Origin: Gammaproteobacteria bacterium | GTDB taxonomy: Bacteria; Pseudomonadota; Gammaproteobacteria; HyVt-429 | Direction: 5' to 3' | Assembly: GCA_013152415.1 (NCBI GenBank) | Contig: JAADGI010000019.1 | Location: 130,000 to 193,999, forward strand | Length of the DNA: 64,000 nucleotides | In this document: positions 1-64,000 of the stretch, in pieces | Position numbering within the stretch: the first letter of the stretch is position 1 | How the letters are laid out: the number at the start of each line of letters is the position of its first letter | The notes under the pieces: model-generated | What the model was told of the DNA's origin: nothing | The model's input: only the letters and a program-made list of their open reading frames with translations | Database searches by the model: none | Made by a program: the position numbers and the translations under genes

Positions 1-978
1 TTGTCCCCACAGGCGTACCGGATCACCCACCTGAGCATCATCATGCTGACTCAGATCAACCGTCATCATGTCCATGGATACCCGCCCCACTAAAGGCGCG
101 GCGCGGCCATTAACGAGCAAAGGCGTACCATGGGGGGCATGACGAGGGTAGCCATCACCATAACCACCGGCCACCACGCCGATACGCATATCTTGAGGGC
201 AGACCCAGGTGCCGCCATAACCGACGCTATCACCCCGGCTCAGACTCTTGATGGAGATGAGCGCCGAGTCCAGGTCCATGGTGGGTTGCAAGCCAAGCTC
301 TTGGGCAGATTTGGCATCCACAGGCGATGACCCATAGAGCATAATGCCGGGCCGTACCCAATCGAGATGGGTATCTGGCCAAGCTACGACCCCGGCCGAG
401 TTGGCCAAACTCTTGGGCTCAGTGTAGACCGAACAAGCATTTATAAATTGGTCTAATTGCTTCGGCGTAGCGGGATCGCCTTGCTGATCCGCATTGGCCA
501 AATGTGACATGAAACCTATCAGGCGTACATTGTCCAGGACTAAAAGACGCTGCACCACATCGGTGACCGCAGTCGGTGAAAACCCAATGCGGTGCATGCC
601 GGTATCGAGTTTGACCCAAACATCCAAAGGCCCCTTGAATCGGGTGCTTTCAAGGATGCGGAGTTGCGTTTCGCTGTGAAGGGCAGCGGCGACCCCATAG
701 CCTGCCAACACCGTCAATTCGTAGGGCTCAAAGAAACCCTCAAGCAGGCATAAGGGTTTATCCACCCCCATTTCACGCAGATGAATAGCTTGATCGGTGG
801 TCAGCAAAGCAAAGCCGTCTGCGGCCTGAAGCCCCTGCACCGCACCTACCAAGCCATGTCCATAGGCATCGGCCTTCACCACCGCCATCAGCTTGCTGTG
901 CGGTGCGAGCTTTCGAGCAATGTTGAGATTGTGGGCGAGGGCCGCAAGATGGATCACCGCCCGCAGTGGCCGGGTCAT
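1..978 (-). CDS. alr: alanine racemase, partial (C-terminus runs off window start)
   Basis: Minus-strand translation from ATG at 978 reads MTRPLRAVIHLAALAHNLNIARKLAPHSKLMAVVKADAYGHGL. This is the canonical PLP-binding N-terminus (AVVKADAYGHG). The frame continues to position 1 with a GDPVRLWG-like C-terminal motif. It sits directly downstream of dnaB, as in E. coli. The ORF track does not list it because it has no stop within the window. Confidence 0.85.
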   Translation of the reverse strand, partial: MTRPLRAVIHLAALAHNLNIARKLAPHSKLMAVVKADAYGHGLVGAVQGLQAADGFALLTTDQAIHLREMGVDKPLCLLEGFFEPYELTVLAGYGVAAALHSETQLRILESTRFKGPLDVWVKLDTGMHRIGFSPTAVTDVVQRLLVLDNVRLIGFMSHLANADQQGDPATPKQLDQFINACSVYTEPKSLANSAGVVAWPDTHLDWVRPGIMLYGSSPVDAKSAQELGLQPTMDLDSALISIKSLSRGDSVGYGGTWVCPQDMRIGVVAGGYGDGYPRHAPHGTPLLVNGRAAPLVGRVSMDMMTVDLSQHDDAQVGDPVRLWGQ

Positions 979-1021
979 ACTATCGTGTTCCTGGTTTTGG
1001 AGGCTAAGGTCACTCTCGTGA

Positions 1022-2431
1022 TCAGTGACTGTAGTAATCGTCAAAGTCAGGACTGGAGTAGTTTTCAAAGCGCGTAAACTCACCGAGAAAGGTCAGCCGC
1101 ACCGTGCCGATGGGGCCATTACGTTGCTTGCCGACAATAATTTCGGCAATACCCTTTTCATCGGTATCGTCATTGTACACTTCATCACGGTAGATAAAGA
1201 TAATCACATCGGCATCTTGCTCAATGGCACCCGACTCACGCAAGTCGGACATGACCGGAATTTTCTTTTTTCCTGGCCGTTGTTCCAGGGCGCGATTCAA
1301 CTGCGACAAGGCAATCAACGGCACATCAAGCTCTTTGGCCAGGGCCTTCAGCGAACGGGTAATGGCAGAAACCTCGGTGGCGCGGTTTTCGTTGCTATCC
1401 CCGGACTGCATAAGTTGCAGGTAGTCGACCACAATCAAGCCAAGCCCGTGTTCATGGTCCCGGGCCAAACGCCGTGCCCGGGCGCGTATCTCCAAGGGGG
1501 TCAACGCCGGGGTGTCATCAATGTAGATAGGGGCTGACCCTAGCAGGTGTGCCGCCGAACTCAGCCGGGGCCAATCATCATCATTGAGCTTGCCGGTTCT
1601 GAACTTCTGCGCATTGATACGCCCGGTAGAGGCCAGCATACGCATGGCCAACTGGCTCTCAGGCATTTCCATGCTGAAGATGGCCACTGGCAGTTGGTGC
1701 CCCAGGGCGGCATTCTCGGCGATGTTCATGGCCAGGGCGGTCTTACCCATGGAGGGCCGGCCAGCAATGATAATGAGGTCCGCTTTCTGAAACCCCGAGG
1801 TCAATTCATCCAGATCTTTATAGCCGGTGGGTACACCGGTAATGGGGTTATCGGATTGTGATAGCAAATCGATACGATCCATCACCCCGGGCAGGGCCGC
1901 CTTCATGGACCGGAACCCTTTCTGGGTCTGGGTGCCATGCCGGGCCAGCTCAAAAATCTCCTTTTCTGCGGCATCCAGAATTTCGTCTGGGCGCCGCCCT
2001 TGAGGACTGTAAGCACTTTGGGCGATGCCATTGGCCACCTCAATCAAGCCCCGCAATACCGCCCGTTCGCGAACGATTCGGCCATAGGCCTCAATATTGG
2101 CCACACTAGGGGTGTTTTTGGCCAAACCACCAATGTAGGTCAAGCCGCCTGCGGCCTCGAGTTGGCCATTTTTTCCCAGCCACTCGGATACCGTCACCAC
2201 ATCAGCCGGGGAGTCAGACTCACACAAGCTGCGTGTGGCGGCGAAGATGAGACGGTGGTCGCGGCGATAAAAATCACTCTCCGCCACCAGATCGGCGATC
2301 TGTTCCCAGCGGCGAAAATCGAGTAACAAGCCCCCCAATACCGATTGCTCAGCCTCCAGGGAATGAGGTGGCAGCTTTAGCGTATCCGTATCCGGATCGC
2401 TACGCTGGGGCAGATAGACGGGCTCCTCCAA
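1022..2431 (-). CDS. dnaB: replicative DNA helicase DnaB
   Basis: Track ORF 1022..2464 (480 aa) has the PPHSLEAEQSVLGG N-terminal motif, the Walker A GRPSMGKTA, and the RecA-like C-domain. The true start is probably TTG at about 2431, preceded by GGAGG. The ATG-extended N-terminus would overlap the rplI terminator. Confidence 0.9.
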   Translation of the reverse strand: MEEPVYLPQRSDPDTDTLKLPPHSLEAEQSVLGGLLLDFRRWEQIADLVAESDFYRRDHRLIFAATRSLCESDSPADVVTVSEWLGKNGQLEAAGGLTYIGGLAKNTPSVANIEAYGRIVRERAVLRGLIEVANGIAQSAYSPQGRRPDEILDAAEKEIFELARHGTQTQKGFRSMKAALPGVMDRIDLLSQSDNPITGVPTGYKDLDELTSGFQKADLIIIAGRPSMGKTALAMNIAENAALGHQLPVAIFSMEMPESQLAMRMLASTGRINAQKFRTGKLNDDDWPRLSSAAHLLGSAPIYIDDTPALTPLEIRARARRLARDHEHGLGLIVVDYLQLMQSGDSNENRATEVSAITRSLKALAKELDVPLIALSQLNRALEQRPGKKKIPVMSDLRESGAIEQDADVIIFIYRDEVYNDDTDEKGIAEIIVGKQRNGPIGTVRLTFLGEFTRFENYSSPDFDDYYSH

Positions 2432-2449
2432 TTTTCCTCCGCAAATACA

Positions 2450-2490
2450 AATAAACAACGACAAAACAGCCGGGCTGTCGCCTCCCGGCC
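2450..2490 (-). terminator. rho-independent terminator downstream of rplI
   Basis: On the minus strand, GCCGGGAGGCGACAGCCCGGC (6-bp GC stem) is followed by TGTTTTGTCGTTGTTTATTT. Confidence 0.5.
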
Positions 2491-2637
2491 TGGGTTCGGT
2501 TTATTGTACTTAACTACGGCGGCGCTGAGCAGTCTTGACAAGACCGGATTTCCGATGCGCACTACCGGCTAACGGAACCCCAACTTTTCGTCCAGGCTTG
2601 CTGGTCAATAAAAATACAGGGGCACCCCCTAAAAATA

Positions 2638-3087
2638 CTAGGCTTCACCCACAATGGAGACAATAATGTGGGCTGCCACCTCGGGATGAAGGGAGAGTTT
2701 AATCTCATGGTCCCCCACCACCTTCAGCGCACCGTCGGGCAGTAGTATTTCGGCCTTGGCCAAGTCAAACCCTGCCTCAGTGGCAGCACTGGCGATGTCA
2801 GGGGCGCCGACAGAACCAAACAGCTTGCCCTCTTCACCCACCTTCATAAGTATCTGCACCGTGACACCGTTGAGTTTCTCACCCCGTGCACTCGCCGTCG
2901 CCAGGGACTCGGCACCTGCCACTTCCAATTCCGCGCGTCGGGCTTCAAACTCTTTGAGATTGGCTGCAGTGGCCGGTACGGCCTTGCCCTTGGGCACAAG
3001 ATAATTGCGGGCATAGCCGGCCTTTACAGAGACCTTGGTACCGAGATCACCCAGGTTGCGTACTTTTTCGAGCAAAATGACATCCAT
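2638..3087 (-). CDS. rplI: 50S ribosomal protein L9
   Basis: [36 protein letters not shown] is a typical L9 N-domain. The length is 149 aa. Confidence 0.95.
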
Positions 3088-3144
3088 CAAATAGTCCTCA
3101 TCATCAGTTCACGGGCATGGTTCTTGGCATGCCCGTTGGGGCCA

Positions 3145-3372
3145 CTAGTCGTGCTGATCGCTGTAGGGCAACAAGGCGATGTAACGCGCCAGTTTAATGG
3201 CCCGTCCCAGTTGCCGCTGATAGCGTGCCTTGGTGCCGGTATTGCGGCTGGGGATAATCTTACCGCTCTCGCTGACATAACCCTTCAGGGTCGCGATATC
3301 CTTATAGTCGATCTCATCGACCCCAGCGGCAGTAAAACGACAAAACTTTTTACGTCGAAAATAACGTGACAT
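3145..3372 (-). CDS. rpsR: 30S ribosomal protein S18
   Basis: [55 protein letters not shown] is an S18 signature. Confidence 0.95.
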
Positions 3373-3374
3373 AT

Positions 3375-3902
3375 CTAGGCCTCCTCAGGAACAGGTTGAT
3401 CTGATGGCTTTGCCTCGTCCACCCCGGATTCGGCCGTAGCTGCATTCGCATCGGGGGTATCTGTACCTTCTTCTTTGCCATCTGCGGCAGACTTCCCGTC
3501 CTCGCTGGCCTCTTTGTTATCCGCGGCAGGTTTCGCATCCTGGCGGTCTTCCTTGCTCTCTGAGCCGGAATCCTCGTCGTCACGGGTGTCTCTGGCCAAA
3601 GGCGACGCCTCAGTGATGGCCTTATCTCGTTTTAGCACCAAGGAGCGAATCACCGCATCATTAAACCGAAATGCATTCTCCAGCTCATCAAGGGAATCCT
3701 GACCACACTCTATGTTCATTAACACATAGTGGGCCTTGTGGATTTTATTGATGGGATAGGCGAGTTGGCGGCGACCCCAATCTTCCAGACGATGAATCTG
3801 GCCTTGGGTACCTTCAATCATAGTGCGGTACCGATCGATCATCGCTGGTACCTGCTCACTCTGGTCAGGATGGACCAGGAAAACAACTTCGTAATGACGC
3901 AT
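3375..3902 (-). CDS. rpsF: 30S ribosomal protein S6 with long acidic C-terminal tail
   Basis: [25 protein letters not shown] marks the S6 core. There is about 70 aa of D/E/K/A-rich tail. It directly abuts rpsR, with no priB between them. Confidence 0.95.
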
Positions 3903-4331
3903 TGTAGCTCCTTACGGGTTAGTAGCCTCCTGTCACGCTGGACAGTAAGACAAGGAGTGTTGATCACCCAGCTATGCGGTGACCAAGAGAGCGCCGGAGT
4001 CTAAAGGAAAATGGCCCCACTGGAAAGCCGGAGGACAAACTAAATGGGGGTTAACCAAGGGCAGCGGGGGCTGTCGCCAATGCACCATGGAGAGGCTTGG
4101 TCTCACCCCAGGCCAAACGACCAATCACCCAGACGGCGTCACCGCTGAGGCATCACGCCTCTCCCGAAAACGCCCACGGAGAGGTCTGTGAATCACAGGT
4201 CCCTGCCAGGGAGGGTCTTGCCAATAGACGTTCGCCTGAGCGTTGCCACAACAGATGATCCATATCACTGAAACTCGAAGTGATCATGGTACTTTCCGGG
4301 ACTGGCTTTCCCTACTACCCTGTCTTTTTTG

Positions 4332-4347
4332 CTAGACTCAAGTCTAG
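4332..4347. promoter_or_regulatory. 7-2-7 inverted repeat CTAGACT-CA-AGTCTAG at the head of the RiPP-like operon
   Basis: Perfect 7-bp arms read directly. It lies in the only sizeable plus-strand intergenic region upstream of the peptidase-like/HprK-like/PqqD/rSAM genes. The track ORF at 4329 begins with TTG inside this repeat, so the real start is probably downstream. Confidence 0.3.
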
Positions 4348-4370
4348 TACAAGCCGTTTCAGCCTTGATT

Positions 4371-4832
4371 ATGACCCCCTTTCAAGCACCAAGCCCATCT
4401 CGCCACACCACGACACGGAATTGCAATGTGGTGACAGGATTACGGGAAATGGCCCGTCGGCGGGCCCTGTGGATGGATGTAACAGGGGATTGTATGGCAC
4501 CACAGCTCAATGCCAACCAGCAGGTCTGCGTCATCAACCGCCGCCTCTATTGGCCTGGTGATGTGGTGGCCTTTCGGGCCTGGGACGGCCAACTTCTGGT
4601 CCATCGGGTGTTGGGATATCGATTTAAAGGGGGCCACCCGGAACTGGTCACCTGCGCCGACCGTGCCAGCAAAAATGATGTACCGATCCAACTCGACCAA
4701 GTCATCGGTAAAGTGGTCGATGTAGCCCCTCCCAGCGACTTGCTCCCAATTTCCTTCTCATGCCGGGTCCGGGCAATCATTCGCTATTACCAACTGGCCT
4801 GGCGACAGATCAAGATACGTCTGAAAACATGA
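4371..4832 (+). CDS. signal-peptidase (S26/S24)-like protein with Cys/His in place of the Ser/Lys dyad
   Basis: VTGDCMAPQL aligns to the SPase I box B (SGSMxPTL) with Ser to Cys. LLVHRVLGY aligns to box D (VKRVIG) with Lys to His. The start is uncertain: ATG candidates are at 4371 and 4449. The stop overlaps the start of the next gene (ATGA). Confidence 0.5.
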   Translation: MTPFQAPSPSRHTTTRNCNVVTGLREMARRRALWMDVTGDCMAPQLNANQQVCVINRRLYWPGDVVAFRAWDGQLLVHRVLGYRFKGGHPELVTCADRASKNDVPIQLDQVIGKVVDVAPPSDLLPISFSCRVRAIIRYYQLAWRQIKIRLKT

Positions 4833-5746
4833 GCTTTGCCGATCGTTTTGTCCTGGATTCAGATCAATTTACCCCATCCTCACCGGGCCAAGCCTTTGGC
4901 AATCATCGGCTGGTGATTGATTTTGCCGGGGGCCCCTACGGATTTGATGGTCTGAGTGCGACACAAACGGATCGCATACGGGAACGCTTCCAAGACCTGT
5001 GTAGTGAGGACACATCCCGGCAAGTCAAAGTAAACACCCTTCTGTATCGCACACAAAACCGGTCTTTCCCTGACTTTGATCTCGACAATTGGGAATACAC
5101 TCTCGATTTTGAATACAAAGAGGCGTCTGTGGGTATTGCCGGCCTAAAATTCTTTGCCTACTTCGACCTCAGGCAGGGCAAGCAAAGCCATCTGTGGACT
5201 TCGACCGAAGATGATGATTATTTTACAGGTGTTTTCGAAAATTACTTTCGTGTAGTGGTGGCCTATCGACTATTAGCCTGTGGCGGAGTCTTGCTACACA
5301 GCGCCGGGGTAATCGATGAGGGCAATGCATACCTATTCTTCGGACCTTCTAACGCCGGCAAGACGACTGTTTCTCGTTTGAGCCAAGACAGTGGCCACAG
5401 TGTCTTGAGTGATGACATCAATGCCTTGCTGGCCGGACCCGCCCAGGATGTAGTCGCTGAAAAAATGCCATTTGCCGGTGAATTAGGTCAAACGGCAACA
5501 CCCAGTGGCACCTATCCGGTGCGCGGCCTGTTTCGACTCCACCAGGGGCCACGCAATGCTGTACGTGATATGCGTCCAAGCGAGGGTATCGCTGCCCTAG
5601 TGGCATGCTCACCTTATGTCAACGCCGACCCCGTCCGCCAGGACAGGTTGTTCGAGAACCTGGAGCACCTGAGCACCATTACGCCGGTACGTCATTTAAC
5701 TTTCTCCCTAGACCAACCTCTTTGGCCTTTACTCACAGGCCACTAA
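4829..5746 (+). CDS. HPr kinase-related P-loop protein (HprK-like C-terminal domain)
   Basis: HSAGVIDEGNAYLFFGPSNAGKTTVSRL...VLSDDINAL shows a GxxxxGKT P-loop followed by an SDD motif, as in the HprK/P C-domain. It is translationally coupled to the preceding ORF. Confidence 0.6.
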   Translation: MSFADRFVLDSDQFTPSSPGQAFGNHRLVIDFAGGPYGFDGLSATQTDRIRERFQDLCSEDTSRQVKVNTLLYRTQNRSFPDFDLDNWEYTLDFEYKEASVGIAGLKFFAYFDLRQGKQSHLWTSTEDDDYFTGVFENYFRVVVAYRLLACGGVLLHSAGVIDEGNAYLFFGPSNAGKTTVSRLSQDSGHSVLSDDINALLAGPAQDVVAEKMPFAGELGQTATPSGTYPVRGLFRLHQGPRNAVRDMRPSEGIAALVACSPYVNADPVRQDRLFENLEHLSTITPVRHLTFSLDQPLWPLLTGH

Positions 5747-5758
5747 AATGAGAGTAAC

Positions 5759-6067
5759 GTGACCCATCTATCCACTGTCTACAAACCGAGAAAGGATGTT
5801 CGCTACCGCATTGTTGCCGATGAGGCTGTGGTTGTACGCCAACAATCAACAGAGGTGCTTGTCCTTAACGAGGTCGCCGCACGTATATTACAGCTTCTGG
5901 ACGCACAGACTACGGTTAATGAATTGATCCATGCATTGGAAGCGGAGTTTGATATCGGCCCATCTCAACTTGAACACGATGTCATGGCTTTCATCAAGGA
6001 ACTTTTGAATGCCGGAGTAATTATGCCGGCAACATCCAACACGCCAAAAAGTAGCGATGAACTTTAA
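5759..6067 (+). CDS. PqqD-family protein (RiPP recognition element)
   Basis: 102 aa. YRIVADEAVVV...LNEVAARILQLLDAQTTVNELIHALEAEFDIGPSQLEHDVMAFIKELLNAGVI matches the PqqD/RRE pattern. Confidence 0.75.
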   Translation: MTHLSTVYKPRKDVRYRIVADEAVVVRQQSTEVLVLNEVAARILQLLDAQTTVNELIHALEAEFDIGPSQLEHDVMAFIKELLNAGVIMPATSNTPKSSDEL

Positions 6068-6085
6068 TGTAGCGGCAAACTCACC

Positions 6086-6364
6086 ATGAATATCACGCCA
6101 TCGACTCTGTTGAAAAAAAAATCCGACATCAGGCACCGAACTATTGATAATGAAGGCATTATCATGTGCCAGAATTCGGCAGACATTATCGCGGTAAATG
6201 CGGTTGGCAGCCGCATACTTGAACTCATAGACGGGCACAAAACTATTGACGACTGTCTGGCCATACTTGTTAACGAGTTTGACGTTGAGCCGTTGCAACT
6301 GCAACAGGACTGCCTGGATTTTATTTTAGACCTGATGCAAAACGATATTCTGGAATTGGCCTGA
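6086..6364 (+). CDS. PqqD-family protein (second tandem RRE)
   Basis: 92 aa. HRTIDNEGII...VNAVGSRILELIDGHKTIDDCLAILVNEFDVEPLQLQQDCLDFILDLMQNDIL is a paralogue of the preceding ORF. Confidence 0.75.
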   Translation: MNITPSTLLKKKSDIRHRTIDNEGIIMCQNSADIIAVNAVGSRILELIDGHKTIDDCLAILVNEFDVEPLQLQQDCLDFILDLMQNDILELA

Positions 6365-6387
6365 GTACAACCCAAAAACCTGACGCA

Positions 6388-7515
6388 ATGCCTACGCTAC
6401 TAGAAAAACTCAAGTCCAAGGCTGTGGCCAATAACCAGCTTCTTTCTGTAACCCTGGAACTCACCTATCGCTGCAATCTGGATTGTTTTATCTGCTATAA
6501 CGATCGTGACACCCAGGGCCAACTATTATCTTTAAAGCAATACAGGTCATTATTATTGTCGCTACAGAAAATGCAGGTGATGTTTCTCACCCTGACCGGC
6601 GGCGAACCCATGCTCCACCCGGAATTTTGGCCTATTGCTCAATATGCCCATGACCTGGGGTTTGTTGTGCGCCTTAAAACCAACGGTCACGCCCTTAACG
6701 ACAAACTGGCACTGAAGTTGAGAGAAGAAGTTGACCCGTCCATGGTGGATATCAGCATCCATGGTGCCAGTGCCGATACGCACGATAGGCAAACCAAGGT
6801 CCCAGGCAGTTTCACAAGACTGATGAGAAATCTTGAGATTCTGAATGGCTACGGGGTGAAGGTAAATTTGATGATGACCATAAGCCAATGGAATTTCTCT
6901 GAATTGGAAAGAATCCAGTCTCTAGCGGACTCATTGGGATTTCACTTGGATGCCTCTTCCACCATTACACCACGAGACAACGGGGATCGCATGCCCCAGT
7001 CCATTTCAATATCGTCTGAACAGACACGCCAATTGATAAGCCCGCAAACGGATCGTCTGGGTACGCAGGCCGTTCATTTTGACAACAATAGCCAACCTGT
7101 TTCAGGCACCCTGAACAAAGAAAATACTGCTGCTACAAAAGCAGACGAGCCGCCTGTTAACAAGCAATGTGGCTCAGGCTCATCTATTCTGGTCATTGAT
7201 CCCTATGGCCACGTTTACCCTTGCATGCAACTGCGCCGATTACTGGGAAATATTCACCATCAATCAATTGAAGAAATCTGGAGCCATTCACCGTCCCTCA
7301 AGGAAGTGCGAGACCTGTCCGCTGCGGCCAAACAATTGGTGGATTCATATGGAGAGGGATCAGAATACCTGGGCTACTGCATGGGATTGGCTGAACTGGC
7401 AACTGGTGATCCGGTTAAGATCTACCCACAAGCACAGCAACACTTCGAACTCACCCGAAAACTGCAGCGAGAAAGAATCCTCAAAAAACTGAGTCGATCA
7501 GTAACCCTTCGCTAG
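6388..7515 (+). CDS. radical SAM / SPASM-domain peptide-maturase-like enzyme
   Basis: CNLDCFIC is a CX3CX2C radical SAM motif near the N-terminus. GGEPMLHPEF is a SAM-binding motif. The C-terminal Cys-rich region (CGSGSS...YPCMQL...GYCMG) is typical of SPASM auxiliary clusters. Confidence 0.85.
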   Translation: MPTLLEKLKSKAVANNQLLSVTLELTYRCNLDCFICYNDRDTQGQLLSLKQYRSLLLSLQKMQVMFLTLTGGEPMLHPEFWPIAQYAHDLGFVVRLKTNGHALNDKLALKLREEVDPSMVDISIHGASADTHDRQTKVPGSFTRLMRNLEILNGYGVKVNLMMTISQWNFSELERIQSLADSLGFHLDASSTITPRDNGDRMPQSISISSEQTRQLISPQTDRLGTQAVHFDNNSQPVSGTLNKENTAATKADEPPVNKQCGSGSSILVIDPYGHVYPCMQLRRLLGNIHHQSIEEIWSHSPSLKEVRDLSAAAKQLVDSYGEGSEYLGYCMGLAELATGDPVKIYPQAQQHFELTRKLQRERILKKLSRSVTLR

Positions 7516-7538
7516 AGTGCAGCAACACCCCAATGACT

Positions 7539-7715
7539 TCAAGAACCCTGGATGATAGTACACATCCCAATAGGGGTTCCTATGGATTTGCCTGGGGTAC
7601 AGACCGCCGCCACCACTTCCAGGTGTTCCCTGGAGATAATCGCAGGCTTTTCATAGACACGTTTGACAGACCTGCAATCATCTGCTGATTTTTTTTCGGT
7701 CTTCCCGGTTTTCAT
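7539..7715 (-). CDS. candidate small Cys/Thr/Gly-rich peptide (possible RiPP precursor), 58 aa
   Basis: Hand-translated minus-strand ORF, too short for the track: MKTGKTEKKSADDCRSVKRVYEKPAIISREHLEVVAAVCTPGKSIGTPIGMCTIIQGS. It has a Lys-rich N-terminus, a YEKPxI motif and three Cys. It lies 43 bp downstream of the C25-like gene and converges on the radical SAM gene. There is no strong RBS. Confidence 0.25.
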   Translation of the reverse strand: MKTGKTEKKSADDCRSVKRVYEKPAIISREHLEVVAAVCTPGKSIGTPIGMCTIIQGS

Positions 7716-7758
7716 TTAGCAGAAATCCATATTGCTGGTACACACTTTGTAAACATAA

Positions 7759-10700
7759 CTAGTGACGTAGCGTGAGCCCTGGATCCCCTAACAAAATATA
7801 GATTTTTGGAATGTAGGCAAAACTTCCAGTTCTTGCTCGATACTCTCCTAAACTCTGCACAATGGCCTCACCCAGAGTTTCCGTACCGGTGTCAAAAACC
7901 GCCTGGAAGAGCTCCTGGTTTAAGCGCAATGCCTCACTGTCCAAAGATTGCCCTGACGGCGCCCAAACCGCGATCGCACCGCCCCCACTACGCAACACCA
8001 AGTCTTCACCGAGGGCATTGAATCCTGGGATCTCAAAACGTCCTACTGAACACGTCAGGGCACTGACTATCGGGTAGAGGTCATTTACCAAGGTGGGCAC
8101 ATCGCTGGACATCAACAGGGCATTTAATCGATCCAGGCCACCGTGGCCACGATAATTGAGCCAACTGGTCCCCTGTGCCAAACCATCAAAAAGGCGGTTT
8201 CGGGCCTGGTCTATAGGCAAACTGTCGGAAAGATATATCTTATCAACGCTGATATTTTGCGGTAGCAAGGTCAACAGTGCATTGCTGTCCACGGCAAACT
8301 CTCCTGCACTTTGATCTCGCTTGTCGGCAAGCATCGTCACGCTCGAGAGGGTTGTGCTGGCCTCGTAGCGCTTAATCTTATCGATGACGACAGCGAGCTC
8401 CCCCGCATTAAGTACAGGTATACGCCCGATAGCAAATTCGGGCACACCGTCGTCACCTACAACATCTGCATAGGCATTATCGGAGGCCATAATGCCACCG
8501 AAGGGTGTTGCCACCAGCAACGGTGGTAACAAATTTCCACCTACCTGCCAATGATCAAGATAATCAAAGGTGCCATCACCCACCAACACTACGAATCGAG
8601 GCACACCGGACCAAGCGTGACGGACATACTCCAGCATGGACTTAATCGCCACCGGCGATCTTAAACCGTACCCAAAGGTATTGTAGACGTCTTCCAGCGA
8701 AACCACCTTGCTGCTCAATCCCTGGGCTTGCCTGTAATCGGCCAGTACCTGGGCCCCTGCCATCAGAGATTGTGGGGCGATAAGCAGGTAATCGGCACTA
8801 TTTCGCCGACGCTTCAGATGCGTAGCTTTTTCGGCAACCATGGCGATTGCAGACTTGGCTGCGGTATTGGCGACAACAAAATATTCCGCAGTCGGCGACG
8901 AGGGCCGAAAGCTGACTTGATAAGCTGTACCCGCCTGCTGAACCCGAACACCCTTAATGCGTTTAGGCCTGTTTGGGCGCGAAATATCCAGCACAAAGAT
9001 ATTGGTGTCTGAAAAGCCCGTCACCGTGATCACCTCGTTACCATCACCGCGTAACAGAAGTTGATTGTTGAGCGCCCGATAACTACGGTGATAATTCAAT
9101 TCCAAACTGTCAAGATAGACATAACTGTAGGCGACGCCTGTATCCAGCAAACCACCCAGCTCAATACTGTTGTCCCCTTCTTGCAGCAAATCCTGACTGA
9201 AACTAAATGTTAGCGTGGCTGCATCGGTGCCCGACAGGTAGCCGTCCCCCACCCGCTGGCCATTGACATCCACTTTGATGTGGTGATCAAGTTCAACTTT
9301 TGCGTCGTTACTGTAACCTTGAAGATTGACATTTAAGCTCACTTCGTCCGTTACACTGGCAAGCTCAGCGGCCTGAATGGTAAATACCTTGCTTGCGGCC
9401 CCGGCAATAATCACGTCCCAATGCCAGAAGTCACCCGCAGGATCGGTAGCGGTCACGGTGACCGGAACCACGTCCTGTTCGGCCTGAACCCGACTCAAAA
9501 AACTCTGCCCATCGGGTGCAGGGCCTGTCCTCCTGCCTTTCCTGGAATGCACCTGTTTGCCCTTGCCGCGAGACAACCAATAGACATTCTCATCGGTAAA
9601 ATTACTTTCCAGCGCCTCGGCATAGAAATAGAGCCCGGTGTTAGCTCGGGCCTTGATATAGGCCACAGATTTACCCCGGTTAGTGAGCCTTATCCGCCTG
9701 TGCTTTAATAACTTCCGGAACTGAGCGGACCCAAGCCCCAGCAAATCAGCAGCTTGTGCAGCATCCACGTAGTAAAGGCCCGCCTCTTTAACTGTGATCT
9801 TTACCCGTCCCCGACCTCGGTCCCGGTTTCGATGCTTTTCCTTCTTCAGTTTTGCGTGCCTTTTGGCAAGCTTGCTCTTGTCCAGGCGCTTGAGTTGCTT
9901 TGGGGATATCTCTTGGGCGTGGTGCGCATATTTCTTGCCCATCCGCTTGGCCCGCTTGTAGCCAGACGGCTTATCTGACACATAGCCCTCGCCATCCACG
10001 GTGACTGTAAATGGCCCATAGCGATGTTTTTTGCCGGTCGCTTCTACTTCAATCAATTTATAGCGGTATGTTTCTCCCGATACCGCACCTGAATCCATAA
10101 AGACGTAAGATCCTCCCTGCGGGGTATTGAGCAATGCGGGCAATATTTCATCATTGATCCGTTTGTATTTACCGGTATCCGGATCCTTTCGCTTTAAATG
10201 AAATCCCAAGGTCCCTATCTGCGAGGTCGTACGCCATTCAAGCTGTGTCCCACCATCCACAGTTCGCGCCATAAAAGACGCCAGGGAAACATAAGTTGTG
10301 CCACGCGGCTTAAAGGCGCACTCGACTGCTTCATAGTCCCCTGCCCCTCTGCTATTTGAACTGCGACCACCATGTAACGGCCAGCCTTCGGTGCCACTGC
10401 CTGTATCCGTCACCTGAGCAACCGCCACCGTCGGGCCACCGGGGCTGGCGGGTATGATGATTTCCCACAGCCGATTGCGGATGCGGTTGGGACCGGCGTT
10501 ACCGGTCAAACCGTAGAGCGTGGACGTAGCGGTGGCGCTGTTGTAGGCAAAGCTGAGACCTTCCATGTCTGCCGTGGTGCCTCCGCCATCGGCAAACGCG
10601 CCATAATCAACTGGCGCCACCGTGTTGGAACCGGAAGTCCAGTCAACTGCGTAGAGGTTACTGGGACTGCTGATCCAGAAACGGCCATAGCCCGAGGCAT

Positions 10701-11922
10701 TGGGATTTACATTCACCGGATCAATGCCAAGATCATCGGCCCGGGTCAGTCCTGATGAATTGCTGATGGTGATGTAATCAATACCCGCACCGAAGGTATC
10801 CGTTGCCATCTGACCTTCATTGGCACCGGAGGTCTCCACCACAAACAAAATCCGGGAACCCGAATTGCTACCGCTTTCGGGGGTATCAAGGGCAAACATC
10901 AAACCGGTATAAGGGTCAAAGGCCATGGCATCTACATCGGTGACGATACCAGAAGAAGTGCTGCCATCGGAGCCTGAACCAATGGGATTGAGCAACGGAA
11001 AAGTCGCACCCGAGGAGCGGTCAACCCGATAGATCTGGCCGCCGCTGGCGGTATAAAGCGTGCCGTCATCGGGGTCCATGGCCATAGTCTCGGCACCCCT
11101 GACACCATTGGCACCGACTACACAACTGCGACCGGTGTTGATATTGGCATCGGGGTTACCGCCGACACATTCAACCGGATCGGCAGCCGTTGGATTATCA
11201 TCAATGAGGTGGGTATAACGTAATAGATTGTCAGCATCCGAAATCAGATAGCAGATTTGACTCACAGGGGGTGCCAAATAGCCGGCAAATTCGACATGCA
11301 AGCGGGCAGCCTGGGTACGCCTGCCATTATAGGACTCTGCGGTACGCTGGCATGCGCTAGAGGCACAAGCACTACCCGCTTGAATAACAAATGTCATCGC
11401 GTTGCCGGCACTCCAACCACTGCGGTCGACAATTTCCTGGACGATGCTGGTCAGATCAGGGGTCCTTTTGTGCTCATCGTCACTATCGGCGACGTTCCAG
11501 GGACTGATTGACGACCAGGGGACGGTTGCCGAGGTCAGTGTACGACCTGAAATATTGTCGCTGGTGCTGAAGGTGACTGAATTGTCTGTATCTTCGCCGT
11601 TGATCACCACATTGGTGGCACCACTATCATTTTCATCTACGGTAAATTCGATATAGGCACGGGTAATACTTGTACCCTGGGGAACCTGTAAGTCCTGAAA
11701 TCGCATACCAACAAGTTGTTGGGTACTGCCATCAAAGACCAGCTCCAAATCAGAACTGGTGATGTACATGGAACCGGGGGGTGAACCTGAAAATTGCTCT
11801 TCCGCGTCGTCGGTACTCTGACTGACAATACGGTCGAGCTGGACCGCACTGGCAGGGACGCTGAATCCTAGCAGCAGTAAGCTCAGAAAAAACACCCCCC
11901 ATCTGCGGGAGGCCAGGATCAT
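7759..11922 (-). CDS. large secreted peptidase C25 (gingipain/clostripain-fold)-like protein
   Basis: Signal peptide MILASRRWGVFFLSLLLLGFSVPASA, so the start is taken at the internal Met. The C-terminal about 450 aa show NYRGHG (His) followed by SALTCSVGRFE (Cys), the order expected for the C25 His/Cys dyad. A central, extremely basic K/R-rich linker reads KRAKRMGKKYAHH...KLKKEKHRNRDRGRGR. Confidence 0.7.
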   Translation of the reverse strand: MILASRRWGVFFLSLLLLGFSVPASAVQLDRIVSQSTDDAEEQFSGSPPGSMYITSSDLELVFDGSTQQLVGMRFQDLQVPQGTSITRAYIEFTVDENDSGATNVVINGEDTDNSVTFSTSDNISGRTLTSATVPWSSISPWNVADSDDEHKRTPDLTSIVQEIVDRSGWSAGNAMTFVIQAGSACASSACQRTAESYNGRRTQAARLHVEFAGYLAPPVSQICYLISDADNLLRYTHLIDDNPTAADPVECVGGNPDANINTGRSCVVGANGVRGAETMAMDPDDGTLYTASGGQIYRVDRSSGATFPLLNPIGSGSDGSTSSGIVTDVDAMAFDPYTGLMFALDTPESGSNSGSRILFVVETSGANEGQMATDTFGAGIDYITISNSSGLTRADDLGIDPVNVNPNASGYGRFWISSPSNLYAVDWTSGSNTVAPVDYGAFADGGGTTADMEGLSFAYNSATATSTLYGLTGNAGPNRIRNRLWEIIIPASPGGPTVAVAQVTDTGSGTEGWPLHGGRSSNSRGAGDYEAVECAFKPRGTTYVSLASFMARTVDGGTQLEWRTTSQIGTLGFHLKRKDPDTGKYKRINDEILPALLNTPQGGSYVFMDSGAVSGETYRYKLIEVEATGKKHRYGPFTVTVDGEGYVSDKPSGYKRAKRMGKKYAHHAQEISPKQLKRLDKSKLAKRHAKLKKEKHRNRDRGRGRVKITVKEAGLYYVDAAQAADLLGLGSAQFRKLLKHRRIRLTNRGKSVAYIKARANTGLYFYAEALESNFTDENVYWLSRGKGKQVHSRKGRRTGPAPDGQSFLSRVQAEQDVVPVTVTATDPAGDFWHWDVIIAGAASKVFTIQAAELASVTDEVSLNVNLQGYSNDAKVELDHHIKVDVNGQRVGDGYLSGTDAATLTFSFSQDLLQEGDNSIELGGLLDTGVAYSYVYLDSLELNYHRSYRALNNQLLLRGDGNEVITVTGFSDTNIFVLDISRPNRPKRIKGVRVQQAGTAYQVSFRPSSPTAEYFVVANTAAKSAIAMVAEKATHLKRRRNSADYLLIAPQSLMAGAQVLADYRQAQGLSSKVVSLEDVYNTFGYGLRSPVAIKSMLEYVRHAWSGVPRFVVLVGDGTFDYLDHWQVGGNLLPPLLVATPFGGIMASDNAYADVVGDDGVPEFAIGRIPVLNAGELAVVIDKIKRYEASTTLSSVTMLADKRDQSAGEFAVDSNALLTLLPQNISVDKIYLSDSLPIDQARNRLFDGLAQGTSWLNYRGHGGLDRLNALLMSSDVPTLVNDLYPIVSALTCSVGRFEIPGFNALGEDLVLRSGGGAIAVWAPSGQSLDSEALRLNQELFQAVFDTGTETLGEAIVQSLGEYRARTGSFAYIPKIYILLGDPGLTLRH

Positions 11923-12566
11923 GCGGGGTGTCTGTTTTAATGAAAAACACGAAAACAAGACGGAGAGCGGTTGCAAAATACCCAACCCAGAGGAAAGATT
12001 CAGATCACGTGGGAACGGTAGGCTATTTTTCATGGTCATACCCCGATATTGGCTCGGCGGTCCCTGCGACCAAGTGCATGGTGCATCAAAATCAGGAAGT
12101 TCGCATTATCAAGGTGCCGCGTATGTGTGCCTGCCTGGTCTACCGGACCCTTGCTGCGGCAAACATTGCACCCTCAGATAATAGCGAAAAACCCACTAAT
12201 AATATGGTATTACTGCCCTGACTTAAACCAAAGTATAACCCAAACTGGCGCTGTTCCCCAGTCTTCCTGGGCCATGGTTTAGAGGGGGCTTGAATCTGTG
12301 CCCGGGCCATCAATGTAGACACAAAACCTGCACCGCTGCTTCCTTATCGACTGAAAATGGGAAATCTTTAAGCCAGGACTCACTCCCTGGGCCCAAGCCC
12401 AACCATATCAAAACCCATGACACACTGGGTCCTTTATGGATAAACTCTCCCCCCCATTGGCCCGAATGGGCACAGAGGTGTGAGACTATGTTTTGCGCGT
12501 ACCCTCAAATCCGGGAAAGGGCATTTCGCCAGATCAAATCAGCTTAGCTTGTGACGATAAATCAGT

Positions 12567-13709
12567 TTGACCCCTCTACCCGTTTACTTAGACATACTCT
12601 CTGGCCATCTGGCTTCTGAAGACTATAACCTGCCCAGGCACTGGCATGAGCACGATTGGCAGCGTTACCTGGACCTGGCTCAAAACCATGGTGTATTACC
12701 CCTTGTCCAGGACCGATTATTAAACGCAAACCATACCGTACAATCCCCACCTTCCATAAGGTCTGCCATTGAACAAGGCCTAAAAAACCAGGCCATCCTG
12801 GAAATTCTGCAAACACTGGAACTACAACGTGTTTTAGGTGCATTTAATAAAAACAACACCCCGGTCCTGGTGTTTAAGGGGGGTGCCCTTGCCCACAGCC
12901 ACTATCCCGAGGCCAAACTACGCCCCCGGGATGATACTGACCTGTTAATTGGGCAATCAAATCGTGAACAATCTGCAGAAATTCTTGAGGTACTTGGCTA
13001 TAGCGCCCAAAACACCATTAGTGGACGTCGCATCATGCACCAGTGTAACTATAGCTATACCGATCAGCAGGGCTGTCCCCATGTGGTCGACTTACACTGG
13101 CGCCTGAGTAATCCGACTGCGTTTTCTGAGCTGTTGGATTTTGAGAGTCTGTGGCAACGCTCGGTGCTGATTCCAGTTCTTGGCCAAGGTGCACGGTGTC
13201 CGACCCAAGTCGATGCGCTATTGATTGCATGCATCCATCGTCTCGCCCATCACCACAATAATCATCGATTGATCTGGCTGATGGACATTCACCTGCTGCT
13301 AACGGCTCTCAGCAAGTCGGAGTCATTGGAATTTGCCCGACGGGCACGAGAGATCGGCGTAGCAGCCATTTGTACGCAGGGGCTAAAACTCAGCCGGGAC
13401 TATTTTAACACCAAGCTCTCTCCCGCCCTGCTCAAAATACTGTCCCAAACCGAAGCCACGAAGGTAAGTAAGGCAGAGAGCCATACCCGTAAATACCTTA
13501 ACAAAGATAGAAGCCACTGGGATAACTACATAGATGACTTGCGTGCGCTACCACACTGGCGGGCCCGAGTGGCTTATCTTCACGAGACCTTGTTCCCGGA
13601 TGCAGATTACTTGCTCGGTCGCTACAATACCCGCCACCGAATCTTACTGCCCATACTGTATCTGTATCGCCTGCTACGTGGCTTTCTCAGGCTACTGCAA
13701 AAACGCTAG
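12567..13709 (+). CDS. uncharacterised nucleotidyltransferase-family protein (PF14907-like)
   Basis: 380 aa with a TTG start. The N-terminal region (LDLAQNHGVLPLVQDRL) and central NTase-like segment (VLVFKGGALAHSHYPEAKLRPRDDTDLLI) resemble the family that co-occurs with PqqD/radical SAM/HprK-like cassettes. It is divergent from the C25-like gene. Confidence 0.6.
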   Translation: MTPLPVYLDILSGHLASEDYNLPRHWHEHDWQRYLDLAQNHGVLPLVQDRLLNANHTVQSPPSIRSAIEQGLKNQAILEILQTLELQRVLGAFNKNNTPVLVFKGGALAHSHYPEAKLRPRDDTDLLIGQSNREQSAEILEVLGYSAQNTISGRRIMHQCNYSYTDQQGCPHVVDLHWRLSNPTAFSELLDFESLWQRSVLIPVLGQGARCPTQVDALLIACIHRLAHHHNNHRLIWLMDIHLLLTALSKSESLEFARRAREIGVAAICTQGLKLSRDYFNTKLSPALLKILSQTEATKVSKAESHTRKYLNKDRSHWDNYIDDLRALPHWRARVAYLHETLFPDADYLLGRYNTRHRILLPILYLYRLLRGFLRLLQKR

Positions 13710-13747
13710 GCATATGGCCACACCTGAGCAAGCCGACGTCGACTAAC

Positions 13748-14566
13748 CTAATAGCCTTGAGATTCAGGGTCGAGATTCAGATCGTAACTATCAAGCCGCT
13801 CTACCCGAGTCTCGATCCTGCCATCGGGAAAAAGATCCAGTCGGCGATAACCGGGAGGTGCGGTATCCACCGTAAAATCGCTACTGAGAGGTTTAAACTG
13901 AAAACAGGTGGACGGTGAGCTGAGTAACTGCACACCATTGCGTTGTTGGGCCAACTTCTGATGCACATGCCCCCAAACGACTGCCTTCACTTGTGGGTGC
14001 CGATCTAATACTGCAAACAAGGCATCACTATTGTTAAGCCCGATGGGCTCCATCCAATCACTACCCATAGTGACAGGGTGATGGTGCAAACACACCAAGG
14101 CATGCTTGTCGGGAAATTCAGTCAACCACTCCTCTAACTTCTTCAGTTCCGCTTCACCTAATTCACCATGTACATGGTCAGAAACGGTGCTGTCCAACAA
14201 AATAATCTGCCAAAACCCCAATTCGATACGCTTATCGGCACTCACCTGACCCCCGGTCAGGGTATCTTGCATCATGGTAAGGTTGTCGTGATTGCCTGGA
14301 ATCCAGTAGGTCGGCACCTTCAGAGACGCAAAATTGCTTTGCAATCTCCTGTAAGTCTCTTTGCCCCCGTCTTGGGCCAAATCACCCGTGGCCAACACCA
14401 CATCCGGCGGCCATTCATCTTCTTGCGCCCAACCGAGGACGGTCTCAAAGCTTTTCTGAGTGTCCACCCCCATCAGTGTTTGATGGGGCGCTTCGAATAG
14501 GTGAAAATCCGAGATCTGCAGGACGCGGATGGGCCCATCCACGGTATCAGATTTTTTGAAGTCCAT
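13748..14566 (-). CDS. cpdA: 3',5'-cyclic-nucleotide phosphodiesterase (metallophosphoesterase)
   Basis: IRVLQISDFHLF, GDLAQDG, GNHD and VWGHVHQ are calcineurin-like metal-binding motifs. The length of 272 aa fits CpdA. Confidence 0.85.
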   Translation of the reverse strand: MDFKKSDTVDGPIRVLQISDFHLFEAPHQTLMGVDTQKSFETVLGWAQEDEWPPDVVLATGDLAQDGGKETYRRLQSNFASLKVPTYWIPGNHDNLTMMQDTLTGGQVSADKRIELGFWQIILLDSTVSDHVHGELGEAELKKLEEWLTEFPDKHALVCLHHHPVTMGSDWMEPIGLNNSDALFAVLDRHPQVKAVVWGHVHQKLAQQRNGVQLLSSPSTCFQFKPLSSDFTVDTAPPGYRRLDLFPDGRIETRVERLDSYDLNLDPESQGY

Positions 14567-14751
14567 AGGCAGATCGTTTTCTATGAAAGATTAAAAGACC
14601 CTAATATTCTCAAAGGCTTAGCACCGTTCCGAGTGTACACAATTTACCCGTTCGTCTCACCCCGTGGGGAGGGCCATCTTTATCTCTTGGGTCCTGGCAC
14701 ACATATTGCTGAATCATAGCCTGAGCATAGGCCGGTTGACAGGAGATTAAG

Positions 14752-15615
14752 ATGATAGGCTCAAACGCACCGATAACAGTATCCAATGACAGCCAAGTCA
14801 ATGGCAGCCAGGGGATCCAGCAAAACCGTGTCAATGCAGGCACTGACGCTGGTGAAACCCCGTTTTCCAATGTCTTCAGCCAGCAATTAAACATGTTCCG
14901 GCTCGGCCAGATGTCGGCCTTGCAGAATATGATGACCCCCTCGATGATGACCGCAGGGGGGCAAGGACTTGCCAACTTTGGCCAATTCTTGCCGGGCATG
15001 TACGGTGCTAACCCACCGTCGCCGGTCACCATAATCAATTACAATTTCTTCAACCTGTCGGAGTCTCTTGGCAGTCCAGAGCAGGCGGATTTGGCACAGC
15101 TCCTGAAGTCCGTGGATCTTAACCAACTCACTGCCGAACCCGGTGTGGATTCGGTTACCGGCCTGAGCAGCGAGCCCCCAGAACTGGCACCTCTGTCATC
15201 CCTACCAACTGCACAAACAGGCAGCGTTAGCATTCCCACAACTCCGGAAGAATTGGGTGGAAAGCTGGCGGAGCGCCTGGCTGCACTGGCGCGGGGTGGT
15301 GATACCGAAATCAAGGCCACAATCGACCATGATGTCTATGGCCCCATCAGCGTAGATGTATCGATACAGGACAACCGGATCACCCTGAATCTATCCACCG
15401 AAGATGCGGGCCTGCGTGCTGCCCTGGAAGCGGCCACAGAGAGCCTCAATAAAAACGTCGCCAGTCAAGGTCTGACACTTGCAGGCTTTACAGTAAACGG
15501 GCTCACCAGCACCGTCGGCAGTGGTGGGACAAGCAGCAATCAGGCTGTGGCCAGCCTGTACAGCTCAATCAATGCCGCATCTTCACCCTTGGATCTAATC
15601 AATAGCACCTCTTAG
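14752..15615 (+). CDS. FliK-like (hook-length control, Flg_hook C-terminal domain) protein
   Basis: The C-terminal EELGGKLAERLAALARGGDTEIKATIDHDVYGPISVDVSIQDNRITLNLSTEDAGLRAALEAATESLNKNVASQGLTLAGFTV matches the FliK/YscP C-domain pattern. The N-terminus is low-complexity and Gln/Pro-rich. No other flagellar genes lie nearby. Confidence 0.45.
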   Translation: MIGSNAPITVSNDSQVNGSQGIQQNRVNAGTDAGETPFSNVFSQQLNMFRLGQMSALQNMMTPSMMTAGGQGLANFGQFLPGMYGANPPSPVTIINYNFFNLSESLGSPEQADLAQLLKSVDLNQLTAEPGVDSVTGLSSEPPELAPLSSLPTAQTGSVSIPTTPEELGGKLAERLAALARGGDTEIKATIDHDVYGPISVDVSIQDNRITLNLSTEDAGLRAALEAATESLNKNVASQGLTLAGFTVNGLTSTVGSGGTSSNQAVASLYSSINAASSPLDLINSTS

Positions 15616-15682
15616 GTACCGCCCAAGCTGCCAGGAATAGGTAGGTGCGTATCAACGCCGGGCATTAAAGCCCGGCCTGATG

Positions 15683-17728
15683 TTAACGACCAAGCTGGGC
15701 CTTGTTGTGCCAATAATTTGAGGTCTTGGCATCCTTGGGCAGGCCATAGAGTCCGTCATGATAGGCTTGTGCCATAAACTCCTGGGCCTTACTGAACCCC
15801 GCCTCGGCTGCCTGCCTGACCAAACTCACCCCACGACGTGCATCACCCACCACACCTCTTCCTTCCACGTAGAGCAGAGCAAGATTATACAGTGCGGTTA
15901 AATGCCCCTGGTCTGCGGCACGCCGATACCATATGGATGCCAAACGATCGTTGCGCTCTACACCCCAACCACTTTCGTAGAGAAAACCCATGTTGTATTG
16001 GGCGCTGGCGAGCCCACCCTCGGCCAAGGGCTGCCACAGGGCCACCGCCTGATCATAGCGTCCCGCATTAAAGGCATTTTGCCCATCGCGAAGTAGTTTT
16101 CGTTGCAGGGCGTTGCCTGATTTGAGCTTTGTTGCTTTGCTCTTGGGTTTACCTTTTTCAACCACTAATTTCTTATCGGGCTGGACAGCCGGTTCTTTTT
16201 TCTTTTTCTTGGGTGTTGCGGATGTGGGTGCTTTGATAGATTGCTCACGTTTCTTGATGGCAAGGTGCACGGTCTTAAAAGACCGAATCCACGGTTTTCT
16301 ATCACGCAAGGACTGTGGCAATCCATCTCGAGCCTGTTTTGCCACCTGCAAAGTCTCAAAAGAACCGTATAAAAGAGAAAACCAGGGGCGTCCTTCGTGA
16401 CGTGACTCGAAATAAGCCAGTGGTGAACCAAGCGACTTGTTGACAACAAAGTCTTTCACCGAGCTTAACCTACGATCGGCAAAAATTTGTATCGTATAGT
16501 GCCTTGGATTACGCTTGAGCAACCAGGCCTCGTCGAGCAACTTCTCTCCTTCTGCAATAACCGACCCCTCATCTTCGTCACCTCTAACAAGCGGTGGTGG
16601 CGAAACGGGCTTCTCGGGCACTCTGGGTACTTGAATAGACGACTGCTTCGGCACTACTTTTTCCACCTTGGCGACGACGGGTTTGGTGGGTTCCTTGGAT
16701 TGGGGTGCAGATGGCGTCACTGGTTTCTTCTTAACACCCACAACAGGCTTAGCCTCAACAGAGCCACGCGCCATCAAGTCTTGCACCTCTGCAAATCGAC
16801 GTATCCACGCCCCCATAACTCTCAATTTTGGCGATAGCCCCTTAAGTGCCCGGTCGGCCTCTGCAAGTGTGGGATAAACCCCCTGAATCAGACTAAACCA
16901 GGGCTTACCCTGGTGCAGAACTTTAAAAAGGGCCACATCCCTTTTTAAATCATGCTCTTTAATGAAGGTCAAAATCGAGGCCTCAGTCCAATTGGCAAAG
17001 AGCTGGATGGTATAGTGGCCTGAATTCTGGACTGCAATCCAATCCCCACGGTGGATAGTGAATTTAGCCTGCTGCCCTGACTTCCCATCCCCGACAAGTT
17101 TGTGTTTCGCAATTACTTGCGGCTTTGCCTGGGTGATTTTTTGGGCCTGGGTGGTTTTTTTGGATGCTGAAGTCTTGCCAGCCAACTTTAAACGTTTTTC
17201 GGTGGACTTTAAGGCCTGAATCGCAGCCTTGTCACCTGTTTCAGCAGCCAGAACAAACCAATGCCGGGCTTGCTCCAGACTCATCTTGACGCCACGGCCA
17301 TAGAAATAAAGTGTCCCAAGATTATATTGGGCCTGGGCAAAGCCCTGCTCGGCGGCCTTCGTCCACCAACTCGCCGCAGTGGCTATATTCTTCTTAACTC
17401 CACGCCCAGCTTCGTACAACACACCTAGATTGAACTGGGCCGGTGGATAACCCTGCCCGGCAGCCTGTTCATATAATTTCGCGGCCTTGGAGTAGTCGCG
17501 CTTTACACTCTGGCCTTCTGCGTATAACACCCCCAGATTAAACTGGGCTGCAGCCTCACCCTTTTCTGCCAAGGGCTGCCATAACTTTTTGGCAGTTTTA
17601 AAATCCCCTTTTTGGTAGGCCATAACAGCATCTGCAAATCCATCGGCGTATAGGGGCGCCGCCAAATACACACCGATCAGCCAGATGATCAGGCCGAAGC
17701 TTCCTGTTTTTTTGATCATATCAAACAC
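15683..17728 (-). CDS. Sel1-repeat and SPOR-domain protein
   Basis: Sel1 repeats lie at both ends (AQFNLGVLYAEGQSVKRDYSKAAKLYEQAA..., AQYNMGFLYESGWGVERN...). Two internal SPOR-like domains are present (HYTIQLFANW...WIRRF and HYTIQIFADR...WIRSF). There is an N-terminal signal/TM segment and Lys/Pro-rich linkers. Confidence 0.75.
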   Translation of the reverse strand: MFDMIKKTGSFGLIIWLIGVYLAAPLYADGFADAVMAYQKGDFKTAKKLWQPLAEKGEAAAQFNLGVLYAEGQSVKRDYSKAAKLYEQAAGQGYPPAQFNLGVLYEAGRGVKKNIATAASWWTKAAEQGFAQAQYNLGTLYFYGRGVKMSLEQARHWFVLAAETGDKAAIQALKSTEKRLKLAGKTSASKKTTQAQKITQAKPQVIAKHKLVGDGKSGQQAKFTIHRGDWIAVQNSGHYTIQLFANWTEASILTFIKEHDLKRDVALFKVLHQGKPWFSLIQGVYPTLAEADRALKGLSPKLRVMGAWIRRFAEVQDLMARGSVEAKPVVGVKKKPVTPSAPQSKEPTKPVVAKVEKVVPKQSSIQVPRVPEKPVSPPPLVRGDEDEGSVIAEGEKLLDEAWLLKRNPRHYTIQIFADRRLSSVKDFVVNKSLGSPLAYFESRHEGRPWFSLLYGSFETLQVAKQARDGLPQSLRDRKPWIRSFKTVHLAIKKREQSIKAPTSATPKKKKKEPAVQPDKKLVVEKGKPKSKATKLKSGNALQRKLLRDGQNAFNAGRYDQAVALWQPLAEGGLASAQYNMGFLYESGWGVERNDRLASIWYRRAADQGHLTALYNLALLYVEGRGVVGDARRGVSLVRQAAEAGFSKAQEFMAQAYHDGLYGLPKDAKTSNYWHNKAQLGR

Positions 17729-18284
17729 TGGGTCACATAATTTTACTGGAAAACAGACTGGTCTGGACTATATGCCAGATCCTCAACGCACTCTATCCTT
17801 CGGTTAGATCAGCTACTCCCTCTGCACCCAAATCTCATACCTGATCTAAGTACACTCACTCCGGTACGAATGATAACATTCATGGCATCTACTTCCATTA
17901 GTGCAATATCACTGTGTCCCCATGACAATCCCTTTTGGGGCTCGTACTCCTTGAGCACATTACAAACATCCAGTATCTGGGCCACGAGAAATGGCCCGGC
18001 CACACAGATTCTTCGGGTGACTACTACCGTCTCAAGGCTTGTGGTGATATTAATGGAACAGCCCTTTGCATACTACAATGAGTTTGGGGCTGTCATTTAA
18101 TCGCTCAGGTGTAGCGCACTTTGGAGGAAACCTTTCATCATGCGCTCAAAAAAGGGACTCGGATCGTAGCCCCCATTTCTTCCAGACCCGTAGAAAAGGC
18201 CAAATAAATACGCAATATGACGGTGCGAGGGGAACAAAGAAACACGACGCAGAACTTCAGCAACAATGGTCGAAGTCATCCGCA

Positions 18285-19721
18285 TTACAACACCTTCGAA
18301 CGGATCACCATGAGCTTTTCGACCTGCATATCACGGTAGGTATAAGGGATGCCCCCAACCCCTAAACCGGATTGACGCAACCCAGCGAAGGGCATCCAGT
18401 CCACTCTAAATGCAGTATGGTCATTGATCATCACTGCGCTGGCGTTAAAATGCTTGCAGGCATACAGGGCCTTGTCCATGTCCCGGGTAAACACTGCGGC
18501 CTGAAAGGCCACCGGCAAGGCATTGGCGCGGCCCAGGGCCTCATCCATATCCACATAATCGTAGACACATATGACCGGTCCAAAGATTTCTTTGTTTGAC
18601 ACCTTGGTGTCCTGGGGGGGATTAAAGAGCACCGTCGGGCTATAGCAATGGCCATGGACTTCGCCCCCGGTCAACAATTTGGCACCGGCAGTCACTGCCT
18701 CGCTGACCCACTGACGCACCCGATTCAGCTCTTTGCTCCGAATCAGGGGTCCGATCTCGGTAACAGGATCTGTGGGGTCACCCACAACCTGGGCCTGGGC
18801 AAGCGTGGCTAAACGCTCGGCCACCTCCCTGGCAATAGACTTGTGGCAGAATACCCGCTGTACCGACACACAGACCTGACCCGCATGATAAAATCCACCC
18901 TTGGCGATAAGCGGCAGGGCGTCGTCCAGATCTGCATCTGCCTCGATAATGACCGGCGCCACACCGCCATGCTCCAGAGCACAGCGGGTCCCTGGGGCCA
19001 ACTTGCTGCGCAACATCCAGCCCACACTGGCACTACCAATAAAACTAAAAAAACCTACCCGTGAGTCGGTAACCAATTGACTCGCCACATCCAGATCCGA
19101 CACTACCAATGCCTGGCACCACTCCTCCGGGAGGCCTGCTTCCCGTAACAAGGCAACAAAGCGGTAACAGGATAGAGGCGTGTCTTCCGCCGGTTTAATA
19201 ATCACCGGACAACCGCTGGCCACTGCCGGGCCCACCTGATGCACAATCAAGTTGAGCGGGTGATTAAAGGCACTGACCGCCACCACCACCCCGATAGGCT
19301 CCTTCCGAGTGAAGGCCAAACGACTCTGCGATGCCAAATTGACCCCCATGGGGATTTCCCGACCGCTATCACCTCGAATACATTCGATACAGTTGTGCAC
19401 CCCATCAATAGCACGGGCAACTTCTACCCTGGAGTCCATCAATGGCTTGCCACCCTCTCGTGCCGCCTCCATAGCCAGATCATCGGCCTGGGCATCCATG
19501 AGTTGCGCAGTTTTCTTCAGAATGGCAATGCGCTCGGTAGCCGTCAACCAACGACCGCGATCCGCAAAAAGTTGCTGTGCGGTATTTAGCGCGGTTTCGA
19601 TAGCAGCGGTGTTGGCCGTATCCAGGGTAGCGATAATGCTGTCGTCATAGGGGGCAGTGACGGTCAGGGTGTCACCACTGGCAGTAGCCCCTGGAATCAT
19701 CAATGGGTGGTGTGTCGTCAT
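18285..19721 (-). CDS. NAD(P)-dependent aldehyde dehydrogenase
   Basis: The ALDH family motifs FNHP, the catalytic region ALEHGGVAP and FYHAGQVCVS are present. The start is probably the internal Met (MTTHHPLMIPG). Confidence 0.85.
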   Translation of the reverse strand: MTTHHPLMIPGATASGDTLTVTAPYDDSIIATLDTANTAAIETALNTAQQLFADRGRWLTATERIAILKKTAQLMDAQADDLAMEAAREGGKPLMDSRVEVARAIDGVHNCIECIRGDSGREIPMGVNLASQSRLAFTRKEPIGVVVAVSAFNHPLNLIVHQVGPAVASGCPVIIKPAEDTPLSCYRFVALLREAGLPEEWCQALVVSDLDVASQLVTDSRVGFFSFIGSASVGWMLRSKLAPGTRCALEHGGVAPVIIEADADLDDALPLIAKGGFYHAGQVCVSVQRVFCHKSIAREVAERLATLAQAQVVGDPTDPVTEIGPLIRSKELNRVRQWVSEAVTAGAKLLTGGEVHGHCYSPTVLFNPPQDTKVSNKEIFGPVICVYDYVDMDEALGRANALPVAFQAAVFTRDMDKALYACKHFNASAVMINDHTAFRVDWMPFAGLRQSGLGVGGIPYTYRDMQVEKLMVIRSKVL

Positions 19722-19749
19722 ATGTCCTTCCGTCTTATATGAAATTTTT

Positions 19750-21402
19750 TTAGATGGGGCAGGCAATCTCACCAAGACGCTGAGTCAGCAATATATTTTC
19801 CCGGTAGTCGATGGGGACCACGATAAGACTTGGGCCAGATTCCTTAAATGCGGCCTCCAGGGTATCAACCAGGTCACGGCTGTTCTCCACCCGATGACCG
19901 TGCCAACCAAAGGCGCTGGCCAGTTGCCGCCAGTCCGGATTGCCGAAAGATAAATCCGTATGGTGGCCAAATTCGTTAGTTTGCTTCCAGGCAATCAGGC
20001 CATAGCTGTAATCTTCCCACACCATGGCTACGATATTGGACCCAAGACGCTTGGCGGTCTCCATCTCCTGCGCGTTCATCATAAAACCGGCATCGCCACA
20101 GATGGCCAGGATACGACGGTCACCGTAGACCATACTGGCACCAATGGCACCGGGAAAGGCAAAGCCCATGGAACAAAACCCGTTGGGAATCAAACAAGTA
20201 TTCGGAACATGACATTGATAGTGGCGTGCAATCCACATCTTGTGAGCTCCGACGTCGGATAACAAAATGTCATCGGCCCCCATCACCTGGCGCACATCCC
20301 ACAGGACCTTCTGTGGGCGAATCGTACCCTCGGTATCGTCATCCTTATGCAACTCGAATTCTTTTTGCATATCGCGACGGGTGGCAGCCTGCTGATGGAG
20401 ATCAAACTTGAGCCCCCCCACCTTGTCCACACGCTCACTCATCATCCACAGGGTATGGGCTAAATCACCGACAATCTCCTTTTCCGGATGATAGTGTTCA
20501 TCAATCTCGGTGGGCAGAAAGTCTGCATGGATAATATTTTTTTTCTTATTCTTATTCCACAGATAGGGGTGGTACTCCACCATATCGTAGCCCAGGGCGA
20601 TAACAAGATCAGCAGAATCCAGGGCACAGGCGACCACATCTCTGGCCTGCAGGCCAATAGTATACAGACAGTAGTCCGCATCCATATCCACACAACCCTT
20701 GGCCATGAAAGTGCTAATCACACCAATACCGGTTTTCTCACAAAAGATGCGTAGTTGCTTGCTGGCACGTTTACGGATACAGCCATTGCCGGCAAGAATG
20801 ATAGGCCGCTTGGCATTCATAATTTGATCAAAGGCCTGGTCTACAATCACGTCATCCGCCACCGGTCGCCGGAAGCGAAACGGCACCATGGGGGCCGAAT
20901 TCGTCTCCATCTTGGCCACATCCTCAGGCAGCTCAATATGGCAGGCCCCAGGCTTTTCGGTGCGGGCGAGCCGCACGGCCTTACGCACCATCTCGGGAAT
21001 ACTGTCCGGGTGCAACACCGTGTGAGCCCACTTAGTGACCGGCTCGAACATGGCGACCACATCCATGACTTGGTGAGATTCTTTGTGTAATCGGGTGGAG
21101 GCCCCCTGCCCGGTCAGGACCAGCATGGGGGAACGGTCCATATTTGAATCGGCGACACCGGTAATCAGATTAGTGGCCCCGGGCCCCAGCGTACCCAGAC
21201 AAGCTGCGGGATTACCGGTGAGACGACCATAGACCTCGGCCATAAATGCGGCGCCTTGTTCATGGCGAGTAAGGATAAATCGAATCTTGTCAGATGCCTC
21301 GAGAGACATCATAAAATCTGCGTTCTCCTCCCCCGGGACACCGAAAATATATTCAATGCCCTCTTCTTCCAGACATTTAACAAACAAATCAGAGGCTTTC
21401 AT
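19750..21402 (-). CDS. thiamine-pyrophosphate enzyme, acetolactate-synthase-like
   Basis: N-terminal Pyr domain (LFVKCLEEEGIEYIFGVPGEEN). Central FAD-like domain. C-terminal TPP motif GDAGFMMNAQEMETAKRLGSNIVAMVWEDYSYG. Confidence 0.8.
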   Translation of the reverse strand: MKASDLFVKCLEEEGIEYIFGVPGEENADFMMSLEASDKIRFILTRHEQGAAFMAEVYGRLTGNPAACLGTLGPGATNLITGVADSNMDRSPMLVLTGQGASTRLHKESHQVMDVVAMFEPVTKWAHTVLHPDSIPEMVRKAVRLARTEKPGACHIELPEDVAKMETNSAPMVPFRFRRPVADDVIVDQAFDQIMNAKRPIILAGNGCIRKRASKQLRIFCEKTGIGVISTFMAKGCVDMDADYCLYTIGLQARDVVACALDSADLVIALGYDMVEYHPYLWNKNKKKNIIHADFLPTEIDEHYHPEKEIVGDLAHTLWMMSERVDKVGGLKFDLHQQAATRRDMQKEFELHKDDDTEGTIRPQKVLWDVRQVMGADDILLSDVGAHKMWIARHYQCHVPNTCLIPNGFCSMGFAFPGAIGASMVYGDRRILAICGDAGFMMNAQEMETAKRLGSNIVAMVWEDYSYGLIAWKQTNEFGHHTDLSFGNPDWRQLASAFGWHGHRVENSRDLVDTLEAAFKESGPSLIVVPIDYRENILLTQRLGEIACPI

Positions 21403-21531
21403 GGTCAAGGCGGTCCTTTTTCTTGTTAGTCGAATCGCTCATTTCAGTCCATTGGGACCAAAATAAAGCTATAGCGTTCCCTGACACGAGTATAGACCGG
21501 TAAATCGGTCCCTATACGCTAAAAAGTACTT

Positions 21532-21667
21532 ACACTAAGGAAAACGGAAGTTGCCCTACATCGCTATCAGCGGGTGTCGGCAGCATGGGCGCTGCCGTCA
21601 AGCGTACAGGGACGTATTTACCGCGTCCCGCTGATAGTGATGTCGGGCAACTAATGAACTCTAGTAC
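21532..21667. repeat. ~136-bp structured MITE/REP-like intergenic element, copy A
   Basis: About 88% identical to 59355..59494. It has long imperfect inverted arms (GTTGCCCTACATCGCTATCAGCGGG / CCCGCTGATAGTGATGTCGGGCAAC) around an inner GGCAGCATGGGCGCTGCC hairpin. The terminal inverted repeats are TACTAAGG / CTAGTA. Confidence 0.7.
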
Positions 21668-21745
21668 CAGGGGAAACGCCCCTTTGCCTCACCTTGGTAT
21701 GGTGGCATCACCAGCGCCAGAGCAGGCCACTTTCCATATCAGCAT

Positions 21746-22861
21746 TTAACGAATTGACGCATACCCACCATCAATACCCGACCTGGTGAAAACAATCTGC
21801 CACAGTTCATTAAACCTTGCCCGGAATGCGCCGGCAGCGGACATCAGAAAAAAACGCCACATGCGATAAAACCGCTCATCATATCTATCGTGATCCAAAC
21901 TGTCCCAGTGACGGTCCACGTTGGCCATCCATGCCATCAGCGTGGGATCATAGTGAGTCCCCATACTGTGCCAGTCCTCCATAACGAAGATTTCCTCCGC
22001 GGCCCGTGCGATTTGCGCCACCGTTAGCAACATCCCATCCGGAAAAATATATTTGTTGGTCCAGGGGTCCACTGCATCTTTGCGTGAATTCGCACCGATG
22101 GTATGCAAAAGAAATATGCCATCCTTCGCCAGACAGCGACTAACCGTACGCATAAATATCCGGCAATTTTTTACGCCCACATGCTCAAACATACCAATTG
22201 ACACAATCCGATCAAAGGTGCCTTGTATGTCACGATAATCTTGCAGCCTAAACTCAACTGCCAAACCATCACACAAGCTACGACCCAACTCGATTTGCTC
22301 TTTCGACACCGTAACGCCGGTTACTTCAACACCATATTTTTCAGCAGCATATTTGGCAAAACCACCCCATCCACAGCCAATATCCAGAACCGTCATACCC
22401 GGTTGCAATCCTATCTTGCGACAAATCAAGTCAAGCTTGTCCTCTTGGGCCTGCTTCAGGGTCTTGGCATCCTTCCAATAGGCACAGGTATAGACCATTC
22501 GTGGATCCAACATTTTCTGAAACAGATCATTCCCTATATCGTAATGGTGCTCACCAATATTGAATGCCCTTGATCGGCGTTGGGGATTAAAAATTTTCGC
22601 CATAATGACAGGAAACACAAGTTTTAAAGGGGATATACTGTGCTTTAAATCTGCACGCAGTAGTCGATAAACCAAATCGTCCAGCCGCTCAGAGTCCCAC
22701 CAACCATCCATATAGGATTCACCAAATGCAATGGGGCCATCACGCAATATACGCTTATAGAAGTGAGGATTATCTACCTGTATATCCCAATCTCGCTCAC
22801 CATTGATTTTCACATCCGCCAGCGCAACTATCTTTCTGATTACCGATTCAGCACGGTTCAT
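21746..22861 (-). CDS. cfa: cyclopropane-fatty-acyl-phospholipid synthase
   Basis: The SAM-MTase motif VLDIGCGWGGFAKYAAEKYG and the Cfa family context (FDRIVSIGMFEHVG) are present. Length is 371 aa. Confidence 0.85.
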   Translation of the reverse strand: MNRAESVIRKIVALADVKINGERDWDIQVDNPHFYKRILRDGPIAFGESYMDGWWDSERLDDLVYRLLRADLKHSISPLKLVFPVIMAKIFNPQRRSRAFNIGEHHYDIGNDLFQKMLDPRMVYTCAYWKDAKTLKQAQEDKLDLICRKIGLQPGMTVLDIGCGWGGFAKYAAEKYGVEVTGVTVSKEQIELGRSLCDGLAVEFRLQDYRDIQGTFDRIVSIGMFEHVGVKNCRIFMRTVSRCLAKDGIFLLHTIGANSRKDAVDPWTNKYIFPDGMLLTVAQIARAAEEIFVMEDWHSMGTHYDPTLMAWMANVDRHWDSLDHDRYDERFYRMWRFFLMSAAGAFRARFNELWQIVFTRSGIDGGYASIR

Positions 22862-23239
22862 CCCTGACTATCCTCCCCACCAAGTTTTTGGTTTAACGCA
22901 CAGACTCATCATGATGGACTTCACCCATGGTGCGATCCAGTAACACACCTACAAAACCATGAAGATCGCTATTGTCTATCCCTAGGTTTTTCAGCAAGGC
23001 CAACTAAAGAGGGCAGACAAACACCAGTGGTCCTTCATGCTGTCTACTGTCACACTATCGGATTGAATCACTACATACAACCACAAAAAAAGACCCATAC
23101 AACGTGGGACTTTTTGTTAATGAGCCCCCGGACAGCAGCCCCGTGGATGTTTGAACTATCCACTTCACTCTCTTGGCAACACATAAACTACATCGATTAG
23201 CATGTACCCCACATCCCTACATTCAAGCCCTGACAGGGC

Positions 23240-24508
23240 TTAGTCACCTAGTAGTTTTGCCGTCTCCACCTTAATCAACTTGCTGTGTTCGCACAATACC
23301 AAGGGTCCCAGCAGGGAATGCTTGTCCACATGATACTGCCCATCAGCACCTTTTCGGACACCGCGATGCTCAATACTCTCCGGAAAATTGGTCACCTCAT
23401 CAATTCCAATGGAAACGAAGGTGGGTATCTTCCCTTCATCATGAATATCCGGTAGTGCTGGACAGTTAAACCCGGAATTAGCGTAAATAAACGGTAGCGG
23501 CTGAGCAGTATCTTTTACATTCAAAACACGCAGTTTCTCATTTTCTCTCGGCACGTGGGTGTGCCCCATAACAACAATTTTTGCGTGATGAACAGATGCC
23601 AATTGCCCAGCATACGAGCTCAGATTATTTTCAATATCAGAGTGCAACAAGGCATCCCACGCACCCTCTGTCCCCAAGGGCTTGCCGTCGGGACCCAAGC
23701 TCTTTTCAAAACTGGCAAAGAGGTCATGAAAGTCCTCATCGGCATCATCCAGAGACCGGGATGCATGATTATCCGGCATTACAATCTTTGTGTACCAATC
23801 AAGCCCGGTGGCCTTTTGTATGGCTGACATAATGGCATATCCGACCGAATGTACTGCCGCATCAACAACAATCTCGGCAAAATTTTCGACCGTAAGACCA
23901 ATGCCTGTCGGCTCCCCCGTACCGGGCAGTTCCGCCACATTCTTCTTGCCGGTTTTCTTAAGCTGTAGCTCCGCGTAATAAGCGCCAGCACGTGTCGCAT
24001 AATAACCAACGGGAAGTGGAGCGATAATATTTTTAGAATCCTTGTACGGTGCGCACATCATGGAAAAATGGTGTCCATGCGTACATACCAATGTTCCGTT
24101 ACCCAGAGGCTTATAAAGGTCGGGCTGAAGATAGATCTGTTTTTGGGTGGTCAGGCCAGACAGTAATTTAAGGTCGTCAGCGGTCACGGTCATGTCGTGA
24201 TTACCATTCACAAAGCTGACCTTCTCAATCTTGTCGACCAGCGTACGAATAATATTAAATAATGACTTGTTCTGTGTGTTCTGCACAATCTCCGCAAATG
24301 TAGGTGGTGTTTCAGAAGGTAGATAAGTCCATAGATCTACAAAATCCCCCAACAAGATGAGCTCTTTGATCTGATCCGCATGGGTGATCAGATAATTCAA
24401 TATCGCCTGCACATACGGGCCATGGATACCGGCCTGATACCAATTAGTGGGTGAATTGGTGCCAATATGGATATCACTAAGAACAACTATAAACCGGGTA
24501 TCAGCCAT
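23240..24508 (-). CDS. calcineurin-like metallophosphoesterase (422 aa)
   Basis: Metal-ligand motifs are present: VVLSDIHIG, LLGDFVDLW, GNHD, and the C-terminal VVMGHTHVP. Confidence 0.75.
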   Translation of the reverse strand: MADTRFIVVLSDIHIGTNSPTNWYQAGIHGPYVQAILNYLITHADQIKELILLGDFVDLWTYLPSETPPTFAEIVQNTQNKSLFNIIRTLVDKIEKVSFVNGNHDMTVTADDLKLLSGLTTQKQIYLQPDLYKPLGNGTLVCTHGHHFSMMCAPYKDSKNIIAPLPVGYYATRAGAYYAELQLKKTGKKNVAELPGTGEPTGIGLTVENFAEIVVDAAVHSVGYAIMSAIQKATGLDWYTKIVMPDNHASRSLDDADEDFHDLFASFEKSLGPDGKPLGTEGAWDALLHSDIENNLSSYAGQLASVHHAKIVVMGHTHVPRENEKLRVLNVKDTAQPLPFIYANSGFNCPALPDIHDEGKIPTFVSIGIDEVTNFPESIEHRGVRKGADGQYHVDKHSLLGPLVLCEHSKLIKVETAKLLGD

Positions 24509-24767
24509 AATATTTTTTGTAAGGGCTTGCCATCATAATCTCCTTTTACAAAAGCCTACATCAAAGTTAATGTGGTGGCTGCGAAAGATGCACTGGATAT
24601 AAAAGGCGCCAGGTGTTAGCCAAATCCACTTATTCCGTGTTAATTATGGGGTTTATGAAAATGCTAAGCAACGCTATATTGCCTACTGGTGTTACAAACG
24701 GGTGGTAGAAGATGCCCCTTGTAGTACAGATCAAACTCGAACTATATACTCAACAATAACTCTAAAA

Positions 24768-25427
24768 ATGGCTCACTCTACTAAAAAGATCAATCTCCGC
24801 GACATCGCACTTTTCTCTGATTTACCAGACAGGGTATTAGAGAAACTGCTAAAACACATGACCACTCGCACATACCCACGTGCAACAATTATCATTAGTG
24901 AAGGTGAACGTAGTGGCGGCCTTTACTTTATTCATTCCGGGAAGGTAAGAATATTTGTCGGTGATGAAGAAGGTCGGGAATTAGTGTTACGCACCCAGGG
25001 CATCGGGGAATATTTTGGAGAAATGTCACTCTTTAGTGAGGCGCCACGATCCGCATCGGTTATAACCATAGAGGAAACAGAATTATCATTGATATCACGC
25101 CCAGATTTTAAGGATTGTTTGTCCGAAAACCCGGAAATTTCATATCATTTAATTAGCATGCTAAGCCATCGGATTCGATTACTTACCGATGAGATGAAAA
25201 ATCTGTCATTTCTTGACGTGAGTAGTAGGCTAGCACGAGTGCTGCTGGATCAAGCAATAAATCAAGACGGCAAGTGGATTGTAAAGAGTATCACTCAGCA
25301 GGAAATAGCCAATATGATCGGTTCATCCCGCGAAATGGTCAGTCGATCCATGAGAGACCTCATCAAAAACGACCACATCTCGGTTGATGGCAACACCATT
25401 ACCATCAAAGCGAAACTTCCAGTATGA
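24768..25427 (+). CDS. Crp/Fnr-family transcriptional regulator
   Basis: A cNMP-binding domain (FYFIHSGKVRIFVGDEEGRELVL...GEMSLF) plus a C-terminal HTH (QQEIANMIGSSREMVSRSMRDLIKN). The start is taken at the internal Met of track ORF 24702. Confidence 0.8.
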   Translation: MAHSTKKINLRDIALFSDLPDRVLEKLLKHMTTRTYPRATIIISEGERSGGLYFIHSGKVRIFVGDEEGRELVLRTQGIGEYFGEMSLFSEAPRSASVITIEETELSLISRPDFKDCLSENPEISYHLISMLSHRIRLLTDEMKNLSFLDVSSRLARVLLDQAINQDGKWIVKSITQQEIANMIGSSREMVSRSMRDLIKNDHISVDGNTITIKAKLPV

Positions 25428-25749
25428 ATATTTGATAAACACAGAGTCTTGTCTTTTCACCTCCCACACCACTAATGATTCACTTGCTTCATAATACTTT
25501 TTACTGCTGTATCGACTGTGCGAAGAATCGCGCAAATGCATCTTGGAGTACATAGGTATTACTGGGACAACGCCCATGACGATATCACGACGCATTACTC
25601 TGCGGCCGAGTTACAGGAATTGTTAGACGCCGCCGAGAAAATCGTGGACAGAGGCATTGCCCAAATGCCGACACTGACGGTTCTGACAGGCTACAAAGAT
25701 GAAAGTGTCGGAAAAAGAAAAAGGCTACGGGAAGAAACCCTATAACCCT

Positions 25750-25777
25750 TTGATTTTATGGCGCGCCCGGAGAGATT
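25750..25777. repeat. 25-bp direct duplicate of the tRNA-Arg 3' end plus flank (att-like remnant)
   Basis: TTGATT(TTAT)GGCGCGCCCGGAGAGATT here matches TTGATTGGCGCGCCCGGAGAGATT at 25940..25963, which is the tRNA-Arg 3' end including CCA. Confidence 0.5.
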
Positions 25778-25910
25778 ACTTCGGGCATCCTGCCCTTCGC
25801 CCTCCGGGCCAGCCTTCGGCTGTTCAAATTTGTTCCCGACAAATTTGTCAAACACACTCCAAATATTTCGTCGGGAGTTCAAATCTTTCCAAAACTATAT
25901 CAGTCAATGC

Positions 25911-25936
25911 AAAAAGGACCCATAAAGGGCCCTTTT
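25911..25936. terminator. bidirectional hairpin terminator downstream of the tRNA-Ser/tRNA-Arg pair
   Basis: AAAAGGACCC-ATAAA-GGGCCCTTTT: a 10-bp stem with one mismatch and U-runs on both strands. It lies 9 nt past the tRNA-Arg 3' end. Confidence 0.5.
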
Positions 25937-25944
25937 ACATTGAT

Positions 25945-26021
25945 TGGCGCGCCCGGAGAGATTCGAACTCCCGACCGCCTGGTTCGTAGCCAGGTACTCT
26001 ATCCAGCTGAGCTACGGGCGC
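25945..26021 (-). tRNA. tRNA-Arg (anticodon ACG)
   Basis: The reverse complement GCGCCCGTAGCTCAGCTGGATAGAGTACCTGGCTACGAACCAGGCGGTCGGGAGTTCGAATCTCTCCGGGCGCGCCA folds as a cloverleaf with anticodon loop CTACGAA. It is near-identical in architecture to E. coli argV. Confidence 0.9.
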
Positions 26022-26218
26022 GTTGATAGGTAAATTTTACTTTGTCACTCCTGATGTCACAACGGTAATTCTTTAAATAGTCGACCCGTCGGGAAAAATG
26101 TTCACTGGGCGTTTCCTCTTTACTCCAATCAACCAAGCTACGGATGCACGGACAGTTAAAGAGGCCTGCAAGATGGGCAGAATTTACCCAAACTCCTGAG
26201 GCTAGACCAGAAAGATTC

Positions 26219-26311
26219 TGGCGGAGAGAGAGGGATTCGAACCCTCGATGGAGTTTAACCCCCATACTCCCTTAGCAGGGGAGCGCCTTCAGCCAACTCG
26301 GCCATCTCTCC
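26219..26311 (-). tRNA. tRNA-Ser (anticodon GCU)
   Basis: The reverse complement GGAGAGATGGCCGAGTTGGCTGAAGGCGCTCCCCTGCTAAGGGAG...GGGTTCGAATCCCTCTCTCTCCGCCA is a class II tRNA with a long variable arm. The anticodon is GCT. Confidence 0.9.
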
Positions 26312-26379
26312 GAAAATCTGAGGGGCGAAGGATAGCTTGATGGCGTATTCTGGTAAAGGTCTAAATTAGTAGTCGTGGG

Positions 26380-26580
26380 CTATTCGTTACCGAAACTATT
26401 ACCACCCTTGGCAGCTTGCTCTTGCTTAATGCGTTCGTAAATCTCCTCACGGTGTACAGGAATATCTTTTGGTGCATTGATACCGATACGCACCTGGTTG
26501 CCTTTTATCCCTAATACCGTGACCTGAACGTCGTCCCCTATGTTCAGTGTCTCTCCAATACGCCTCGTCAAAATCAGCAT
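26380..26580 (-). CDS. csrA: carbon storage regulator CsrA
   Basis: [51 protein letters not shown] is a near-canonical CsrA. Confidence 0.9.
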
Positions 26581-26843
26581 TGTGCTGTACTCCTTAAAAA
26601 TACGTCTAACAATTAATTCTCACCCCTGTCTGACGACCTGTAAGGTAATCACAAACAGCCATTGCCGCAGCGCCGACACCTGGGGCCACAAACTGCAATG
26701 TATAGGGAGTTGCGGGTAAAACGAATCTACCTGGACAGGCAGTGTCGGCGCATATGCGATTGGACAAAACCGTACCTATATCATGCAACCGATTATACAC
26801 CAACTGCCCCTTCTGTGATCAACTTCCGGCTGGGATGCCATTA

Positions 26844-28070
26844 TCAACCTTCCTGTCCCTGATCCAGCCCGAACGCCTTATGCAGGGTTCGTACTGCCAG
26901 CTCTAAATATTTATCGGCCAAAACCACAGAAATCTTAATTTCTGAGGTCGATATCATCTGGATATTAATCCCCTCTTCAGCTAGGGTTTTAAACATGGTG
27001 CTGGCCACACCGGCATGAGAACGCATTCCCACTCCTATCACTGAGACCTTGGCAATATCGTCGGCCCCTCTTACCTCCCGCGCCTTCACATCCTTGGCGG
27101 TTTTCTCCAGAATTTCCATGGCCTTGGGAAAATCGTTACGATGAACGGTGAAGGTAAAATTGGTGCTGCCGTCTTCACCCACATTCTGGATAATCATATC
27201 CACATTGATATGGGCATCGGCCACGGGACCCAAAATCCGTACGGCAATACCGGGCTCATCCGGGACTCCCAATATAGTAAGCTTGGCCTCGTCTCGGTTG
27301 TGGGCAATGCCAGAAATTAACGCCTGTTCCATATCGTCTTCCTCATAGCTGATCAGGGTACCGCCACCGGCCTCAAAGGCCGACAACACCCGTAGGGGGA
27401 CCCGGTATTTACCGGCAAATTCCACCGAACGGGTCTGTAATACCTTGGCCCCCAGGCTGGACAGTTCCAGCATTTCCTCCACCGTAATCCGCTCCAGACG
27501 TCTGGCCTCAGGCACAATACGTGGGTCGGCGGTGTAGACCCCATCCACATCGGTAAAGATACGGCATTCGTCCGCCTTCAAGGCTGCCGCCAGGGCCACC
27601 GCAGTGGTATCTGATCCGCCCCGGCCCAAGGTGGTGATATTGCCATCACAGTCCGCACCCTGAAACCCAGCCACCACCACCACCCGGCCCTCGGCCAAGT
27701 CACGGCGAATCGGCTCGGCGTCGATCTCCATGATACGTGCCTTGCCGTGTATATTATCGGTAAGAATATGCACCTGAGCACCGGTATAGGAACGCGCCGC
27801 GCAACCACGCTTATCCAATGCCATAGCGAGCAAGGCAATGGTCACCTGCTCGCCAGTAGACAGCAGCACGTCTAACTCACGGGCTGAGGCCCTGGCATGG
27901 ACTTCGGTGGCCATCGCCTGTAGCCGGTTGGTCTCACCACTCATGGCAGACACCACCACCACTACATCATGACCCTCACTACGGGTGCGCGCCACCTGTC
28001 GGGCTACCGCATCAATACGCTCGACGCTGCCAACAGAAGTCCCGCCAAATTTCTCTACATACAGGGCCAT
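26844..28070 (-). CDS. lysC: aspartate kinase
   Basis: MALYVEKFGGTSVGSVERI at the internal Met. The amino-acid kinase domain and C-terminal ACT domains are present. The track ORF extends 100 codons upstream into alaS and is not credible. Confidence 0.9.
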   Translation of the reverse strand: MALYVEKFGGTSVGSVERIDAVARQVARTRSEGHDVVVVVSAMSGETNRLQAMATEVHARASARELDVLLSTGEQVTIALLAMALDKRGCAARSYTGAQVHILTDNIHGKARIMEIDAEPIRRDLAEGRVVVVAGFQGADCDGNITTLGRGGSDTTAVALAAALKADECRIFTDVDGVYTADPRIVPEARRLERITVEEMLELSSLGAKVLQTRSVEFAGKYRVPLRVLSAFEAGGGTLISYEEDDMEQALISGIAHNRDEAKLTILGVPDEPGIAVRILGPVADAHINVDMIIQNVGEDGSTNFTFTVHRNDFPKAMEILEKTAKDVKAREVRGADDIAKVSVIGVGMRSHAGVASTMFKTLAEEGINIQMISTSEIKISVVLADKYLELAVRTLHKAFGLDQGQEG

Positions 28071-28242
28071 AATGGGTAAAACCGGGTTTTTAGAATGAAT
28101 CCATTGCCCTCGTGCCCGAAGGCAGTGGGAGCAACATGCTCGACATGAACTTAAAGTGACTGCAAAATAAAGGGGCCGATTAGACCCTGTTTCACAACAG
28201 CTGTAAACCTCGGTAGAAACTGGGGAGCTCTGTGGAGAAGAC

Positions 28243-30846
28243 TCAGGAAAGAAGTGTTTCGGTATGAGCGTAAACTGCGTCGAGGGCCGAATCCAGAGCA
28301 GACACGTCATTGCCACCCGCCTGGGCCATATCCGGTCGCCCACCACCCTTTCCACCGACCTGCTCGGCAACCATAGCGATCAATTTGCCAGCGTGTACTT
28401 TTTTGCTCAGGTCCTGGGTGACCCCGGCGATCAGGGCCACCTTGCCATTGGTAGCAGAACCAAGAACAATCACTGCACTACCGAGCTTATCCTTGAGCTG
28501 GTCTACACTGGTGCGCAGGGCCTTGGAGTCGGCACCTTCCAATCGTGCCGATAACACCTTAATACCCTTGATATCACGTGCAGAGGACAGGAGCTCACCG
28601 CTACCGGTTCTGGCGAGCTGCCCCTTCAGACGCTCCAATTCCTTCTCGAGGCTGCGGTTACGCTCCACTAACTGCTCCACCTTGGCTTCCACATCCTCTC
28701 GCCCGCCTTTAACCCGTTGAGCGATGCGCAACAATGCGCTGGACTCAAAACGAGTGGCCTCCAAGGCCGCCGCGCCGGTAACTGCCTCAAGACGCCGCAC
28801 CCCCGCAGCGATACCCGCCTCAGTGAAAATACGAAACAGACCGATGTCACCCGTGCGGGCCACGTGGGTGCCACCACATAACTCCGTTGAAAACTCTCCC
28901 ATGGCCACCACCCGAACCTGATCACCGTATTTCTCTCCAAAAAGGGCCGTGGCCCCTGACTTCTTGGCATCTTCCAGGTCCATTAGCCGGGTTTCCACCT
29001 CCCGATTGGCACGAATCTCGGTATTGACCCGTTGCTCTATGGCCGTTATTTCATCGTGGGTCACGGGGCTGGAGTGAGAAAAATCAAAGCGCAATCGATC
29101 GGCATCTACCAATGAGCCCTTTTGTTGAACATGATCGCCCAACACTTCTTTCAGGGCAGCGTGCATCAAGTGGGTGGCGGAGTGGTTAGCCGCCGTAGCT
29201 AAACGCCCCGCCCCATTAACCTCAGCGTGGACCTGATCGCCTATTTTGAGGGTGCCCTGAGACAGCCGCCCAATATGGCCCCAGGCTACGCTGTTCAGTT
29301 TGCGGGTATCACTCACATCGAAGACCGCATTGTCACTATGCAAGCGGCCTTGATCACCTACCTGTCCACCGCTCTCGGCATAAAAGGGTGTCCGGTCCAA
29401 TACCACGATCGCCTCGTCTCCGACCTTGAGACTATCGGTGGACTTACCTTCCACGAACACCACCAGGACCTTGGCGGTATCTTCGGTACGGCCATAGCCA
29501 GTAAACTCGGTGACAATATTGCTCTCGAGCTCCAGATTATCGTCCATCGCAAATTGGTTGGCAGCCCGGCCACGGGCGCGTTGAGCTTCCATGGCCACTT
29601 CAAATCCAGCACTATCGATATGAAGACCTCGTTCACGGGCGATGTCGGCGGTCAGGTCAGCGGGAAAACCGTAAGTATCATACAGCTGAAACACCACATC
29701 ACCGGTAATGGTCTTGTTTTTACCTTTGAGTGAGGTGATATGTTGTTCAAGAAGTTTCATACCCTGTTCCAGGGTCTCACCAAAGCGTTGTTCTTCCTGC
29801 TTGAGTTCGTCTTCTACCCGTTTTTGCGCCTGGCTGAGTTCAGGGTAGGCCTGGCCCATTTCTTTTACCAACGGCTTGACCAATTTGTAAAAGAAAATGT
29901 CGCCGCCCAGTTGGCGCCCATGGCGTATGGCGCGACGAATGATGCGGCGTAACACATAACCCCGGCCTTCATTGGAGGGTATGACGCCGTCCACAATCAG
30001 AAACGCACAAGAACGAATATGATCGGCTATGACGTTCAGGGATTTATTGCTCAAATCATCGGTACCCAACAATTTTGCCGCTGCGGTCACCAGGTTCTTA
30101 AACAGATCAATGTCATAATTTCCGTGAACCCCTTGTTTGACTGCTGCCAGACGCTCCAGACCCATACCGGTATCTACCGAGGGTTTGGGTAATGGGCTCA
30201 GCTTGCCGTTTTTGTCCCGGTTGTATTGCATAAACACCAGGTTCCATATCTCCACATAGCGGTCGCCTTCGGCCTCCGGACTCCCCGGTGGACCACCGGC
30301 CACATCGGCACCGTGGTCGTAGAAGATTTCAGAGCAAGGGCCACAGGGCCCGGTCTCACCCATAGACCAAAAATTGTCATCTCCCGAAATGTGCACCAGA
30401 CGTTTTGGGTCGATACCAATATCTTTGAGCCAAATATCTGCGGCCTCGCTATCGTCTACATACACTGTGACCCAAAGCCGATCGGCTTCAATGGCCATGG
30501 TCTGGGTCAGAAACTCCCAGGCGTATTGAATGGCATCACGTTTGAAGTAATCCCCAAAACTGAAATTGCCCAGCATCTCAAAGAAGGTATGGTGGCGGGC
30601 GGTGTAACCGACATTTTCCAGGTCATTGTGCTTACCGCCGGCACGCACACAGCGCTGTACGCTGGCAGCACGCCGATAGCTACGCTTGTCAACACCCAGA
30701 AAAACATCCTTAAACTGCACCATACCGGCATTGGTAAACAGCAAGGTGGGGTCATTGCCCGGCACCAAGGAACTGCTGGCCACAAGCTCATGGTCGCGGC
30801 TGGCAAAATATTCCAAAAATGCCTGGCGTATGTCGGCGCTAGTCAT
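28243..30846 (-). CDS. alaS: alanine--tRNA ligase
   Basis: 867 aa. The [10 protein letters not shown] class II motif, the editing domain [16 protein letters not shown] and the C-terminal DHHA1 domain are present. Confidence 0.95.
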
Positions 30847-30949
30847 ATCACTCTAAATTCATTGGGTTGTGGTTACCGAATTGAACAGGGATGGCCCAGC
30901 CCCGATAGCATCAGCCCCTAGTGGGGCACACGCCTTAGTAGCCACGTCG

Positions 30950-31375
30950 TTAACAGGATTCACACATATAGGGCTGTATTGTCTGATTGATCTGCTCGCG
31001 GGTAAAGCCCCGTGATTGTAAAAAACGCATGCGCCGGGTTTGTTCACGATAATCCTGCGGTTCTGCATCGTGGTATTTCTTCTGGTAGACCGCCACAACA
31101 CGATTTAGCCAGTCCGGATGATTAAAATCCACCCACTGGTCAATAATCTCTTCAGGCAAACCTTTTTCCTTCATCTCCAGGGCGATACGCACCGGTCCAT
31201 AGCCCTTATTGCAACGAACACTAAACAGGGCCTCTGCAAACCGTTGATCGGAAACAAGCTTATCCTCAATCAGGACCCCAACCACGGCATTGGCCTGATC
31301 GGGGTCAAATCCCTTTTTGATGAGCTTGGCCAGCAACTCCCGACAGCCGTATTCACGACGTGCCAACATATCCAT
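30950..31375 (-). CDS. recX: RecA regulator RecX (true start probably upstream at a non-ATG codon)
   Basis: NKGYGPVRIALEMKEKGL and the three-helix repeat pattern are present. The in-frame upstream extension (…APARARHV) resembles a RecX N-terminus and would overlap the recA 3' end. Confidence 0.8.
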   Translation of the reverse strand: MDMLARREYGCRELLAKLIKKGFDPDQANAVVGVLIEDKLVSDQRFAEALFSVRCNKGYGPVRIALEMKEKGLPEEIIDQWVDFNHPDWLNRVVAVYQKKYHDAEPQDYREQTRRMRFLQSRGFTREQINQTIQPYMCESC

Positions 31376-31422
31376 GGCAACATGCCGGGCACGAGCCGGA
31401 GCTCGCTGAGTCGATTGGGTGC

Positions 31423-32514
31423 TCAGGCGCTTGCCTCTTCTGGTATGTCGGCAGCGGCCTCCACCTCTTTTAGCACAACAGCGGGCTTAGCTGACTTGGT
31501 GGGCTTAAGGGATTTAAGGCCCAGGGCCTCGCGCACCCGCGATTCGATTTCGCCAGAAATCTCCGGGTGTTCTTTCAAAAATTGGCGGGCATTGTCTCGG
31601 CCCTGGCCAATACGATCTTTCTTGTAGCTATACCAGGCACCGGATTTATCGACGATCTTGTGGTCTACACCCAGATCAATGATCTCACCCTCGTGGGAAA
31701 TGCCTTCATCATAAAGAATATCAAATTCACATTTCTTAAATGGTGGTGCAACCTTATTTTTCACCACCTTGACCCGGGTCTGGTTACCGACCACCTCATC
31801 ACCCTTTTTGATCGCCCCGATACGCCGAATATCAAGACGTACCGAAGAGTAAAACTTGAGGGCATTACCACCGGTAGTGGTCTCGGGATTACCAAACATC
31901 ACCCCGATTTTCATGCGAATCTGGTTAATAAAGATCACCATGGTATTGGAGCGCTTGATGTTGGCGGTGAGCTTGCGCAAGGCCTGGGACATCAACCGGG
32001 CCTGAAGGCCCATATGGGAATCGCCCATCTCGCCCTCGATTTCTGCCTTGGGGGTCAGGGCCGCCACCGAGTCCACCACAATCACATCCACGGCTGCGGA
32101 ACGCACCAGCATATCGGCAATCTCCAGGGCCTGCTCACCGGTGTCCGGTTGCGAGACCAACAACTCGTCCACATCCACACCCAACTTGGCCGCATAGGAC
32201 GGGTCCAGGGCGTGCTCGGCATCAATAAACGCCGCCGCCCCACCCAGCTTTTGGGCCTGGGCAATCACCGACAAGGTGAGGGTGGTCTTACCCGAAGACT
32301 CGGGACCGTATATTTCAACCACCCGACCCCGTGGCAGCCCGCCTATGCCGAGGGCGATATCCAGGCTCAAGGAGCCGGTGGGTATCGTGCCAATGTCCTG
32401 CATGAGACTACCATCCCCCATGCGCATCACCGCCCCCTTGCCAAACTGTTTTTCGATCTGGCTCAGGGCCGCAGTCAGTGCCTTTTGTTTATTCGCGTCC
32501 ATTTTTTTCTCCAA
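31423..32514 (-). CDS. recA: recombinase RecA
   Basis: [23 protein letters not shown], the Walker [10 protein letters not shown] and the L2 loop region are present. Length 363 aa. Confidence 0.95.
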
Positions 32515-32549
32515 GTTAATGAATTATTACACATCTACCAAAACCTGAC

Positions 32550-33131
32550 CTAGCTCACTTGTTCCAGGCCCAATTCCGCACCGCCAACCAATGCCGACCA
32601 ACGGTGCAGCACTTCATAGTGGCTACCCTGGGCACCTATATGAGAGCGGACCAGACAAAGCTGATTCACACTCCAATCAATGCCCTTAAAGTCCAACTGG
32701 GGCAAACAACGTGCCTTACGCACCAGGCTCACGTGGGCCTGAAAGGGCCGGGCCTCCACCCTGAACCCGTAATCACCCAAACCATCACGTAATTGGGTGA
32801 CCCATGCCAACAACGCCGGGGGGGTGGAACCACACCCCGCCCAAACAATCCTGGGGCGGGACCACCACCCGAGCCGGTCCAGGCGCAGTTCGAAGGGTCG
32901 GATATCAATGGAACCGGCCACCTGAATCACCTGATCCAACTGATCTGTGGTTACTGCACCTATAAAGACCAGGGTCATGTGGATATTTGCAGCCACCGTG
33001 GGACGACCCTTGCATTGTGTTACACAGTCCTCAGCCATTTGGGCCAAAAACTGCTGCTGTGTCCTATTCGGCCACAGGGCCAAAAAGACCCGTTGAGGCC
33101 GGGAGGCCACTGATCGAGTTGCCATATTCAA
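32550..33131 (-). CDS. thpR: RNA 2',3'-cyclic phosphodiesterase (2H family, ThpR/LigT)
   Basis: Two H-x-T/S-x motifs (HMTLVFIG, HVSLVRK) are present. Length about 190 aa. Confidence 0.8.
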   Translation of the reverse strand: MNMATRSVASRPQRVFLALWPNRTQQQFLAQMAEDCVTQCKGRPTVAANIHMTLVFIGAVTTDQLDQVIQVAGSIDIRPFELRLDRLGWWSRPRIVWAGCGSTPPALLAWVTQLRDGLGDYGFRVEARPFQAHVSLVRKARCLPQLDFKGIDWSVNQLCLVRSHIGAQGSHYEVLHRWSALVGGAELGLEQVS

Positions 33132-33685
33132 TCCACCTCCTGTCCCAGGCGTGCCAACACACCCAAAAGTGCGTACCGCACCGCCTGTTCCCGAACGGCC
33201 AGACGATCACCCTGGAAACACTGCCGGTCGGTATCCACGGCAGCATCCTTCATGGTGGTATCTTTCACCGCCCAGGCAAACCATACCGTACCGACGGGCT
33301 TGGTCTCGGTGCCCCCACCCGGCCCGGCGATACCGGATACCGCCACGGCCACATGGGCCTGACTATGCCCTAATGCCCCCAGGGCCATGGCGATCACCGT
33401 GGCCTCACTTACAGCACCCTGCTCAACCAAAGTTTGTACTGGTACTCCCAGCATGTCCTGCTTGGCAATATTACTGTAGGTGACAAATCCACAGTCAAAC
33501 CACCGTGAACTGCCTGCCACACTGGTCATGACTTGGGCAATGCCGCCACCGGTACAGGACTCCGCCGTGGTCAACAACCACTTCCGGGAGACCATCAATT
33601 CACCGATCTGCTGGGCCAATCCTGTCGATTCCAATCTCAATGTCCTCTTTGCTCTCGTAACGACTACGAGACTCTTGTGCCCCAT
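33128..33685 (-). CDS. pncC: nicotinamide-nucleotide amidohydrolase (CinA C-terminal domain)
   Basis: LLTTAESCTGGGIAQVMTSVAGSSRWFDCGFVTYSNIAKQDMLGV aligns with E. coli PncC (LATAESCTGGW...SSAWFERGFVTYSNEAK). The start is uncertain because the track ORF is N-terminally extended. Confidence 0.7.
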   Translation of the reverse strand: MGHKSLVVVTRAKRTLRLESTGLAQQIGELMVSRKWLLTTAESCTGGGIAQVMTSVAGSSRWFDCGFVTYSNIAKQDMLGVPVQTLVEQGAVSEATVIAMALGALGHSQAHVAVAVSGIAGPGGGTETKPVGTVWFAWAVKDTTMKDAAVDTDRQCFQGDRLAVREQAVRYALLGVLARLGQEVD

Positions 33686-33776
33686 CACCCCTGGGCTCGT
33701 GGCCCCAGTCCAAGACCCCTGCCAAGACCCCTGACAGGGCTCTTGCATCTGTCTGCGGAACATTCTATCCTAAGTG

Positions 33777-33791
33777 AGAACAAAAAGAGAA
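33777..33791 (+). promoter_or_regulatory. GAAC-N7-GAAC direct repeat abutting the lexA start (candidate SOS box, alphaproteobacterial type)
   Basis: GAACAAAAAGAGAAC was read directly, ending about 8 nt before the lexA ATG. No CTGT-N8-ACAG box was found near lexA or recA. Confidence 0.25.
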
Positions 33792-33798
33792 CACTTTT

Positions 33799-34425
33799 AT
33801 GCCAACAGATCGTGAACGTCAGACACTTGAGTTTGTCCGTGCCTATACTGCGGAACACGGCTTCCCCCCCAAACTGAGGGAAATTGCCTCCCATTTGGGG
33901 ATTCAGTCCCGGGGCACCGTACACCGCTACCTGAGCGCCTTGAGGCAGGCCGGATTGATTGAGATCGAGCCCGAACGGGCTCGAGGTATTCAGGTCACCG
34001 GCCCCACAGAGTTAAAGGGTTCTGAGGAGACCGATATTGCCGGTCCAGGCACTCTGCCCCTGCTCGGACGTATTGCCGCCGGTATCCCCATTGAGGCTAT
34101 CCCCGGCCAGGATTGCATCAATCTCAGTGAGTTTTTTGTCCGCCCCAACCGTTTTGTGCTCCGGGTCCAGGGCGATTCCATGATGGATGACGGTATTCTG
34201 GACGGCGATATGGTCATTGTAGAAAAACGCGACAGTGCCGATGACAATGAAATTGTAGTAGCCCTCATCGACCTGGAAGAGGCCACCTTAAAACGCTTAC
34301 AGCGTAACCCGGACGGCAGCGTCACCCTGCACCCCGCTAATTGTGATATGCAACCGATGCGCTACAGCGGTGAGCGGGTACGTATCCAGGGCGTGGTGGT
34401 GGGACAATTCAGGTCTTATCGATAA
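33799..34425 (+). CDS. lexA: LexA repressor
   Basis: N-terminal winged HTH (KLREIASHLGIQSRGTVHRYLSALRQAGLIE). C-terminal S24 domain with GDSMMDDGILDGD and VVGQFR. Confidence 0.9.
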   Translation: MPTDRERQTLEFVRAYTAEHGFPPKLREIASHLGIQSRGTVHRYLSALRQAGLIEIEPERARGIQVTGPTELKGSEETDIAGPGTLPLLGRIAAGIPIEAIPGQDCINLSEFFVRPNRFVLRVQGDSMMDDGILDGDMVIVEKRDSADDNEIVVALIDLEEATLKRLQRNPDGSVTLHPANCDMQPMRYSGERVRIQGVVVGQFRSYR

Positions 34426-35391
34426 GTGGATGACCACAGTTGCTACTGGCCACGGGCGTTTGTTTATTTATATCACCGCCCTGCCAAACAACAGGTGTTC
34501 CAGGCATCGGATCAGAACACGCTCAGGCTAGTCCCTGGTTTAAATCCCATGACACGCCAGTTGTGCGATGAAGTCCTGAATATAAAAAAGCCGCTAATAC
34601 AACAAGATGCCAAAGGCATTTGGCTCGATATCACCCATTGGCAACCCCGTCACGGCACCCCATCATGTATTGCCCGGGTATTACGGAATGCCTGGCTGGA
34701 ACAAGCAACCGCCCCACCGGTCACCTTGGGAGTCGCATCCAACCGACACCTGGCGCGTTTCGCCTCCCTTTGTGCTGCCGTTGACGAGATCCACGTACTG
34801 CCACCCTGGCAGATCCACGACAGCCGGGATCAGATTGCCATAGCCGATGTGATTCCCCTGGACCCGTCTCAGAATCATCTACTCCACTCCCAGGGGATCG
34901 TTACCCTCAAAGATCTGGCCCACTGCCCCTTCGATAGCCTGCTACACCGGGCACCCTCCCTGGCCAAACAACTGTGGTCACTTTACCTGGGTCGAGACCA
35001 GGACATCACTATTGAGATGCTCAACCAATCACATAAAATGGCCCTGATACTCCCTCCCAATACTAATAGCCCGAAAACATTAACACGCTACCTAAAAAGA
35101 GCCTGTGCCAGTGTGATACGGCAATTAAATCAACGGCAGTTGATTGCAGGGCGTGGTGACATCACCCTGCACCTTGGTAGTGCCCAGGGTCCTGTAGCTG
35201 AGAATAAAAATTCCAGATATTCACTGGCAAGTGAAGAAGACAGCGGAATTGATCTGCCCACCATGGCCACCAAATTGCTCAAACAATGGGATGGCAGGGC
35301 GGTAAGCGAGATCGTCATCGAAGTGACTGCATTACAGCACTGCCACGGTCAACTGGACATGTTTCGGGATGAGCCCACCCTGGCGGCCTAG
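34426..35391 (+). CDS. truncated Y-family DNA polymerase-like protein (ImuB-like), GTG start coupled to the lexA stop
   Basis: VTLGVASNRHLARFAS...IHVLPPWQ...LHSQGIVTLKDLAHCPFDSLLHRAPSLAKQLWSLYLGRDQ aligns to the DinB/ImuB thumb region (IGVASNKLLAKLAS...LPV..LWGVG..T..KL..LGI.T..DL). The N-terminal palm and C-terminal little finger are shortened. Confidence 0.5.
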   Translation: MDDHSCYWPRAFVYLYHRPAKQQVFQASDQNTLRLVPGLNPMTRQLCDEVLNIKKPLIQQDAKGIWLDITHWQPRHGTPSCIARVLRNAWLEQATAPPVTLGVASNRHLARFASLCAAVDEIHVLPPWQIHDSRDQIAIADVIPLDPSQNHLLHSQGIVTLKDLAHCPFDSLLHRAPSLAKQLWSLYLGRDQDITIEMLNQSHKMALILPPNTNSPKTLTRYLKRACASVIRQLNQRQLIAGRGDITLHLGSAQGPVAENKNSRYSLASEEDSGIDLPTMATKLLKQWDGRAVSEIVIEVTALQHCHGQLDMFRDEPTLAA

Positions 35392-35489
35392 AGTCTATTT
35401 GCACAACCTGAAGGAAAACAAAAGTGACCCGACATCACTCTCAGCAGATATCGGGTAACCCGTACCCCAGCCGCTGAACACCACCATTA

Positions 35490-36245
35490 TTATGGGAGGC
35501 CTTTTAACTCCCGCTGGCGCAGGGCCTCATAAAGGCATACCCCGGCGGCCACTGAAACATTGAGACTGGCGACCTCACCGTGCATGGGGATCTTGATTAA
35601 CAGGTCACAGACCTCTTTGCTCAACCGGCGTAAGCCCTGCCCCTCTGCCCCCAGCACCAAGGCCAGGGGGCCCTTAAGGTCAGTATGGTGAAGGTCGCTT
35701 TCGCCTCTTTCATCCAGGCCCACCAACCACAAGCCCGCATCTTTGAGCATGCGCAGGACTCGGGCCAGGTTCGCCACCTGAAACAAGGGCAGTGATTCCA
35801 CCGCCCCACTGGCCACTCGATGCACCGTGGCAGTGAGTGGGCTGGAACGATCTCGAGGAATCACCACCGCATCCACACCCACCCCCGAGGCGGTGCGCAG
35901 ACAGGCCCCCAGATTGTGGGGATCTTGCACCCCGTCCAGCACTAATAGAAAAGGGGGTTGCTCGAGGGATTCCAGGAACGACATCAAGTCACGCTCACCG
36001 CGAATGGGCAAGGGCTGGCACCGTAACAGGGCACCCTGGTGACGCCCCTTTTGGCTTAGCTGGTCTAACTTCTCCTTCGGCACCCAACGCCAACGTACCC
36101 CATTGGCCTCGGCCTGCTCACGCAGGGTGTTTAGACGTTGATCACGGCGGCCTTCGGATAACAACAACACGTCGACGCGTTCTGGATGCCTTTGAAGGGC
36201 AGACTCCACCGGATGGATACCGAAAATAATATCGTTGTCAGGCAT
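35490..36245 (-). CDS. rlmB: 23S rRNA (guanosine-2'-O)-methyltransferase RlmB (SpoU family)
   Basis: The SpoU MTase motifs LVLDGVQDPHNLGACLRTA and the C-terminal knot region (LNVSVAAGVCLYE) are present. It sits immediately downstream of rnr, as in E. coli. Confidence 0.85.
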   Translation of the reverse strand: MPDNDIIFGIHPVESALQRHPERVDVLLLSEGRRDQRLNTLREQAEANGVRWRWVPKEKLDQLSQKGRHQGALLRCQPLPIRGERDLMSFLESLEQPPFLLVLDGVQDPHNLGACLRTASGVGVDAVVIPRDRSSPLTATVHRVASGAVESLPLFQVANLARVLRMLKDAGLWLVGLDERGESDLHHTDLKGPLALVLGAEGQGLRRLSKEVCDLLIKIPMHGEVASLNVSVAAGVCLYEALRQRELKGLP

Positions 36246-36372
36246 TAGTTAAAACTGTGGGCAAACACGAATAAAGTCTTCTCCCCATCAAGGGTGCACC
36301 AAGGTCTGTGAACTCTGTGCCTCTATGGTAAATGTGACGAATTACCCAGACAATATCGGAAAAAACCATTAC

Positions 36373-38688
36373 CTATTTCGACTTGCGTCTACGTTGCCTG
36401 CGCCCTTTGCTGGTCTTGCCAGACTTCTTAGATTGTTTGCTTTCCTTCTTTGCCTTTTTGGTGCGTTTATCCCGCTTAGGGTTGCGTTTCCTGCCACCTT
36501 CACCCCCCAAAGGAGACTCGAGCTCAAAGTCGATACGGGCCTCATCCAGGTCCACCCTCACCACCTTTACTTTCAATTCATCGCCGAGGCGAAACACCTT
36601 GGCGCTATGTTCGCCGGTGAGCCGGTGATGGGCCGGATCGAAATGGTAATAGTCATTACCCAGGGCGGTCACATGCACCAGACCCTCGACAAAGATTTCT
36701 TTGAGCTCCACAAAAATACCAAAGCCCGTTACCCCGGTGATCTTGCCTTCAAAAACCTCGCCAACTTTGTCCATCATGAATTCCGCCTTCAACCAACCGA
36801 TGACGTCTCGGGTGGCATCATCGGCACGCCGCTCGGTCATAGAACAGTGCTCGCCCTGTTGGTTGACACTGGCCTGGGTCTCCTTGTCCTGGGCGATGGG
36901 CTTGCCGCTAATCACATGCTTAATGGCGCGGTGCACCATCAAATCCGGGTAGCGCCTGATGGGTGAGGTGAAATGAGTATAATTCACATAGCCCAAGGCA
37001 AAATGTCCTACATTATCGGGGCTATACATGGCCTGACTCAGGCTGCGTAGTAACACAGTCTGCACCAAAGTGATGTCACTGCGGCCTTCCAGTTGGGCGA
37101 TGAGATCGCCATAGTCCTTGCTGTCGGGCTTGTCACCGCCACCCAAATGCAATCCTAACTCAGCCAAAAAACTGCGCAGGTCTTCCAGCTTATCGGCACT
37201 GGGTCCTTCATGAATCCGGTACAGAGAGGGGTGTTTATATTTCGCCAGTAGATCGGCGGCGCAGACATTGGCCGCGAGCATGCATTCCTCGATCAACCGA
37301 TGGGCATCGTTGCGGACCGTGGGCACAACACACTCAATCCGCTTGTTGTCATCATAAACAATACGGGTTTCGGGCAAGTCTAAATCTACCGCACCCCGTT
37401 TATGGCGTGCGGTACGTAAAATCTTATACAAATCATAGAGTGCATGCAGCGAACCCAGCACAGTGCGATAACGTTCAATCAATCCCTGATCCTTGTCTAT
37501 CAAAATAGCTGCGGTCTGATCATAGGTCAGACGTGCCTGGGACCGCATTACAGCCTCATAGAAACGGAAGTCTTTGACGATGCCTTGCGAATCAATATCC
37601 ATATCACAAACCACACACAACCTGTCTACATCAGGATTGAGCGAGCATAGCCCATTAGATAAGGCCTCCGGCAACATAGGAATCACCCGTAGCGGGAAGT
37701 AGACTGAATTACCCCGTTGATAGGCCTCCCGGTCCAGATCGCTGCCGGGCTGAACATAACTGGACACATCGGCAATGGCCACGATGAGGCGGTAACCATT
37801 TTTTTGAGGCTCACAGTACACTGCGTCATCAAAATCCCGTGAGTCGGCCCCATCAATAGTCACCAGCGGCAAGTCACGCAGATCCTCGCGATTCTGTTTT
37901 TGCTCCTCAGGCACCTGGGCCGCTAAGGCATCGGCAGCAGCAGACACCGCCTGCGGCCACTGAACGGGTATTTCATGTTTGCGTATGGCAATTTCCACTT
38001 CCAGGCCCGGCGCCATGTGGTCCCCCAATACCTCGGTGATCCGCCCTGCCAGGCGGCTACGCCGGCCGGGTTGGGCCACAATCTGGGCCACCACGATCTG
38101 CCCCTGTCGCGCGTCTCCGCTTTCACCTGGGGGAATTAAAATATCCTGGGTAATCCGCTTGTCATCGGGCACCACAAAGTCCATGCCGTTCTCATTGATC
38201 AAACGACCAACGATGCTGTGATGATGGTGCTCCAGCACCTCAACAATGGCACCTTGCCTGCGCCCACGGTGGTCTACACCGACCACACGCGCCATGGCCC
38301 GGTCCCCGTGTAATACTCGGCGCATATCCCGGGGTGCCAGGAAGAGGTCCTCGCCACCCTCGTCCGGGATCAAAAAGCCAAAACCATCCGCATGCCCCAT
38401 GACACGACCGCAGATCATATCCATCTTGGCGGCCACCCCATAGCGGCCACGGCGGTTTTTAAGTAATTGCCCATCCCGCTCCATGGCGCGCAAACGGCGG
38501 GCAAAGGCCTCGGTATCCCGTTCACCGGCCACACCCAATGCCCGGCATATCTCCTTGAGAGATTGTTGCTCACCTAGGGCTCCCAGGTGATCCAGCACCA
38601 TCTCACGGCTGGGTACGGGAAATTCATAGCTACGGGTCTCCCTATCGATCATGGGGTCAACGGGTGTATCCTTGTTTGGGTTTGACAT
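36373..38688 (-). CDS. rnr: ribonuclease R
   Basis: The RNB catalytic domain (DADSRDFDDAV), a C-terminal S1 domain and a Lys/Arg-rich tail are present. Length 771 aa. Confidence 0.9.
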   Translation of the reverse strand: MSNPNKDTPVDPMIDRETRSYEFPVPSREMVLDHLGALGEQQSLKEICRALGVAGERDTEAFARRLRAMERDGQLLKNRRGRYGVAAKMDMICGRVMGHADGFGFLIPDEGGEDLFLAPRDMRRVLHGDRAMARVVGVDHRGRRQGAIVEVLEHHHHSIVGRLINENGMDFVVPDDKRITQDILIPPGESGDARQGQIVVAQIVAQPGRRSRLAGRITEVLGDHMAPGLEVEIAIRKHEIPVQWPQAVSAAADALAAQVPEEQKQNREDLRDLPLVTIDGADSRDFDDAVYCEPQKNGYRLIVAIADVSSYVQPGSDLDREAYQRGNSVYFPLRVIPMLPEALSNGLCSLNPDVDRLCVVCDMDIDSQGIVKDFRFYEAVMRSQARLTYDQTAAILIDKDQGLIERYRTVLGSLHALYDLYKILRTARHKRGAVDLDLPETRIVYDDNKRIECVVPTVRNDAHRLIEECMLAANVCAADLLAKYKHPSLYRIHEGPSADKLEDLRSFLAELGLHLGGGDKPDSKDYGDLIAQLEGRSDITLVQTVLLRSLSQAMYSPDNVGHFALGYVNYTHFTSPIRRYPDLMVHRAIKHVISGKPIAQDKETQASVNQQGEHCSMTERRADDATRDVIGWLKAEFMMDKVGEVFEGKITGVTGFGIFVELKEIFVEGLVHVTALGNDYYHFDPAHHRLTGEHSAKVFRLGDELKVKVVRVDLDEARIDFELESPLGGEGGRKRNPKRDKRTKKAKKESKQSKKSGKTSKGRRQRRRKSK

Positions 38689-38776
38689 GGAATCAGTCTG
38701 TCCGGTAGAGTCCGGCCCGCTCGGGGCACGTACAAAAAGTGAAAATATATTTTAGAATAGAGCCGGGTCAGCACAT

Positions 38777-38863
38777 GCCGAGGTGGCGGAATTGGTAGAC
38801 GCGCTAGCTTCAGGTGCTAGTGGGGGCAACCCCGTGGAGGTTCAAGTCCTCTCCTCGGCACCA
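38777..38863 (+). tRNA. tRNA-Leu (anticodon CAG)
   Basis: GCCGAGGTGGCGGAATTGGTAGACGCGCTAGCTTCAGGTGCTAGT...GGTTCAAGTCCTCTCCTCGGCACCA is a class II tRNA with anticodon loop TTCAGGT. It is very similar to E. coli leuPQVT. Confidence 0.9.
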
Positions 38864-39662
38864 AATTTTAGGTAGACCATAGCAGACCACGATAAACCAC
38901 GCAACACATTGTTATAAAAGCGTTTTTCTACGCCTCCTTTCCTCTACATATTGTCCGTCCTTCATTCCTTCCCTAACATTACTAATGAATTCATCAGTAA
39001 GGGAGAGAAAGCACCTTACTCAGGTCCTCATGCCCAAAGGCCGAGGCCATACGATCAATCTCGGCTTGCCTAAGACCTAGTCGCGCAGCCTCTTCACGCC
39101 ACGCTGCCACCGCCCGACCTCGGCGGCGGTCGCGTTCGCCTTATTTTAACCCAGCTCAAAGTACCCCACCACACTCATCGCCAGGCCCAGTGAAGCCGAG
39201 CCGTCATCGAGATCAATGGCCGTCGTCAGAACACGTGGCTTGATATCGATGGGCACCGGATTGAGATCATTAGGTCGGGGGCAGAATCGCCAAGAGTGCC
39301 GAACAGGGGGGTACCTGAAGGTGACCCTTATATAACCAGTGGTGTGGACTTTGGTTAGCAATTGTAAGTGTCGCTACCCCTAACAAAATCTGGAGTTTTG
39401 ACAAGATGAGGCTTTTGCAGATGCCAGGGGTACAATAATCGAATGAGATAAATCTCGTTCGTGTGCGGAAATCGACAGTAATACAAGACTTTTGCATATG
39501 ACTGGGGTACGAAGGTACCCTGAATGTCAGATTAAGACTAAGCCAACGGAACAAAAGACCTGTACCACCAAAAATGCCCAAGTGCTGGAAAATATGTTTC
39601 TGCCACACCTGGGGGCTCGAGGTTGCTTTGTGCAAACTCATTCATGACTGAGGGCCGAACAA
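38864..39662. other. ~800-bp non-coding / gene-fragment region between tRNA-Leu and the signalling island
   Basis: There is no intact ORF with recognisable similarity. Short protein-like frames occur (for example minus-strand ...AVAAWREEAARLGLRQAEIDRMASAFGHEDL). Repeated GGGTACC-like motifs are present. The position next to a tRNA gene is consistent with a decayed integration junction. Confidence 0.3.
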
Positions 39663-42600
39663 CTAAACGGCAAGCAACTTGACAACCATATTAAACAGCG
39701 TTTTGATTTCCATGGGCTTGGTCAGATAGCCCCGAATACCCAGCGCCTTGGATTTTACCTCATCCACTTGCTCACTGTAGCCAGTACACAGGATTACAGG
39801 CAGTTCAGGCCTCAGCGCCATCACTTTCTGCGCCAATTCCACACCCGTCAGCCCCGGCATAGTTTGGTCGGTAATGATGAGATCAAAAGCTGCCGGATCC
39901 TGACTGAACAAATCCAATGCCGCACGGCTCTCTGTCAGTACCGTGATCTTCCCTCCACGATTCTCCAACAAACTACCCATGAACCTGCCGATTGATTCTT
40001 CATCATCGACAATGAGTATGCGAGCACCCTTTAAATTTTTGGGTATAAGCTTAACATCTGACTGGGCACCTGGCTCATGGATTGACACACCCTCTGCTAT
40101 GGGCAATAACAATCGAAAAGTGGTTCCAAGCCCAAGCTCCGTATCCACAAGAATATGGCCCTCATGTTGATGAATAATACCATACACCATAGACAGCCCC
40201 ATACCGGTCCCTTTGTCCACATCTTTAGTTGTGAAAAACGGTTCAAAAATCCGTTCCAACTCGTCAACACTTATCCCGGTACCAGTATCCTGCACAGATA
40301 ATTCGACGTAATTCCCTGATGCAATTTCAATATGACAGGCATCACAAGTACAACGTAACACCGCATTACTTGGCACTGATTGTAAAATTTCTTGATTACT
40401 GTTTTTTCTAATACGAACACGACGTGCACGGATATCAAGACGCCCCTTACCCCCAACTGCATCCCGGGCATTAATGCATACATTCATCAGAACTTGTTGT
40501 AACTGTACTGGTTCCATCATCACCGCCGGAACATCCGTATCACAATGGCCGGATAATTCGATACTTGAAGGTAATGTGGAGTGCAACATTTTAACTACTT
40601 CTTTTATCATGGGGGATATCGGCACCCGGCTCACTGTGCTGCTACCGGTTCGACTAAAGGCCAGCATCTGGCTCACCAAATCACGCGCCCGTTCACCCGC
40701 CTGTGAAACCTCATTGAGGTACTCACGAAGTTCTGGCTGATTATTATTTGCAAAACGCTGTAAGGCCAGGCTGGTAAACCCCAGGATTGAGGCAAGAATA
40801 TTGTTAAAATCGTGAGCGATACCGCCGGTAAGCTGGCCAATCGCCTCCATCTTTTGCGCCTGCCGGAGTTGTATATTTAATTGGTGGCGCTCCTTGTGTG
40901 AACGTAAAGTCACAATGCCATAGGCCAGATCGTCAGCTAACTCCTGAAGAAGACGTACTTCTTCCTCATCATCGAATGCACTCTCTTCATGTGCGTAAAT
41001 ATTCAGCACCCCAAATGTCTGTTCTTTGTTTTTGAGAGGCAGCGCAACAGATGATCTATACCCATGTTTCAAGGCCGATTGTCGCCATGGTATATAACGG
41101 GGGTCTTCTAGAATATTACGAATAATACTAAGCTTGCCGCTTCGAATTGCGATCCCTGTAGGACCTTGCCCTCTTTCCGTATCGGCCCAAGTTAGATTTA
41201 CTGTCTCAAGATAGCCCTCATCATAGCCTGCCTGGGCCATGGGTTTAACAGTCTTCGCTTCATCATGCTCGGCAAACCCCACCCAAGCCAGTCGGTACCC
41301 CGAAATCTCCACGATAATACGGCACACCTTGTTTAATAATTCCGCTTCATCTTCGGCCCGCACCAGGACTTCATTGCATGCACTTAACGCCTTCAACGAT
41401 CTATTGAGCCTTCTCAAGGTTTGCTCAGTCTGATATTGCTCTGTTATATCCTGCACCGTACCGACGGAACGGACCGCATTACCCGTATCATCATAAAATG
41501 TCTCACAACGTGCCATAACATGTTTGATTTTACCGTCCGGCATACGGATACGATAGGCAATGTTATAGGGCAATTTATTCTTGAGTGATGCCGTATAAGC
41601 AGTTTCCACCTGCTCCCGATCATCCGGATGCATGAGATCCAGGTAGGTCCCAAAAGTTACGTCGATCTTCCAGGGATCGACCTCAAAGATACGGTAAATC
41701 TCCTCCGACCACTCCAGTTTATTGGTCACCAGATCCAGCTCCCAGTTGCCGATACGGGCCATGCGTTGTGCCTCGGCCAATCCCGCTTCACTATCGCGAA
41801 GTGCCTGTTCCACCCACAACCTTTCCAACTCCGCCGCCACTCGGACAGCGAAGATTTTGAGTATGGCCCCCACCATTCCGGCATTTTCCATGGGTTTGTC
41901 ATCCATCACCACAATCAGGCCGATGGGCTTACCGGTAGTATCCACTAAAGGTGCCCCAACATAGCTTTGTGCACCCATCTCTTTGAGCATGGGATCATCG
42001 GGAAACAGATACTGGATATCACGGGGATAAGCCTGAACACCGCAAGACGAAGACACCCCTACGACGTGCTCGCAGGGAGAACGCACTAATTCATAACTCG
42101 GACCATCAACAACCTCACCCTGAATACACAGGGCAACGGTGTCGACCGTGCCCGGTCTTTGTTTGTCCAGCAGACCGATGAAAGTGTATTTGGCATTGAA
42201 TGTCTTCGCCAAGTGTATAGCCAGCGATTGGAAAAAGGCCTCACCGATCTGGGACGAAACCCCAACAGCAATATTGTGCACGGTCTCCTCGGTATGCTTG
42301 CGCTCGGTTATATCCGTAATTGTTCCAACATAACCGACTATCACACCGTTTTCGTTCAGATCAGCCCTTGCCTGACCTAAAACCCACTTTGTAACACCTT
42401 CGGGTGTCCTGAAACGATATTCGCTCTGAAATGGCAAACTATTGTCGAAGGCCAATAGCCATTCTTCAAAAACGCGCTTGCGATCATCAGAGTGTATACC
42501 ATGGATCCAACCCTCACCCTGTGCATCTTCAAAAGTCATTCCTGAAATCATGCACCACCGTTCATTCACGTAGAGACAATTCCCAGCTGCGTCCGTACGG

Positions 42601-43568
42601 AATATCCCTACAGGTGAGACTTCTGCTAACACTTGATATCGCCTTTCGCTCTTCCGTAGCGCTTCATTGGCTTGTTTTGCAGTTTCTTTTGATCTGTCCA
42701 GTGCGCTGCCCATATGCCGGGATATTAATGTTGCAATAAATCCTGTGATAATAATAACTACTACCGTCAAGGCTGATGATATAAGCGCCGGATTTATTTT
42801 TGTCATTTGCATTAAAAAGAGAACCGCCACCCCACCAAATACAACCGATAACACCGAGAGAGGCAGGATAAAACGAAGTAAGTAACTGCGCGTAGAAGTC
42901 TCTGTCAAGAACCGCAGAGGGAAAGCATCCCCTTCAGCGGTCAGGATAGAAATGGACAGGAATGCAAAACCCAAAGCTGTCGTCAGTGCCATCGGAATGG
43001 TGGCGCCAAGCCCATAAAGCAGTGGCATCCCATAGAAATAAGCCAAACAGAAGGAAAAACTAATTAGCAGCACGAGAAAGCCCAACCCACTTACAAAATA
43101 TTCCACAAGCGTGTTGCCTTCCGGGAACTTTCGCTTAAAGATGAGAAAGAACACAGCAGTACCTGAAAGAAAAAAGGCGCCCCCCGTGGCAGGAGACATT
43201 CGTGCAATAGGAACCCCATTGAGCTTTCCTACAGCAGGGACAAGTATATCTTCAAAATTAAGGTCTATTCCGCTGAAATACCCAGCGACTTCCAGCACCC
43301 CGAACAGAGATACCAGAAAAGTGATTGCCATAAGGCTGGTTACTTTGGCCCCAGGGTACCGCCTGATATTTAAAACCAACAGAACAAAGCCAAGAATAAT
43401 AAAATTTACCGCTGTACTCGGCGCCATAGGGATATAGCTCTCCCTAACGCTACCGAGCAGACCCATGCCAGGCAGATATCCCACCAGCCCCAGAATTGCG
43501 AACATGATTGCGCCTGATGCGCCAACCGTGGACCATGGCTTCAGTACATTTTTCATGCAGCACTCCAA
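39663..43568 (-). CDS. hybrid sensor histidine kinase (multi-TM N-domain, PAS-GAF-PAS, HisKA-HATPase, C-terminal REC)
   Basis: 1301 aa. About 8 N-terminal TM helices. PAS/PAC repeats. HisKA IAHDFNNILASILGF. HATPase GTGMGLSMVYGII. Receiver ARILIVDDEESIG...DLIITDQTMPG. Confidence 0.85.
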   Translation of the reverse strand: MECCMKNVLKPWSTVGASGAIMFAILGLVGYLPGMGLLGSVRESYIPMAPSTAVNFIILGFVLLVLNIRRYPGAKVTSLMAITFLVSLFGVLEVAGYFSGIDLNFEDILVPAVGKLNGVPIARMSPATGGAFFLSGTAVFFLIFKRKFPEGNTLVEYFVSGLGFLVLLISFSFCLAYFYGMPLLYGLGATIPMALTTALGFAFLSISILTAEGDAFPLRFLTETSTRSYLLRFILPLSVLSVVFGGVAVLFLMQMTKINPALISSALTVVVIIITGFIATLISRHMGSALDRSKETAKQANEALRKSERRYQVLAEVSPVGIFRTDAAGNCLYVNERWCMISGMTFEDAQGEGWIHGIHSDDRKRVFEEWLLAFDNSLPFQSEYRFRTPEGVTKWVLGQARADLNENGVIVGYVGTITDITERKHTEETVHNIAVGVSSQIGEAFFQSLAIHLAKTFNAKYTFIGLLDKQRPGTVDTVALCIQGEVVDGPSYELVRSPCEHVVGVSSSCGVQAYPRDIQYLFPDDPMLKEMGAQSYVGAPLVDTTGKPIGLIVVMDDKPMENAGMVGAILKIFAVRVAAELERLWVEQALRDSEAGLAEAQRMARIGNWELDLVTNKLEWSEEIYRIFEVDPWKIDVTFGTYLDLMHPDDREQVETAYTASLKNKLPYNIAYRIRMPDGKIKHVMARCETFYDDTGNAVRSVGTVQDITEQYQTEQTLRRLNRSLKALSACNEVLVRAEDEAELLNKVCRIIVEISGYRLAWVGFAEHDEAKTVKPMAQAGYDEGYLETVNLTWADTERGQGPTGIAIRSGKLSIIRNILEDPRYIPWRQSALKHGYRSSVALPLKNKEQTFGVLNIYAHEESAFDDEEEVRLLQELADDLAYGIVTLRSHKERHQLNIQLRQAQKMEAIGQLTGGIAHDFNNILASILGFTSLALQRFANNNQPELREYLNEVSQAGERARDLVSQMLAFSRTGSSTVSRVPISPMIKEVVKMLHSTLPSSIELSGHCDTDVPAVMMEPVQLQQVLMNVCINARDAVGGKGRLDIRARRVRIRKNSNQEILQSVPSNAVLRCTCDACHIEIASGNYVELSVQDTGTGISVDELERIFEPFFTTKDVDKGTGMGLSMVYGIIHQHEGHILVDTELGLGTTFRLLLPIAEGVSIHEPGAQSDVKLIPKNLKGARILIVDDEESIGRFMGSLLENRGGKITVLTESRAALDLFSQDPAAFDLIITDQTMPGLTGVELAQKVMALRPELPVILCTGYSEQVDEVKSKALGIRGYLTKPMEIKTLFNMVVKLLAV

Positions 43569-43819
43569 TTCTGCACCGGTTTCTACGGTAGAAGCACCGG
43601 ATACCGGTCAGGTCCTTCCTGACTATAAGATGCGCGGTGAGGTTCCGAACTCCGTGGCTCTGGCTGTATAGATGTTCGGATCACTACGCCTCAATCACCG
43701 ATCCACTGCTTAACACTAAATAGCATATTTTTATGTACGCCGTTACCTGGTCCTGCTCATCTGGGCAATCATTCTACAACCGCAGACTCAGATCTTCCCC
43801 ACCCACATCGGCCTTGTGA

Positions 43820-46800
43820 TCAGACACTCTTGAGCAGATTTTCAACCAACCCCAGAAATTTATCGGTTTCTATCGGCTTGTCAACATAGCCTCTAATCCC
43901 CAGTGATTTGGCCTTGGCCTCATCAATATACTCGCTATAACCCGTACACAAGATCACCGGTAATTGTGGCCGAATCTCTAACAATGACTGCGCCAGTTCC
44001 ACGCCCATCATACCCGGCATGGTCTGATCTGTTACCACTAAATCAAATGCCTCTGGATTCTGCTTGAATCTTGATAACGCCAATCGGCTATCGGTTACTA
44101 CGGTAGTTTGACAACCATGACTTTTCAACAACTCGCCAATAAAGCCTCCAACCGAAACCTCATCATCCACAATTAAAATGCTCGCATCTAAAGTTGGATC
44201 TGATGATGTCTTCGTATCACTGTCCTGCCTATTCACGGTATCAACCTTTATATCTACTGCTGGGAATAATAGATTGAAGCTAGTGCCTTTCCCTGACCCA
44301 GTCTCCACGATAATATGACCGTCATGATCATGCATAATGCCATGCACCATAGACAAACCCATTCCTGTCCCCTTACCCACCTCCTTGGTGGTGTAAAATG
44401 GGTCAAAGAGTCGATCAAGTTGTTCCACATGAATACCGGACCCGGTATCACGAACAAAAAGCTTAATGTAATCGCCTCTAATCATTTTATGACAGGAATG
44501 ACATTGCTTTACGATATTACTCTCTCGCTGCAATCCGATAGTAAGACGGCCCTTTCCTTCCATGGCATCTCGTGCATTGATACATAAGTTCATGACCAGT
44601 TGATGTAGTTGCACCGGGTTCGTCATGATAGCCAAATTGCCACTCTCCATCTGTAAATCAATCTCGATACTCGATGGCAAAGTAGTACCCAGCATCTTCA
44701 ATGACCCCTTTATCAAGGCCGGCAACACATGCAGATCAAACTCCCCCTCACCCCCACGACTAAATGCCAACATTTGTGACACCAGATCACGTGCCCGCTT
44801 ACCCGCTCTATAGACTTCGCCAAGACAATCTTCAATTTGATTATTATCGTATTGCCCCAGCCCTTCACGCGCCAGTTCTGTGTAACCCATGATTGATGTC
44901 AGCATATTATTAAAGTCATGGGCAATGCCGCCCGTCAGTTGGCCGATGGACTCCATTTTCTGGGCCTGCTGTAACTGTCGTTGTAATTGCCTACGTTCAC
45001 TGATATCGCGCTTAATAGCAATAAAGTGGCCGATTCTTCCGTCCGTATCCAATACGGGTGTGATACTTTCTTCTTCCAGATACAGACTGCCGTCCTTGCG
45101 CTTGTTCCACAGATCTTCATGCCACGTCTTACCAGAGAGTATGGTATCCCATAGCCGTTTGTAGAATGCCTTATCATGTTTTCCGGACTTAACTATCCGT
45201 GGGTTTTTTCCCAGCACCTCACCCAACGTGTAACCGGTTAATCTGGTGTAGGCCGGATTAACCCATTGGATACTCCCGTGCCGATCGGTAATAACAATCC
45301 CGTCAGCCGTCGCCATAAGGGCTGAGGCCTGCAAGCGTGTTTTGGCTTGCGCAAATTCGAGTTCAATTACCTCGGAAAGAATGTTTGCCACCGCCAAAAG
45401 AAAATTACTATCATCTTGGGTAAAAACCCGGTGCTCACTTGTGTGGACACCGAGAATACCAAAGGGTCGGCTCCCCCCATGAATGATGATGCTCATACCA
45501 CTGACCACACCGTGGTCATGCAGCAACTGGGGTCCCGTAAAACGTGTCTCTTGATGCAGGTCTGCAACAATGACCGGATTTTTACAAGCAAGAGTGTAAC
45601 CCGCTTGCGAGTCTATTCCGGCATCCACGATGGCCCGACCCACAAGCCCCTCTTTCCATCCCACACCAGCACGCAATACCAGCGTCTTGGCATCATCAAG
45701 TAACTCCAGAATCTTGCAGTACTCCACCTCCAGGACCTGAGCAATGTACTCAACCGTTGTATCCATCAATGCGGCAAGCTCCATACCTGACAAGGCACGT
45801 TGTCCCAATTCCGCCACTGCCGCTTGTTGGTGTACACGCCTTATCAATGCCTCATCTACTTCCAGACGCCGCACTCTGGCTTGTGCCTGCCACCAGGTGC
45901 CTGCGACCATCAACCCTAACAACGGCATGGCGATCAACGACAGTTTCACAGCAAGGGTGTTCGCAGCAACATCGAGAGTCTTGCCTGGAACGTGGGCGAC
46001 AGCTTTCCAGTGGTATTCCTTATCCTTGGCCCCGTTAGGACCCAACTCGTCTGCAAGCTCCATTCTGGCAAGTGTTTTTCGTCCCTCCCGCAGGGGGTAG
46101 ACTGTAGTAAATGTAAATAAGCCATCACTGGTGTAGAAATGACCCTCATCCACTTTTTCAATTCGCTCCCAAACCCCTGGAAACTGTTTCTTGAATGTGT
46201 GTTTCGAACTCAACTGGGAGCCCCATTTCAATTGCGGACGTAGGCCAAACATCCAGAATCCACTTGCATCCAAAAGCATCACACGATCTGTGGTGTCAGC
46301 TGTCGCCTTCTTGAAGCCCTGTATTAAACTGGAGCCCAGGTAATTAAGGACAACAATGCCCTTTATTTTTTCCTGGCCATAAAGCACCGGGGTTGCCAGC
46401 CGAATAACGGGCTTATATGGCCTTTCCACTTTGCCGTACTCAACATTCAAATCCAAAGGAGAAATAAATAATTCTCCCTTTTTAAGGCCCATGGTGTCCG
46501 TAAAATAACGGCGCTTACTTTTATCTTGTAGTTGATCTTGTGGAACGATATAGGACTGTTTGAGGCCGAGATTTATCCTGATAACCTCCTTTCCGGTTTC
46601 ACCCAGGAAACGGAGCTGATCGTAGTGCCGTTTATTTTGCGAAAAAATCAGAAACTCTTGTGCCAGCTGCCCAAGTCCCTGAAAGGCCTGTTGTGTATTC
46701 ACTGTAATAAATTCACTGTGTTGCGAAAGAACCCTCAAATCGGCAATGGCGGCTTCCATATCCTTTTCCATAACCTGTTTTCCAAGGCTAATATGCAAGG

Positions 46801-46936
46801 TCTCTTCCGCCTCAAGAATGGCTCTCTGCTTCTTGACCCCAGAGGAGTAAAGATAACCAATAACCAGGCCAAAGATGACCACTATTGGTACAAACATGCG
46901 CAGGAATTGCTTAACAATACTTTTGGGTATTTGCAT
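43820..46936 (-). CDS. hybrid sensor histidine kinase (periplasmic Cache-like domain, PAS-GAF-PAS, HisKA-HATPase, C-terminal REC)
   Basis: The start is at the internal Met MQIPKSIVKQ. One TM helix, then a periplasmic sensor, then a second TM. HisKA IAHDFNNMLTSIMGY. Receiver ILIVDDEVSVG...DLVVTDQTMPG. The C-terminal half is paralogous to the preceding kinase. Confidence 0.85.
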   Translation of the reverse strand: MQIPKSIVKQFLRMFVPIVVIFGLVIGYLYSSGVKKQRAILEAEETLHISLGKQVMEKDMEAAIADLRVLSQHSEFITVNTQQAFQGLGQLAQEFLIFSQNKRHYDQLRFLGETGKEVIRINLGLKQSYIVPQDQLQDKSKRRYFTDTMGLKKGELFISPLDLNVEYGKVERPYKPVIRLATPVLYGQEKIKGIVVLNYLGSSLIQGFKKATADTTDRVMLLDASGFWMFGLRPQLKWGSQLSSKHTFKKQFPGVWERIEKVDEGHFYTSDGLFTFTTVYPLREGRKTLARMELADELGPNGAKDKEYHWKAVAHVPGKTLDVAANTLAVKLSLIAMPLLGLMVAGTWWQAQARVRRLEVDEALIRRVHQQAAVAELGQRALSGMELAALMDTTVEYIAQVLEVEYCKILELLDDAKTLVLRAGVGWKEGLVGRAIVDAGIDSQAGYTLACKNPVIVADLHQETRFTGPQLLHDHGVVSGMSIIIHGGSRPFGILGVHTSEHRVFTQDDSNFLLAVANILSEVIELEFAQAKTRLQASALMATADGIVITDRHGSIQWVNPAYTRLTGYTLGEVLGKNPRIVKSGKHDKAFYKRLWDTILSGKTWHEDLWNKRKDGSLYLEEESITPVLDTDGRIGHFIAIKRDISERRQLQRQLQQAQKMESIGQLTGGIAHDFNNMLTSIMGYTELAREGLGQYDNNQIEDCLGEVYRAGKRARDLVSQMLAFSRGGEGEFDLHVLPALIKGSLKMLGTTLPSSIEIDLQMESGNLAIMTNPVQLHQLVMNLCINARDAMEGKGRLTIGLQRESNIVKQCHSCHKMIRGDYIKLFVRDTGSGIHVEQLDRLFDPFYTTKEVGKGTGMGLSMVHGIMHDHDGHIIVETGSGKGTSFNLLFPAVDIKVDTVNRQDSDTKTSSDPTLDASILIVDDEVSVGGFIGELLKSHGCQTTVVTDSRLALSRFKQNPEAFDLVVTDQTMPGMMGVELAQSLLEIRPQLPVILCTGYSEYIDEAKAKSLGIRGYVDKPIETDKFLGLVENLLKSV

Positions 46937-47257
46937 GTAGAGACGGCCACCCTCGACTCGTGATTGTTTGCTCGTCACCAGGTCCACTGCCCCAAGTGCC
47001 CAGCCTTATATCTCAGTCTTTGCTTACAGGCCATCCTGATGGCTGACCATCAATTACAAACGGCAGCAGCAAATCTACGTGAATAAGCTCAAGCCCTTTA
47101 TGTTGAGCCTTCGCCACAAAGAAATAGAATTCACAGGGAAAATATGTCTTATCATCATCTGCTCTACAAACAAACAGGGAAGAGCCCTTCTGTCCATTCA
47201 CCAACACGACTTTTGAAATTCACCCTAGACACCAAATGATAAATTTCTTATTCAGCT

Positions 47258-48337
47258 TCACTGTGATCCCCTGCCCCAATTCAACACACCCGTTGCCGTA
47301 ATATCATCAAATATCTGCGCCCCCAGATCTTTCTTTGTCTGTGCCGGCAATAACAGATCCTGTGGGCGATTGCGTAAAAGCGCCAAAAAAATTGACACCA
47401 ACTCCGGATCACGCCACCCTTTTTGTTTCTCTTCCTCAAAAATCGTAATGACTTCGTCCTTTGATAAGGCCTTTTTGTAGGGTCGTTCACTCACAAGTGC
47501 GTCATAAATATCTACAATCTGAAACACACGAGCCAGTAGCTGAATCTCCTCACCCTTCAGTCCATCGGGGTATCCACCACCATCCCAACGTTCATGGTGC
47601 TGCCGGATGATAGGTAAAGTAAGTTTCATACTTTTCAAACCACCACAAAGGTGGCTACCAATAGTTGAATGCTGGCGCATGATATGCCATTCCTTATCAT
47701 CAAGTGGCCCCTTTTTAAGCAGGATACTATCCGGTATGCCCAGCTTACCGATGTCATGCAACACACCTCCTCGTCTTAGCGCAAGGAGCTCTTGTGAGCT
47801 GAGCCCGAGCTCCTTTCCAAAAACCACAACCATATGCTCAAGGCGCGAACAATGGTCACCGGTTATCTCATCTTTTGCTTCCACCATACGCGCCAAAGCA
47901 AACAGTATAGACTCCATATTGTCCAATTGATCCGTTATACGTTTATTATTTGCGGCCGCTCTCACCCTGGCAACCATCTCCATTGGGGCATAGGGTTTGC
48001 GGATAAAGTCATTCGCACCCGCCAACAGGCTACTTTCAAGATCTTCATTTGCTGTTGTTCCAGTAACGATAATCAGCGGCAATAATGGCATATCGAGATC
48101 ACGACGGACTCGATTACAAACCTCATCACCGCTTATGCCCGGCATGAGTTTGTCCAAAAGAACCGCATCAAACTCATGATCCTTGATACAAGATAAGGCC
48201 TCATCACCCGTTTGTGCCTCCATTACCTCAAATTCTGGTGACGGTAAAATTGCCCTTCCCAGCTTCCGATGTGATTCCTGATCATCAACTATAAGTATAC
48301 GAAAAGGGTGGCTCATGGTAGTCATGCTTGCACTCAT
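47258..48337 (-). CDS. response regulator with HD-GYP domain (putative c-di-GMP phosphodiesterase)
   Basis: REC (ILIVDDQESHRKLG...DAVLLDKLMPG) followed by HD-GYP motifs (GVLHDIGKLGIP, HHERWDGGGYPDGL). Confidence 0.85.
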   Translation of the reverse strand: MSASMTTMSHPFRILIVDDQESHRKLGRAILPSPEFEVMEAQTGDEALSCIKDHEFDAVLLDKLMPGISGDEVCNRVRRDLDMPLLPLIIVTGTTANEDLESSLLAGANDFIRKPYAPMEMVARVRAAANNKRITDQLDNMESILFALARMVEAKDEITGDHCSRLEHMVVVFGKELGLSSQELLALRRGGVLHDIGKLGIPDSILLKKGPLDDKEWHIMRQHSTIGSHLCGGLKSMKLTLPIIRQHHERWDGGGYPDGLKGEEIQLLARVFQIVDIYDALVSERPYKKALSKDEVITIFEEEKQKGWRDPELVSIFLALLRNRPQDLLLPAQTKKDLGAQIFDDITATGVLNWGRGSQ

Positions 48338-48364
48338 ATTTAAAATATTCGTTAATATTCCTAC

Positions 48365-48949
48365 TTATCGATTTAAGCCAAGATGTTTGATCAACACTTG
48401 TTCATCAATCGGTTTGGGTAAACATACTTCTGCACCAGCAGCCAGAATGTTTTCAATGTTTTCCGGTGAGGGATAACCGGTCATGGCAATGACGCGTATT
48501 GCTTTTGTATTGGGTTCTGTTTTTAATAAATGGCAAACTTGAAAACCATTTAAGCCCGGCATCATTAAATCCAGCAAAACGACGTGAGGTTCAAACTCAC
48601 GGACCTTGAAACCTGCTGCAAACCCATCACCGGCAGTTTCTGTAATAGCTTCATTCTGAAACCCATTCAGGACTTCTACCAAATAACGCATTAACTGCTC
48701 ATCATCATCTACGATGAGAATCCGTAAAGCACCATTATTGCCCGGATTCAAAGTCAAGCCTCTATCCCGCGCAAAGCGTTCCACCTCACCAGGGAGAAAG
48801 CGGCGATGCCCACCTGGGGTGGTTAATGCATTTAAATCGCCCTTTTCTGCCCATTGCCGAACCGCAGTTGGGGAAACCATCAACAATTCAGCGACCTGAT
48901 TGGGTGTTAAATATGATTTCGAAACTACTTTCTTTCTTAGCTTAGCCAC
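48365..48949 (-). CDS. response regulator with N-terminal excisionase/MerR-type HTH (HTH_17-like) and C-terminal REC
   Basis: LTPNQVAELLMVSPTAVRQWAEKGDLNALTTPGGHRRF matches the excisionase-family DNA-binding pattern. RILIVDDDEQLM...VVLLDLMMPG...AMTGY matches a receiver domain. Confidence 0.75.
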   Translation of the reverse strand: MAKLRKKVVSKSYLTPNQVAELLMVSPTAVRQWAEKGDLNALTTPGGHRRFLPGEVERFARDRGLTLNPGNNGALRILIVDDDEQLMRYLVEVLNGFQNEAITETAGDGFAAGFKVREFEPHVVLLDLMMPGLNGFQVCHLLKTEPNTKAIRVIAMTGYPSPENIENILAAGAEVCLPKPIDEQVLIKHLGLNR

Positions 48950-49180
48950 ACTTGTACGAACCTCCTCTTCAACAAATAAACCCGACAGTCACCATTATAC
49001 TTCGGCTCTTGTGGTTTTCTAATTTTTTTCGATTTTTACGCTTTTACTATGTGTATGTTCTCGGCCCTGGATAAAAAAGCTTTAGCCTTTGCAGGCTCAT
49101 AGCACAGAAATAAATACATAACTATTTGTTTTTATTGAATATCCTGAGTTACCACTACTGCTGTTTTTCGAGACCTCTAT

Positions 49181-49310
49181 AGCAATAACGATAATATCGG
49201 TAATAACGCTAAAAACTTCATAAAAGACTAAAGATACCGCATGAGAAGACGATAGTACTACTACCAATCGCTATTTTCATAAATACCGTTAATACCGTTA
49301 TTTTCGCTAT
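49181..49310. promoter_or_regulatory. repeat-rich AT-rich divergent promoter region between the regulator/kinase operon and the che operon
   Basis: AATAACGATAATATCGGTAATAACGCT contains two ATAACG half-sites and an 11-bp palindrome CGATAATATCG. A tandem repeat ATACCGTTA occurs twice, and is the reverse complement of TAACGGTAT. Confidence 0.3.
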
Positions 49311-49506
49311 ACCTTCTACTGGATACAGACGAGCGCCGTTCAGGATACGAGCACGAGGGGAAACTGAGCAGAAAAGGAAAAAGATTATGTCTCAACAACT
49401 CCGGCGAGAATATTTTGAAATTGGAATCTGGGGTCTATGTGCCTAAACCCGTAGAACCCAACGATATGTTTCAGTTTCTTGTACTGAATAAAGCTTATTC
49501 AGCAAG

Positions 49507-49812
49507 GTGATACGAGAACCAAAGGATAATCTTATGCGAAATCATAAAAAAGAAATGGCATCACTTAAATTTGAAGGCGATTGCACAATATATGAAGTAA
49601 CGGAACACTATAAAAGAATTATGGAGGCGATCACCGACACTTCGAATATCAAACTGGATCTCATGGAAGTAGAAACTATCGATAGTTCTTTTATTCAACT
49701 ATTAATTTACACGCAGATAGAGGCCAATAGAAATGAAACACTAATTGATATTAGTGCAAATAAAAAAGTAACTGATTTTATGGCAATGCTTACCCACTGC
49801 AAGCACTGCTAA
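49507..49812 (+). CDS. STAS-domain protein (anti-sigma-antagonist-like), first gene of the che operon
   Basis: About 85-100 aa. SLKFEGDCTIYEVTEHYKRIMEAITD...IKLDLMEVETIDSSFIQLL matches the SpoIIAA/STAS pattern. The start may be at an internal Met. Confidence 0.6.
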   Translation: MIREPKDNLMRNHKKEMASLKFEGDCTIYEVTEHYKRIMEAITDTSNIKLDLMEVETIDSSFIQLLIYTQIEANRNETLIDISANKKVTDFMAMLTHCKHC

Positions 49813-49851
49813 CTGAAAATCAATATCAAGACTGATCACGGAGAATAGGCA

Positions 49852-52047
49852 ATGTCATTTGATGAAAACACGCAAATATTTATTGCCGAAAGTAACGAAT
49901 TATTGAACGACATGGAAAATGCTTTGTTGGAATTGGAACGCTCACCGAATGATATAGACCTGATCAATCGTGTATTCAGAGCAGCACATACGATAAAAGG
50001 ATCTGCTGGCTTATTCGGCTTTAGCCATATTATTTCATTTACTCATGTTGTTGAGAACCTTCTAGATGATGTACGTAAGTGCACCGTACCAGTCAATAAT
50101 GACCTGATAAGCCTGTTTATGCGGGTAAAGGACCACATGGTTAGCATGATCCAAAACCTAGTGGATGAAACACCGACAGATGAGAATGAAGAAATAATTT
50201 TATTGCGGATGCTAAATGCCTCAAAGGCAGATAAAAATAACGAAAAACAGGAGACAATAACAAAAACGACTATCACACACGAAGAGCACCAAAGTGGGAA
50301 TCTGGTGGTAAGTGATCACTGGCATATTTCAATACGCTTGGGAACAGACACTTTCCGCCAGGGATTTAAGCCCCAACTTATATTCGAACAATTAACAGAG
50401 ATGGGAGAAATTATCTCAGCGAAACTAGTAACCGATTCAATCCCCCTACTCGAAAACTATGATCCTGAGAGTTGCTATCTAGGGTGGGAGATACTTCTTA
50501 AAACTGATGTTGATAAAAATACAATTTCCGGAATATTTGACTTTTTTCATGGTGCCAAAATATCAATTCTACCCCCCAAATCGCTCATATCAGACTATCA
50601 GGACATGCTGGAGAGTTTAGCAGGCGGTGATGAGGCATTGGGCAAGATACTGGTTGAAATTGGTGCGCTTACGGGAAGTGAGTTGCAGCAGGCATTGAAT
50701 CAGCAAAAAGAAAGCGGGGGATTAACGGGTGATATTCTAATTGAGCAAGGTGCTGTTCAACCGGAGGTGGTTAATAGCGCGGTTAAAAAACAACAACAAA
50801 CAAGGGCTGAAAAACAACGTGAATTAAATTTTGTACGTGTCGACTCAAAAAAACTTGACAAATTAGTCACACTCGTTGGTGAGCTTGTGATCAATGGAGC
50901 AAAGGTGTCGCAATTGGCATCTTATCACAAGAACGAAGATCTTAATGGGTCCTTGGAGGAAATGACACTGACACTGGAAGACATGCGGGAAACGGCTCTG
51001 GGGCTACGCATGGTACCTATAGCCAATAGCTTCAACCGTTTTCATCGTGTAATACGTGATACCTCAAAAGAACTAAACAAAAAAATCAGATTGGAAATCA
51101 TTGGTGGTGAAACTGAACTAGATAAAACAGTTATTGAGAGAATAGGTGATCCACTTATGCATCTTATCCGTAATTCAATGGATCATGGTATTGAATCGCC
51201 AATAGAGCGCACCAAAGCAGGTAAACCGGAAGAAGGTGTTATAGAACTCAAGGCATTTCATGAAACCGGTACCATCGTTATTAAGGTAAGCGATGATGGT
51301 GGCGGTCTGAATCCCCAAAAGCTTTTAAAGATCGCCAAAGAGCGCGGAGTGCTAAGGGATGATCAATCACTGTCCGAAAACGAAATTTACAAGCTAATAT
51401 TTGAGCCAGGTTTTTCTACCGCCGAATCGGTCAGTAATATATCCGGACGCGGTGTTGGTATGGATGTGGTAAGGCGTAATATCGAGTCATTACGGGGTTC
51501 TATCTCGGTAAATTCCACACTGGGAAAAGGTGTGACAATGACAATCCGCCTACCATTAACTCTCGCTATTATAGATGGTTTTCACATTTGTGTTTCTAAT
51601 GAATCGTTCATTATACCACTGGATATGTTGGATGAATGCGTAACTATGACGGAAACTCAAAAGCAAGAGGCCGATCTTCATAACTATATTAACTTGCGTG
51701 ATGAGGTACTGCCGTTAATACATATGAATAATTATTTCGGCTTGAGTCCAAAAGCAGAAACAGCAACACGAATGAACATAGTTGTGGTGAAATTTGCGGG
51801 CAGAAAACTAGGGTTGCTAGTAGATAAGCTTCATGGTGAAGCGCAGGCTGTAGTCAAACCATTAGGAAGAGTTTTTCAAGGTGTTAGAGGATTTGCCGGC
51901 TTCACCATACTGGGTAGTGGACAGTTGGCCTTGGTTCTGGACATCCAGGATCTAGCCAAATCCGCCATTGAACACGAGCAACTTGAACAATACCAACAAC
52001 TTCGATCTGCTAAAAATTCGGTCGATCAAACTTTATCTATTCACTAG
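49852..52047 (+). CDS. cheA: chemotaxis histidine kinase CheA with an inserted MshEN-like tandem motif
   Basis: The Hpt P1 domain (AAHTIKGSAGLFGF), dimerisation domain, HATPase (HLIRNSMDHGIE; GRGVGMDVV) and C-terminal CheW-like P5 are present. Residues 264-310 (GKILVEIGALTGSELQQALNQQKESGGLTGDILIEQGAV) resemble the two-part GspE-N/MshEN motif. Confidence 0.9.
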   Translation: MSFDENTQIFIAESNELLNDMENALLELERSPNDIDLINRVFRAAHTIKGSAGLFGFSHIISFTHVVENLLDDVRKCTVPVNNDLISLFMRVKDHMVSMIQNLVDETPTDENEEIILLRMLNASKADKNNEKQETITKTTITHEEHQSGNLVVSDHWHISIRLGTDTFRQGFKPQLIFEQLTEMGEIISAKLVTDSIPLLENYDPESCYLGWEILLKTDVDKNTISGIFDFFHGAKISILPPKSLISDYQDMLESLAGGDEALGKILVEIGALTGSELQQALNQQKESGGLTGDILIEQGAVQPEVVNSAVKKQQQTRAEKQRELNFVRVDSKKLDKLVTLVGELVINGAKVSQLASYHKNEDLNGSLEEMTLTLEDMRETALGLRMVPIANSFNRFHRVIRDTSKELNKKIRLEIIGGETELDKTVIERIGDPLMHLIRNSMDHGIESPIERTKAGKPEEGVIELKAFHETGTIVIKVSDDGGGLNPQKLLKIAKERGVLRDDQSLSENEIYKLIFEPGFSTAESVSNISGRGVGMDVVRRNIESLRGSISVNSTLGKGVTMTIRLPLTLAIIDGFHICVSNESFIIPLDMLDECVTMTETQKQEADLHNYINLRDEVLPLIHMNNYFGLSPKAETATRMNIVVVKFAGRKLGLLVDKLHGEAQAVVKPLGRVFQGVRGFAGFTILGSGQLALVLDIQDLAKSAIEHEQLEQYQQLRSAKNSVDQTLSIH

Positions 52048-52074
52048 TAAATGTATTCCAGTCAGGAGAATTTT

Positions 52075-54096
52075 ATGAAACTCATCGACAATCTAAAGAT
52101 GCGAAATAAGTTTGCATTAATGCTGGTGTTCCCCGTCTTAGGTCTGATTTATTTTGCCATCGCAGAGATATTTATTGAATACAACACCTTGCAGGAAATG
52201 GAGAGAGTTGAGCAACTTTCTACCTATGGGGTCGAAGCCAGTAATCTGGTGCATGAGATACAAAAAGAGCGTGGCATGACCGCAGGTTACCTGGCATCCA
52301 AAGCTAAGAAATTCTCCACTGAGTTGCCCAAGCAACGTAGTATGGTTGACAAACGCCTGGTCACATTAAAGGCCCACCTGAGAGACCATAATACCAAAGA
52401 TTTTGGTGGTGAAAAACTAACCCAGAGAGTCAATGCAATTCTCGGTCTCCTAAGTAATTTACAAGTTAAACGTGAAGAAATTACTGGCCTAAATATCAAG
52501 CAAAAAGATGCAATTGCTTACTTTACCAGCATTAACACTAAGTTACTTGATTCCGTTAGCCTGGTTGCAAGTTTAAGCACTACGGCAGAGATCAACAAGC
52601 TAGCCTCAGCCTATGTTAATTTTTTACAGGCCAAGGAGCGCGCAGGAATTGAACGTGCTGTAATTACAGGTGCATTCGGTGCCGACAAATTTAACGAGGG
52701 TGGTTATGAAAAATTCCTCTCACTTGTTGTGATGCAAGATACTTACATCAATGTATTCAGGTCATTTGCAAATGAAGCCCAGTTAGAGTTTATGGAAGAA
52801 ACCGTAAAAGGTTATGACATTAATGAAGTTGCTCGCTTACGCAGGATAGCCGGTGATGTAGATTCTAGAGAAAAGGGCTTCAATATTGATGCTGCCCACT
52901 GGTTTAAGGTCAGTACTGGGCGTATCAACTTATTAAAGAAAGTCGAAGACTATCTGGCTAATAATCTTTCAGAACGTACAGAAAAATTATTCTTATCAGC
53001 GAACAAAAATTTTGTTAGTGCAATATCCATATCCTCAATCGTTACACTGGTTACATTTCTATTCACATTTCTCGTTGTTCGTGGTGTCACCAGACCATTA
53101 AGTGACGCATTGCTACGGATGAGAGACATTGCAGAAGGGGAAGGCGATCTTACCAAGCGCATCGAAATTAAATCAACGGATGAGATTGGCCAATTATGTG
53201 GTGCAGCCAATACATTCATTGAAAAAATACATGGTGTAATCAGCAATGTCATAGTTAGCTCATCGGACTTGAGTGATGCTGCCAAACAAGTCAGTACTGC
53301 GTCACAGGATCTATCGAGCGGCTCTTCAGAACAAGCGGCCAGTGTTGAGGAAACCTCTTCCTCACTAGAACAAATAAGTGCAACGGTAAATCAGAATGCT
53401 GGCAACGCAAAACAAACTGAGGCCATGGCAACAACAGCTTCTAATCAAGCTGAAAAAGGTGGTGAACAGGTAGCGGAAACCGTTATTGCTATGAAGGATA
53501 TTGCAGAGAAAATTGCCATCATTGAAGATATTGCCTACCAAACCAATTTACTGGCACTCAATGCAGCTATCGAGGCTGCACGCGCAGGGGAGCATGGCAA
53601 GGGATTTGCAGTTGTAGCAACGGAAGTACGCAAGCTGGCAGGCCGCAGTGAATCAGCCGCTGGTGATATCAGCTCACTGGCAAAAAATAGCGTGAGCATT
53701 GCTGAGGGTGCAGGAAAATTACTGGAAGAAATCGTCCCCAGTATCAAGAAAACGGCAGACCTGGTTCAGGAGATCAGCGCATCGAGTGGAGAGCAAGCCA
53801 GTGGCATTGGTGAAATAAACAGTGCCATGGGGCAACTGGATACGGTCACTCAGAATAATGCGGCTTTGGCAGAGGAGCTATCAGCAACCGCAGAGGAAAT
53901 GAGCGCACAAACACAGGCATTGAGTGACATGATGAGCTTCTTCACAGTCGAAGATGGCACTGTTAAATCCAAGCCTATGCCCATTCGGGCCTCGGTAACG
54001 GAACTAAAACCCAAATTAGAAATTAAGAGAGTGATTGAGGGGCATGTTGCTACTGCGAGCAATATGGCTGTTCCCGAAGGATTTCAACGCTATTAG
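52075..54096 (+). CDS. methyl-accepting chemotaxis protein with periplasmic NIT-like sensor domain
   Basis: RBS AGGAGA lies 6 nt before the ATG at 52075. TM1, then about 270 aa periplasmic with an [11 protein letters not shown] motif (NIT-like), then TM2, HAMP, and an MCP signalling domain ([35 protein letters not shown]). Confidence 0.8.
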
Positions 54097-54112
54097 TATT
54101 AGGAGCAATCCA

Positions 54113-54646
54113 ATGAATAATATTGCGCTTGAAAACATTGAACAGCCAATAGATACAAGCCAATTTCTCACCTTTATGCTGTCGGGTGAGGAATTGGCTG
54201 TATCCATCATGCAAGTCAAGGAGGTCATTGAGTACGATAGTTTGACCTCTGTACCCATGATGCCCAACTTTATCTCTGGCGCCCTTAATCTCAGAGGCAG
54301 TATTGTACCAGTTGTTAATCTCGCTATTAAATTTGGTATGCCAGTTTCTGAAATAACACACCGTAGCTGTGTTGTCATTATGGAGGTGATGCTAGATGGC
54401 GAGGAATCTGTAATCGGCATATTGGTGGATAAGGTATTGCAGGTCAACTACATCACAGACGAAGACATTCATGCGGCACCTACGCTGGGCTCTCAGATAC
54501 GGACTGACTTTATTCGTGGTATGGGCAAGCTGAAAGAACGATTTGTGACTATTCTGGCCATCAATAGAGTGTTATCAGAAGAAGAGATTGCAATAGCAGG
54601 CAATATTCAGAAAGAAGATGAAACCCTCATGGAAGCCCGCGCTTAG
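54113..54646 (+). CDS. cheW: chemotaxis coupling protein CheW
   Basis: FLTFMLSGEELAVSIMQVKEVIEY...ALNLRGSIVPVVNL matches the CheW fold pattern. The start is taken at the internal Met of track ORF 54035. Confidence 0.85.
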   Translation: MNNIALENIEQPIDTSQFLTFMLSGEELAVSIMQVKEVIEYDSLTSVPMMPNFISGALNLRGSIVPVVNLAIKFGMPVSEITHRSCVVIMEVMLDGEESVIGILVDKVLQVNYITDEDIHAAPTLGSQIRTDFIRGMGKLKERFVTILAINRVLSEEEIAIAGNIQKEDETLMEARA

Positions 54647-54658
54647 AGATTAAAGAAA

Positions 54659-55534
54659 ATGCAGACTCAAACGTTAAAGCATACAGATGAAATACAAGGC
54701 TATGATGGCATGTCAAATAGGGCACTAAAGGGCTTCCAGACTCTGATATTTAAGGTATCTGGTATCACCATGTCTGATGCTAAAAAATCTTTGATAGCAG
54801 GGCGTCTGACAAAAAGGTTACGTGCTCTTAACCTAAATAGTTATGATGAATACCTGCATTATCTGACAAAAGGAGAAGGTACACATAGCGGTGAAGTTGA
54901 AAACTTTACTAACTTATTGACAACCAATGAAACCTACTTTTACCGAGAACCTCAGCATTTTGCTTTTCTAAAGAAAGAAATTCTCTACAAACACAATTCA
55001 GACCAAGCCATACGTATCTGGAGTGCAGCCAGTTCCTCAGGAGAAGAGGCCTATACTCTAGCTATGGTCCTGGCTGAAGAGTTCGGTGCCAATGCCAACT
55101 GGATGGTAATGGGTACAGATATATCAACCAGCATGATCAAAGCTGCACAACAAGCGATATACAGCGAGCAACGTGTTCGAATGGTCCCTGATGACATTAG
55201 GTATAAATACCTATTGAAAGGGACGGGAGAATACAATGGCTATGTGTCTGTTGTGCCAGAGATAAAAAAACATGTCCACTTCGAGCACTATAACCTGGTC
55301 GAATCTACGCTTAAAACAGAACTATTCGACGTGATATTTTGCCGAAATGTGTTGATTTATTTCAACCAACAAACCAAGAAAAAAGTCATGGAAAGATTGT
55401 GCAGACAATTAAAACAAGGATCATACCTAATGACTGGCCATTCAGAATCCTTGCACGGCATGTTACCAGAACTAAAGTCTGTCAGTCCATCTGTCTATCT
55501 GAAAGCGAATCAAACAAATGGACTAATATCATGA
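54659..55534 (+). CDS. cheR: chemotaxis protein methyltransferase CheR
   Basis: The N-terminal helical domain is followed by a SAM-MTase domain (TNETYFYREPQHF, RIWSAASSSGEEAYTLAM, FCRNVLIYF). Confidence 0.85.
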   Translation: MQTQTLKHTDEIQGYDGMSNRALKGFQTLIFKVSGITMSDAKKSLIAGRLTKRLRALNLNSYDEYLHYLTKGEGTHSGEVENFTNLLTTNETYFYREPQHFAFLKKEILYKHNSDQAIRIWSAASSSGEEAYTLAMVLAEEFGANANWMVMGTDISTSMIKAAQQAIYSEQRVRMVPDDIRYKYLLKGTGEYNGYVSVVPEIKKHVHFEHYNLVESTLKTELFDVIFCRNVLIYFNQQTKKKVMERLCRQLKQGSYLMTGHSESLHGMLPELKSVSPSVYLKANQTNGLIS

Positions 55535-56622
55535 CAAAGACCATCAAGGTCATGGTTGTGGATGATTCTGCTCTGGTCAGAAAGGTCATGACTGAAGTGC
55601 TGAGCAGCGATCCAGACATCACGGTCATTGACCAGGCATCTGATCCCATATTTGCCATGCAAAAAATGGCCAAGGAAATGCCTGATGTCATGACACTGGA
55701 TATTGAGATGCCTCGCATGGACGGCATCACATTCTTACGCAAATTGATGTCTGAGAACCCCTTACCCGTTGTTATTTGCTCAAGTCTGACACATGAAAAT
55801 ACCGATACAACAGTTAGCGCGCTATGTGCAGGTGCGGTGGACATCATAACTAAACCCGCCATTGGCGTAAAAAGCTTTATAGAAGAGTCAAATATCCAAA
55901 TTATAGATTCAATCAAGGCAGCGGCTCAGGCCTGCGTCAAGAAGCGCAAGCCAGGTCACATCAACACAGAATCAAGACATTCTGCCGACGTGATGTTAAA
56001 AAAAATGAGTTCCAATAGTCATGCCATAAGTGAAACTACGGACAAAATCATCGCCATTGGTGCATCTACCGGTGGCACCGAGGCCTTGCGGCAAGTACTT
56101 AAGGCCATGCCCGCCATCACGCCCGGCATACTTGTCGTTCAACACATGCCAGAAAAATTCACAACGGCTTTTGCTGGGCACCTGAATGAAATCAGTGCAA
56201 TGGAGGTAAGAGAAGCAGTACATGGTGATCGATTGCATAACGGTCTGGTATTGCTCGCACCGGGCGGTAAACATCTGCTGCTCAAACGGAATGGAGCACA
56301 ATATCATGTCGATGTTGTAGATGGCCCTCTGGTAAATAGACACAGGCCATCGGTTGACGTTCTGTTCAGATCTGCCGCGCGCTTTGCAGGCACTAATACT
56401 AGTGCCTGCTTGATGACGGGCATGGGTGATGATGGCGCCACTGGATTAAAAGAAATAAGGGACGCAGGTGGCAGAACGTTTGCTCAGGATGAGGAAACTT
56501 CTGTCGTATTTGGCATGCCAAAAGAGGCCTGGAAACGGGGTGCGGCAGAAAAGTTACTCGCATTACAGGATATTGCACCAATGTTACTGAAAACAAGCAA
56601 ACAGGCCTCCAGGCTTAACTGA
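55531..56622 (+). CDS. cheB: chemotaxis methylesterase/deamidase CheB (REC + CheB_methylest)
   Basis: The start is at the internal Met MTKTIKVMVVDDSALV, overlapping the cheR stop (ATGA). REC is followed by the esterase domain with IIAIGASTGGTEAL and HMP motifs. Confidence 0.9.
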   Translation: MTKTIKVMVVDDSALVRKVMTEVLSSDPDITVIDQASDPIFAMQKMAKEMPDVMTLDIEMPRMDGITFLRKLMSENPLPVVICSSLTHENTDTTVSALCAGAVDIITKPAIGVKSFIEESNIQIIDSIKAAAQACVKKRKPGHINTESRHSADVMLKKMSSNSHAISETTDKIIAIGASTGGTEALRQVLKAMPAITPGILVVQHMPEKFTTAFAGHLNEISAMEVREAVHGDRLHNGLVLLAPGGKHLLLKRNGAQYHVDVVDGPLVNRHRPSVDVLFRSAARFAGTNTSACLMTGMGDDGATGLKEIRDAGGRTFAQDEETSVVFGMPKEAWKRGAAEKLLALQDIAPMLLKTSKQASRLN

Positions 56623-56642
56623 TATTCAAGAGGAGAAGGCAT

Positions 56643-57008
56643 ATGGGGAAAAAGATATTATTTGTTGATGACTCAACGTCTATGCGAGAGATCGTTGGCA
56701 TGGCAATGAGTGATGCAGGTTATGAGGTGACGACAGCGGAAGATGGGAATGATGGTGTCGGAAAAATGGAAAATGATAAGTTTGATGCCATTATTTCGGA
56801 CCTTAATATGCCAAATATGAATGGCATTGAAATGATTAAAGCTGCCAAAAATAATGCGAACAACAAATTTACACCGGTCATCATGCTAACGACAGAATCC
56901 AGCGATGACATGAAACAACAAGGCAAAGATGCAGGGGCCAAAGTCTGGATAGTAAAACCCTTTAAACCCGACCAGTTAATTGATGTTTTAAAAAAACTAT
57001 TAGGGTAA
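56643..57008 (+). CDS. cheY: chemotaxis response regulator CheY
   Basis: 121 aa single REC domain: KILFVDDSTSMREIV...DAIISDLNMPNMNGIE...KVWIVKPF. Confidence 0.85.
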   Translation: MGKKILFVDDSTSMREIVGMAMSDAGYEVTTAEDGNDGVGKMENDKFDAIISDLNMPNMNGIEMIKAAKNNANNKFTPVIMLTTESSDDMKQQGKDAGAKVWIVKPFKPDQLIDVLKKLLG

Positions 57009-57022
57009 CGCATGTAAAAGAG

Positions 57023-57625
57023 ATGAATGACTCTGTTAACCGGTATTGGGATAATCGATTTAAACGGCAAACTGTTAAGATTTTGCCGGGTGATTATTAT
57101 GTTTGTGATGGCCAAGAAATGATTGTAACGGTACTCGGATCCTGTATTTCAGCCTGCATACAGGATCAAGTGACAAAGATTGGTGGGATGAATCATTTTA
57201 TGTTGCCCACGAAGAAAGGTCACGATTATGAACAGTCTGTCAATATTACAGATGATACGGATACGGCCCGCTATGGTAATGTGGCGATGGAACGCTTAAT
57301 TAACGATATAGTAAAACTAGGTGGAAACCGTCATAGCATGAGAGCAAAGATATTTGGAGGTGGGCGCATTACCAATACACGTATAGACATTGGTGCAGGG
57401 AATATCAGTTTTGTACATGAATACCTGCATACAGAAGGGATTCAGATTTTATCTGAAGATGTGGGCAATATCTATCCCAGAAAAGTGTATTACATACCAG
57501 AGATCAATGAAGTCTATGTGAAAATAATTCAACACATGAATAATACTACTATTATAGACCGCGACATTAGCTACATACATTCACTTGATAAATATGACAC
57601 AGAAGGTCAAGTGTCTTTTTTATGA
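57023..57625 (+). CDS. cheD: chemoreceptor glutamine deamidase CheD
   Basis: [12 protein letters not shown]...GGMNHFMLP matches CheD signature motifs. Length 200 aa. Confidence 0.75.
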
Positions 57626-57689
57626 ATGGATAGTACTGATTATTTTCCAGATTGAGTCAGGAATCAAATATTTAAAATGGGGCAAGATT

Positions 57690-58955
57690 ATGGAAAAAGA
57701 TAAATCAATACACAAAAAATCACAAATAGTATTTGATGAAAATATGCGATTCGTTTTTGTGCCATGGTCTCTAGGATTATTCTTTGCTTTGTCCAGCATA
57801 TTATCAATATTGAACGATATACATGTCAACCTGGTTATTGCAATGATACTAGCAAGTATCATTAGTTGGGTAACGGGTAATTATGTTTTTCTGACAAAGA
57901 CAAGAACTTACAAAGAGAAAGAGAAATGGGGTAATGCTATCACCTGCAAACTTTCAGATGAATACGAAAAGCTAATGGACCAAGCTGACAATGATCAAAA
58001 TACCCAGTTTGAGCAAATGGAAGATGAGCTTGCACGCGTTAAATCCATACAAGGTGATGCTATTACAGGCGTGATAAAAAGCTTCCAGGGTCTGGACGAC
58101 CAATCTCGCAGCCAACTTGATATGGTATCAAACCTGATCAATCTTGTTACTAAAAGCAGCAGTGGAGATGGTGAAACAAAAAGCGTTCGTGAAGAAGCAA
58201 CGGATATGATAACAATGTTCACTCAAAGTATACAGAAAATGAGTGACGGTAGCATGCATTTGGTCAATTCTATGAATACCATGGACATGAATATTAAGGC
58301 AATCAAAAAACTCTTAGGTGAAATCGATGGTATCAGTTCACAGACAAATTTACTGGCACTCAATGCATCAATAGAGGCTGCTCGTGCTGGAGAAGCGGGA
58401 CGAGGATTTGCCGTTGTTGCCGATGAAGTTAGAGACCTCTCTCAGCGTAGCCACCAATTCAGCAGCGAAATCCGGATGAATTATAGTGAAATAGAAAAAA
58501 CAATGAATGGTGCCAGACAGGTTGTCGGCAAGATTGCAGCCAACGACCTAACATTAACCCTGAGCTCCAAGAATCGCATGGATGAAATCATGACAGAAAT
58601 AGAGCAGACCAATAAGAATATCGGCGATGAACTTCAAAGAGTGTCCAGCATCTCGTCTGAAATCACAAAAAATGTAGATCTTGCTCTCAAATCAATGCAA
58701 TTTGAGGACATGACCAGCCAATTGTTGGTCCACTTATCCAAGCGTGTTGGCGCCCTGCGTGGTTTTACAGATGCATCCTCGGAACTCAGACATGATTTTA
58801 ATGTTGTGAGCCGCAATGACCTTGCCTTGCAGCTTGACGAACATATTGAACATTTGCAAATAGCAATGTCAACTGCCCATAAACTATCAGGAGAGACCGA
58901 ACATGCTCCAGTTCACCAGAAAAACATGGATGATGGTGAAGTAGTATTTTTCTAA
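57690..58955 (+). CDS. methyl-accepting chemotaxis protein (short, two N-terminal TM helices, no periplasmic domain)
   Basis: The start is at the internal Met [10 protein letters not shown]. The signalling domain reads [37 protein letters not shown]. Confidence 0.8.
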
Positions 58956-58967
58956 AGGAGAACGATC

Positions 58968-59342
58968 ATGAGCAGAACAATACTAATTGTTGACGATGAG
59001 CCTTCAGTGCGTAAAATGCTAACCAAGATTCTCAAAGAAGAAGCAGATGTATTTCTAGACGCAAAAAATGGAGTACAGGCAAAACAACTCTGTTACGAAC
59101 AAGATGTTGACTTAATGATTACCGATATAGTCATGCCAGAAAAACATGGGATAGACCTGATTATTGAGATAAAAAAAGAAAAACCAAATTTACCTATTAT
59201 TGCAATATCAGGCGGCGGGGGCATATCTGGCCGGTTTGATTACTTGGAAATTGCCGGGACCCTTGGTGTTGAAAATATATTGCACAAACCGTTTAAGGCA
59301 AGCGAATTAAGAAGTTTTGTCAGATCCGCTTTGAGTGATTAG
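58968..59342 (+). CDS. single-domain response regulator (CheY-like)
   Basis: 124 aa: ILIVDDEPSVRKML...DLMITDIVMPEKHGIDL...LHKPF. Confidence 0.8.
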   Translation: MSRTILIVDDEPSVRKMLTKILKEEADVFLDAKNGVQAKQLCYEQDVDLMITDIVMPEKHGIDLIIEIKKEKPNLPIIAISGGGGISGRFDYLEIAGTLGVENILHKPFKASELRSFVRSALSD

Positions 59343-59354
59343 TTGTTCCGCACC

Positions 59355-59494
59355 TACTAAGGAAAACGAAAGTTACCCGACATCCTTTATCAGCGGGTGT
59401 TGGCAGCATGGACGCTGCCATCAAGCGTACAGGGACGTATTCACCGCGTCCCGCTGATGAAGGATGTTCGGGTAATCAATGAACTCATTAGTAC
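59355..59494. repeat. ~140-bp structured MITE/REP-like element, copy B
   Basis: About 88% identical to 21532..21667. Arm substitutions are compensatory (CTTTA/TGAAG here versus CGCTA/TAGTG in copy A). It begins 13 nt after the last che-operon stop codon. Confidence 0.7.
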
Positions 59495-59666
59495 GTGTAC
59501 GGCACTTCTATGCCCCTGGATAAAAAGGGGACTAATAGGAGGGCCCATATATTACAAATGACTGGGCTCGAACACACCCCGAATACCAGATGTCAGTAGA
59601 CCGATTGAACAGAGGCAAGAATCAACGTAGGACGTATGCAGAGGGGCAAAAACAGCCTCTTTTGCT

Positions 59667-59870
59667 CTACTCCTCTTTACGCGTCGACAAACCGATCAGG
59701 GTATAAGCTGGGCAAAAACTCACCAGGCTTGACAACACAAACACCACCGCAAAAATGCCTAGTACAATAGCAGCGGTACCCGTAATATAGCCCGTGTAAT
59801 ACAACACGCAAATAACAACGGCTAACAATACACGAAGCACTCGATCAATCATTCCCATATTCTTTTTCAT
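59667..59870 (-). CDS. small inner-membrane protein, DUF2892 (YgaP-like) family
   Basis: 67 aa with two TM helices and a C-terminal SFCPAYTLIGLST motif typical of DUF2892. Confidence 0.55.
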   Translation of the reverse strand: MKKNMGMIDRVLRVLLAVVICVLYYTGYITGTAAIVLGIFAVVFVLSSLVSFCPAYTLIGLSTRKEE

Positions 59871-60064
59871 AACTTAATTTCTCCAATAAACAAAGGTCAT
59901 AGCACTACTGCATGACCCAAACAAGTCCATAGACGATACCGACACAAATGGTGCACACCATCACGAGCTTTATCAACTTTACACCGATGGTGTCTTTGCC
60001 CAACATTAGACAGCCTGATAAGAGAAAGTTTAATGATTATTTAAATAATCTCATAGCATCTATT

Positions 60065-61378
<1,314 letters not shown>

Positions 61379-61398
61379 TTAATCTGGATTGAATTGGC

Positions 61399-62580
61399 TT
61401 AAAGCGGGACGACCCGCCAACGATCATCTTGTTTTTCCAACTTGCGGTCACAGCAACAGACCATGGTAGCATCCGCCACGCCAGGCAGGGCCCGTATCAC
61501 CCGCTCACCACCCTTACGCAAGCTCTGAATTTTTTCCATAAGCGCACTGTCATCATCTTCAGGTGCGAGTATAGCTCTGATCAAACCACCCTTATCCTCT
61601 TTTATGCGCAGCAAAATTCTAAGATCCGCACTAAACCCAGTGGCAGGTCGGGCACGACCGAAAGCTTCGCCAATGGCATCATAACGACCACCGTGAGCAA
61701 TGGCCTCACCATAACCGGCTACATAGGCGGAAAAAACAATGCCGGTGTGATAGCGATAACCTCGCAAATCCGCCAAATCGAAATACAGTTTTAAACCGGG
61801 CAGGGTTTGGGTTGTCAACGCTATCACCTGTTCGAGATTCTGCAATGCCGCCTGCACTTCCGGTCCCGCTGCCGACAAAGCGGCCTGGGCAGCACCGAAT
61901 TCGGCCACCTCCCCATTGAGATCAATCAACCCCGCAAACATACGCTTATAGTCATCACCTAATTCACTGGCAGCCATAAGTGCCTGTACATCGGGTTTTG
62001 ACTTTCGCCGCAAGGCATCAAATAACGCTTCTTCTATAGCGGCCCCAAGTTGACTCTCGTTTACAAGCTGCCGGTAGACCCCCACATGCCCTATACCCAA
62101 ATTTGGCTTTGGAATACCAATCAACTCAAGTGCCGTCATCAACAGATGTACGATTTCCACATCGCTCTGGGCCCCTGGGTGACCAAAAAGTTCTGCACCC
62201 AATTGCAAGGGTTCCCGAGAGCCCCCAAACACACCAGGACGAGTGCGCAATACCGGCCCCAGATAACATAGCCGCACAGGGGCCTCATGCTTAATATAGT
62301 GTGACTCGATACGGGCAACCTGTGGTGTCATATCTGCCCGTATACCCATGAGGCGGCCAGTAAGTTGATCGGTAAGCTTAAAGGTCTGCAAATCCAAATC
62401 TTGGCCCAAACCCGTCTTGAGGGCATCAAGAAATTCAACCATGGGTGGCATGACCAAGTCATAACCCCAACTGTCGAATAAGTCGAGCAGAGCCCGACGC
62501 ATGACTTCCAACTGCCTCGCCCTCTCCGGGAATACCTCTTCAATGCCCTCGGGCAACAACCACCGATCTAAATTTGCCAT
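61399..62580 (-). CDS. hisZ: ATP phosphoribosyltransferase regulatory subunit (HisRS paralogue)
   Basis: A class II aaRS-like core with LPEGIEEVFPERARQLE lacks the anticodon-binding domain. It lies upstream of purA, as in many gammaproteobacteria. Confidence 0.85.
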   Translation of the reverse strand: MANLDRWLLPEGIEEVFPERARQLEVMRRALLDLFDSWGYDLVMPPMVEFLDALKTGLGQDLDLQTFKLTDQLTGRLMGIRADMTPQVARIESHYIKHEAPVRLCYLGPVLRTRPGVFGGSREPLQLGAELFGHPGAQSDVEIVHLLMTALELIGIPKPNLGIGHVGVYRQLVNESQLGAAIEEALFDALRRKSKPDVQALMAASELGDDYKRMFAGLIDLNGEVAEFGAAQAALSAAGPEVQAALQNLEQVIALTTQTLPGLKLYFDLADLRGYRYHTGIVFSAYVAGYGEAIAHGGRYDAIGEAFGRARPATGFSADLRILLRIKEDKGGLIRAILAPEDDDSALMEKIQSLRKGGERVIRALPGVADATMVCCCDRKLEKQDDRWRVVPL

Positions 62581-62609
62581 TTTGTCTGGATAAAGTTGAA
62601 TACCAATGC

Positions 62610-62804
62610 CTAAGACTTGGAAAGCACCAAAAATAACACGCCCGCCACCATGCTAACCAAACCCATAACCCGCAGCTGGTGGTCACTCATCTGGCTGACT
62701 GTCGCCATCATGCGCCGCATTCTATCGGGGCTCAAAAATGGCATAATACCCTCGATGACCATCACCAGGGCAACCGCCGCAAAAAGATCTTGCCAATTTA
62801 TCAT
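62610..62804 (-). CDS. yjeT: small membrane protein DUF2065 (YjeT-like)
   Basis: MINWQDLFAAVALVMVIEGIMPFLSPDRMRRMM is the YjeT pattern. The start is at the internal Met of the track ORF. Its position between hflC and hisZ is conserved. Confidence 0.55.
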   Translation of the reverse strand: MINWQDLFAAVALVMVIEGIMPFLSPDRMRRMMATVSQMSDHQLRVMGLVSMVAGVLFLVLSKS

Positions 62805-63289
62805 AAAGAAACTTAAGGAAAAGATCAGTTTACTGCTATCTGTAAACTCATCCAAACATGAATGACACTGTAAACCCCCTCTCCCTTCGGGAGCACCCCA
62901 TCCCTAGGGCATAAAAGGGTTAGGGTGAAGGGAATAAACCAACAAAACTTACTTTTCCTAACATCACCCCCCCTCATCCTAACCTTCTCGACTCTGGTTC
63001 CGAACTTCGTTCTACCTCCTCCATCCCTGGAGTCGTCCCTGAGGGAGAAGGAACCGGTTAAAGCACTAAATCACCTTGCAAGTGGTCAAAGTAAATACCA
63101 TTCAACCAGCCATATTTAATGCCGTAGCACCTATAAATCCTGCTGAAACAAACAGTCAGATGCTAATGTGGGCAAAAACTACCCATTACCGTCATTTTCC
63201 TGAATTCCGGCCTGCACTAAAACAGCAAACCAAAGTAGCCGAATGAGAATTTTCAGCTTAAGTTAAGCACCATTTAGCACTCATGCTTA

Positions 63290-64000
63290 TTACCGAGGTT
63301 TGCCCGTGCCCCCAAAGTAGGTAAAGAACTCGGAATCTGGCTCGAGAACAAGAATATCCTGCTTGCTAGAAAAACTATTTTTATAGGCTTCCATGCTGCG
63401 ATAAAAATTGTAGAATTCCTTGTCTTCTCCGTATGCCAAGGCATAGATCTTGGTGGCTTGTGCATCGCCCGCGCCTCGATTCTCTTCTGCTTCACGCCGC
63501 GCCGCAGCCAACAACTCAACCCGCATACGATCAGCCTTGGAGCGAATGATTTTAGACTCTTTTTCACCTTTGGCACGGTGCTCATTAGCTATCCGCTCTC
63601 GTTCTACACGCATGCGTCTATACACCGATTCAGCAACCTTGGGGGGCAATTCGATCTGTTTAATCCTGACATCGAAAATTTTAATCCCGAATGCTGTCAA
63701 TTTTTGATCCGCATTTTGAGTCACGTTCTGCATGATCTCTTTACGATCACCCGAAACAACGTCCTTGATGGTCCGGTCACCCAATTGAGCCTGCAATTCG
63801 TTTTTTATGGTCTGGGCCATACGAAAGCTGGCATCCTTTTCACTGCCGCTAAAGGCACGGTAAAACTCCCCCGTATCGGCTATACGCCACTTAACAAAAT
63901 AGTCTACCAGTACGTTCTTTTTTTCACCGGTCAGAATCTGCTCAGGCTTACCATCTAAAGTCAGTATCCGCCGGTCAAACTTAATAATATTATTATAAAC
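63290..64000 (-). CDS. hflC: protease modulator HflC, partial (N-terminus beyond window end)
   Basis: The SPFH/band-7 domain continues in frame to position 64000 (…KFDRRILTLDGKPEQILTGEKKNVLVDYFVKWRIADTGEFYRAF…). The C-terminal coiled-coil region is present. Confidence 0.85.
   Translation of the reverse strand, partial: VYNNIIKFDRRILTLDGKPEQILTGEKKNVLVDYFVKWRIADTGEFYRAFSGSEKDASFRMAQTIKNELQAQLGDRTIKDVVSGDRKEIMQNVTQNADQKLTAFGIKIFDVRIKQIELPPKVAESVYRRMRVERERIANEHRAKGEKESKIIRSKADRMRVELLAAARREAEENRGAGDAQATKIYALAYGEDKEFYNFYRSMEAYKNSFSSKQDILVLEPDSEFFTYFGGTGKPR

Follow-up and report, generated by a model that had tools for sequence, protein, structure and literature searches.

Two repeats in the window (the whole stretch of 64,000 nucleotides that was analyzed) are best filed as previously undetected, divergent members of the TwoAYGGAY/Ysr224 family and not as something categorically new. 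Homology places both repeats, here called copy A and copy B, in this family, and the analysis also establishes the structure, the strand specificity, the loop motif, and the mobility of a sister subfamily. The reading to which about half of our confidence goes is that the copies are MITE-like foldback elements that carry a CsrA-type binding RNA module. A mobile RNA module is favored because the copies belong to a family with a covarying fold, a single structural strand, ANGGA loops, mobility, and no cis-linked enzyme; transcription of the element, its binding of CsrA, and a regulatory effect are, we infer, part of this picture. Since its description in 2010, TwoAYGGAY has stayed an orphan motif. 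If the CsrA link is true, the family would consist of mobile cassettes by which transcripts acquire CsrA-binding sites, which would be a simple way to rewire a global post-transcriptional regulon. The features discussed are the following (R1 is the covariance model described below).

21534..21666, + strand: copy A, whole element (outer ends, P1, and 52-nt core), about 133 bp, delimited by BLASTN against copy B
21549..21574, + strand: copy A, left arm of P1, 26 nt, partner of 21627-21652
21575..21626, + strand: copy A, 52-nt core, the three-way junction apex, from the ungapped alignment with 43 other copies
21579..21596, + strand: copy A, hairpin P2, GGCAGC / loop AUGGGC / GCUGCC
21602..21624, + strand: copy A, hairpin P3, GCG-UAC / loop AGGGAC / GUA-UUUAC-CGC
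21627..21652, + strand: copy A, right arm of P1
26380..26580, - strand: csrA, 66 aa, found with E. coli CsrA as the tblastn query (70% identity, E 1e-25)
35411..35460, + strand: remnant copy between convergent ORFs, with core and inner stem deleted
59355..59493, + strand: copy B, whole element, about 139 bp, from R1 and the fold
59371..59397, + strand: copy B, left arm of P1, partner of 59450-59476
59398..59449, + strand: copy B, 52-nt core
59402-59419, + strand: copy B, hairpin P2, loop AUGGAC at 59408-59413
59425-59447, + strand: copy B, hairpin P3, loop AGGGAC at 59431-59436
59450..59476, + strand: copy B, right arm of P1

When 21530-21670 is compared with the window by BLASTN, copy A and copy B align with 86.3% identity over 139 nt (E 8e-40), which confirms the two repeats reported in the initial annotation and lowers the identity of 88% given there to 86%. 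Pairwise alignment with the flanks included confines the similarity to the element; the flanks are unrelated and the pair is therefore not a segmental duplication. On the + strand the minimum free energies are -66.8 kcal/mol for copy A and -66.5 kcal/mol for copy B, with a long stem and two apical hairpins in each, and the z-scores of the folds are -6.9 and -7.7 (0/200 shuffles fold as well); the - strands fold slightly less stably. P1 of copy A has 24 Watson-Crick pairs, one G·U pair, and one mismatch, and in P1 of copy B a single U is bulged and two pairs are G·U. The initial annotation had claimed that differences between the arms are compensated, and they are: the outer stem changes from GUUGCCC/GGGCAAC in copy A to GUUACCC/GGGUAAU in copy B (G-C to A-U), the middle stem has a compensated C-G to U-A change and a segment in which CGCUA/UAGUG becomes CCUUUA/UGAAGG with the gain of one pair, and the closing pair of hairpin 1 changes from C-G to U-A. 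The terminal inverted repeats that it described are present, but are just about 6 bp long (TACTAA/TTAGTA) and degenerate in copy A.

Searched with a covariance model, the whole window yields two full copies and no more, copy A (102.8 bits on the + strand and 23.9 on the -) and copy B (97.2 bits on the + strand and 16.2 on the -). A third, internally deleted copy at 35411-35460, absent from the initial annotation, consists of the left end (AAGGAAAACAAAAGTGACCCGACATCAC...) fused to a remnant of the right arm (ATATCGGGTAAC). It matches copy B at 92% over 26 nt (BLASTN, E 1.3e-5), retains a hairpin of -11.5 kcal/mol, and is not picked up by R1 in the window search. A near-perfect hairpin of about 20 bp at 54149-54207 (-31 kcal/mol), which has no TwoAYGGAY core, is matched by the covariance model solely through its long stem.

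A pattern made from hairpin 2 of the RNAfold structure had no match in genomes, and the pairing of that hairpin in the window copies is not conserved family-wide. A second pattern made from hairpin 1 and the junction, GGCAGCATGGNNGCTGCNNTCAAG, matches at least 110 loci; among the matches listed are metagenome-assembled genomes (MAGs) of Ectothiorhodospiraceae (one of which has dozens of copies), Marinobacter, Saccharospirillum, Thioalkalivibrio, Methylococcales, Thiotrichaceae, Arenimonas, Aliidiomarina, Competibacteraceae, and Thiogranum. When the copies are aligned on the match, the length of the core is invariant at 52 nt (TGTYGGCAGCATGGAYGCTGCCGTCAAGCNTACAGGGAYGTATTYACNGCGT). The inverted arms around it have a median length of 28 bp and are near-perfect within a copy and unrelated between loci and taxa. 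The conserved part is the 52-nt apex, not the arms or termini, which the initial annotation had overlooked, as it had the link of the apex to the Rfam motifs TwoAYGGAY and Ysr224 and to CsrA-type binding loops. Searches of plasmids, E. coli genomes, and viral contigs did not find the core, and a metagenome scan with the left end of the window subfamily returned the known relative and chance matches and nothing else. A set of 44 arms had no match in phage genomes when examined as possible spacer-like sequences.

A structure with a 28-bp P1, a P2 of 7 bp capped by a hexaloop, and a P3 in two parts was tested against 44 diverse copies aligned without gaps. Paired cells make up 94.5% of those observed, versus 62.5% in column shuffles and 36-49% with slid partners. 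Changes on both sides of a pair occur in all 28 P1 pairs, in the three inner P3 pairs, and in the closing pair of P2 (matched by 0/500 shuffles), with P2 fixed by the search pattern in this alignment. A covariance model built from the alignment (R1) detects 107 copies in 576 kb, many of them outside the search pattern, and these have different yet paired P2 stems (CUUUGCC/GGCAAAG, GGUAGC/GCUACC, and UGCAAC/GUUGCA). R1 recovers copies that current Rfam thresholds miss. The structured repeat family under selection for pairing that the initial annotation had proposed is borne out by this covariation, and the further copies and the covariance model by which it suggested that the claim be checked both point the same way. 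In copy A the core occupies positions 29-80 of R1, and its P3 is assigned from the covarying pairs 58-76 and 59-61 with 68-70 and from a loop that matches CANGGAYG.

The family is structured on one strand. Among the arm mismatches in 39 independent arm clusters, G·U outnumbers A·C by 57 to 10, and R1 scores are about 100 bits on the + strand versus 16-24 bits on the - strand. The G·U excess and the R1 scores together indicate a single structural strand, which is the + strand of the window. Other interpretations of the core were considered and rejected. A small ORF in the core, MDAAVKPTGTYSRR, was discarded because its variants are non-conservative in the protein while pairing is kept. A likeness to hammerhead or twister ribozymes seen by eye has no Rfam support at E values up to 10. 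An integron attC site does not fit, as judged from the sequence, in that the GTT/AAC boxes are in inverted order and cassette arrays are absent.

A second subfamily in Marinobacter has two CAUGGAUG hairpins (GGCGGC.., GCACAUGGAUGUGC) and scores 70-87 bits with R1. Its copies are found at L030:2725-2834, L075:4447-4556, L089:3121-3230, L035:3097-3206, L056:2042-2151, and L056:2985-3094 (L numbers denote loci from other genomes), and one copy of the subfamily, which lies head-to-head with the first subfamily, is lost from L056.

The window copies match no Rfam model at the gathering threshold or at E values up to 10, and neither reaches the threshold of TwoAYGGAY (RF01731, 43 bits) or Ysr224 (RF02770, 70 bits). 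The Rfam search recommended in the initial annotation was therefore empty for the copies themselves and informative for a relative. A copy from Methylococcaceae (L023) scores 104.5 bits with R1 and 40.3 bits (E 1.8e-5) with TwoAYGGAY in the same orientation, so that R1 bridges the homology between TwoAYGGAY and the window copies. The opposite strand of L023 scores 23.6 bits with Ysr224, and other copies score 23-29 bits. Ysr224 resembles the family in having the same core on the opposite strand (ACGCCGUAAAUACAUCCAUGUAGGCU...GCGCCAUCC..GGCGC) and differs in that its annotated strand is the one that has the A·C mismatches in the present family. A survey of small RNAs ranks Ysr224 with the most frequent annotations once every instance in a genome is counted (PMC9029176), a high count that fits a repeat. 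By sequence comparison, TwoAYGGAY and Ysr224 appear to represent opposite strands of a single widespread repeat family, with the match to Ysr224 a weak one.

According to Weinberg et al. (2010), the TwoAYGGAY motif carries an AYGGAY loop twice and its P1 is "often very large (e.g., 24 base pairs)"; they considered it to be probably an RNA and not cis-regulatory (PMC2864571). Their alignment contains at least five copies from Psychromonas ingrahamii with the GUACAGGGACGUA hairpin of the present family, Psychromonas copies (several) with its ACAGGGACGUA hairpin, and also AGGGAC loops (PMC2864571). TwoAYGGAY and the present family are alike in the long closing P1 (26-28 bp in the window copies, with a family median of 28 bp), in two hairpin loops of the form A-Y/R-G-G-A-Y, in the CAAGC junction, and in being found in several copies per genome in Gammaproteobacteria. 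The present family differs in its fixed 52-nt core, in a second loop that is usually AGGGAY, in its extra outer ends, and in target-site duplications found in one genome. Loop 1 of copy B (AUGGAC) fits AYGGAY, whereas loop 2 (AGGGAC) has R for Y at position 2; loop 1 of copy A (AUGGGC) has no GGA, and the loops of the family as a whole read A-N-G-G-A-Y.

In a census of 91 copies, P2 reads C-A-N-G-G-A-Y-G in 88, mostly as CAUGGAUG, and the P3 loops of about 80 also follow this motif, in the forms CAUGGAUG, CAGGGAUG, or CAGGGACG; GGA is essentially invariant even where the stems diverge. Such C-A-N-G-G-A-Y-G loops we take to be the recognition hairpin of CsrA/RsmE. The SELEX consensus for CsrA is RUACARGGAUGU, and the RsmE-hcnA consensus is A/U-CANGGANG-U/A. 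The hexaloops are closed by C-G and the two GGA motifs lie 23 nt apart, a spacing that suits one CsrA dimer. In copy B both loops satisfy C-A-N-G-G-A-Y-G. In the P2 loop of copy A GGA has become GGG, a degenerate CsrA-type site, and this loop, CAUGGGCG, occurs in 1/91 copies.

TwoAYGGAY belongs to Rfam clan CL00106 together with CsrB, a clan that was confirmed by scanning E. coli csrB. Gardner and Eldai (2015) proposed that TwoAYGGAY binds and sequesters CsrA (PMC4333381), and in the literature consulted CsrA binding to TwoAYGGAY stands as a proposal. A September 2026 preprint has 52 mentions of TwoAYGGAY, 14 of reverse transcriptase, 24 of cDNA, 18 of DRT, and none of CsrA or transposon, and writes of "TwoAYGGAY elements" and "loci" (bioRxiv 10.64898/2026.09.22.753630); it may assign TwoAYGGAY a function other than CsrA binding. 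The family shares with CsrB, RsmY, and RsmZ the ANGGA hairpin loops closed by C-G, and the clan through TwoAYGGAY. It differs in that these sponges are each the product of a single regulated gene with 5-22 sites, whereas the present element is dispersed, multicopy, and mobile and has two per element. The low number of GGA sites relative to CsrB and RsmZ counts against a CsrA module, as do the loss of GGA from loop 1 of copy A and the failure of the window copies to reach an Rfam threshold, and the many GGA hairpins and the promoter and terminator of its own that characterize a Csr/Rsm sponge are not those of an element with two GGA loops; a scan found no sigma-70 promoter or terminator consensus at either window copy.

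The window csrA gene product is a candidate trans-acting partner of the loops, the gene itself lying outside the repeat. After csrA, which is about 5 kb from copy A, come genes for tRNA-Ser (26219-26311, - strand) and tRNA-Arg (25945-26021, - strand). A very stable inverted repeat at 25865-25980 (-53.9 kcal/mol), in which tRNA-Arg is paired through its 3' portion with a partial inverted copy (TCGGGAGTTCAAATCTTTCC ... GGAGAGATTCGAACTCCCGA) around a terminator-like hairpin, may be the relic of an integration site.

Read as RNA, the + strand of the window would form a P1 of about 26-28 bp and arbitrary sequence that carries the conserved 52-nt three-way junction with its two C-G-closed CsrA/RsmE-type hexaloops. 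P1 may serve as a structural insulator that allows the apex to fold correctly at any insertion site. Transcribed copies would bind CsrA, and CsrA could thereby be either recruited to the transcript or titrated. Copy B starts 13 nt past the stop codon of a cheY-like gene (58968-59342, + strand) in the sense orientation; lying in this 3' UTR and presumably transcribed with it, it is the likelier of the two to be active. Copy A lies between two genes on the - strand (cfa and a gene for a TPP enzyme) and is antisense to both, and given this orientation and the GGG for GGA in loop 1 it is probably inert or decaying. The statement that both copies lie 3' of operons accordingly holds for copy B and has to be amended for copy A.

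Mobility is documented in one Ectothiorhodospiraceae MAG, whose subfamily measures about 200 bp and ends in terminal inverted repeats of 20 bp. Of its copies, 12/29 are bordered by direct repeats of 4 bp or more, where 1.8 are expected and 0/5000 shuffles reach 12; these target-site duplications of 4-6 bp (TAAAT, TAATA, TATTT, AAATA, TAAC, and similar) indicate transposition of the subfamily. Its copies vary least in the core and inner arms (diversity 0.10-0.11) and more in the outer ends (0.21-0.25). At copy A and copy B no target-site duplication is evident by sequence; the mobile miniature element of the initial annotation is upheld through the sister subfamily. The closest homologue of cfa (87% amino acid identity) is in HyVt-429, a MAG of Acidiferrobacteraceae from a hydrothermal vent, with Thiogranum next. 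The spacer between cfa and the TPP enzyme gene is about 190 bp shorter in this MAG, and copy A lies within the difference, an indel of either direction. Element copies are present at other sites in the same MAG, and the family therefore displays the dispersed copies and the presence/absence polymorphism between relatives by which a MITE is recognized. About 60 bp beside copy A (21667-21745), with the small hairpins GGGGAAACGCCCC and TGGTGGCATCACCA, are also missing from the HyVt-429 spacer, which makes the indel larger than the element. Just left of copy A, a small hairpin at 21487-21520 (GTATAGACCGGTAAATCGGTCCCTATACGC) is conserved in the relative without copy A and is complementary at 20/23 positions to the hairpin-3 part of the core, which may be chance or a target preference.

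Every HyVt-429 copy (L001:8497-8703, L037:1853-2009, and L111:3430-3600) has a partly palindromic insertion of 49-76 nt inside hairpin 3. In L037 the outer ends, which are asymmetric, are inverted with respect to the core, an arrangement that recombination between the arms would produce. A copy occupies one and the same position, downstream of a thiolase gene, in six species of Marinobacter, with a nearly identical core, arms that contain compensated changes, and a surrounding spacer that cannot be aligned, a pattern that argues for selection at a fixed locus. An "empty site" in the Marinobacter locus L056 was considered as an insertion polymorphism, but a secondary deletion at an AGC microhomology accounts for it better.

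In a rival explanation, the element is a purely selfish DNA transposon remnant, a MITE whose apex is the recognition site for a transposase supplied in trans or for a host factor on one DNA strand and which has no RNA function in the host. The target-site duplications of the sister subfamily, the genomes with multiple copies (8 kb of Saccharospirillum or Marinobacter DNA can contain several), the random orientation relative to genes with more convergent (23) than divergent (11) sites, the decayed remnant in the window, the decayed or interrupted copies in the closest relative, and the indel of about 190 bp that spans copy A all agree with this explanation, which we nevertheless consider rather unlikely. 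The family is like MITEs, REPs, and REPINs (including ERIC and Correia elements) in being small, noncoding, intergenic, multicopy, hairpin forming, and enriched at the 3' ends of genes, but the conservation is inverted: the arms, which would be the inverted repeats bound by a transposase, vary freely as long as they pair, and the internal apex is constant. The orthologous Marinobacter copies, kept with compensated changes, imply selection at a fixed locus, and no transposase is found among 132 flanking proteins. Single-strand transposition of the IS200/IS605 type would be expected to leave a bias in GC skew, whereas orientation has a weak relation or none to local GC skew (21/58, p 0.05; 34/78, p 0.3).

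Simple hairpins at transcript ends are another possible role. As a REP-like element, the repeat would form the ends of transcripts or protect the 3' ends of mRNAs, and very stable hairpins on both strands that are often located just past stop codons and between convergent genes, as copy B is 13 nt past one, are in keeping with this. This explanation is improbable in view of the absence of a U-tract and a terminator consensus at either copy, which leaves the terminator role suggested in the initial annotation without support. A plain barrier hairpin also needs neither an invariant, branched apex of 52 nt with GGA loops nor pairing that is specific to one strand. REPs and REPINs are palindromes of 20-40 nt with a 5' GTAG/CGTC tag and a link to RAYT; no conserved GTAG/CGTC tag was found at the arm ends of the present family, and there is no Y1/RAYT protein among the 132 neighbors.

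The mobile CsrA-binding module has in turn to accommodate the genomic context of the copies. Crude ORF calls around 76 copies place 23 between convergently and 11 between divergently transcribed genes, with 20 tandem copies in the sense and 22 in the antisense orientation. Orientation relative to the flanking genes is random, and avoidance of promoter regions is the one preference. Many copies therefore cannot work through the neighboring mRNA, yet the strand bias is kept; in copies that are antisense to both neighbors, G·U mismatches still outnumber A·C by 12 to 2. Host transcription does not explain the strand bias, and the strand-specific pairing of wrongly oriented copies may be due either to a single-stranded intermediate of propagation (DNA or RNA) or to independent antisense transcription.

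An RNA intermediate would account for strand-specific structure in any insertion context, and the element could on this basis be an ncRNA linked to a reverse transcriptase or a nonautonomous, SINE-like retroelement that propagates through its RNA. A G·U bias independent of the orientation of neighboring genes, many dispersed copies with no adjacent transposase, AT-rich duplicated target sites, and the pairing of TwoAYGGAY with reverse transcriptase and cDNA in the 2026 preprint are compatible with this, although its mentions of reverse transcriptase and cDNA may refer to other systems or to probing methods. We regard the explanation as quite doubtful. The 132 flanking proteins are the products of housekeeping genes in 164 Pfam families, among which reverse transcriptase, transposase, and integrase are not recurrent, and no reverse transcriptase is found among them. 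In about 0.9 Mb around the copies, 31 ORFs match [YF]xDD, and the 10/31 that were tested against Pfam are all ordinary enzymes. There is no poly-A or other 3' tail. That the family represents bacterial SINE-like retroelements in which the ANGGA RNA strand is reinserted by a reverse transcriptase acting in trans is very improbable, though it would explain both the missing transposase signature and the short, AT-rich target duplications. Chance similarity or a larger segmental duplication, the second of which the initial annotation had named as fatal to its reading if no more than these two copies exist, would agree with the presence of just two full copies in the window; it is refuted by the unrelated flanks, the E value between copies A and B, and more than 100 homologous copies in other genomes.

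Some minor observations concern genes near the copies. In the HyVt-429 MAG, locus L001 (6473-9847) has genes for an ABC1 kinase and an epimerase between those for aldehyde dehydrogenase and a Sel1/SPOR protein, and the window at 17728-18285 is without the ABC1-kinase and epimerase genes. IS3-type transposase genes (HTH and rve) lie just upstream of the relative's cfa (L001:393-1512 and L002:128-1219), and the window has none there. In the Ectothiorhodospiraceae MAG, two copies adjoin an ORF (L019:2297-3151) that contains REHRQDNRRDFDD about eight times as a long tandem repeat.

Follow-up and report, generated by a model that had tools for sequence, protein, structure and literature searches.

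A fingerless DinB-type protein, predicted to be non-catalytic, encoded directly behind lexA in a gammaproteobacterium

E. coli and Pseudomonas have two-gene lexA operons in which a single SOS effector gene follows lexA on the same transcript (lexA-dinF and lexA-sulA, respectively). The E. coli enzymes DinB (Pol IV) and UmuD2C (UmuDC) are SOS-induced, compete for the beta clamp and slow the replisome without catalysis. Catalytically dead Y-family proteins are, to our knowledge, known only as adaptors in multi-subunit mutasomes such as ImuB.

Inactive Y-family polymerases (PolYs) that carry clamp motifs have been described before (PMC6511836, PMC12926913), and a QxxLF consensus of PolY clamp motifs has been described (PMC12926913). 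ImuB has fingers, carries a long ImuB-C region after its RecA-NT-like motif, and is encoded with imuA and dnaE2 (PMC6511836). Binding of ImuA' and DnaE2 has been proposed for, or shown to involve, the RecA-NT motif and ImuB-C (PMC6511836, PMC11791113).

We analysed 64,000 nt of DNA (the window; GCA_013152415.1, JAADGI010000019.1, positions 130,000-193,999, forward strand) from a Gammaproteobacteria bacterium of the lineage HyVt-429. Here lexA is followed directly by an ORF for which the original prediction, made from the sequence, had offered two readings: a decayed mutagenesis cassette or a shortened ImuB-like adaptor. Positions are those of the window.

33799-34425, + strand: lexA, 208 aa, with a helix-turn-helix DNA-binding domain and an S24 self-cleaving domain
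34426-35391, + strand: fingerless DinB-type Y-family homologue, 321 aa, predicted by sequence comparison to be catalytically dead

Identity and anatomy of the 321-aa protein

The upstream gene was recognised by the LexA models (TIGR00498, 3.9e-48; PF01726, 7.2e-15; PF00717, 6.9e-28) and showed a dN/dS of ~0.05 against its relatives. For the ORF behind it, the predicted derivation from the Y-family was borne out with significant matches. NCBIfam Pol IV models matched aa 66-316 (down to 3.5e-12), and a sequence search of the PDB returned Dbh, Dpo4 and DinB (down to 3.5e-7). The scores lay below the curated cut-offs (best NCBIfam model, 45.5 bits against 381; Pfam IMS, 13.6 against 23.2; IMS_C, 17.8 against 20.7). 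A Foldseek search with an AF2 model computed from 24 aligned sequences (pLDDT 81) gave Dpo4, Dbh, DinB and Rev1 at E ~1e-13 and probability 1.0, and the top PDB matches were all Y-family polymerases; an earlier model on a 3-sequence alignment (pLDDT 58) was too poor and was discarded. TM-scores reached only ~0.4, because a domain is missing and the little finger is mobile, and the fold assignment was therefore based on the E-values plus the HMM results. Palm, thumb and little finger are thus homologous to those of the Y-family in sequence and structure, and the closest HMM models are those of DinB/Pol IV. The four strings quoted in support of a thumb helix-hairpin-helix alignment are all present (VASNRHLARFAS, aa 103-114; LPPWQ, 125-129; GIVTLKDL, 157-164; LAKQLWSLYLG, 179-189); they do cover the thumb, but they also cover the C-terminal half of the palm.

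Some related loci encode a full-length polymerase of 415 aa, apparently active, that carries HIDMNAFFASVEQRD and FSVDEAF (the long form), and others encode dead or fingerless versions with differing deletion junctions. Comparison with these forms corrected the view that the little finger and the greater part of the palm are lacking. The palm scaffold is whole (beta1 at aa 12-17, seen in the AF2 model, a helix at 41-51, strands at 58-68, and further elements) and the little finger is present. What is missing from the 321-aa protein is the fingers domain (~60 aa, an internal in-frame deletion) and a C-terminal tail of ~50 aa. We delineated the following parts.

34441-34476, + strand: family motif CYWPRA (aa 6-11) and palm strand beta1 (aa 12-17), from alignment and AF2
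34468-34545, + strand: fingers-deletion scar, a linker (aa 15-40) replacing ~60 aa of fingers, from BLASTP, AF2 and spacing
34612-34644, + strand: former catalytic Asp-Glu site, now Lys63-Gly64, followed by a strand and WLDITHWQ, from alignment
34729-34767, + strand: palm motif GVASNRHLARFAS, from alignment with long forms
34840-35025, + strand: thumb, helix-hairpin-helix region (aa ~139-200), from AF2 helices at aa 139-199 and alignment with the Dbh thumb
35032-35340, + strand: little finger (PAD, aa 203-305), opening with the conserved LPPNT motif, from PF11799 and AF2
35347-35364, + strand: candidate beta-clamp-binding motif G308-QLDMF313, 8 residues from the C-terminus, from conservation

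The deletion was located by three observations. BLASTP aligned aa 15-25 (LYHRPAKQQVF) with aa 76-86 of the long form (LIQRPARPKVY), the AF2 pLDDT fell below 50 across aa 22-38, as in a disordered linker, and the spacing from the Cys to the DxTHxQ motif is 62 aa, compared with 109 aa in active forms. The fingers domain that lies between palm beta1 and the palm helix in active DinB is therefore absent. The position of the first catalytic Asp of DinB is either Tyr16, which aligns to CYWPRAIIHIDMNAFF of the long forms, or the deletion junction itself, and no acidic residue occurs between aa 4 and 28. At the second site, QDAKGIWLDITH aligns with long-form SVDEAFIDVTH, and W66 occupies the position of Y108 of Dbh, within the Dbh motif SIDEAYLDVT. 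Arg111 stands in place of a long-form Lys (GVAGTKSTAKIAS), which we take, from Dpo4/DinB structures, to be a dNTP contact. With the three catalytic carboxylates all replaced or deleted, and the fingers gone, the ORF product would be incapable of polymerase activity; it is, as judged by its sequence, a catalytically dead descendant of a DinB-type enzyme.

The DNA-facing remainder is retained. PF21999 matches the thumb in family relatives, and PF11799 (IMS_C) matches aa 210-311 of the window protein with an E-value of 0.0046, below the cut-off if taken alone. The AF2 model places strands at aa 203-213, 243-250 and 293-301 and helices at 216-236 and 277-287, a beta-alpha-beta-beta-alpha-beta little finger over aa 203-301 with a block-mean pLDDT of ~90 except in the loop of the 250s-270s. 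The protein thus retains the parts that would bind a DNA duplex, namely palm scaffold, thumb and little finger.

Across 24 family members, at only ~25% identity, residues C6, W8, P9 and R10, D68, T70, H71 and Q73, and G308, Q309, L312 and F313 are invariant or nearly so, and L209, P210, P211 and T213 are conserved. The last group of invariant residues belongs to the candidate clamp motif, which is the most strongly conserved C-terminal feature; in most short forms a GQLxLF motif lies 1-10 residues from the C-terminus. The RecA-NT-like tail of the active relatives (IDRINARYGEFTVAPA) is absent from short forms. With this tail lost and ImuB-C absent, we identified no route by which the protein could recruit another enzyme.

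The lexA operon and its counterparts in relatives

33743-33771, + strand: candidate lexA promoter read from the sequence, with -35 TTGCAT (33743-33748), a 17-nt spacer and -10 TATCCT (33766-33771)
33776-33793, + strand: candidate LexA operator GAGAACAAAAAGAGAACA, a GAAC-N7-GAAC direct repeat, from conservation
34423-34428, + strand: stop/start junction TAA-GTG, a putative translational coupling site

A consensus promoter scan did not list the candidate at 33743-33771. The same layout (TTGCnT, ~17 nt, TAnnCT, then the operator) recurs 5' of lexA in most related loci, and this stretch is probably the lexA promoter. The conserved GAAC-N7-GAAC 18-mer lies 3' of the -10 element in all loci and resembles the alphaproteobacterial direct-repeat LexA box (PMC4951493). 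Within the window, GAGAACAAAAAGAGAACA occurs once, where 0.06 matches are expected with up to 3 mismatches, and a search across the window for a second copy (at recA, for example) found none. We found GAGAACAAAAnGAGAACA 5' of lexA in 20/20 related loci checked, at a variable distance from the ATG, with the variant GAGAACAAATAGAGAACA confined to L009 among these 20. The same GAGAACAAAAnGAGAACA and the promoter also stand directly 5' of short-form genes that have no lexA (L088, L093 and L102). These data suggest that the ORF is transcribed from an autoregulated lexA promoter, is controlled by LexA and is SOS-induced.

A gammaproteobacterial order thus apparently uses the direct-repeat GAAC-N7-GAAC LexA operator, a type known from Alphaproteobacteria.

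As the original prediction stated, the ORF begins with a GTG on the base immediately 3' of the lexA TAA, and it belongs to the lexA operon. The ORF shares its reading frame with lexA, so a mechanical ORF rule would start it at the first start-type codon past the stop, and in the window this is the very next codon. Support for this GTG as the likely true start therefore comes from the relatives and not from the window alone. The junction is TAA-GTG in the window, TAATG in L001 and TAGTG in L005, while the remaining related loci have an ATGA or GTGA overlap or a gap of 2-9 nt; a start codon at the lexA stop is thus maintained in three different frame configurations. In all short forms behind lexA, the start codon lies -8 to +4 nt from the lexA stop. 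No conserved Shine-Dalgarno sequence was found in the last 20 nt of lexA when the related loci were compared. A downstream start that sits at or overlaps the lexA stop, without a Shine-Dalgarno sequence of its own, suggests that translation of the ORF is coupled to that of lexA. We also considered a LexA fusion formed by stop-codon readthrough, since the two genes are in frame, and rejected it, the frame of the ORF being different in relatives.

No intrinsic terminator was found 3' of the ORF (fold z-score, -0.35), and the next genes, rlmB and rnr, are convergent. Other large ORFs of the window encode sensor kinases, a C25 peptidase, alaS and others. The predicted absence of imuA and dnaE2 downstream holds for the entire 64 kb. 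Base composition was unremarkable and offered no hint of recent transfer.

About 35 related loci, mostly from Acidiferrobacterales, carry this PolY family directly behind lexA. The family was revealed by an exhaustive HMM search; a word-indexed homologue search with the ORF gave only 2 relatives, and one with the 24-sequence profile added only P0024 and P0122. Loci were gathered with hand-made degenerate motif patterns, and tblastn was used to filter out chance or unrelated matches (approximately 1/3 of the genome matches and 3/4 of the metagenome matches). We observed lexA directly upstream, on the same strand, in 17/17 testable genome loci, in 4 further distinct loci and in 12/15 metagenome loci. 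One short-form lineage has no lexA upstream, yet shows the same promoter and operator. The motifs CxWPRA, DxTHxQ, PW, LPPxT and C-terminal GQLxLF, near-invariant in the 24 members, are all found in the window protein, whose gene also has the position typical of what we define here as the 'CYWPRA' PolY clade, behind lexA or behind a lexA-type promoter and operator.

CYWPRA and THxQ, as motifs specific to this family, could point to a different partner.

Relatives do carry a full-length gene at this position, and it is related to the ORF; an unrelated gene there would have spoken against the original prediction. The ancestor was a full-length DinB-type polymerase encoded 3' of lexA, as in Sulfuricaulis, and an origin in an imuA-imuB-dnaE2 cassette can be set aside. 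The family forms a graded series within one bacterial order, from active through dead with fingers to fingerless, and offers a clean case of the passage from enzyme to non-enzyme. Neighbour-joining (NJ) trees do not settle whether the reduction was independent in the window clade: the PolY tree is affected by long branches, and the LexA tree places the window clade with a bootstrap of only 35-38%. The grouping of L027 with the active L016 and L022 (78%) is the one case of independent loss with moderate support.

Proposed role and alternatives

On balance, and with moderate confidence, we favour the reading that the 321-aa protein is a fingerless, dead DinB descendant, made in the SOS response and coupled to lexA, that docks on the clamp and on DNA non-catalytically as a clamp occupant or regulator. 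Transcription would proceed from the lexA promoter with its GAAC-N7-GAAC operator, and ribosomes that terminate at the lexA stop codon would reinitiate there on the ORF, so that the protein would be made alongside LexA after SOS induction. GQLDMF would then dock on the beta sliding clamp, and primer-template DNA would probably be engaged without DNA synthesis; clamp docking without synthesis would mean that, during SOS, the protein occupies or regulates the clamp non-catalytically. By analogy it could act as a replisome brake or polymerase-traffic controller, or possibly as a primer-end protector, and the active ancestor may already have combined such a role with catalysis.

A further-reaching version, which we put forward tentatively and consider doubtful, is that nature has here produced a separation-of-function TLS polymerase, stripped repeatedly and independently of synthesis and of RecA binding, with selection maintaining just the parts that dock on clamp and DNA, to leave a dedicated SOS brake or clamp-gatekeeper that is new as a stand-alone protein. 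If so, the stop/start coupling would make the protein level track LexA re-synthesis. If the protein acted purely through occupancy of the beta clamp or primer end, the long-debated checkpoint or brake function of TLS polymerases would be isolated, and this non-catalytic function could be studied in one small protein without the confounding effect of polymerase activity. The partner-binding modules of known adaptors are gone here too, yet selection is as strong as on the active relatives, and adjacency to lexA is retained in all short-form lineages seen except one.

An ImuB-like adaptor appears unlikely to us. In that reading the dead protein would serve SOS mutagenesis by tethering to the beta clamp a polymerase whose gene lies elsewhere, such as DnaE2 or another TLS enzyme. 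The two proteins share an inactive Y-family core, a clamp motif after the little finger (here GQLDMF, aa 308-313, a candidate from sequence evidence), LexA/SOS control (putative here) and presumably non-catalytic action (PMC6511836), and to this extent the prediction of a shortened ImuB-like adaptor stands. The contig is at least 209 kb long, of which the window covers 64 kb, and dnaE2 or imuA could lie elsewhere. However, the protein stops 8 residues past the clamp motif, has neither a RecA-NT-like motif nor the ImuB-C domain that follows it in ImuB, and it lacks the fingers that ImuB retains. Its gene stands alone behind lexA, and imuA, imuB-C and dnaE2 were not seen in the window or beside the gene in those related loci with neighbours listed.

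We regard as still less probable that the protein is made in step with LexA because it modulates the SOS switch, acting on LexA or on the RecA filament and not at the replisome. The tight stop/start coupling in every short-form lineage behind lexA would fit such a role, as would the tail IDRINARYGEFTVAPA of the active relatives, which implies an ancestral RecA interaction (PMC6511836), and the surface motifs CYWPRA and THxQ, which active and dead forms have both conserved. The RecA-NT-like tail is, however, exactly the part that short forms lost, and the clamp motif is what their C-termini conserve most strongly. In addition, one lineage retains gene and operator although lexA is missing from the position directly upstream, and co-translation with LexA is therefore not essential.

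Measurements of selection bear on whether the ORF works at all. The dN/dS of the 321-aa gene was 0.13-0.16 against two relatives, and that of its first 41 codons alone was 0.13-0.17. The remaining short-form lineages gave 0.13-0.25 (10 of 11 short-form pairs being computable), and active long forms gave 0.11-0.17, apart from a single pair with 0.27. We conclude that the ORF is a functional gene, under selection like its active relatives; these values contradict the earlier suggestion that it is decayed. A decaying, functionless pseudogene of a lexA-linked polymerase, merely read through from lexA, might be suspected from the loss of a domain, of catalytic residues and of the tail, from the lineage-by-lineage grading of the reduction (Cys-to-DxTHxQ spacing from 109 down to 23 aa), and from public annotations that give 'hypothetical protein' or a generic COG-style name, none with a precomputed Pfam domain. 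We consider this very improbable: reading frames are intact at every locus examined, dN/dS in five short-form lineages is comparable to that of active enzymes, motifs stay invariant at ~25% overall identity, the start is held at the lexA stop across the three frame configurations, and the AF2 model is well folded.

That the protein is still a polymerase or nucleotidyltransferase with non-canonical catalytic residues is hardly credible: the palm scaffold is kept, two acidic residues (D61 and D68) are found close to where the active site used to be, and the JGI name of some members is 'nucleotidyltransferase/DNA polymerase involved in DNA repair', but the canonical carboxylates, the fingers that form the nascent base-pair/dNTP pocket and the dNTP-contacting Lys are all gone, D61 is not conserved in the family, and D68 is conserved in active forms too, as the structural LDVT residue.

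Comparison with known systems

Besides ImuB, comparable described proteins are the Kyrpidia tusciae-type iPolY and Streptomyces scDinB2-like groups of Timinskas and Venclovas, which are likewise dispersed, lineage-specific dead derivatives of a PolY core that keep clamp motifs. By their description, these groups keep RecA-NT motifs and show coupling with dnaE2 and/or imuB-C (PMC6511836), whereas the window family has lost both the fingers and the RecA-NT tail and is coupled to lexA only. A more recent PolY survey discarded truncated sequences (PMC12926913), and fingerless forms may therefore have been filtered out.

[quoted passage not shown] There, however, imuB-C lies between the two, and the PolY is active, with D...DE, fingers and a RecA-NT-like tail (PMC6511836). 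Sulfuricaulis and other Acidiferrobacterales have 415-aa long forms that share the operon logic, the CYWPRA/DxTHxQ/LPPxT/GQLxLF family motifs and the operator with the window locus. These long forms differ in having an intact D...DE, fingers and a RecA-NT-like tail, and the window protein stands at the reduced, non-catalytic end of the series.

The locus differs from lexA-dinF and lexA-sulA in that lexA is followed by a gene of Y-family origin whose start codon directly joins the lexA stop. For E. coli DinB and UmuD2C, which are active polymerases, braking is an activity on the side. The window protein has by all appearances lost catalysis, and by analogy only such a non-catalytic, brake-like role could therefore remain.

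Stop/start junction behind lexA and candidate control region in front of it

Features of the window (coordinates, strand, content)
33799-34425, plus strand: lexA, 208 aa (TIGR00498, 3.9e-48; LexA_DNA_bind and Peptidase_S24)
34426-35391, plus strand: Y-family-derived ORF, 321 aa, GTG at 34426 and stop at 35391
33776-33793: candidate operator GAGAACA-N4-GAGAACA, present as a single copy within the 64-kb window
31423-33763, minus strand: cinA(pncC)-thpR(ligT)-recA-recX, a gene run divergent from lexA
7759-12039, minus strand: 1425-aa ORF with a C-terminal Peptidase_C25 domain (gingipain-type, E 1.2e-72); its first ~1080 residues gave no Pfam match
39663-48337, minus strand, and 49852-54096, plus strand: dense signalling block with two very large hybrid PAS/GAF histidine kinases (1300 and 1054 aa), an HD-GYP-type response regulator, CheA and a NIT-domain (nitrate/nitrite-sensing) chemoreceptor

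The ORF starts with GTG on the base after the lexA stop, as the original prediction stated, and contains all four peptide strings quoted there. It shares the reading frame of lexA and was listed by a rule that takes the first start-type codon past the lexA stop, here the very next codon, so evidence that the start is real must come from relatives. In two close relatives the junctions are TAATG and TAGTG, with a frame different from that of TAA/GTG in the window, and the N-terminal 41 residues are conserved in both despite this difference. Comparison of the window gene with these relatives gave a dN/dS of 0.13-0.16 over its full length and of 0.13-0.17 when restricted to codons 2-42 (about 0.05 for lexA). 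N-terminal conservation across differing frames, together with the low dN/dS, indicates that both the N-terminus and the start codon at the lexA stop are genuine, and that purifying selection acts on the gene.

All short forms (fingerless family members) located after lexA start no more than 8 nt upstream or 4 nt downstream of the last base of its stop codon, at ATGA, GTGA, TAATG, TAGTG or TAA/GTG junctions or across 2-4-nt gaps. No conserved Shine-Dalgarno sequence was found in the lexA 3' end at these loci, and tight junctions lacking one are, judged by sequence, the signature of termination-reinitiation coupling. The gap between lexA and the polymerase gene is 60-150 nt in some loci with long forms (apparently active relatives), among them L011, L014, L031 and L036; locus L013 has ~850 nt (1645-2497) without a convincing ORF.

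An 18-mer, GAGAACAAAAnGAGAACA, containing a GAAC-N7-GAAC direct repeat, was present upstream of every lexA examined, in most loci just 3' of a promoter-like pair (TTGCnT / 17 nt / TAnnCT), and its distance to the lexA ATG varied. Besides the window, this candidate operator precedes lexA in loci L001, L005, L006, L009 and L011-L038. The distance from operator to ATG is 50-70 nt in L014, L015, L019 and L031, and in L019 the segment gacaggacgaacga occurs twice. In three metagenome contigs of one lineage (L088, L093 and L102), lexA is missing ahead of the short form, which here has 345 aa; a promoter and operator of the lexA type adjoin the short-form gene instead, and its ATG comes 3 nt past the operator. 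The arrangement looks like an operon copy from which lexA was cut out. Because both persist in front of short forms without lexA, there is good reason to regard the 18-mer as the operator and to expect the same control of the gene where it is detached from lexA. The window gene appears wired to the lexA promoter.

LexA boxes are described as a direct repeat in Alphaproteobacteria and as CTGT-N8-ACAG in Gammaproteobacteria (PMC4951493). The putative operator has the alphaproteobacterial form and is unlike the gamma/beta palindrome, although the host order is gammaproteobacterial. The 64-kb window contains no second copy, and none lies immediately ahead of recA. Read from its outermost start codon (33763), cinA would overlap the inferred lexA promoter; its translation therefore probably begins at an internal codon near 33682, in which case the single operator may lie in a shared divergent control region (33683-33798). 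On the 3' side, the ORF is followed by convergent rlmB and rnr.

Fold and active site

NCBIfam Pol IV models matched aa 66-316 (down to 3.5e-12; model positions 109-364 of 410), and PDB chains of Dbh, Dpo4 and DinB matched down to 3.5e-7. Pfam IMS_C (aa 210-311) and IMS (aa 65-114) also matched, both under the cut-offs. An AF2 model from a 24-sequence family alignment (mean pLDDT 81) contained the following elements.

aa 12-17: palm strand beta1
aa 22-38: disordered linker
aa 41-125: remaining palm (helix 41-51, strands 58-68, helix 79-91, strand 99-104, helix 107-116, strand 122-125)
aa 127-199: helical thumb
aa 203-301: little finger, complete beta-alpha-beta-beta-alpha-beta

The top-listed Foldseek PDB matches of this model were all Y-family polymerases (best E about 1e-13). 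The proposed Y-family homology is therefore significant. The accompanying statement that most of the palm and the little finger are missing is wrong, since the model contains both and IMS_C matches; the absent part is the fingers domain.

The first catalytic Asp is replaced by Tyr16, or by the deletion junction itself, and the Asp-Glu pair by Lys63-Gly64, which fits the Dbh alignment (W66 = Y108). At the place of the conserved palm Lys in GVAGTKSTAKIAS, the window protein has Arg111. The protein descends from the Y family, is folded and under selection, and has none of the elements for choosing nucleotides or for catalysis; the duplex-binding thumb and little finger are kept. A strongly conserved candidate clamp motif of the QxxLF type is also kept at its C-terminus.

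Family distribution and reduction series

Only two close homologues were found among 5.8 billion sequences, both directly after lexA on Acidiferrobacteraceae-type contigs with the same synteny (csrA-ask-alaS-recX-recA-thpR-cinA, then divergent lexA-ORF). Searched exhaustively with a profile, 1.84 billion representatives gave 119 matches, the best of which form a distinct family, mostly of 290-350 aa with a few of 380-390 aa. Across 24 members (about 25% identity), the invariant or near-invariant residues are C6, W8, P9 and R10 of CYWPRA; D68, T70, H71 and Q73 of DxTHxQ; P127 and W128; L209, P210, P211 and T213; and G308, Q309, L312 and F313 of the C-terminal GQLxLF. Degenerate-motif scans recovered about 20 members from genomes, exclusively from Acidiferrobacterales, Sulfuricaulis, Sulfurifustaceae or unclassified (gamma)proteobacterial MAGs, and 15 from metagenomes. 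By tblastn, a same-strand lexA lies immediately upstream at 17/17 testable genome loci, 4 further distinct loci and 12/15 metagenome loci. As far as sampled, the family is confined to Acidiferrobacterales and related uncultured gammaproteobacteria; public annotation calls its members 'hypothetical protein' or gives a generic COG-style name. Three predicted proteins, P0009 (5253 aa), P0015 (3096 aa) and P0023 (1593 aa), matched the profile in 15-51 separate stretches each, every one only a ~47-aa palm segment (profile positions 65-112), and appear to be tandem arrays of this fragment.

The regions downstream of lexA in relatives hold related Y-family genes, including the long forms, which we found at 13 loci (403-436 aa, most about 415 aa; 7 labelled Sulfuricaulis or Sulfurifustaceae). 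In the long forms CYWPRAIIHIDMNAFFASVEQRD and FSVDEAFIDVTHCQ, which hold the catalytic Asp and the Asp-Glu pair, are intact and the fingers domain is present. Past GQLELF they have a 56-aa tail that contains IDRINARYGEFTVAPA and is similar to the RecA-NT motif that most PolY tails are described as having (PMC6511836). A single long form matched Pfam IMS at 6.7e-43 and NCBIfam Pol IV at 1.6e-73. A 420-aa Y-family ORF in L023 (JBATGJ010000249.1) has a similar RecA-NT-like tail, MPNVIAPAWKPFGHRQTI, and lacks CxWPRA and DxTHxQ; its upstream context is cut off, and it possibly represents the closest outgroup to the lexA-linked clade.

The matched protein P0005 keeps the fingers and has lost the catalytic residues (HVHIH and VDQ), as have P0012 and P0016, and short forms have lost fingers, Asp-Glu pair and tail. 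Between the conserved Cys and DxTHxQ the distance shrinks from 109 aa through 65, 62 (window), 58, 55 and 47-39 to 23 aa. Deletion junctions vary by lineage: IDVTLHGFVAS is kept in locus L064 and HVDAAG in L027, and the window keeps LYHRPAKQQVF, equivalent to long-form LIQRPARPKVY just past the fingers. In a LexA tree, 78% bootstrap support joins the dead L027 to the active L016 and L022, suggesting two or more independent degenerations; placement of the window clade is not firm.

For short-form pairs, dN/dS was 0.13-0.25 (10 computable of 11 pairs; five or six lineages), near the long-form values of 0.11-0.17 (one pair 0.27). Short forms are maintained genes and not pseudogenes, and the proposed decayed mutagenesis cassette can be set aside.

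Proposed role and known inactive polymerases

We propose that, in the SOS response, the protein would engage primer-template DNA and the beta clamp and act without synthesis. The most economical role is that of a clamp occupant, which could serve as a replisome brake, polymerase-traffic regulator or primer-end protector. In E. coli, non-catalytic activity is known for over-produced DinB and for UmuD2C, and the proposed role would correspond to it.

An ImuB-type adaptor is less likely, since the RecA-NT and ImuB-C modules are absent (PMC6511836, PMC11791113) and no partner gene is linked within the 64-kb window. The protein resembles ImuB in logic, being non-catalytic and apparently SOS-linked, but does not belong to the ImuB family. 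The absence of imuA and dnaE2 downstream, noted in the original prediction, extends to the whole 64 kb, which also lacks imuB and a second Y-family gene. The gene does not derive from an imu cassette. The clamp occupant is likewise favoured over action on LexA or RecA, over residual decay and over cryptic catalysis.

Inactive PolYs are a known kind, comprising ImuB, the Kyrpidia-type iPolY and scDinB2-like proteins (PMC6511836, PMC12926913). We found no description of a fingerless, tail-less, lexA-coupled PolY in the full-text literature, and the most recent PolY survey left out truncated sequences (PMC12926913). Unlike this form, the inactive PolYs as described keep the fingers and a RecA-NT motif, and are tied to dnaE2 and/or imuB-C.

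Follow-up and report, generated by a model that had tools for sequence, protein, structure and literature searches.

A 20-kb stretch of signaling genes between rnr/tRNA-Leu and purA of an uncultured sulfur-cycle bacterium is probably a two-layer island, composed of a resident two-component module and an imported 34H/F8 che cassette with a BldC-like regulator in common. The window is the entire 64-kb stretch of DNA that was analyzed. The GC contents of the individual genes confirm the AT-richness reported in an earlier note and divide it into two tiers. Backbone genes have a GC content of 0.52–0.59, the kinase operon 0.47–0.48, the HTH-REC gene 0.44, and the che genes 0.34–0.46. The che cassette (~49.09–59.66 kb, ~10.5 kb) averages 0.41 compared to ~0.52 for the backbone, and this value matches the 0.38–0.40 of donor-like che loci. 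Other low-GC patches are located at 5–8 kb and 22–27 kb of the window.

The minus-strand operon encodes, in order, an HTH_17/MerR-like-REC regulator, a REC-HD-GYP protein, and the hybrid histidine kinases HK_B and HK_A, and their positions and order agree with the earlier note. The regulator (48365–48949) has a BldC-like winged HTH whose residues 12–58 align without gaps to the BldC structures 6AMK and 6AMA. The structure closest to its receiver is 3CNB, which was deposited as a 'merR family' response regulator. REC-HD-GYP (47258–48337) retains the HD motif, HHERWDGGGYPDG (HHExxDGxGYP), and the receiver D/T/K residues, and is a predicted c-di-GMP phosphodiesterase. HK_B (43820–46987) is 1055 residues long from a GTG start or 1038 residues from the first ATG. 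It consists of a periplasmic HK_sensor_dom_bact domain between two TM helices (~300 residues; PF21623, weakly dCache-like) followed by GAF, PAS, HisKA, HATPase with a CHSCH insert, and REC domains. HK_A (39663–43568; 1301 residues, with a probable ATG start 12 nt inside the ORF) has ~8 hydrophobic TM segments within residues 14–279 followed by PAS, PAS_3, GAF, HisKA (H-box GGIAHDFNN), HATPase with a CDACH insert, and REC domains. Neither hybrid kinase has an Hpt domain. The GGIAHDFNN H-box and the CxxCH insert place HK_A and HK_B in one special kinase subfamily with different sensors, and 37 of 43 kinase cores carry a CxxC(H) insert.

The C-terminal halves of the two kinases had been described as near-identical products of a duplication followed by input diversification. 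Their sensor modules do differ and their cores are homologous, but the halves are 52% identical over 395 residues, which is no closer than their 41–55% identity to kinases from other genera. HK_B and HK_A each have their own ortholog in the relative L085 (71% and 69% identical, respectively); thus, any duplication is old.

The plus-strand che operon is complete and divergent from the regulator genes, as the earlier note had it. The first gene encodes a small STAS-domain protein (49534–49812, alternative GTG start at 49507) in a CheS-like position directly upstream of CheA. Its STAS_2 match is below the Pfam cut-off, and a STAS gene is found at this position in every related cluster. CheA (49852–52047) contains Hpt, dimerization, HATPase, and CheW-like domains without a REC domain, and its P1 is the sole Hpt domain in the island. 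MCP1 (52051–54096) combines a periplasmic NIT (nitrate/nitrite-sensing) domain, a HAMP domain, and a 34H signaling domain with a tail of ~45 residues ending in GFQRY. CheW (54113–54646), CheR (54659–55534), and CheB (55531–56622; REC plus methylesterase) follow. CheY (56643–57008) is canonical with an aromatic residue at the Y106 position, and is 81% identical to the L001 protein and 52–59% identical to CheY of the F8-type plasmid and Methyloradius clusters. The operon continues with CheD (57023–57625), MCP2 (57690–58955), and REC2 (58968–59342), a single-domain receiver. MCP2 has an N-terminal TM hairpin without a sensor domain, and its signaling domain is in register with a 44H receptor. MCP2 is always paired with REC2. 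CheZ is absent from the che system.

The receptor heptad class, the gene content, and the nearest annotated clusters indicate that the che system best fits the little-studied F8 class. MCP1 is assigned as a 34H receptor because it has two symmetric 7-residue deletions relative to Tsr (36H), and the literature links the F8 class to 34H receptors. In the nearest annotated clusters, 34H receptors, STAS, and CheD occur with the gene order CheA-MCP-CheW-CheR-CheD-CheB, and related che clusters are also found on plasmids. CheR can be aligned gaplessly to the pentapeptide-binding CheR of Salmonella, and both it and the receptor tail are consistent with the pentapeptide type. The ACF class fits less well given the 34H receptor, CheD, and the F8-type gene order.

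The resident and imported layers are distinguished by comparison with L085, a close Acidiferrobacteraceae relative whose backbone proteins are 88–95% identical to those of the window. The L085 site reads hflK-hflC-hisZ-purA-YgaP followed by HTH-REC, REC-HD-GYP, MCP2, REC2, HK_B, and HK_A, and the genes from STAS through CheD are absent from the L085 purA-YgaP site. Identities to L085 are 92% for purA (60065–61360, minus strand), 88% for HisZ, 95% for HflC, 87% for REC-HD-GYP, and 78% for HTH-REC. Because the same purA site in L085 carries the kinase/HD-GYP/HTH-REC module, the synteny identifies this module (~39.4–49.09 kb) as resident and conserved in the lineage. Its outer edge, common to L085, is placed at a conserved noncoding stretch 3' of HK_A (39445–39553) that is 85% identical to its L085 counterpart. 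On the rnr side, the backbone is marked by the tRNA-Leu(CAG) gene (38777–38863, plus strand). Both cassette junctions were mapped against L085, and toward purA the cassette is delimited by a backbone gene for a YgaP-like small membrane protein (59670–59870, minus strand, 79% identical to L085). MCP2 and REC2 of the window are 48% and 57% identical to the L085 pair, compared to 59% and 60% for a distant che cluster of a symbiont. These values indicate that the window pair are xenologs of the L085 pair, and the resident-type pair of L085 is missing from the window. The comparison points to the che cassette as the later horizontal arrival.

The earlier note had proposed that the whole 20 kb is one recent, self-contained island with tandem-duplicated kinases and diversified inputs. 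The GC content of the entire stretch below that of its flanks, the adjoining tRNA gene, and the homology of the kinase cores are consistent with this origin. However, L085 carries the kinase/HD-GYP/HTH-REC half at this site but lacks the che half, the two halves differ in GC content (0.47 versus 0.41), and the kinases are no closer to each other than to those of other genera. Neither an integrase nor an att repeat was found at the island, and a search for an att-like repeat of the tRNA-Leu(CAG) 3' end did not detect one. A single acquisition is therefore highly improbable, and the proposed horizontal transfer holds for the che cassette but not for the kinase half. There is similarly little chance that the low GC reflects a local functional or mutational bias, such as AT-rich regulatory genes or targets of a xenogeneic silencer, with the che genes simply deleted in the relative. 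The slight AT-richness of the shared module in both genomes and the additional low-GC patches in the window fit a local bias, but had L085 merely lost the che genes, its MCP2 and REC2 would still be orthologous to those of the window rather than less similar than the pair of the distant symbiont. The donor-like GC content of the cassette, the plasmid-borne related clusters, and the relic of a second regulator gene within the cassette also argue against it.

This relic lies at 49406–49510 on the plus strand and consists of the last ~34 codons and the stop codon of a che-linked HTH_17-REC gene. It was identified by tblastn against residues 158–190 of the L086 protein (E = 4.6e-4) and by a Smith–Waterman score of 53 compared to 28.8 ± 4.0 for shuffled sequences, none of which reached 53 in 500 trials. 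The relic stop overlaps the start of the STAS ORF. In L086, L084, L001, and the P0008 locus, the STAS and CheA genes come after HTH-REC in the same orientation, and the che operon starts with the regulator gene in each of the five closest che loci. A co-directional Methylobacter locus reads CheA-MCP-MCP-CheW-orf-ODP-CheR-CheD-CheB-HTH_REC-HK-REC_HD-GYP.

The "repeat-rich promoter" noted earlier between the divergent operons contains phased 9-bp units. The resident HTH-REC promoter region (48993–49089, minus strand) is 74% identical to that of L085 and has two proximal 9-bp units with CG at 49030 and 49039. A candidate promoter, TAGAAA-16-TATAAT, is located at 49021–48994, although the promoter scan overall was not above chance. 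Three phased units, CGATAATAT, CGGTAATAA, and CGCTAAAAA, form an array at 49189–49215. A second array at 49269–49313 has four CGs (49269, 49287, 49296, and 49305) in 9-bp register over five unit positions, and together the arrays make an imperfect inverted repeat. The array orientation is ambiguous because the unit core (ATCGAT) is palindromic. The intergenic CG dinucleotides are phased at 9, 18, and 27 bp (P about 0.0004), and these are the only two AT-rich arrays of at least three units in the 64 kb, compared to 0.03 expected from shuffles. Upstream of 79 HTH-REC genes, CG spacing peaks at 9, 18, and 27 bp with 213, 169, and 140 pairs versus ~95, whereas coding and other-intergenic controls are flat. 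The 9-bp AT-rich/CG units are ~21-fold enriched upstream of HTH_17-REC genes (83 loci), and 35 of 57 arrays fall within 2.9% of the sequence. BldC recognizes direct repeats of 9 bp, AATTxxxx(C), and binds them head-to-tail. The rows of repeats thus appear to be bound by HTH_17-REC, an unstudied regulator type. Because the units are found both at the regulator's own promoter and before the che operon, one regulator probably controls the resident module and the che operon. The operon-head position, the Methylobacter recurrence, the operator arrays, and the relic support a functional link of HTH-REC to the che genes.

The cassette probably arrived in the canonical form of its closest relatives (operator arrays, its own HTH-REC, STAS, CheA through CheD, MCP2, and REC2), inserted beside and divergent to the gene of the resident regulator, and afterward shed all but the 34-codon relic of its own copy. 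We infer DNA binding, phosphorylation partners, and cellular output for the two-layer island as follows. Phosphorylated HTH_17-REC would polymerize head-to-tail on the tandem units like BldC. The hybrid kinases conserved alongside it would mainly determine its phosphorylation; of the 51 loci that extend 6 kb or more downstream of the regulator, 24 contain the same kinase core and 15 contain HD-GYP. CheA is a possible additional phosphate source since its P1 is the only Hpt domain available. However, che genes lie beside HTH_17-REC in only two of these untruncated loci, and CheA may not phosphorylate a regulator whose family is mostly found without them. REC-HD-GYP would turn the same phospho-signal into c-di-GMP hydrolysis, lowering c-di-GMP. 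In the che core, the NIT receptor would sense nitrate/nitrite and CheR, CheB, and CheD would carry out adaptation. Signal termination without CheZ would probably depend on the CheS-like STAS protein and on REC2 as a phosphate sink, a scheme likened to that of Sinorhizobium.

A conceivable but rather unlikely alternative is an ordinary accessory flagellar system in which the F8 cassette acts through CheY alone on the flagellar motor for nitrate/nitrite taxis. CheA would phosphorylate neither HTH-REC nor REC-HD-GYP, and these proteins and the kinases would form a separate two-component system, at most regulating che transcription. F8 is nominally a flagellar class, and rhizobial F8 clusters are counted among chemotaxis systems. 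The canonical CheY, the full adaptation set, the usual association of the HTH-REC family with hybrid kinases rather than che genes, and a lone FliK-like domain protein encoded in the window are consistent with this interpretation. The regulator as first gene of the closest che operons and its embedding after CheB in Methylobacter argue against it, as do the MCP2-REC2 pairs that also occur inside kinase/HD-GYP modules without CheA. Furthermore, the main chemotaxis system of P. syringae is a different one, and its F8 system influences biofilm and virulence. The Hpt-less hybrid kinases, the nominally flagellar class, and the equidistance of the window HTH-REC from the resident-type L085 copy and the che-linked L086 copy (77% identical to each) were counted against the two-layer interpretation.

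The 3' end of the cassette carries a branched hairpin of ~100 nt (59376–59471, plus strand), with a folding energy of −72 kcal/mol for 59343–59500 (z = −7.2). It has no second copy in the window and no match to Rfam families, and may represent either a terminator or a scar of the insertion.

The open reading frame map and Pfam scans bore out the gene inventory that the earlier note had drawn up for the island. In order of transcription, the minus strand encodes an HTH_17/MerR-like regulator fused to a receiver (HTH-REC; 48365–48949), a REC-HD-GYP protein (47258–48337), and two hybrid histidine kinases. In HK_B (43820–46987), a PF21623/dCache-like periplasmic domain sits between two transmembrane helices, and GAF, PAS, HisKA, HATPase, and REC domains come after them. 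HK_A (39663–43568) has about eight hydrophobic segments, then PAS, PAS_3, GAF, HisKA, HATPase, and REC domains. The plus strand encodes the che genes STAS, CheA, MCP1 (a NIT-HAMP receptor), CheW, CheR, CheB, CheY, CheD, MCP2, and REC2. MCP2 is a sensor-less receptor with a transmembrane hairpin, and REC2 is a second single-domain receiver. The acidic pocket, Thr/Ser, and Lys are kept in all receivers of the island. The REC-HD-GYP protein has intact LHDIGK and HHERWDGGGYPDG motifs (the HD dyad and HHExxDGxGYP; HD_5, E = 2e-32), and having both it is predicted to be a catalytically competent phosphodiesterase. CheA consists of Hpt, dimerization, HATPase, and CheW-like domains only, with no fused REC, and its P1 domain is the sole Hpt domain within the island. 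Pfam annotation found no GGDEF gene in the island and no CheZ, CheV, CheC, or CheX in the che cluster; the cluster also has no PP2C or anti-sigma kinase gene.

The island is flanked by conserved gammaproteobacterial backbone, with rlmB-rnr-tRNA-Leu on one side and a YgaP-like gene, purA, hisZ, DUF2065, and hflC on the other. The GC content is 0.52–0.59 in the backbone genes (GC3 0.55–0.66), 0.47–0.48 in the kinase operon, 0.44 in HTH-REC, and 0.34–0.46 in the che genes. No integrase was found among the open reading frames or Pfam matches, and no att-type repeat copying the 3′ end of the tRNA was found between 38.7 and 60.1 kb, so the region lacks both marks of a classical tRNA-integrated genomic island. 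An Rfam scan returned three tRNAs and nothing else.

The window CheA and HTH-REC match proteins from the metagenome-assembled genome of an uncultured gammaproteobacterium at 100% identity. A related Acidiferrobacteraceae metagenome-assembled genome (locus L085) has the same chromosomal site, miaA-hfq-hflX-hflK-hflC-hisZ-purA-YgaP. In L085, YgaP is followed by HTH-REC, REC-HD-GYP, MCP2, REC2, HK_B, and HK_A, and the genes from STAS to CheD are absent from the site. Identity between the window and L085 is 88–95% for the backbone proteins (purA, hisZ, hflC, and DUF2065), 87% for REC-HD-GYP, 78% for HTH-REC, 71% for HK_B, and 69% for HK_A, and it is 48% for MCP2 and 57% for REC2. The window MCP2 and REC2 are closer to their counterparts in a che cluster from a Galathealinum endosymbiont (59 and 60%) than to those of L085, and the gap between the window HD-GYP and HK_B genes has no remnants of the L085-type MCP2 and REC2. 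Mapping of the junctions at the DNA level aligned the L085 HTH-REC promoter with window positions 48993–49089 and the L085 sequence beyond HK_A with 39445–39553; on the other side, purA-YgaP was matched in both. Because the L085 junctions map on both sides, the window-specific insert is placed at about 49.09–59.66 kb. Its GC content is 0.41 compared to 0.52 for the backbone, and donor-like che loci have a GC content of 0.38–0.40 in genomes of 0.40–0.45. From the L085 synteny, identities, junctions, and GC content, we conclude that the kinase/HD-GYP/HTH-REC module is resident and that the che operon came in later by horizontal transfer, together with an MCP2-REC2 pair of its own. Horizontal acquisition, which the earlier note had proposed for the island as a whole, thus holds for the che part, where L085 lacks STAS to CheD, the GC content is low, MCP2 and REC2 are xenologous, and a relic gene is left. 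It does not hold for the kinase, HD-GYP, and HTH-REC half, which is present in L085.

The relic is the end of a second regulator gene. In all examined close CheA relatives (67–74% identity; loci L086/L087, L084, P0008, and L001), HTH_17-REC is the first gene of the che operon, and the order is HTH_17-REC, STAS, CheA through CheR, CheB, CheY, CheD, MCP2, and REC2. A PAS hybrid kinase comes next in the relatives whose contig continues. In the window, the 100 nucleotides directly before STAS translate on the che strand as ENILKLESGVYVPKPVEPNDMFQFLVLNKAYSAR*, which matches the C terminus of HTH_17-REC regulators (tblastn E = 4.6e-4). The Smith-Waterman score of the relic is 53 compared to 28.8 ± 4.0 for shuffled sequences, and none of 500 shuffles reached 53. 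The relic before STAS indicates that the cassette arrived with a regulator gene of its own; this gene has since decayed, and the resident copy has stayed. The retention of only one copy argues that the resident and cassette regulators were functionally equivalent. The window HTH-REC is equidistant (77%) from the resident-type and the imported, che-linked copies, and by this measure could be of either type. The window and L085 together form a natural experiment in which a chemosensory cassette appears to have joined an existing two-component module and then shed a redundant regulator.

Two features at the cassette edges were recorded. A near-identical motif of 16–17 nucleotides lies near both ends (GCCCTGGATAAAAAAG at 49064–49079 and GCCCCTGGATAAAAAGG at 59511–59527), and it could be chance or an insertion trace. 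A branched hairpin of about 100 nucleotides directly follows REC2 at the 3′ edge (59343–59500; −72 kcal/mol, z = −7.2). No second copy occurs in the window or in the 87 loci searched, and no Rfam family matches it. A terminator, an RNA element, and a scar of the insertion are possible explanations.

HTH-REC belongs to a large family with 1,869 database matches, relatives in at least 554 species-level genomes, and a near-invariant helix-turn-helix. Residues 12–58 align without gaps to the BldC-DNA structures 6AMK and 6AMA (47 residues including the GGHRR wing; E = 6e-8). The protein has a MerR-like winged helix-turn-helix without the MerR coiled-coil/effector domain, and the remainder is a receiver. 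Each protomer of Streptomyces BldC reads a 9-bp direct repeat, AATTxxxx(C), that combines an AT-rich patch with one C·G pair, and the protein polymerizes head to tail on variable numbers of repeats. BldC is a stand-alone protein of 68 residues, whereas HTH_17-REC carries a C-terminal receiver. Since the DNA-binding domain is fused to a receiver, binding by HTH_17-REC would be phospho-controlled.

The promoters of HTH_17-REC genes contain tandem 9-bp units of an AT-rich/CG type that parallel the BldC repeats. In the 250-bp regions that precede 79 HTH_17-REC genes, CG dinucleotides were spaced at 9, 18, and 27 bp in 213, 169, and 140 pairs, compared to a baseline of about 95. There was no such peak in coding sequence and almost none in the other intergenic regions of the same loci. 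The unit consensus is about nAAT-CG-ATn, with a core of about AATCGATT compared to the BldC repeat AATTxxxxC; two to seven units occur in tandem, clustered at a distance of 50–110 bp from the start codon. The region upstream of HTH_17-REC genes shows an enrichment of phased 9-bp units of about 21-fold. In 1.15 Mb of loci, 35 of the 57 AT-rich arrays with at least three units fall in the 2.9% of the sequence directly upstream of the regulator gene. Arrays of three to four units also lie far from the regulator gene in L049 (−7674), L060 (+8177), L007 (+2739), and L027 (−1233), and these may mark further promoters of the HTH_17-REC regulon. A reading of array orientation was dropped because the unit core is palindromic.

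The CG phasing is also present in the window intergenic region (P about 0.0004). The only two arrays of at least three units in the 64 kb are located there, at 49189–49215 and 49287–49313, the second reaching a CG at 49269; shuffled sequences are expected to have 0.03. Both belong to imported DNA and precede the relic and the che operon, and the resident promoter has a two-unit array beside a TAGAAA-16-TATAAT match. A scan of the island for sigma-70 promoters and terminators was not above shuffled expectation and was kept for two positional remarks only. A generic repeat finder returned short, uninterpretable pairs from the intergenic region, and the 9-bp register was seen only by the CG-spacing analysis. 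The intergenic phasing and the arrays therefore show that the repeat-rich promoter described in the earlier note is real. Most simply, the arrays are a candidate operator of the BldC-like regulator at both divergent promoters. In the literature searched, neither BldC-like receiver fusions nor their repeat arrays are described. HTH_17-REC is a large, tightly conserved, and unstudied family of BldC-like response regulators with a probable operator now defined, and we regard the family and its operator as the most useful by-product of this work. If the operator role is true, it would extend the BldC/Xis-type filament binding mode to phospho-controlled regulators in Proteobacteria.

The partners of the regulator were counted in 51 loci where the sequence downstream of its gene is 6 kb or longer. 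A hybrid kinase with the same type of core is present in 24 of the 51, REC-HD-GYP in 15, often as the very next gene, a receptor in 7, and che genes in 2. These counts make the hybrid kinase the most constant partner of the regulator, and the che link is recurrent but clade-limited. The kinases beside HTH_17-REC form a recognizable subfamily with the H-box GGIAHDFNN and a CxxC(H) insert. Located about 18 residues ahead of the ATP-binding domain's G1 box, the insert occurs in kinase cores of different genera (37 of 43). HK_A has CDACH (40339–40353), HK_B has CHSCH (44489–44503), and the kinases of L085, L059, L001, and many other loci have the same insert. The cytoplasmic Cys pair might sense redox state or bind a metal. 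The C-terminal halves of HK_A and HK_B had been described as near-identical; they are 52% identical over 395 residues. This divergence, and a separate L085 ortholog for each kinase, rules out a recent tandem duplication.

Two che-linked loci extend the neighborhood of the regulator. Methylobacter has one co-directional cluster of CheA, two 34H-like MCPs, CheW, an open reading frame, an ODP-family protein, CheR, CheD, and CheB, then HTH_17-REC, a MASE3 hybrid kinase, and REC-HD-GYP. In the P0008 locus (JGI 3300072015), the HTH-REC/che cluster directly follows pelD-pelE-pelF-pelG of a pel operon, and further hybrid kinases lie beyond the che cluster, one with EAL and hemerythrin domains. This neighborhood hints at a biofilm/c-di-GMP context. 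A GGDEF-EAL gene is also found inside the Methyloradius che cluster. The ODP-family protein of Methylobacter (PF19583; L059, 6380–7120) is encoded between CheW and CheR of this 34H-type cluster. Treponema chemotaxis employs ODP as a diiron O2/iron sensor, and if this account of ODP is right, oxygen sensing may be an input to the Methylobacter cluster.

The class of the che system was assigned from its receptor, gene content, and nearest relatives. Compared to the 36H receptor Tsr of Escherichia coli, MCP1 has exactly one 7-residue deletion in each arm, making it a 34H receptor, and 119 residues separate the HAMP end from the hairpin tip. Three literature sources assign 34H receptors to the F8 class. 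The best annotated CheA relatives (43–47% identity) are on Aeromonas, Pseudomonas, and Xanthomonas plasmids, and the remaining plasmid-borne CheAs reach at most about 39%. The Aeromonas, Pseudomonas, and Methyloradius clusters have the order short-MCP, CheY, STAS, CheA, MCP, CheW, CheR, CheD, and CheB, and their receptors, also 34H, align to MCP1 without gaps (61–64%). Because of the 34H receptor, the gene content, and the nearest annotated clusters, the cassette is filed as, and looks like, a rearranged F8-type system. Alternative cellular function (ACF) as the primary label is rejected because of the 34H receptor, the CheA without a fused REC, and the lack of a GGDEF gene; the CheA-REC fusion and in-cluster REC-GGDEF output of Wsp-type ACF systems are not found here.

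F8 systems of Pseudomonas syringae pv. tomato (cluster II), Vibrionales, and Methylotuvimicrobium alcaliphilum share with the cassette a 34H transmembrane receptor in the cluster, the set of CheA, CheW, CheY, CheB, and CheR plus CheD without CheZ or CheV, and a patchy, accessory distribution. A preprint describes the Vibrionales F8 system as CheA/W/Y/B/R plus CheD, patchily distributed and unexplored. In the P. syringae cluster, the only receptor is of the 34H class and bears a pentapeptide at its C terminus, with a CheR to match. The cluster influences swimming, biofilm, and virulence; the main chemotaxis system is a different one, and no output has been defined for this cluster. The gene-order match to this cluster depends solely on the assignments of the MCP as PSPTO_0912 and of CheR as PSPTO_0910. 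A possible further likeness to F8 is the pentapeptide-like aromatic receptor tail with a CheR that aligns to the pentapeptide type. MCP1 ends in GFQRY on a linker of about 45 amino acids, with aromatics at pentapeptide positions 2 and 5. The alignment of CheR to the pentapeptide-binding Salmonella CheR runs without gaps across the beta-subdomain loop; at the positions of R187 and R197, however, it has K and S. Unlike F8, the cassette has the order CheB-CheY-CheD with CheY not before STAS, an additional sensor-less MCP2 with REC2, and a NIT sensor on the receptor. Its clade also differs in having a BldC-like HTH-REC at the head of the operon and hybrid kinases or HD-GYP after it; the F8 literature searched makes no mention of such an arrangement. 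F8 is widespread and essentially uncharacterized, and HTH_17-REC with or without HD-GYP is a concrete candidate output for it, with nitrate/nitrite via NIT as a candidate input.

Plasmids between 98 and 509 kb in size carry F8-type che clusters with STAS; they are those of Pseudomonas sp. HR96 (L088) and Aeromonas sp. BC14 p1 (L089) and, judged by its CheA match, a Xanthomonas sacchari plasmid (NZ_CP010410.1). The Aeromonas and Pseudomonas plasmids are typed as non-mobilizable, and the Pseudomonas cluster adjoins a VapC/Phd toxin-antitoxin pair.

The STAS gene recalls other chemosensory systems. The window protein is a weak STAS_2 match (26.7 bits against a cut-off of 29.2), and its position next to cheA is kept in all related clusters. 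In Sinorhizobium and Agrobacterium, CheS binds CheA and speeds the dephosphorylation of CheY1. The window protein is the counterpart of CheS in position, and STAS, two CheY-like receivers, and no CheZ would fit a phosphate-sink design. The Che1 (F7) system of these bacteria likewise has a small STAS protein gene adjoining CheA, CheD, two single-domain CheY-type receivers, no CheZ, and a similar order (CheS-(CheY1)-CheA-CheW-CheR-CheB-CheY2-CheD), whereas its receptors are 36H and it controls flagella; the cassette has a 34H receptor and the weak STAS match. Ancestral (stage 1/2) F7 systems of Vibrio, Pseudomonas, and Shewanella are accessory too and have CheD and an anti-sigma-factor-antagonist-like STAS protein beside cheY/cheA. 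They are suspected of a non-flagellar, stress-related role, but their receptors are 36H and Aer2-like and their partner is a serine phosphatase, unlike the 34H cassette without PP2C or anti-sigma kinase.

We propose that HK_A and HK_B respond to cues from the periplasm, membrane, and cytoplasm and thereby control how far HTH-REC and REC-HD-GYP are phosphorylated. Phosphorylated HTH-REC would bind the 9-bp arrays and control its own operon and the che operon, and HD-GYP would lower c-di-GMP. The che array would sense nitrate/nitrite, adapt by methylation, and signal to CheY and REC2. HTH-REC and HD-GYP, or by way of CheA-P1 the receivers of the kinases, are possibly further targets of the array. 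The model as a whole seems to us moderately probable. The specific claim that CheA feeds the regulator or HD-GYP is less likely than not. The same idea of a methylation-adapting array acting on a non-motor response regulator is embodied by Wsp (ACF, with WspR as output) and by other systems with c-di-GMP or transcriptional output. Unlike Wsp, the cassette has a CheA without REC fusion, an F8-like class, and a degrading HD-GYP instead of a GGDEF cyclase, and its CheA is linked to HD-GYP by gene neighborhood alone. According to a review, the chemosensory systems known to modulate c-di-GMP are only of the ACF or Tfp classes. Another parallel is PA2571-PA2572-PA2573 of Pseudomonas aeruginosa, an adjacent kinase, REC-YN-GYP regulator, and orphan MCP, for which a REC-dependent interaction of MCP and regulator is reported. 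In the L085-type module MCP2 directly follows REC-HD-GYP, a likeness of gene adjacency; PA2572 is a degenerate YN-GYP, whereas the HD-GYP motifs of the island are intact.

The main rival sees in the cassette a common accessory F8 system of the flagellar kind, tied to the module through transcription only; we consider it about as likely as the CheA claim. A broader proposal, which we put forward tentatively, is that one clade of F8 arrays has as its dedicated output a transcription factor of the BldC-like, receiver-fused type, often with REC-HD-GYP. The nitrate/nitrite array and the CxxCH kinases would converge on this factor, which would form phospho-dependent head-to-tail filaments on the 9-bp arrays. 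If true, an 'F' class system would for the first time have a transcriptional and c-di-GMP output, and the BldC mode of DNA binding would have a phospho-switchable version. That che clusters commonly lie beside two-component genes and are transferred horizontally is already known.

Other features were observed elsewhere in the window. A 287-amino acid protein (14752–15615, plus strand) has a FliK-type hook-length-control domain (Flg_hook, E = 2.4e-9) and is the only flagellar hint in the window, with no further flagellar genes nearby. A second low-GC patch (0.42–0.47) at 21746–25427 encodes a cyclopropane-fatty-acid synthase, a metallophosphoesterase, and a Crp-like regulator; it abuts tRNA-Arg (25945–26021) and tRNA-Ser (26219–26311) and may be another acquired segment. 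A 1426-amino acid protein (7759–12039, minus strand) has a C-terminal Peptidase_C25 (gingipain-like) domain and is adjoined by a radical-SAM/SPASM enzyme (6388–7515, plus strand) in a slightly AT-rich stretch.

Follow-up and report, generated by a model that had tools for sequence, protein, structure and literature searches.

[quoted passage not shown] The original prediction placed an MshEN-like tandem motif at positions 50635 to 50790 (plus strand) of the 64-kb window, that is, the whole stretch of DNA analyzed. This segment lies in frame within a 731-amino-acid ORF, translates to ALGKILVEIGALTGSELQQALNQQKESGGLTGDILIEQGAVQPEVVNSAVKK (CheA residues 262 to 313), and scores above the cutoff of the NCBIfam model NF053729 (MshE-related c-di-GMP motif). 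The full bipartite unit reaches one codon further, to Q314 at position 50793, and thus covers residues 262 to 314 (50635..50793). The explanation favored here, based on sequence and structural modeling, is that these residues form a genuine MshEN_N domain that most likely binds c-di-GMP and could gate the kinase.

With its four domains, phosphoaccepting histidine, and position in a che operon, the encoded protein is a CheA histidine kinase. Hpt, H-kinase_dim, HATPase_c, and CheW all score above their Pfam cutoffs, H46, T47, I48, K49, and G50 of P1 are invariant among 91 homologs, and the N-box, G1, and G2 residues of P4 are invariant in CheA homologs. The score of 443 with NF007835, the equivalog model of E. 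coli-type CheA, falls below the cutoff of 793, which indicates a divergent CheA class. The protein is identical to the NCBI MAG protein P0152, named only "chemotaxis protein CheA [Gammaproteobacteria bacterium]." The coordinates of its domains and of the neighboring genes are listed in Table 1.

Table 1. Features of the cheA locus and its neighborhood (positions in the window)
Feature	Position	Strand	Basis
REC-HD-GYP phosphodiesterase, 27 bp downstream of HTH-REC	47258..48337	-	Pfam Response_reg + HD_5
HTH_17/MerR-REC response regulator, divergent from che operon	48365..48949	-	Pfam
STAS-domain gene, directly upstream of cheA	49507..49812	+	Pfam STAS_2
cheA, 731 aa, P1(Hpt)-P2-like-MshEN_N-P3-P4-P5	49852..52047	+	ORF + Pfam
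P1/Hpt, residues 8-101, phospho-His46 in AAHTIKGSAG	49873..50154	+	Pfam PF01627
P1-P2 linker, disordered, residues 127-153	50230..50310	+	pLDDT 28, full-length model
P2-like alpha/beta domain, residues 157-240	50320..50571	+	Model topology, pLDDT >80
Predicted MshEN motif I, residues 262-285, ALGKILVEIGALTGSELQQALNQQ	50635..50706	+	NF053729 alignment
Spacer KESGG, 5 residues, residues 286-290	50707..50721	+	Canonical length
Predicted MshEN motif II, residues 291-314, LTGDILIEQGAVQPEVVNSAVKKQ	50722..50793	+	Key-position match
alpha4 extension to residue 328 and 3-residue break VRV, ahead of P3	50794..50844	+	Model
P3 dimerisation helices, residues 332-386	50845..51009	+	Pfam PF02895 at 327-382 + model
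P4 HATPase_c kinase domain, residues 433-570	51148..51561	+	Pfam PF02518
P5 CheW-like domain, residues 579-704	51586..51963	+	Pfam PF01584
Remaining che operon: NIT-HAMP MCP, CheW, CheR, CheB, CheY, CheD, small MCP, REC	52051..59342	+	Pfam, ORFs
CheY	56643-57008	+	che operon
REC	58968-59342	+	che operon

In the full-length model, the P2-like domain has a beta-alpha-beta-beta-alpha-beta topology, the P3 helices span residues 332 to 358 and 362 to 386, and the P1-P2 linker is the sole flexible tether. The Pfam P2 model found no match in this CheA; the equivalent region of Aeromonas CheA has been termed "CheY-binding" (Wang et al. 2016, Nat Commun 7:12481). The motif had been expected between P1 and the dimerisation domain. 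It does precede the latter but does not directly follow P1, and the model places the predicted MshEN_N (262 to 314) between the P2 (CheY-binding)-like domain (157 to 240) and P3 (from 332). A weak Pfam match to DUF4388 (E, 0.02 to 0.14) was sub-threshold and was disregarded.

CheA contains a tandem pair of 24-residue MshEN motifs with the canonical 5-residue spacer (KESGG) between them. The MshEN_N pattern, (R/K/L)LGxx(L/V/I)(L/V/I)xxG(L/V/I)(L/V/I)xxxxLxxxLxxQ in two tandem copies, is satisfied at 9 of 9 key positions in motif I and 8 of 9 in motif II. The deviations from consensus are A262 (position 1), L291, T292 (motif II position 2), and Val for Leu at motif II positions 17 and 21; L291 corresponds to L196 of PilF GSPII-B. 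Against the strict relaxed regex published by Wang et al. (2016), mismatches occur only at motif I position 1 and motif II positions 1 and 2. The proposed resemblance to the bipartite 24-residue motif is thus borne out for the 5-residue spacing and the ligand-contact positions but not for the two motif Arg residues, both absent from the insert, or for the Leu39 equivalent, whose place is taken by T292.

The profile search suggested with the original prediction gave a clear match: positions 2 to 53 of the 53 in NF053729 were aligned, and the whole protein scored 44.1 bits (E, 1.3e-11) and the fragment 49.1 bits (E, 2e-13), both above the curated cutoff of 38 bits. Among experimentally tested binders, the same model gave MshE 85, TM0837 79, Myxococcus xanthus PilB 62, and NfrB 55.5, and domain 3 of D. 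geothermalis Dgeo_0263, counted as a binder by homology to PilF GSPII-C, scored 52.7. Of the tested non-binders, the PilB proteins of P. aeruginosa and V. cholerae had no match and X. campestris GspE scored 16.7. Binders thus span 53 to 85 and non-binders reach 17 at most, and the window CheA lies at the low end among the binders. Searching the PDB with phmmer returned matches limited to PilF, PilB, and MshE, among them T. thermophilus PilF (E, 1.4e-15) and MshE of V. cholerae (5HTL; E, 2e-4), and the fragment also matched the NfrB and PRK15489 models over the MshEN region. A relaxed core regex applied to all six frames of the window had two matches in real ORFs, both in CheA and exactly 5 residues apart. 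As judged from these searches, the motif match lies well beyond chance.

The Pfam model T2SSE_N (PF05157), which had also been proposed as a check, had no match in CheA even at E values up to 10. This model starts only within the latter half of motif II, and most of it covers the C-terminal subdomain, which CheA lacks, and the failure is therefore explained by model coverage and not by a missing MshEN_N. The C-terminal alpha/beta subdomain of full-length MshEN/GSPII was not found in CheA, where alpha4 leads straight into P3 in the model, and the insert belongs to the category "MshEN_N only, no T2SSE_N1" of Wang et al.

Structure prediction was also in line with expectation, since the AF2 models of the fragment and of the full-length protein both contain a paired helical-hairpin, four-helix module, which supports this fold for the insert at the level of prediction. 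In the full-length model (pLDDT, 77 to 83 over residues 261 to 320), four helices of MshE-like lengths, alpha1 to alpha4, span residues 263 to 270, 275 to 288, 292 to 298, and 304 to 328; the last is followed by a break at 329 to 331 and the first P3 helix. The isolated-fragment model is of low confidence (pLDDT, 62), with secondary structure and fold search still consistent. The top 13 Foldseek matches in the PDB are all MshE or PilF-GSPII domains, superimposed at 0.9 to 1.5 A over 52 to 54 residues, and most of them were crystallized with bound c-di-GMP. Matches to 5HTL, 8PDK, and 8PFA have a probability of 1.0 and an E value of about 0.06, the latter because the query is short. The next-best matches are X. 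citri PilB-N:PilZ complexes. The motif pair, its spacing of about 5 residues, the NF053729 score, and the modeled four-helix bundle together identify residues 262 to 314 as an MshEN_N.

The insert is conserved like a domain. Conservation is 0.75 in motif I and 0.73 in motif II, on par with P3, at least equal to P5, and above the P2-like domain (0.65), compared with 0.48 in the spacer, 0.52 to 0.56 in the alpha4 extension region, and 0.36 to 0.40 in the P1-P2 linker (0.40 over residues 102 to 152), the lowest of any segment. In motif I, G264, L267, L278, and L282 are invariant in CheA homologs and Q285 is at least 90% conserved; in motif II, G293 and Q314 are invariant (91 homologs). Over 119 homologs, both Gly and both Gln residues are invariant or nearly so, and the invariant columns are known ligand-contact positions, including the Leu clusters. 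The deviations are themselves retained in the close clade (T292 in 82 and A/V262 in 93 of 97 members), and betaproteobacterial relatives keep Leu or Ile at the T292 position. Spacer length is more variable, with 5 amino acids in 58 and 13 to 14 in 37 of 97 close homologs. The motif has decayed in 34 of 140 family representatives, and its retention in the window CheA therefore reflects selection.

The segment from P2 through MshEN_N to P3 had more than 1,000 library matches at E values of <1e-10, the top 150 being co-linear CheAs, and the window CheA is co-linear with at least 150 clusters (50% identity) of CheAs of roughly 700 to 750 amino acids. By sequence, it belongs to a large proteobacterial family of insert-bearing CheAs, in whose operons a STAS gene comes first and CheD is also encoded. 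Pfam-based annotation misses the module, and each of the 120 close homologs is listed just as CheA. The only matches from a genome-collection scan with a single-protein query were a CheA-like locus in Turneriella and, in Acidobacteriota, hits to MshEN alone, and a word-indexed homolog search with a 206-amino-acid fragment returned a single match. Oryzomicrobium sp. is among the members of the homolog clusters. The analysis shows the homology of the insert, its predicted fold, how it is conserved, and how it is distributed in the family.

The gene order of the che operon is the same in relatives, cheA is immediately preceded by a STAS gene at all 10 loci examined, and in three relatives the STAS-cheA cluster is likewise flanked by the HTH-REC gene. 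The HD-GYP phosphodiesterase cited in the original prediction is present in the divergent operon, and its catalytic motifs (HD194 and HHERWDGGGYP) are intact by sequence. However, it is a weak argument for c-di-GMP sensing, since none of nine homologous loci has an HD-GYP neighbor, which rules out a conserved partnership, and c-di-GMP enzymes lie near only about 4 of 10 loci.

On the favored reading, the insert is the N-terminal four-helix subdomain of GSPII/T2SSE_N, inherited within the proteobacterial CheA family as a structured insert between the P2-like domain and P3. One c-di-GMP molecule would be held across the two helical hairpins, with guanine O6/N7 read by the backbone amides of G264/K265 and G293/D294, the bases stacked by the clusters L278/L282/T292 and L263/V307/V311 plus A262 and L291, and the ribose-phosphate contacted by Q285 and Q314. 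In the model, alpha4 extends to residue 328, three residues from P3 helix 1, and there is no flexible P2-P3 linker. Ligand occupancy could therefore alter P1/P2 presentation to P4, or kinase placement in the receptor array, and kinase output would then depend on the c-di-GMP level. More speculatively, this genome could complete a feedback loop through the neighboring REC-HD-GYP. For the Ala/Leu-Thr variant, c-di-GMP binding, its affinity, and the kinase effect with its sign are what we infer.

Published measurements bear on these steps. PilF GSPII-B, with Lys and Leu at position 1 of its motifs, binds c-di-GMP at 6 nM, its K167L variant binds at 2 nM, and reversion to Arg weakens binding 25-fold, which shows that the Arg at motif position 1 is dispensable. 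Pro occupies position 1 of one motif in both NfrB and PilF GSPII-C, and GSPII-C binds c-di-GMP. In MshE, L39A weakens binding 38-fold, L58A 10-fold, and L29V 4-fold, and L10A/L58A does not bind; T292 and the two Val residues may thus, by analogy, lower the affinity of the CheA insert. PilF GSPII-A does not bind even after the consensus is restored, and the motif alone is therefore insufficient. In PilF, ligand contacts also come from the C-terminal subdomain, the part that CheA lacks. Apo and holo MshEN_N in PilF differ little, and a large conformational switch cannot therefore be assumed. A literature search found no paper with experimental c-di-GMP binding by CheA or CheA-MshEN_N.

The strongest competing explanation, itself rather unlikely, is that the insert is a true MshEN_N homolog that has lost nucleotide binding at physiological levels and serves as a rigid spacer or protein-docking surface; by analogy, candidate partners are the co-encoded STAS protein or a PilZ-type adaptor. 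The invariant STAS gene upstream of cheA fits this explanation, as do the next-best fold matches, given that Xanthomonas PilB-N binds PilZ. In addition, T292, V307, and V311 shrink both hydrophobic clusters, the NF053729 score is low for a binder, and PilF GSPII-A shows that a well-conserved motif can fail to bind. However, the known non-binders lack the position 3 Gly and the position 24 Gln, and none of them scores above 17 bits, and in the CheA homologs all four of these residues, two per motif, are maintained. The deviations are clade-fixed and do not drift, and a hydrophobic position 1 improves binding in PilF.

Other readings of the same deviations are less probable. It is doubtful that the Ala-Leu-Gly/Leu-Thr-Gly-Asp variant is a tuned sensor of lower affinity or altered specificity in a closed CheA/REC-HD-GYP loop, in which CheA would phosphorylate the adjacent REC-HD-GYP and HTH-REC and the resulting change in c-di-GMP would feed back on the kinase. 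If this were true, the che cluster would be a second-messenger homeostat and not a simple taxis pathway. Still more doubtful is a preference of the clade variant (Ala/Val-Leu-Gly; Leu-Thr-Gly-Asp) for a different cyclic dinucleotide, for example 3'3'-cGAMP; motif II would then accept a non-guanine base. V. cholerae MshEN does bind cGAMP weakly (Wang et al. 2016, Fig. 1h), and the polar Thr at the base-stacking position is confined to motif II and clade-fixed, with Leu/Ile kept in betaproteobacteria; however, MshEN specificity is set by the main-chain amides of motif residues 3 and 4, kept in both motifs, and no cGAMP synthase or other supporting gene was seen in the window. The idea is purely speculative. 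The possibility that low-complexity helical sequence in an ordinary P2-P3 linker matches by chance is already refuted, for although T2SSE_N does not match and Gln-/Leu-rich helices are common, the E values of 1e-11 to 1e-15 against independent libraries, the canonical spacing, the structured prediction with its fold match to MshE/PilF, the domain-level conservation, and the co-linear library matches all speak against it.

The implied novelty of the architecture is reduced by previous work. Wang et al. (2016) included CheA among the MshEN_N partner domains, aligned the Aeromonas insert (Fig. 3c), and listed the exact order HPT-CheY-binding-MshEN_N-dimerisation-HATPase-CheW for Aeromonas veronii CheA (Suppl. 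Table 4); the architecture is thus already catalogued, and the window CheA adds a further predicted member. The A. veronii insert lies at the same place (about residues 260 to 342), begins motif I with Met-Leu-Gly and so likewise has no Arg at position 1, and shares the GAV...V..A.KKQ end of motif II, but it has a longer spacer (QA + 5 + AP) and, in motif II, Lys-Leu-Gly where the window CheA has 5 residues and Leu-Thr-Gly.

The N-terminal subdomain of V. cholerae MshE (5HTL) shares the two 24-residue motifs and 5-residue spacer and superimposes on the CheA model at 1.2 to 1.5 A over 53 to 54 residues (36 to 37% identity). MshE differs in having Arg9 and Arg38 in place of A262 and L291, Leu39, Leu54, and Leu58 in place of T292, V307, and V311, a C-terminal subdomain, and fusion to a T2SS/T4P ATPase instead of a histidine kinase; its KD has been measured (0.5 uM). 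The best fold matches (0.9 to 1.0 A) are to T. thermophilus PilF GSPII-B (8PDK; K167L, 8PE0), which likewise has a non-Arg position 1 in both motifs (K167 and L196) but differs in Leu at motif II position 2 (L197), a ligand-touching C-terminal subdomain, and its measured KD. E. coli NfrB, a c-di-GMP-activated glycosyltransferase, also has MshEN fused to an enzyme other than an ATPase, and its motif I starts with Pro in place of Arg; its partner enzyme is different and its MshEN is C-terminal, not internal.

In the PilZ-domain chemoreceptors Cbp1/Tlp1, MapZ-CheR1, the Cle CheY-like proteins, and PlzC-CheX, the c-di-GMP level is tied to chemosensory output. However, these are PilZ or ARR-type systems acting on the receptor, methyltransferase, motor, or phosphatase, and none has a binding site in CheA itself. 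A paper on P. syringae F8 is tangential to CheA-MshEN_N.

The CheA-MshEN_N family spans sulfur-oxidising symbionts, Gallionella, Nitrotoga, and methylotrophs, and the residue-level predictions for the insert make c-di-GMP binding directly testable. If CheA binds the nucleotide itself, it would be the most direct link known between c-di-GMP, the motile-versus-sessile signal, and chemosensory kinase output, and signaling through a site within CheA would not need the PilZ adaptors, receptors, and motor brakes reported to date.

The peptide proposed as a c-di-GMP sensor is reproduced exactly by translation of positions 50635-50790 (+), in frame in the CheA ORF, and it corresponds to CheA residues 262-313. 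The full bipartite unit extends one codon further, to Q314 (50793). A relaxed core regular expression derived from the motif of Wang et al. (2016, Nat Commun 7:12481) matched real ORFs only twice in the six frames of the window, and both matches lie in the CheA insert, 5 residues apart. The window CheA is 100% identical to the NCBI MAG protein "chemotaxis protein CheA [Gammaproteobacteria bacterium]."

Features of the CheA protein, its locus, and related loci (aa, residue numbers of CheA; otherwise nucleotide positions)
Feature	Location	Strand	Details
Peptidase_C25 ORF	7759-12039	-	1426 aa; gingipain-like domain C-terminal
Hybrid histidine kinase	39663-43568	-	very large
Hybrid histidine kinase	43820-46987	-	very large
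REC-HD-GYP	47258-48337	-	27 bp beyond HTH_17/MerR-REC
HTH_17/MerR-REC	48365-48949	-	divergent from che operon
STAS	49507-49812	+	DSS motif
CheA	49852..52047	+	731 aa; CheA by Pfam
Hpt	aa 8-101		Pfam
Disordered P1-P2 tether	aa 127-153		model, pLDDT 28
P2-like domain	aa 157-240		full-length model
Helix	aa 243-255		full-length model
Motif I	aa 262-285		ALGKILVEIGALTGSELQQALNQQ
Spacer			KESGG, 5 residues
Motif II	aa 291-314		LTGDILIEQGAVQPEVVNSAVKKQ
MshEN_N helices	aa 263-270, 275-288, 292-298, 304-328		full-length model
H-kinase_dim	aa 327-382		Pfam
P3 helices	aa 332-358, 362-386		full-length model
HATPase_c	aa 433-570		Pfam
CheW	aa 579-704		Pfam
First MCP (NIT-HAMP)	52051-54096	+	directly after cheA in operon
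PAS-GGDEF-EAL (Methyloradius palustris AP024110, locus L010)	14525-16330		between cheW and cheR
MASE1-GGDEF (same locus)	18926-20395		after cheB
flgF-L and STAS-cheA(MshEN_N) cluster (Candidatus Nitrotoga, locus L014)	1-7672		cluster directly after flgF-L

The Pfam T2SSE_N model, proposed as a check, did not match CheA because most of PF05157 describes the C-terminal subdomain, a part that this protein lacks; in the alignment of Wang et al., PF05157 starts within the second half of motif II. The anticipated MshEN-type match was obtained with NCBIfam NF053729 ("cyclic di-GMP-binding domain, MshE-related"; 53 positions), which covers profile positions 2-53 and scores 44.1 bits with the whole CheA and 49.1 bits with the fragment, above the curated cutoff of 38 bits. 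The profile was calibrated on proteins from the Wang et al. alignment. The binders Vibrio cholerae MshE, TM0837, Myxococcus xanthus PilB, and NfrB score 85, 79, 62, and 55.5 bits, and Deinococcus geothermalis Dgeo_0263 domain 3, a presumed binder as a homolog of the binder PilF GSPII-C, scores 52.7 bits. Among nonbinders, Xanthomonas campestris GspE scores 16.7 bits, and the PilB proteins of Pseudomonas aeruginosa and V. cholerae give no match. The CheA insert, itself only a predicted binder, scores close to the lowest-scoring binders and well clear of the nonbinders. In addition, the NfrB/PRK15489 and EpsG models match the fragment through their MshEN regions, and a phmmer search of the PDB returned only PilF, PilB, and MshE chains (E values of 1.4e-15 to PilF and 2e-4 to 5HTL). 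Precomputed Pfam annotation of all 120 homologs lists Hpt, H-kinase_dim, HATPase_c, and CheW and nothing else. MshEN_N-only modules escape Pfam-based annotation and are detected by NF053729 alone.

As expected, the insert is predicted to form four helices with a fold matching those of MshE and PilF-GSPII. The AF2 model of the isolated fragment has four helices at low confidence (pLDDT 62), and its top 13 Foldseek matches in the PDB are all MshE or PilF-GSPII (0.9-1.5 Å over 52-54 residues), with c-di-GMP present in most of these crystals. With 91 sequences as input, the full-length model reaches a pLDDT of 77-83 over residues 261-320. It places a P2-like β-α-β-β-α-β domain and a helix N-terminal to MshEN_N and, after a 3-residue break, the P3 helices C-terminal to it. 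The sole disordered tether is that between P1 and P2, which indicates that a structured module replaces the usual flexible P2-P3 linker.

A full HMMER scan using CheA residues 150-400 retrieved 3728 proteins at E < 1e-3, of which 1002 had E < 1e-10. Nearly all of the best 150 representatives are CheAs of ~700-750 aa, co-linear over P2-MshEN_N-P3, and relatives include sulfur-oxidizing symbionts of tubeworms and lucinids, Gallionella, Nitrotoga, and Methyloradius. Both motifs retain at least 8 of 9 key positions in 95 of the 140 aligned representatives and at least 7 of 9 in another 11; one or both are degenerate in the remaining 34, so the module decays when not needed and has been retained in the window CheA. 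Among 119 closer homologs (47-74% identity), motif conservation (0.70-0.75) equals that of P3 and P5, and that of the P1-P2 linker (102-152) and spacer is 0.36-0.48. The invariant or near-invariant columns (G264, L267, G271, L273, L278, L282, Q285, G293, L296, V302, and Q314) correspond to MshE residues with a role in ligand contact or in formation of the bundle. The intermotif spacer varies widely across the family (e.g., homologs P0089, P0093, P0121, and P0126), from 1 residue in one distant subgroup and 5 in the window clade to 13-14 for the group of lucinid symbionts and as many as ~25 in others. A 1-residue spacer seems at odds with the canonical α2-loop-α3 hairpin and may reflect a different or domain-swapped arrangement.

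The motifs deviate from the consensus at A262 (motif I, position 1), L291 (motif II, position 1), and T292 (motif II, position 2). Among 97 close-clade sequences, these sites are Ala in 74 (Val in 19, Arg or Lys never), Leu in 76, and Thr in 82, respectively; betaproteobacterial relatives have mostly Arg, mostly Pro, and Leu or Ile. The deviations are fixed clade features rather than drift. In MshE, substitution of Arg9 changes affinity less than five-fold (Wang et al. 2016). PilF GSPII-B naturally carries Lys and Leu at its two position-1 sites and binds with a KD of 6 nM; its K167L variant binds at 2 nM, and reversion to Arg at either site weakens binding ~25-fold, so its authors widened the consensus to (R/K/L)LG. 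Pro occupies position 1 of one motif in GSPII-C, which binds, and in NfrB. The absent arginines are therefore no argument against binding by CheA. By analogy with MshE, the hydrophobic clusters are a real concern, with T292, V307, and V311 at the sites of Leu39, Leu54, and Leu58: L39A, L29V, and L58A weaken MshE binding 38-, 4-, and 10-fold, and L10A/L58A abolishes it. PilF GSPII-A, which does not bind even with the consensus restored, is a further warning. Therefore, homology of the insert to MshEN is nearly certain, but physiologically relevant c-di-GMP binding is rated as only reasonably probable.

The apo and holo folds of PilF GSPII-B are almost the same; with ligand, the first turn of α1 unwinds and a neighboring subdomain touching the exposed ligand reorients. 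By analogy, c-di-GMP would alter the junction of P2 and helix 243-255 with α1 in CheA, and another surface (P3/P4, P1, or STAS) could pack on the bound nucleotide. Since α4 is nearly continuous with P3 in the model, P1/P2 delivery to P4, or integration of the kinase into the array, might be changed.

The che operon is ordered STAS-CheA-MCP(NIT-HAMP)-CheW-CheR-CheB-CheY-CheD-MCP-REC. The STAS gene directly precedes cheA in the window and at all nine homologous loci, and its product keeps a DSS motif similar to the serine that can be phosphorylated in antagonists of the SpoIIAA type. This CheA class, and possibly its MshEN_N insert, may have the STAS protein as a dedicated partner. The HD-GYP phosphodiesterase predicted in the divergent operon is present with intact HD and HHExxDGxGYP motifs, but none occurs at the nine homologous loci (0/9), making it at best a genome-specific argument. 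The HTH-REC gene recurs at three of the nine; in those relatives it is co-directional with STAS-cheA. Its inversion in the window, with the HD-GYP gene 27 bp beyond it, points to a local rearrangement that recruited a phosphodiesterase to a che-associated regulator. Co-orientation with the HTH-REC gene ties the HD-GYP loosely to this che system. The hybrid kinases beyond the HD-GYP gene are PAS/GAF-HisKA-HATPase-REC proteins, one with a Cache-like sensor; relatives carry a smaller PAS hybrid kinase after the second REC of the operon. The clearest contextual link of the family to c-di-GMP turnover is the pair of GGDEF genes in M. palustris, the first inside the che operon. Genes for pelD-G and an EAL hybrid kinase are found near the locus of one metagenomic relative, a GGDEF-EAL gene lies 8 kb from that of the tubeworm symbiont, and no c-di-GMP genes lie within 10 kb at five of the nine loci (one of them partly listed). 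Such genes near about 4 of the 10 loci, including the window, are suggestive, at a frequency not demonstrably above background. NIT (nitrate/nitrite-sensing) domains in the first chemoreceptor and in equivalent MCPs of three relatives (loci L001, L011, and L012) hint at a response to nitrate or nitrite. The Nitrotoga arrangement suggests that flagellar motility, and not an alternative cellular function, is what CheAs of this class control. Elsewhere in the window, the Peptidase_C25 ORF has ordinary housekeeping neighbors (DnaB, AlaRS, aspartokinase, RNase R, PurA, and HisZ).

CheA was named as an MshEN partner in the main text of Wang et al. (2016), who listed the Aeromonas veronii CheA with the domain order HPT-CheY-binding-MshEN_N-dimerisation-HATPase-CheW and aligned its residues 260-342; no experimental follow-up was found in the literature, and the window CheA therefore joins a known, only predicted group, to which it adds a clade-specific motif variant. 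Known links between c-di-GMP and chemotaxis instead use PilZ receptors, MapZ-CheR, Cle proteins, or PlzC-CheX. The CheA-MshEN_N architecture would not surprise a specialist, and the residue-level predictions make the c-di-GMP hypothesis directly testable.
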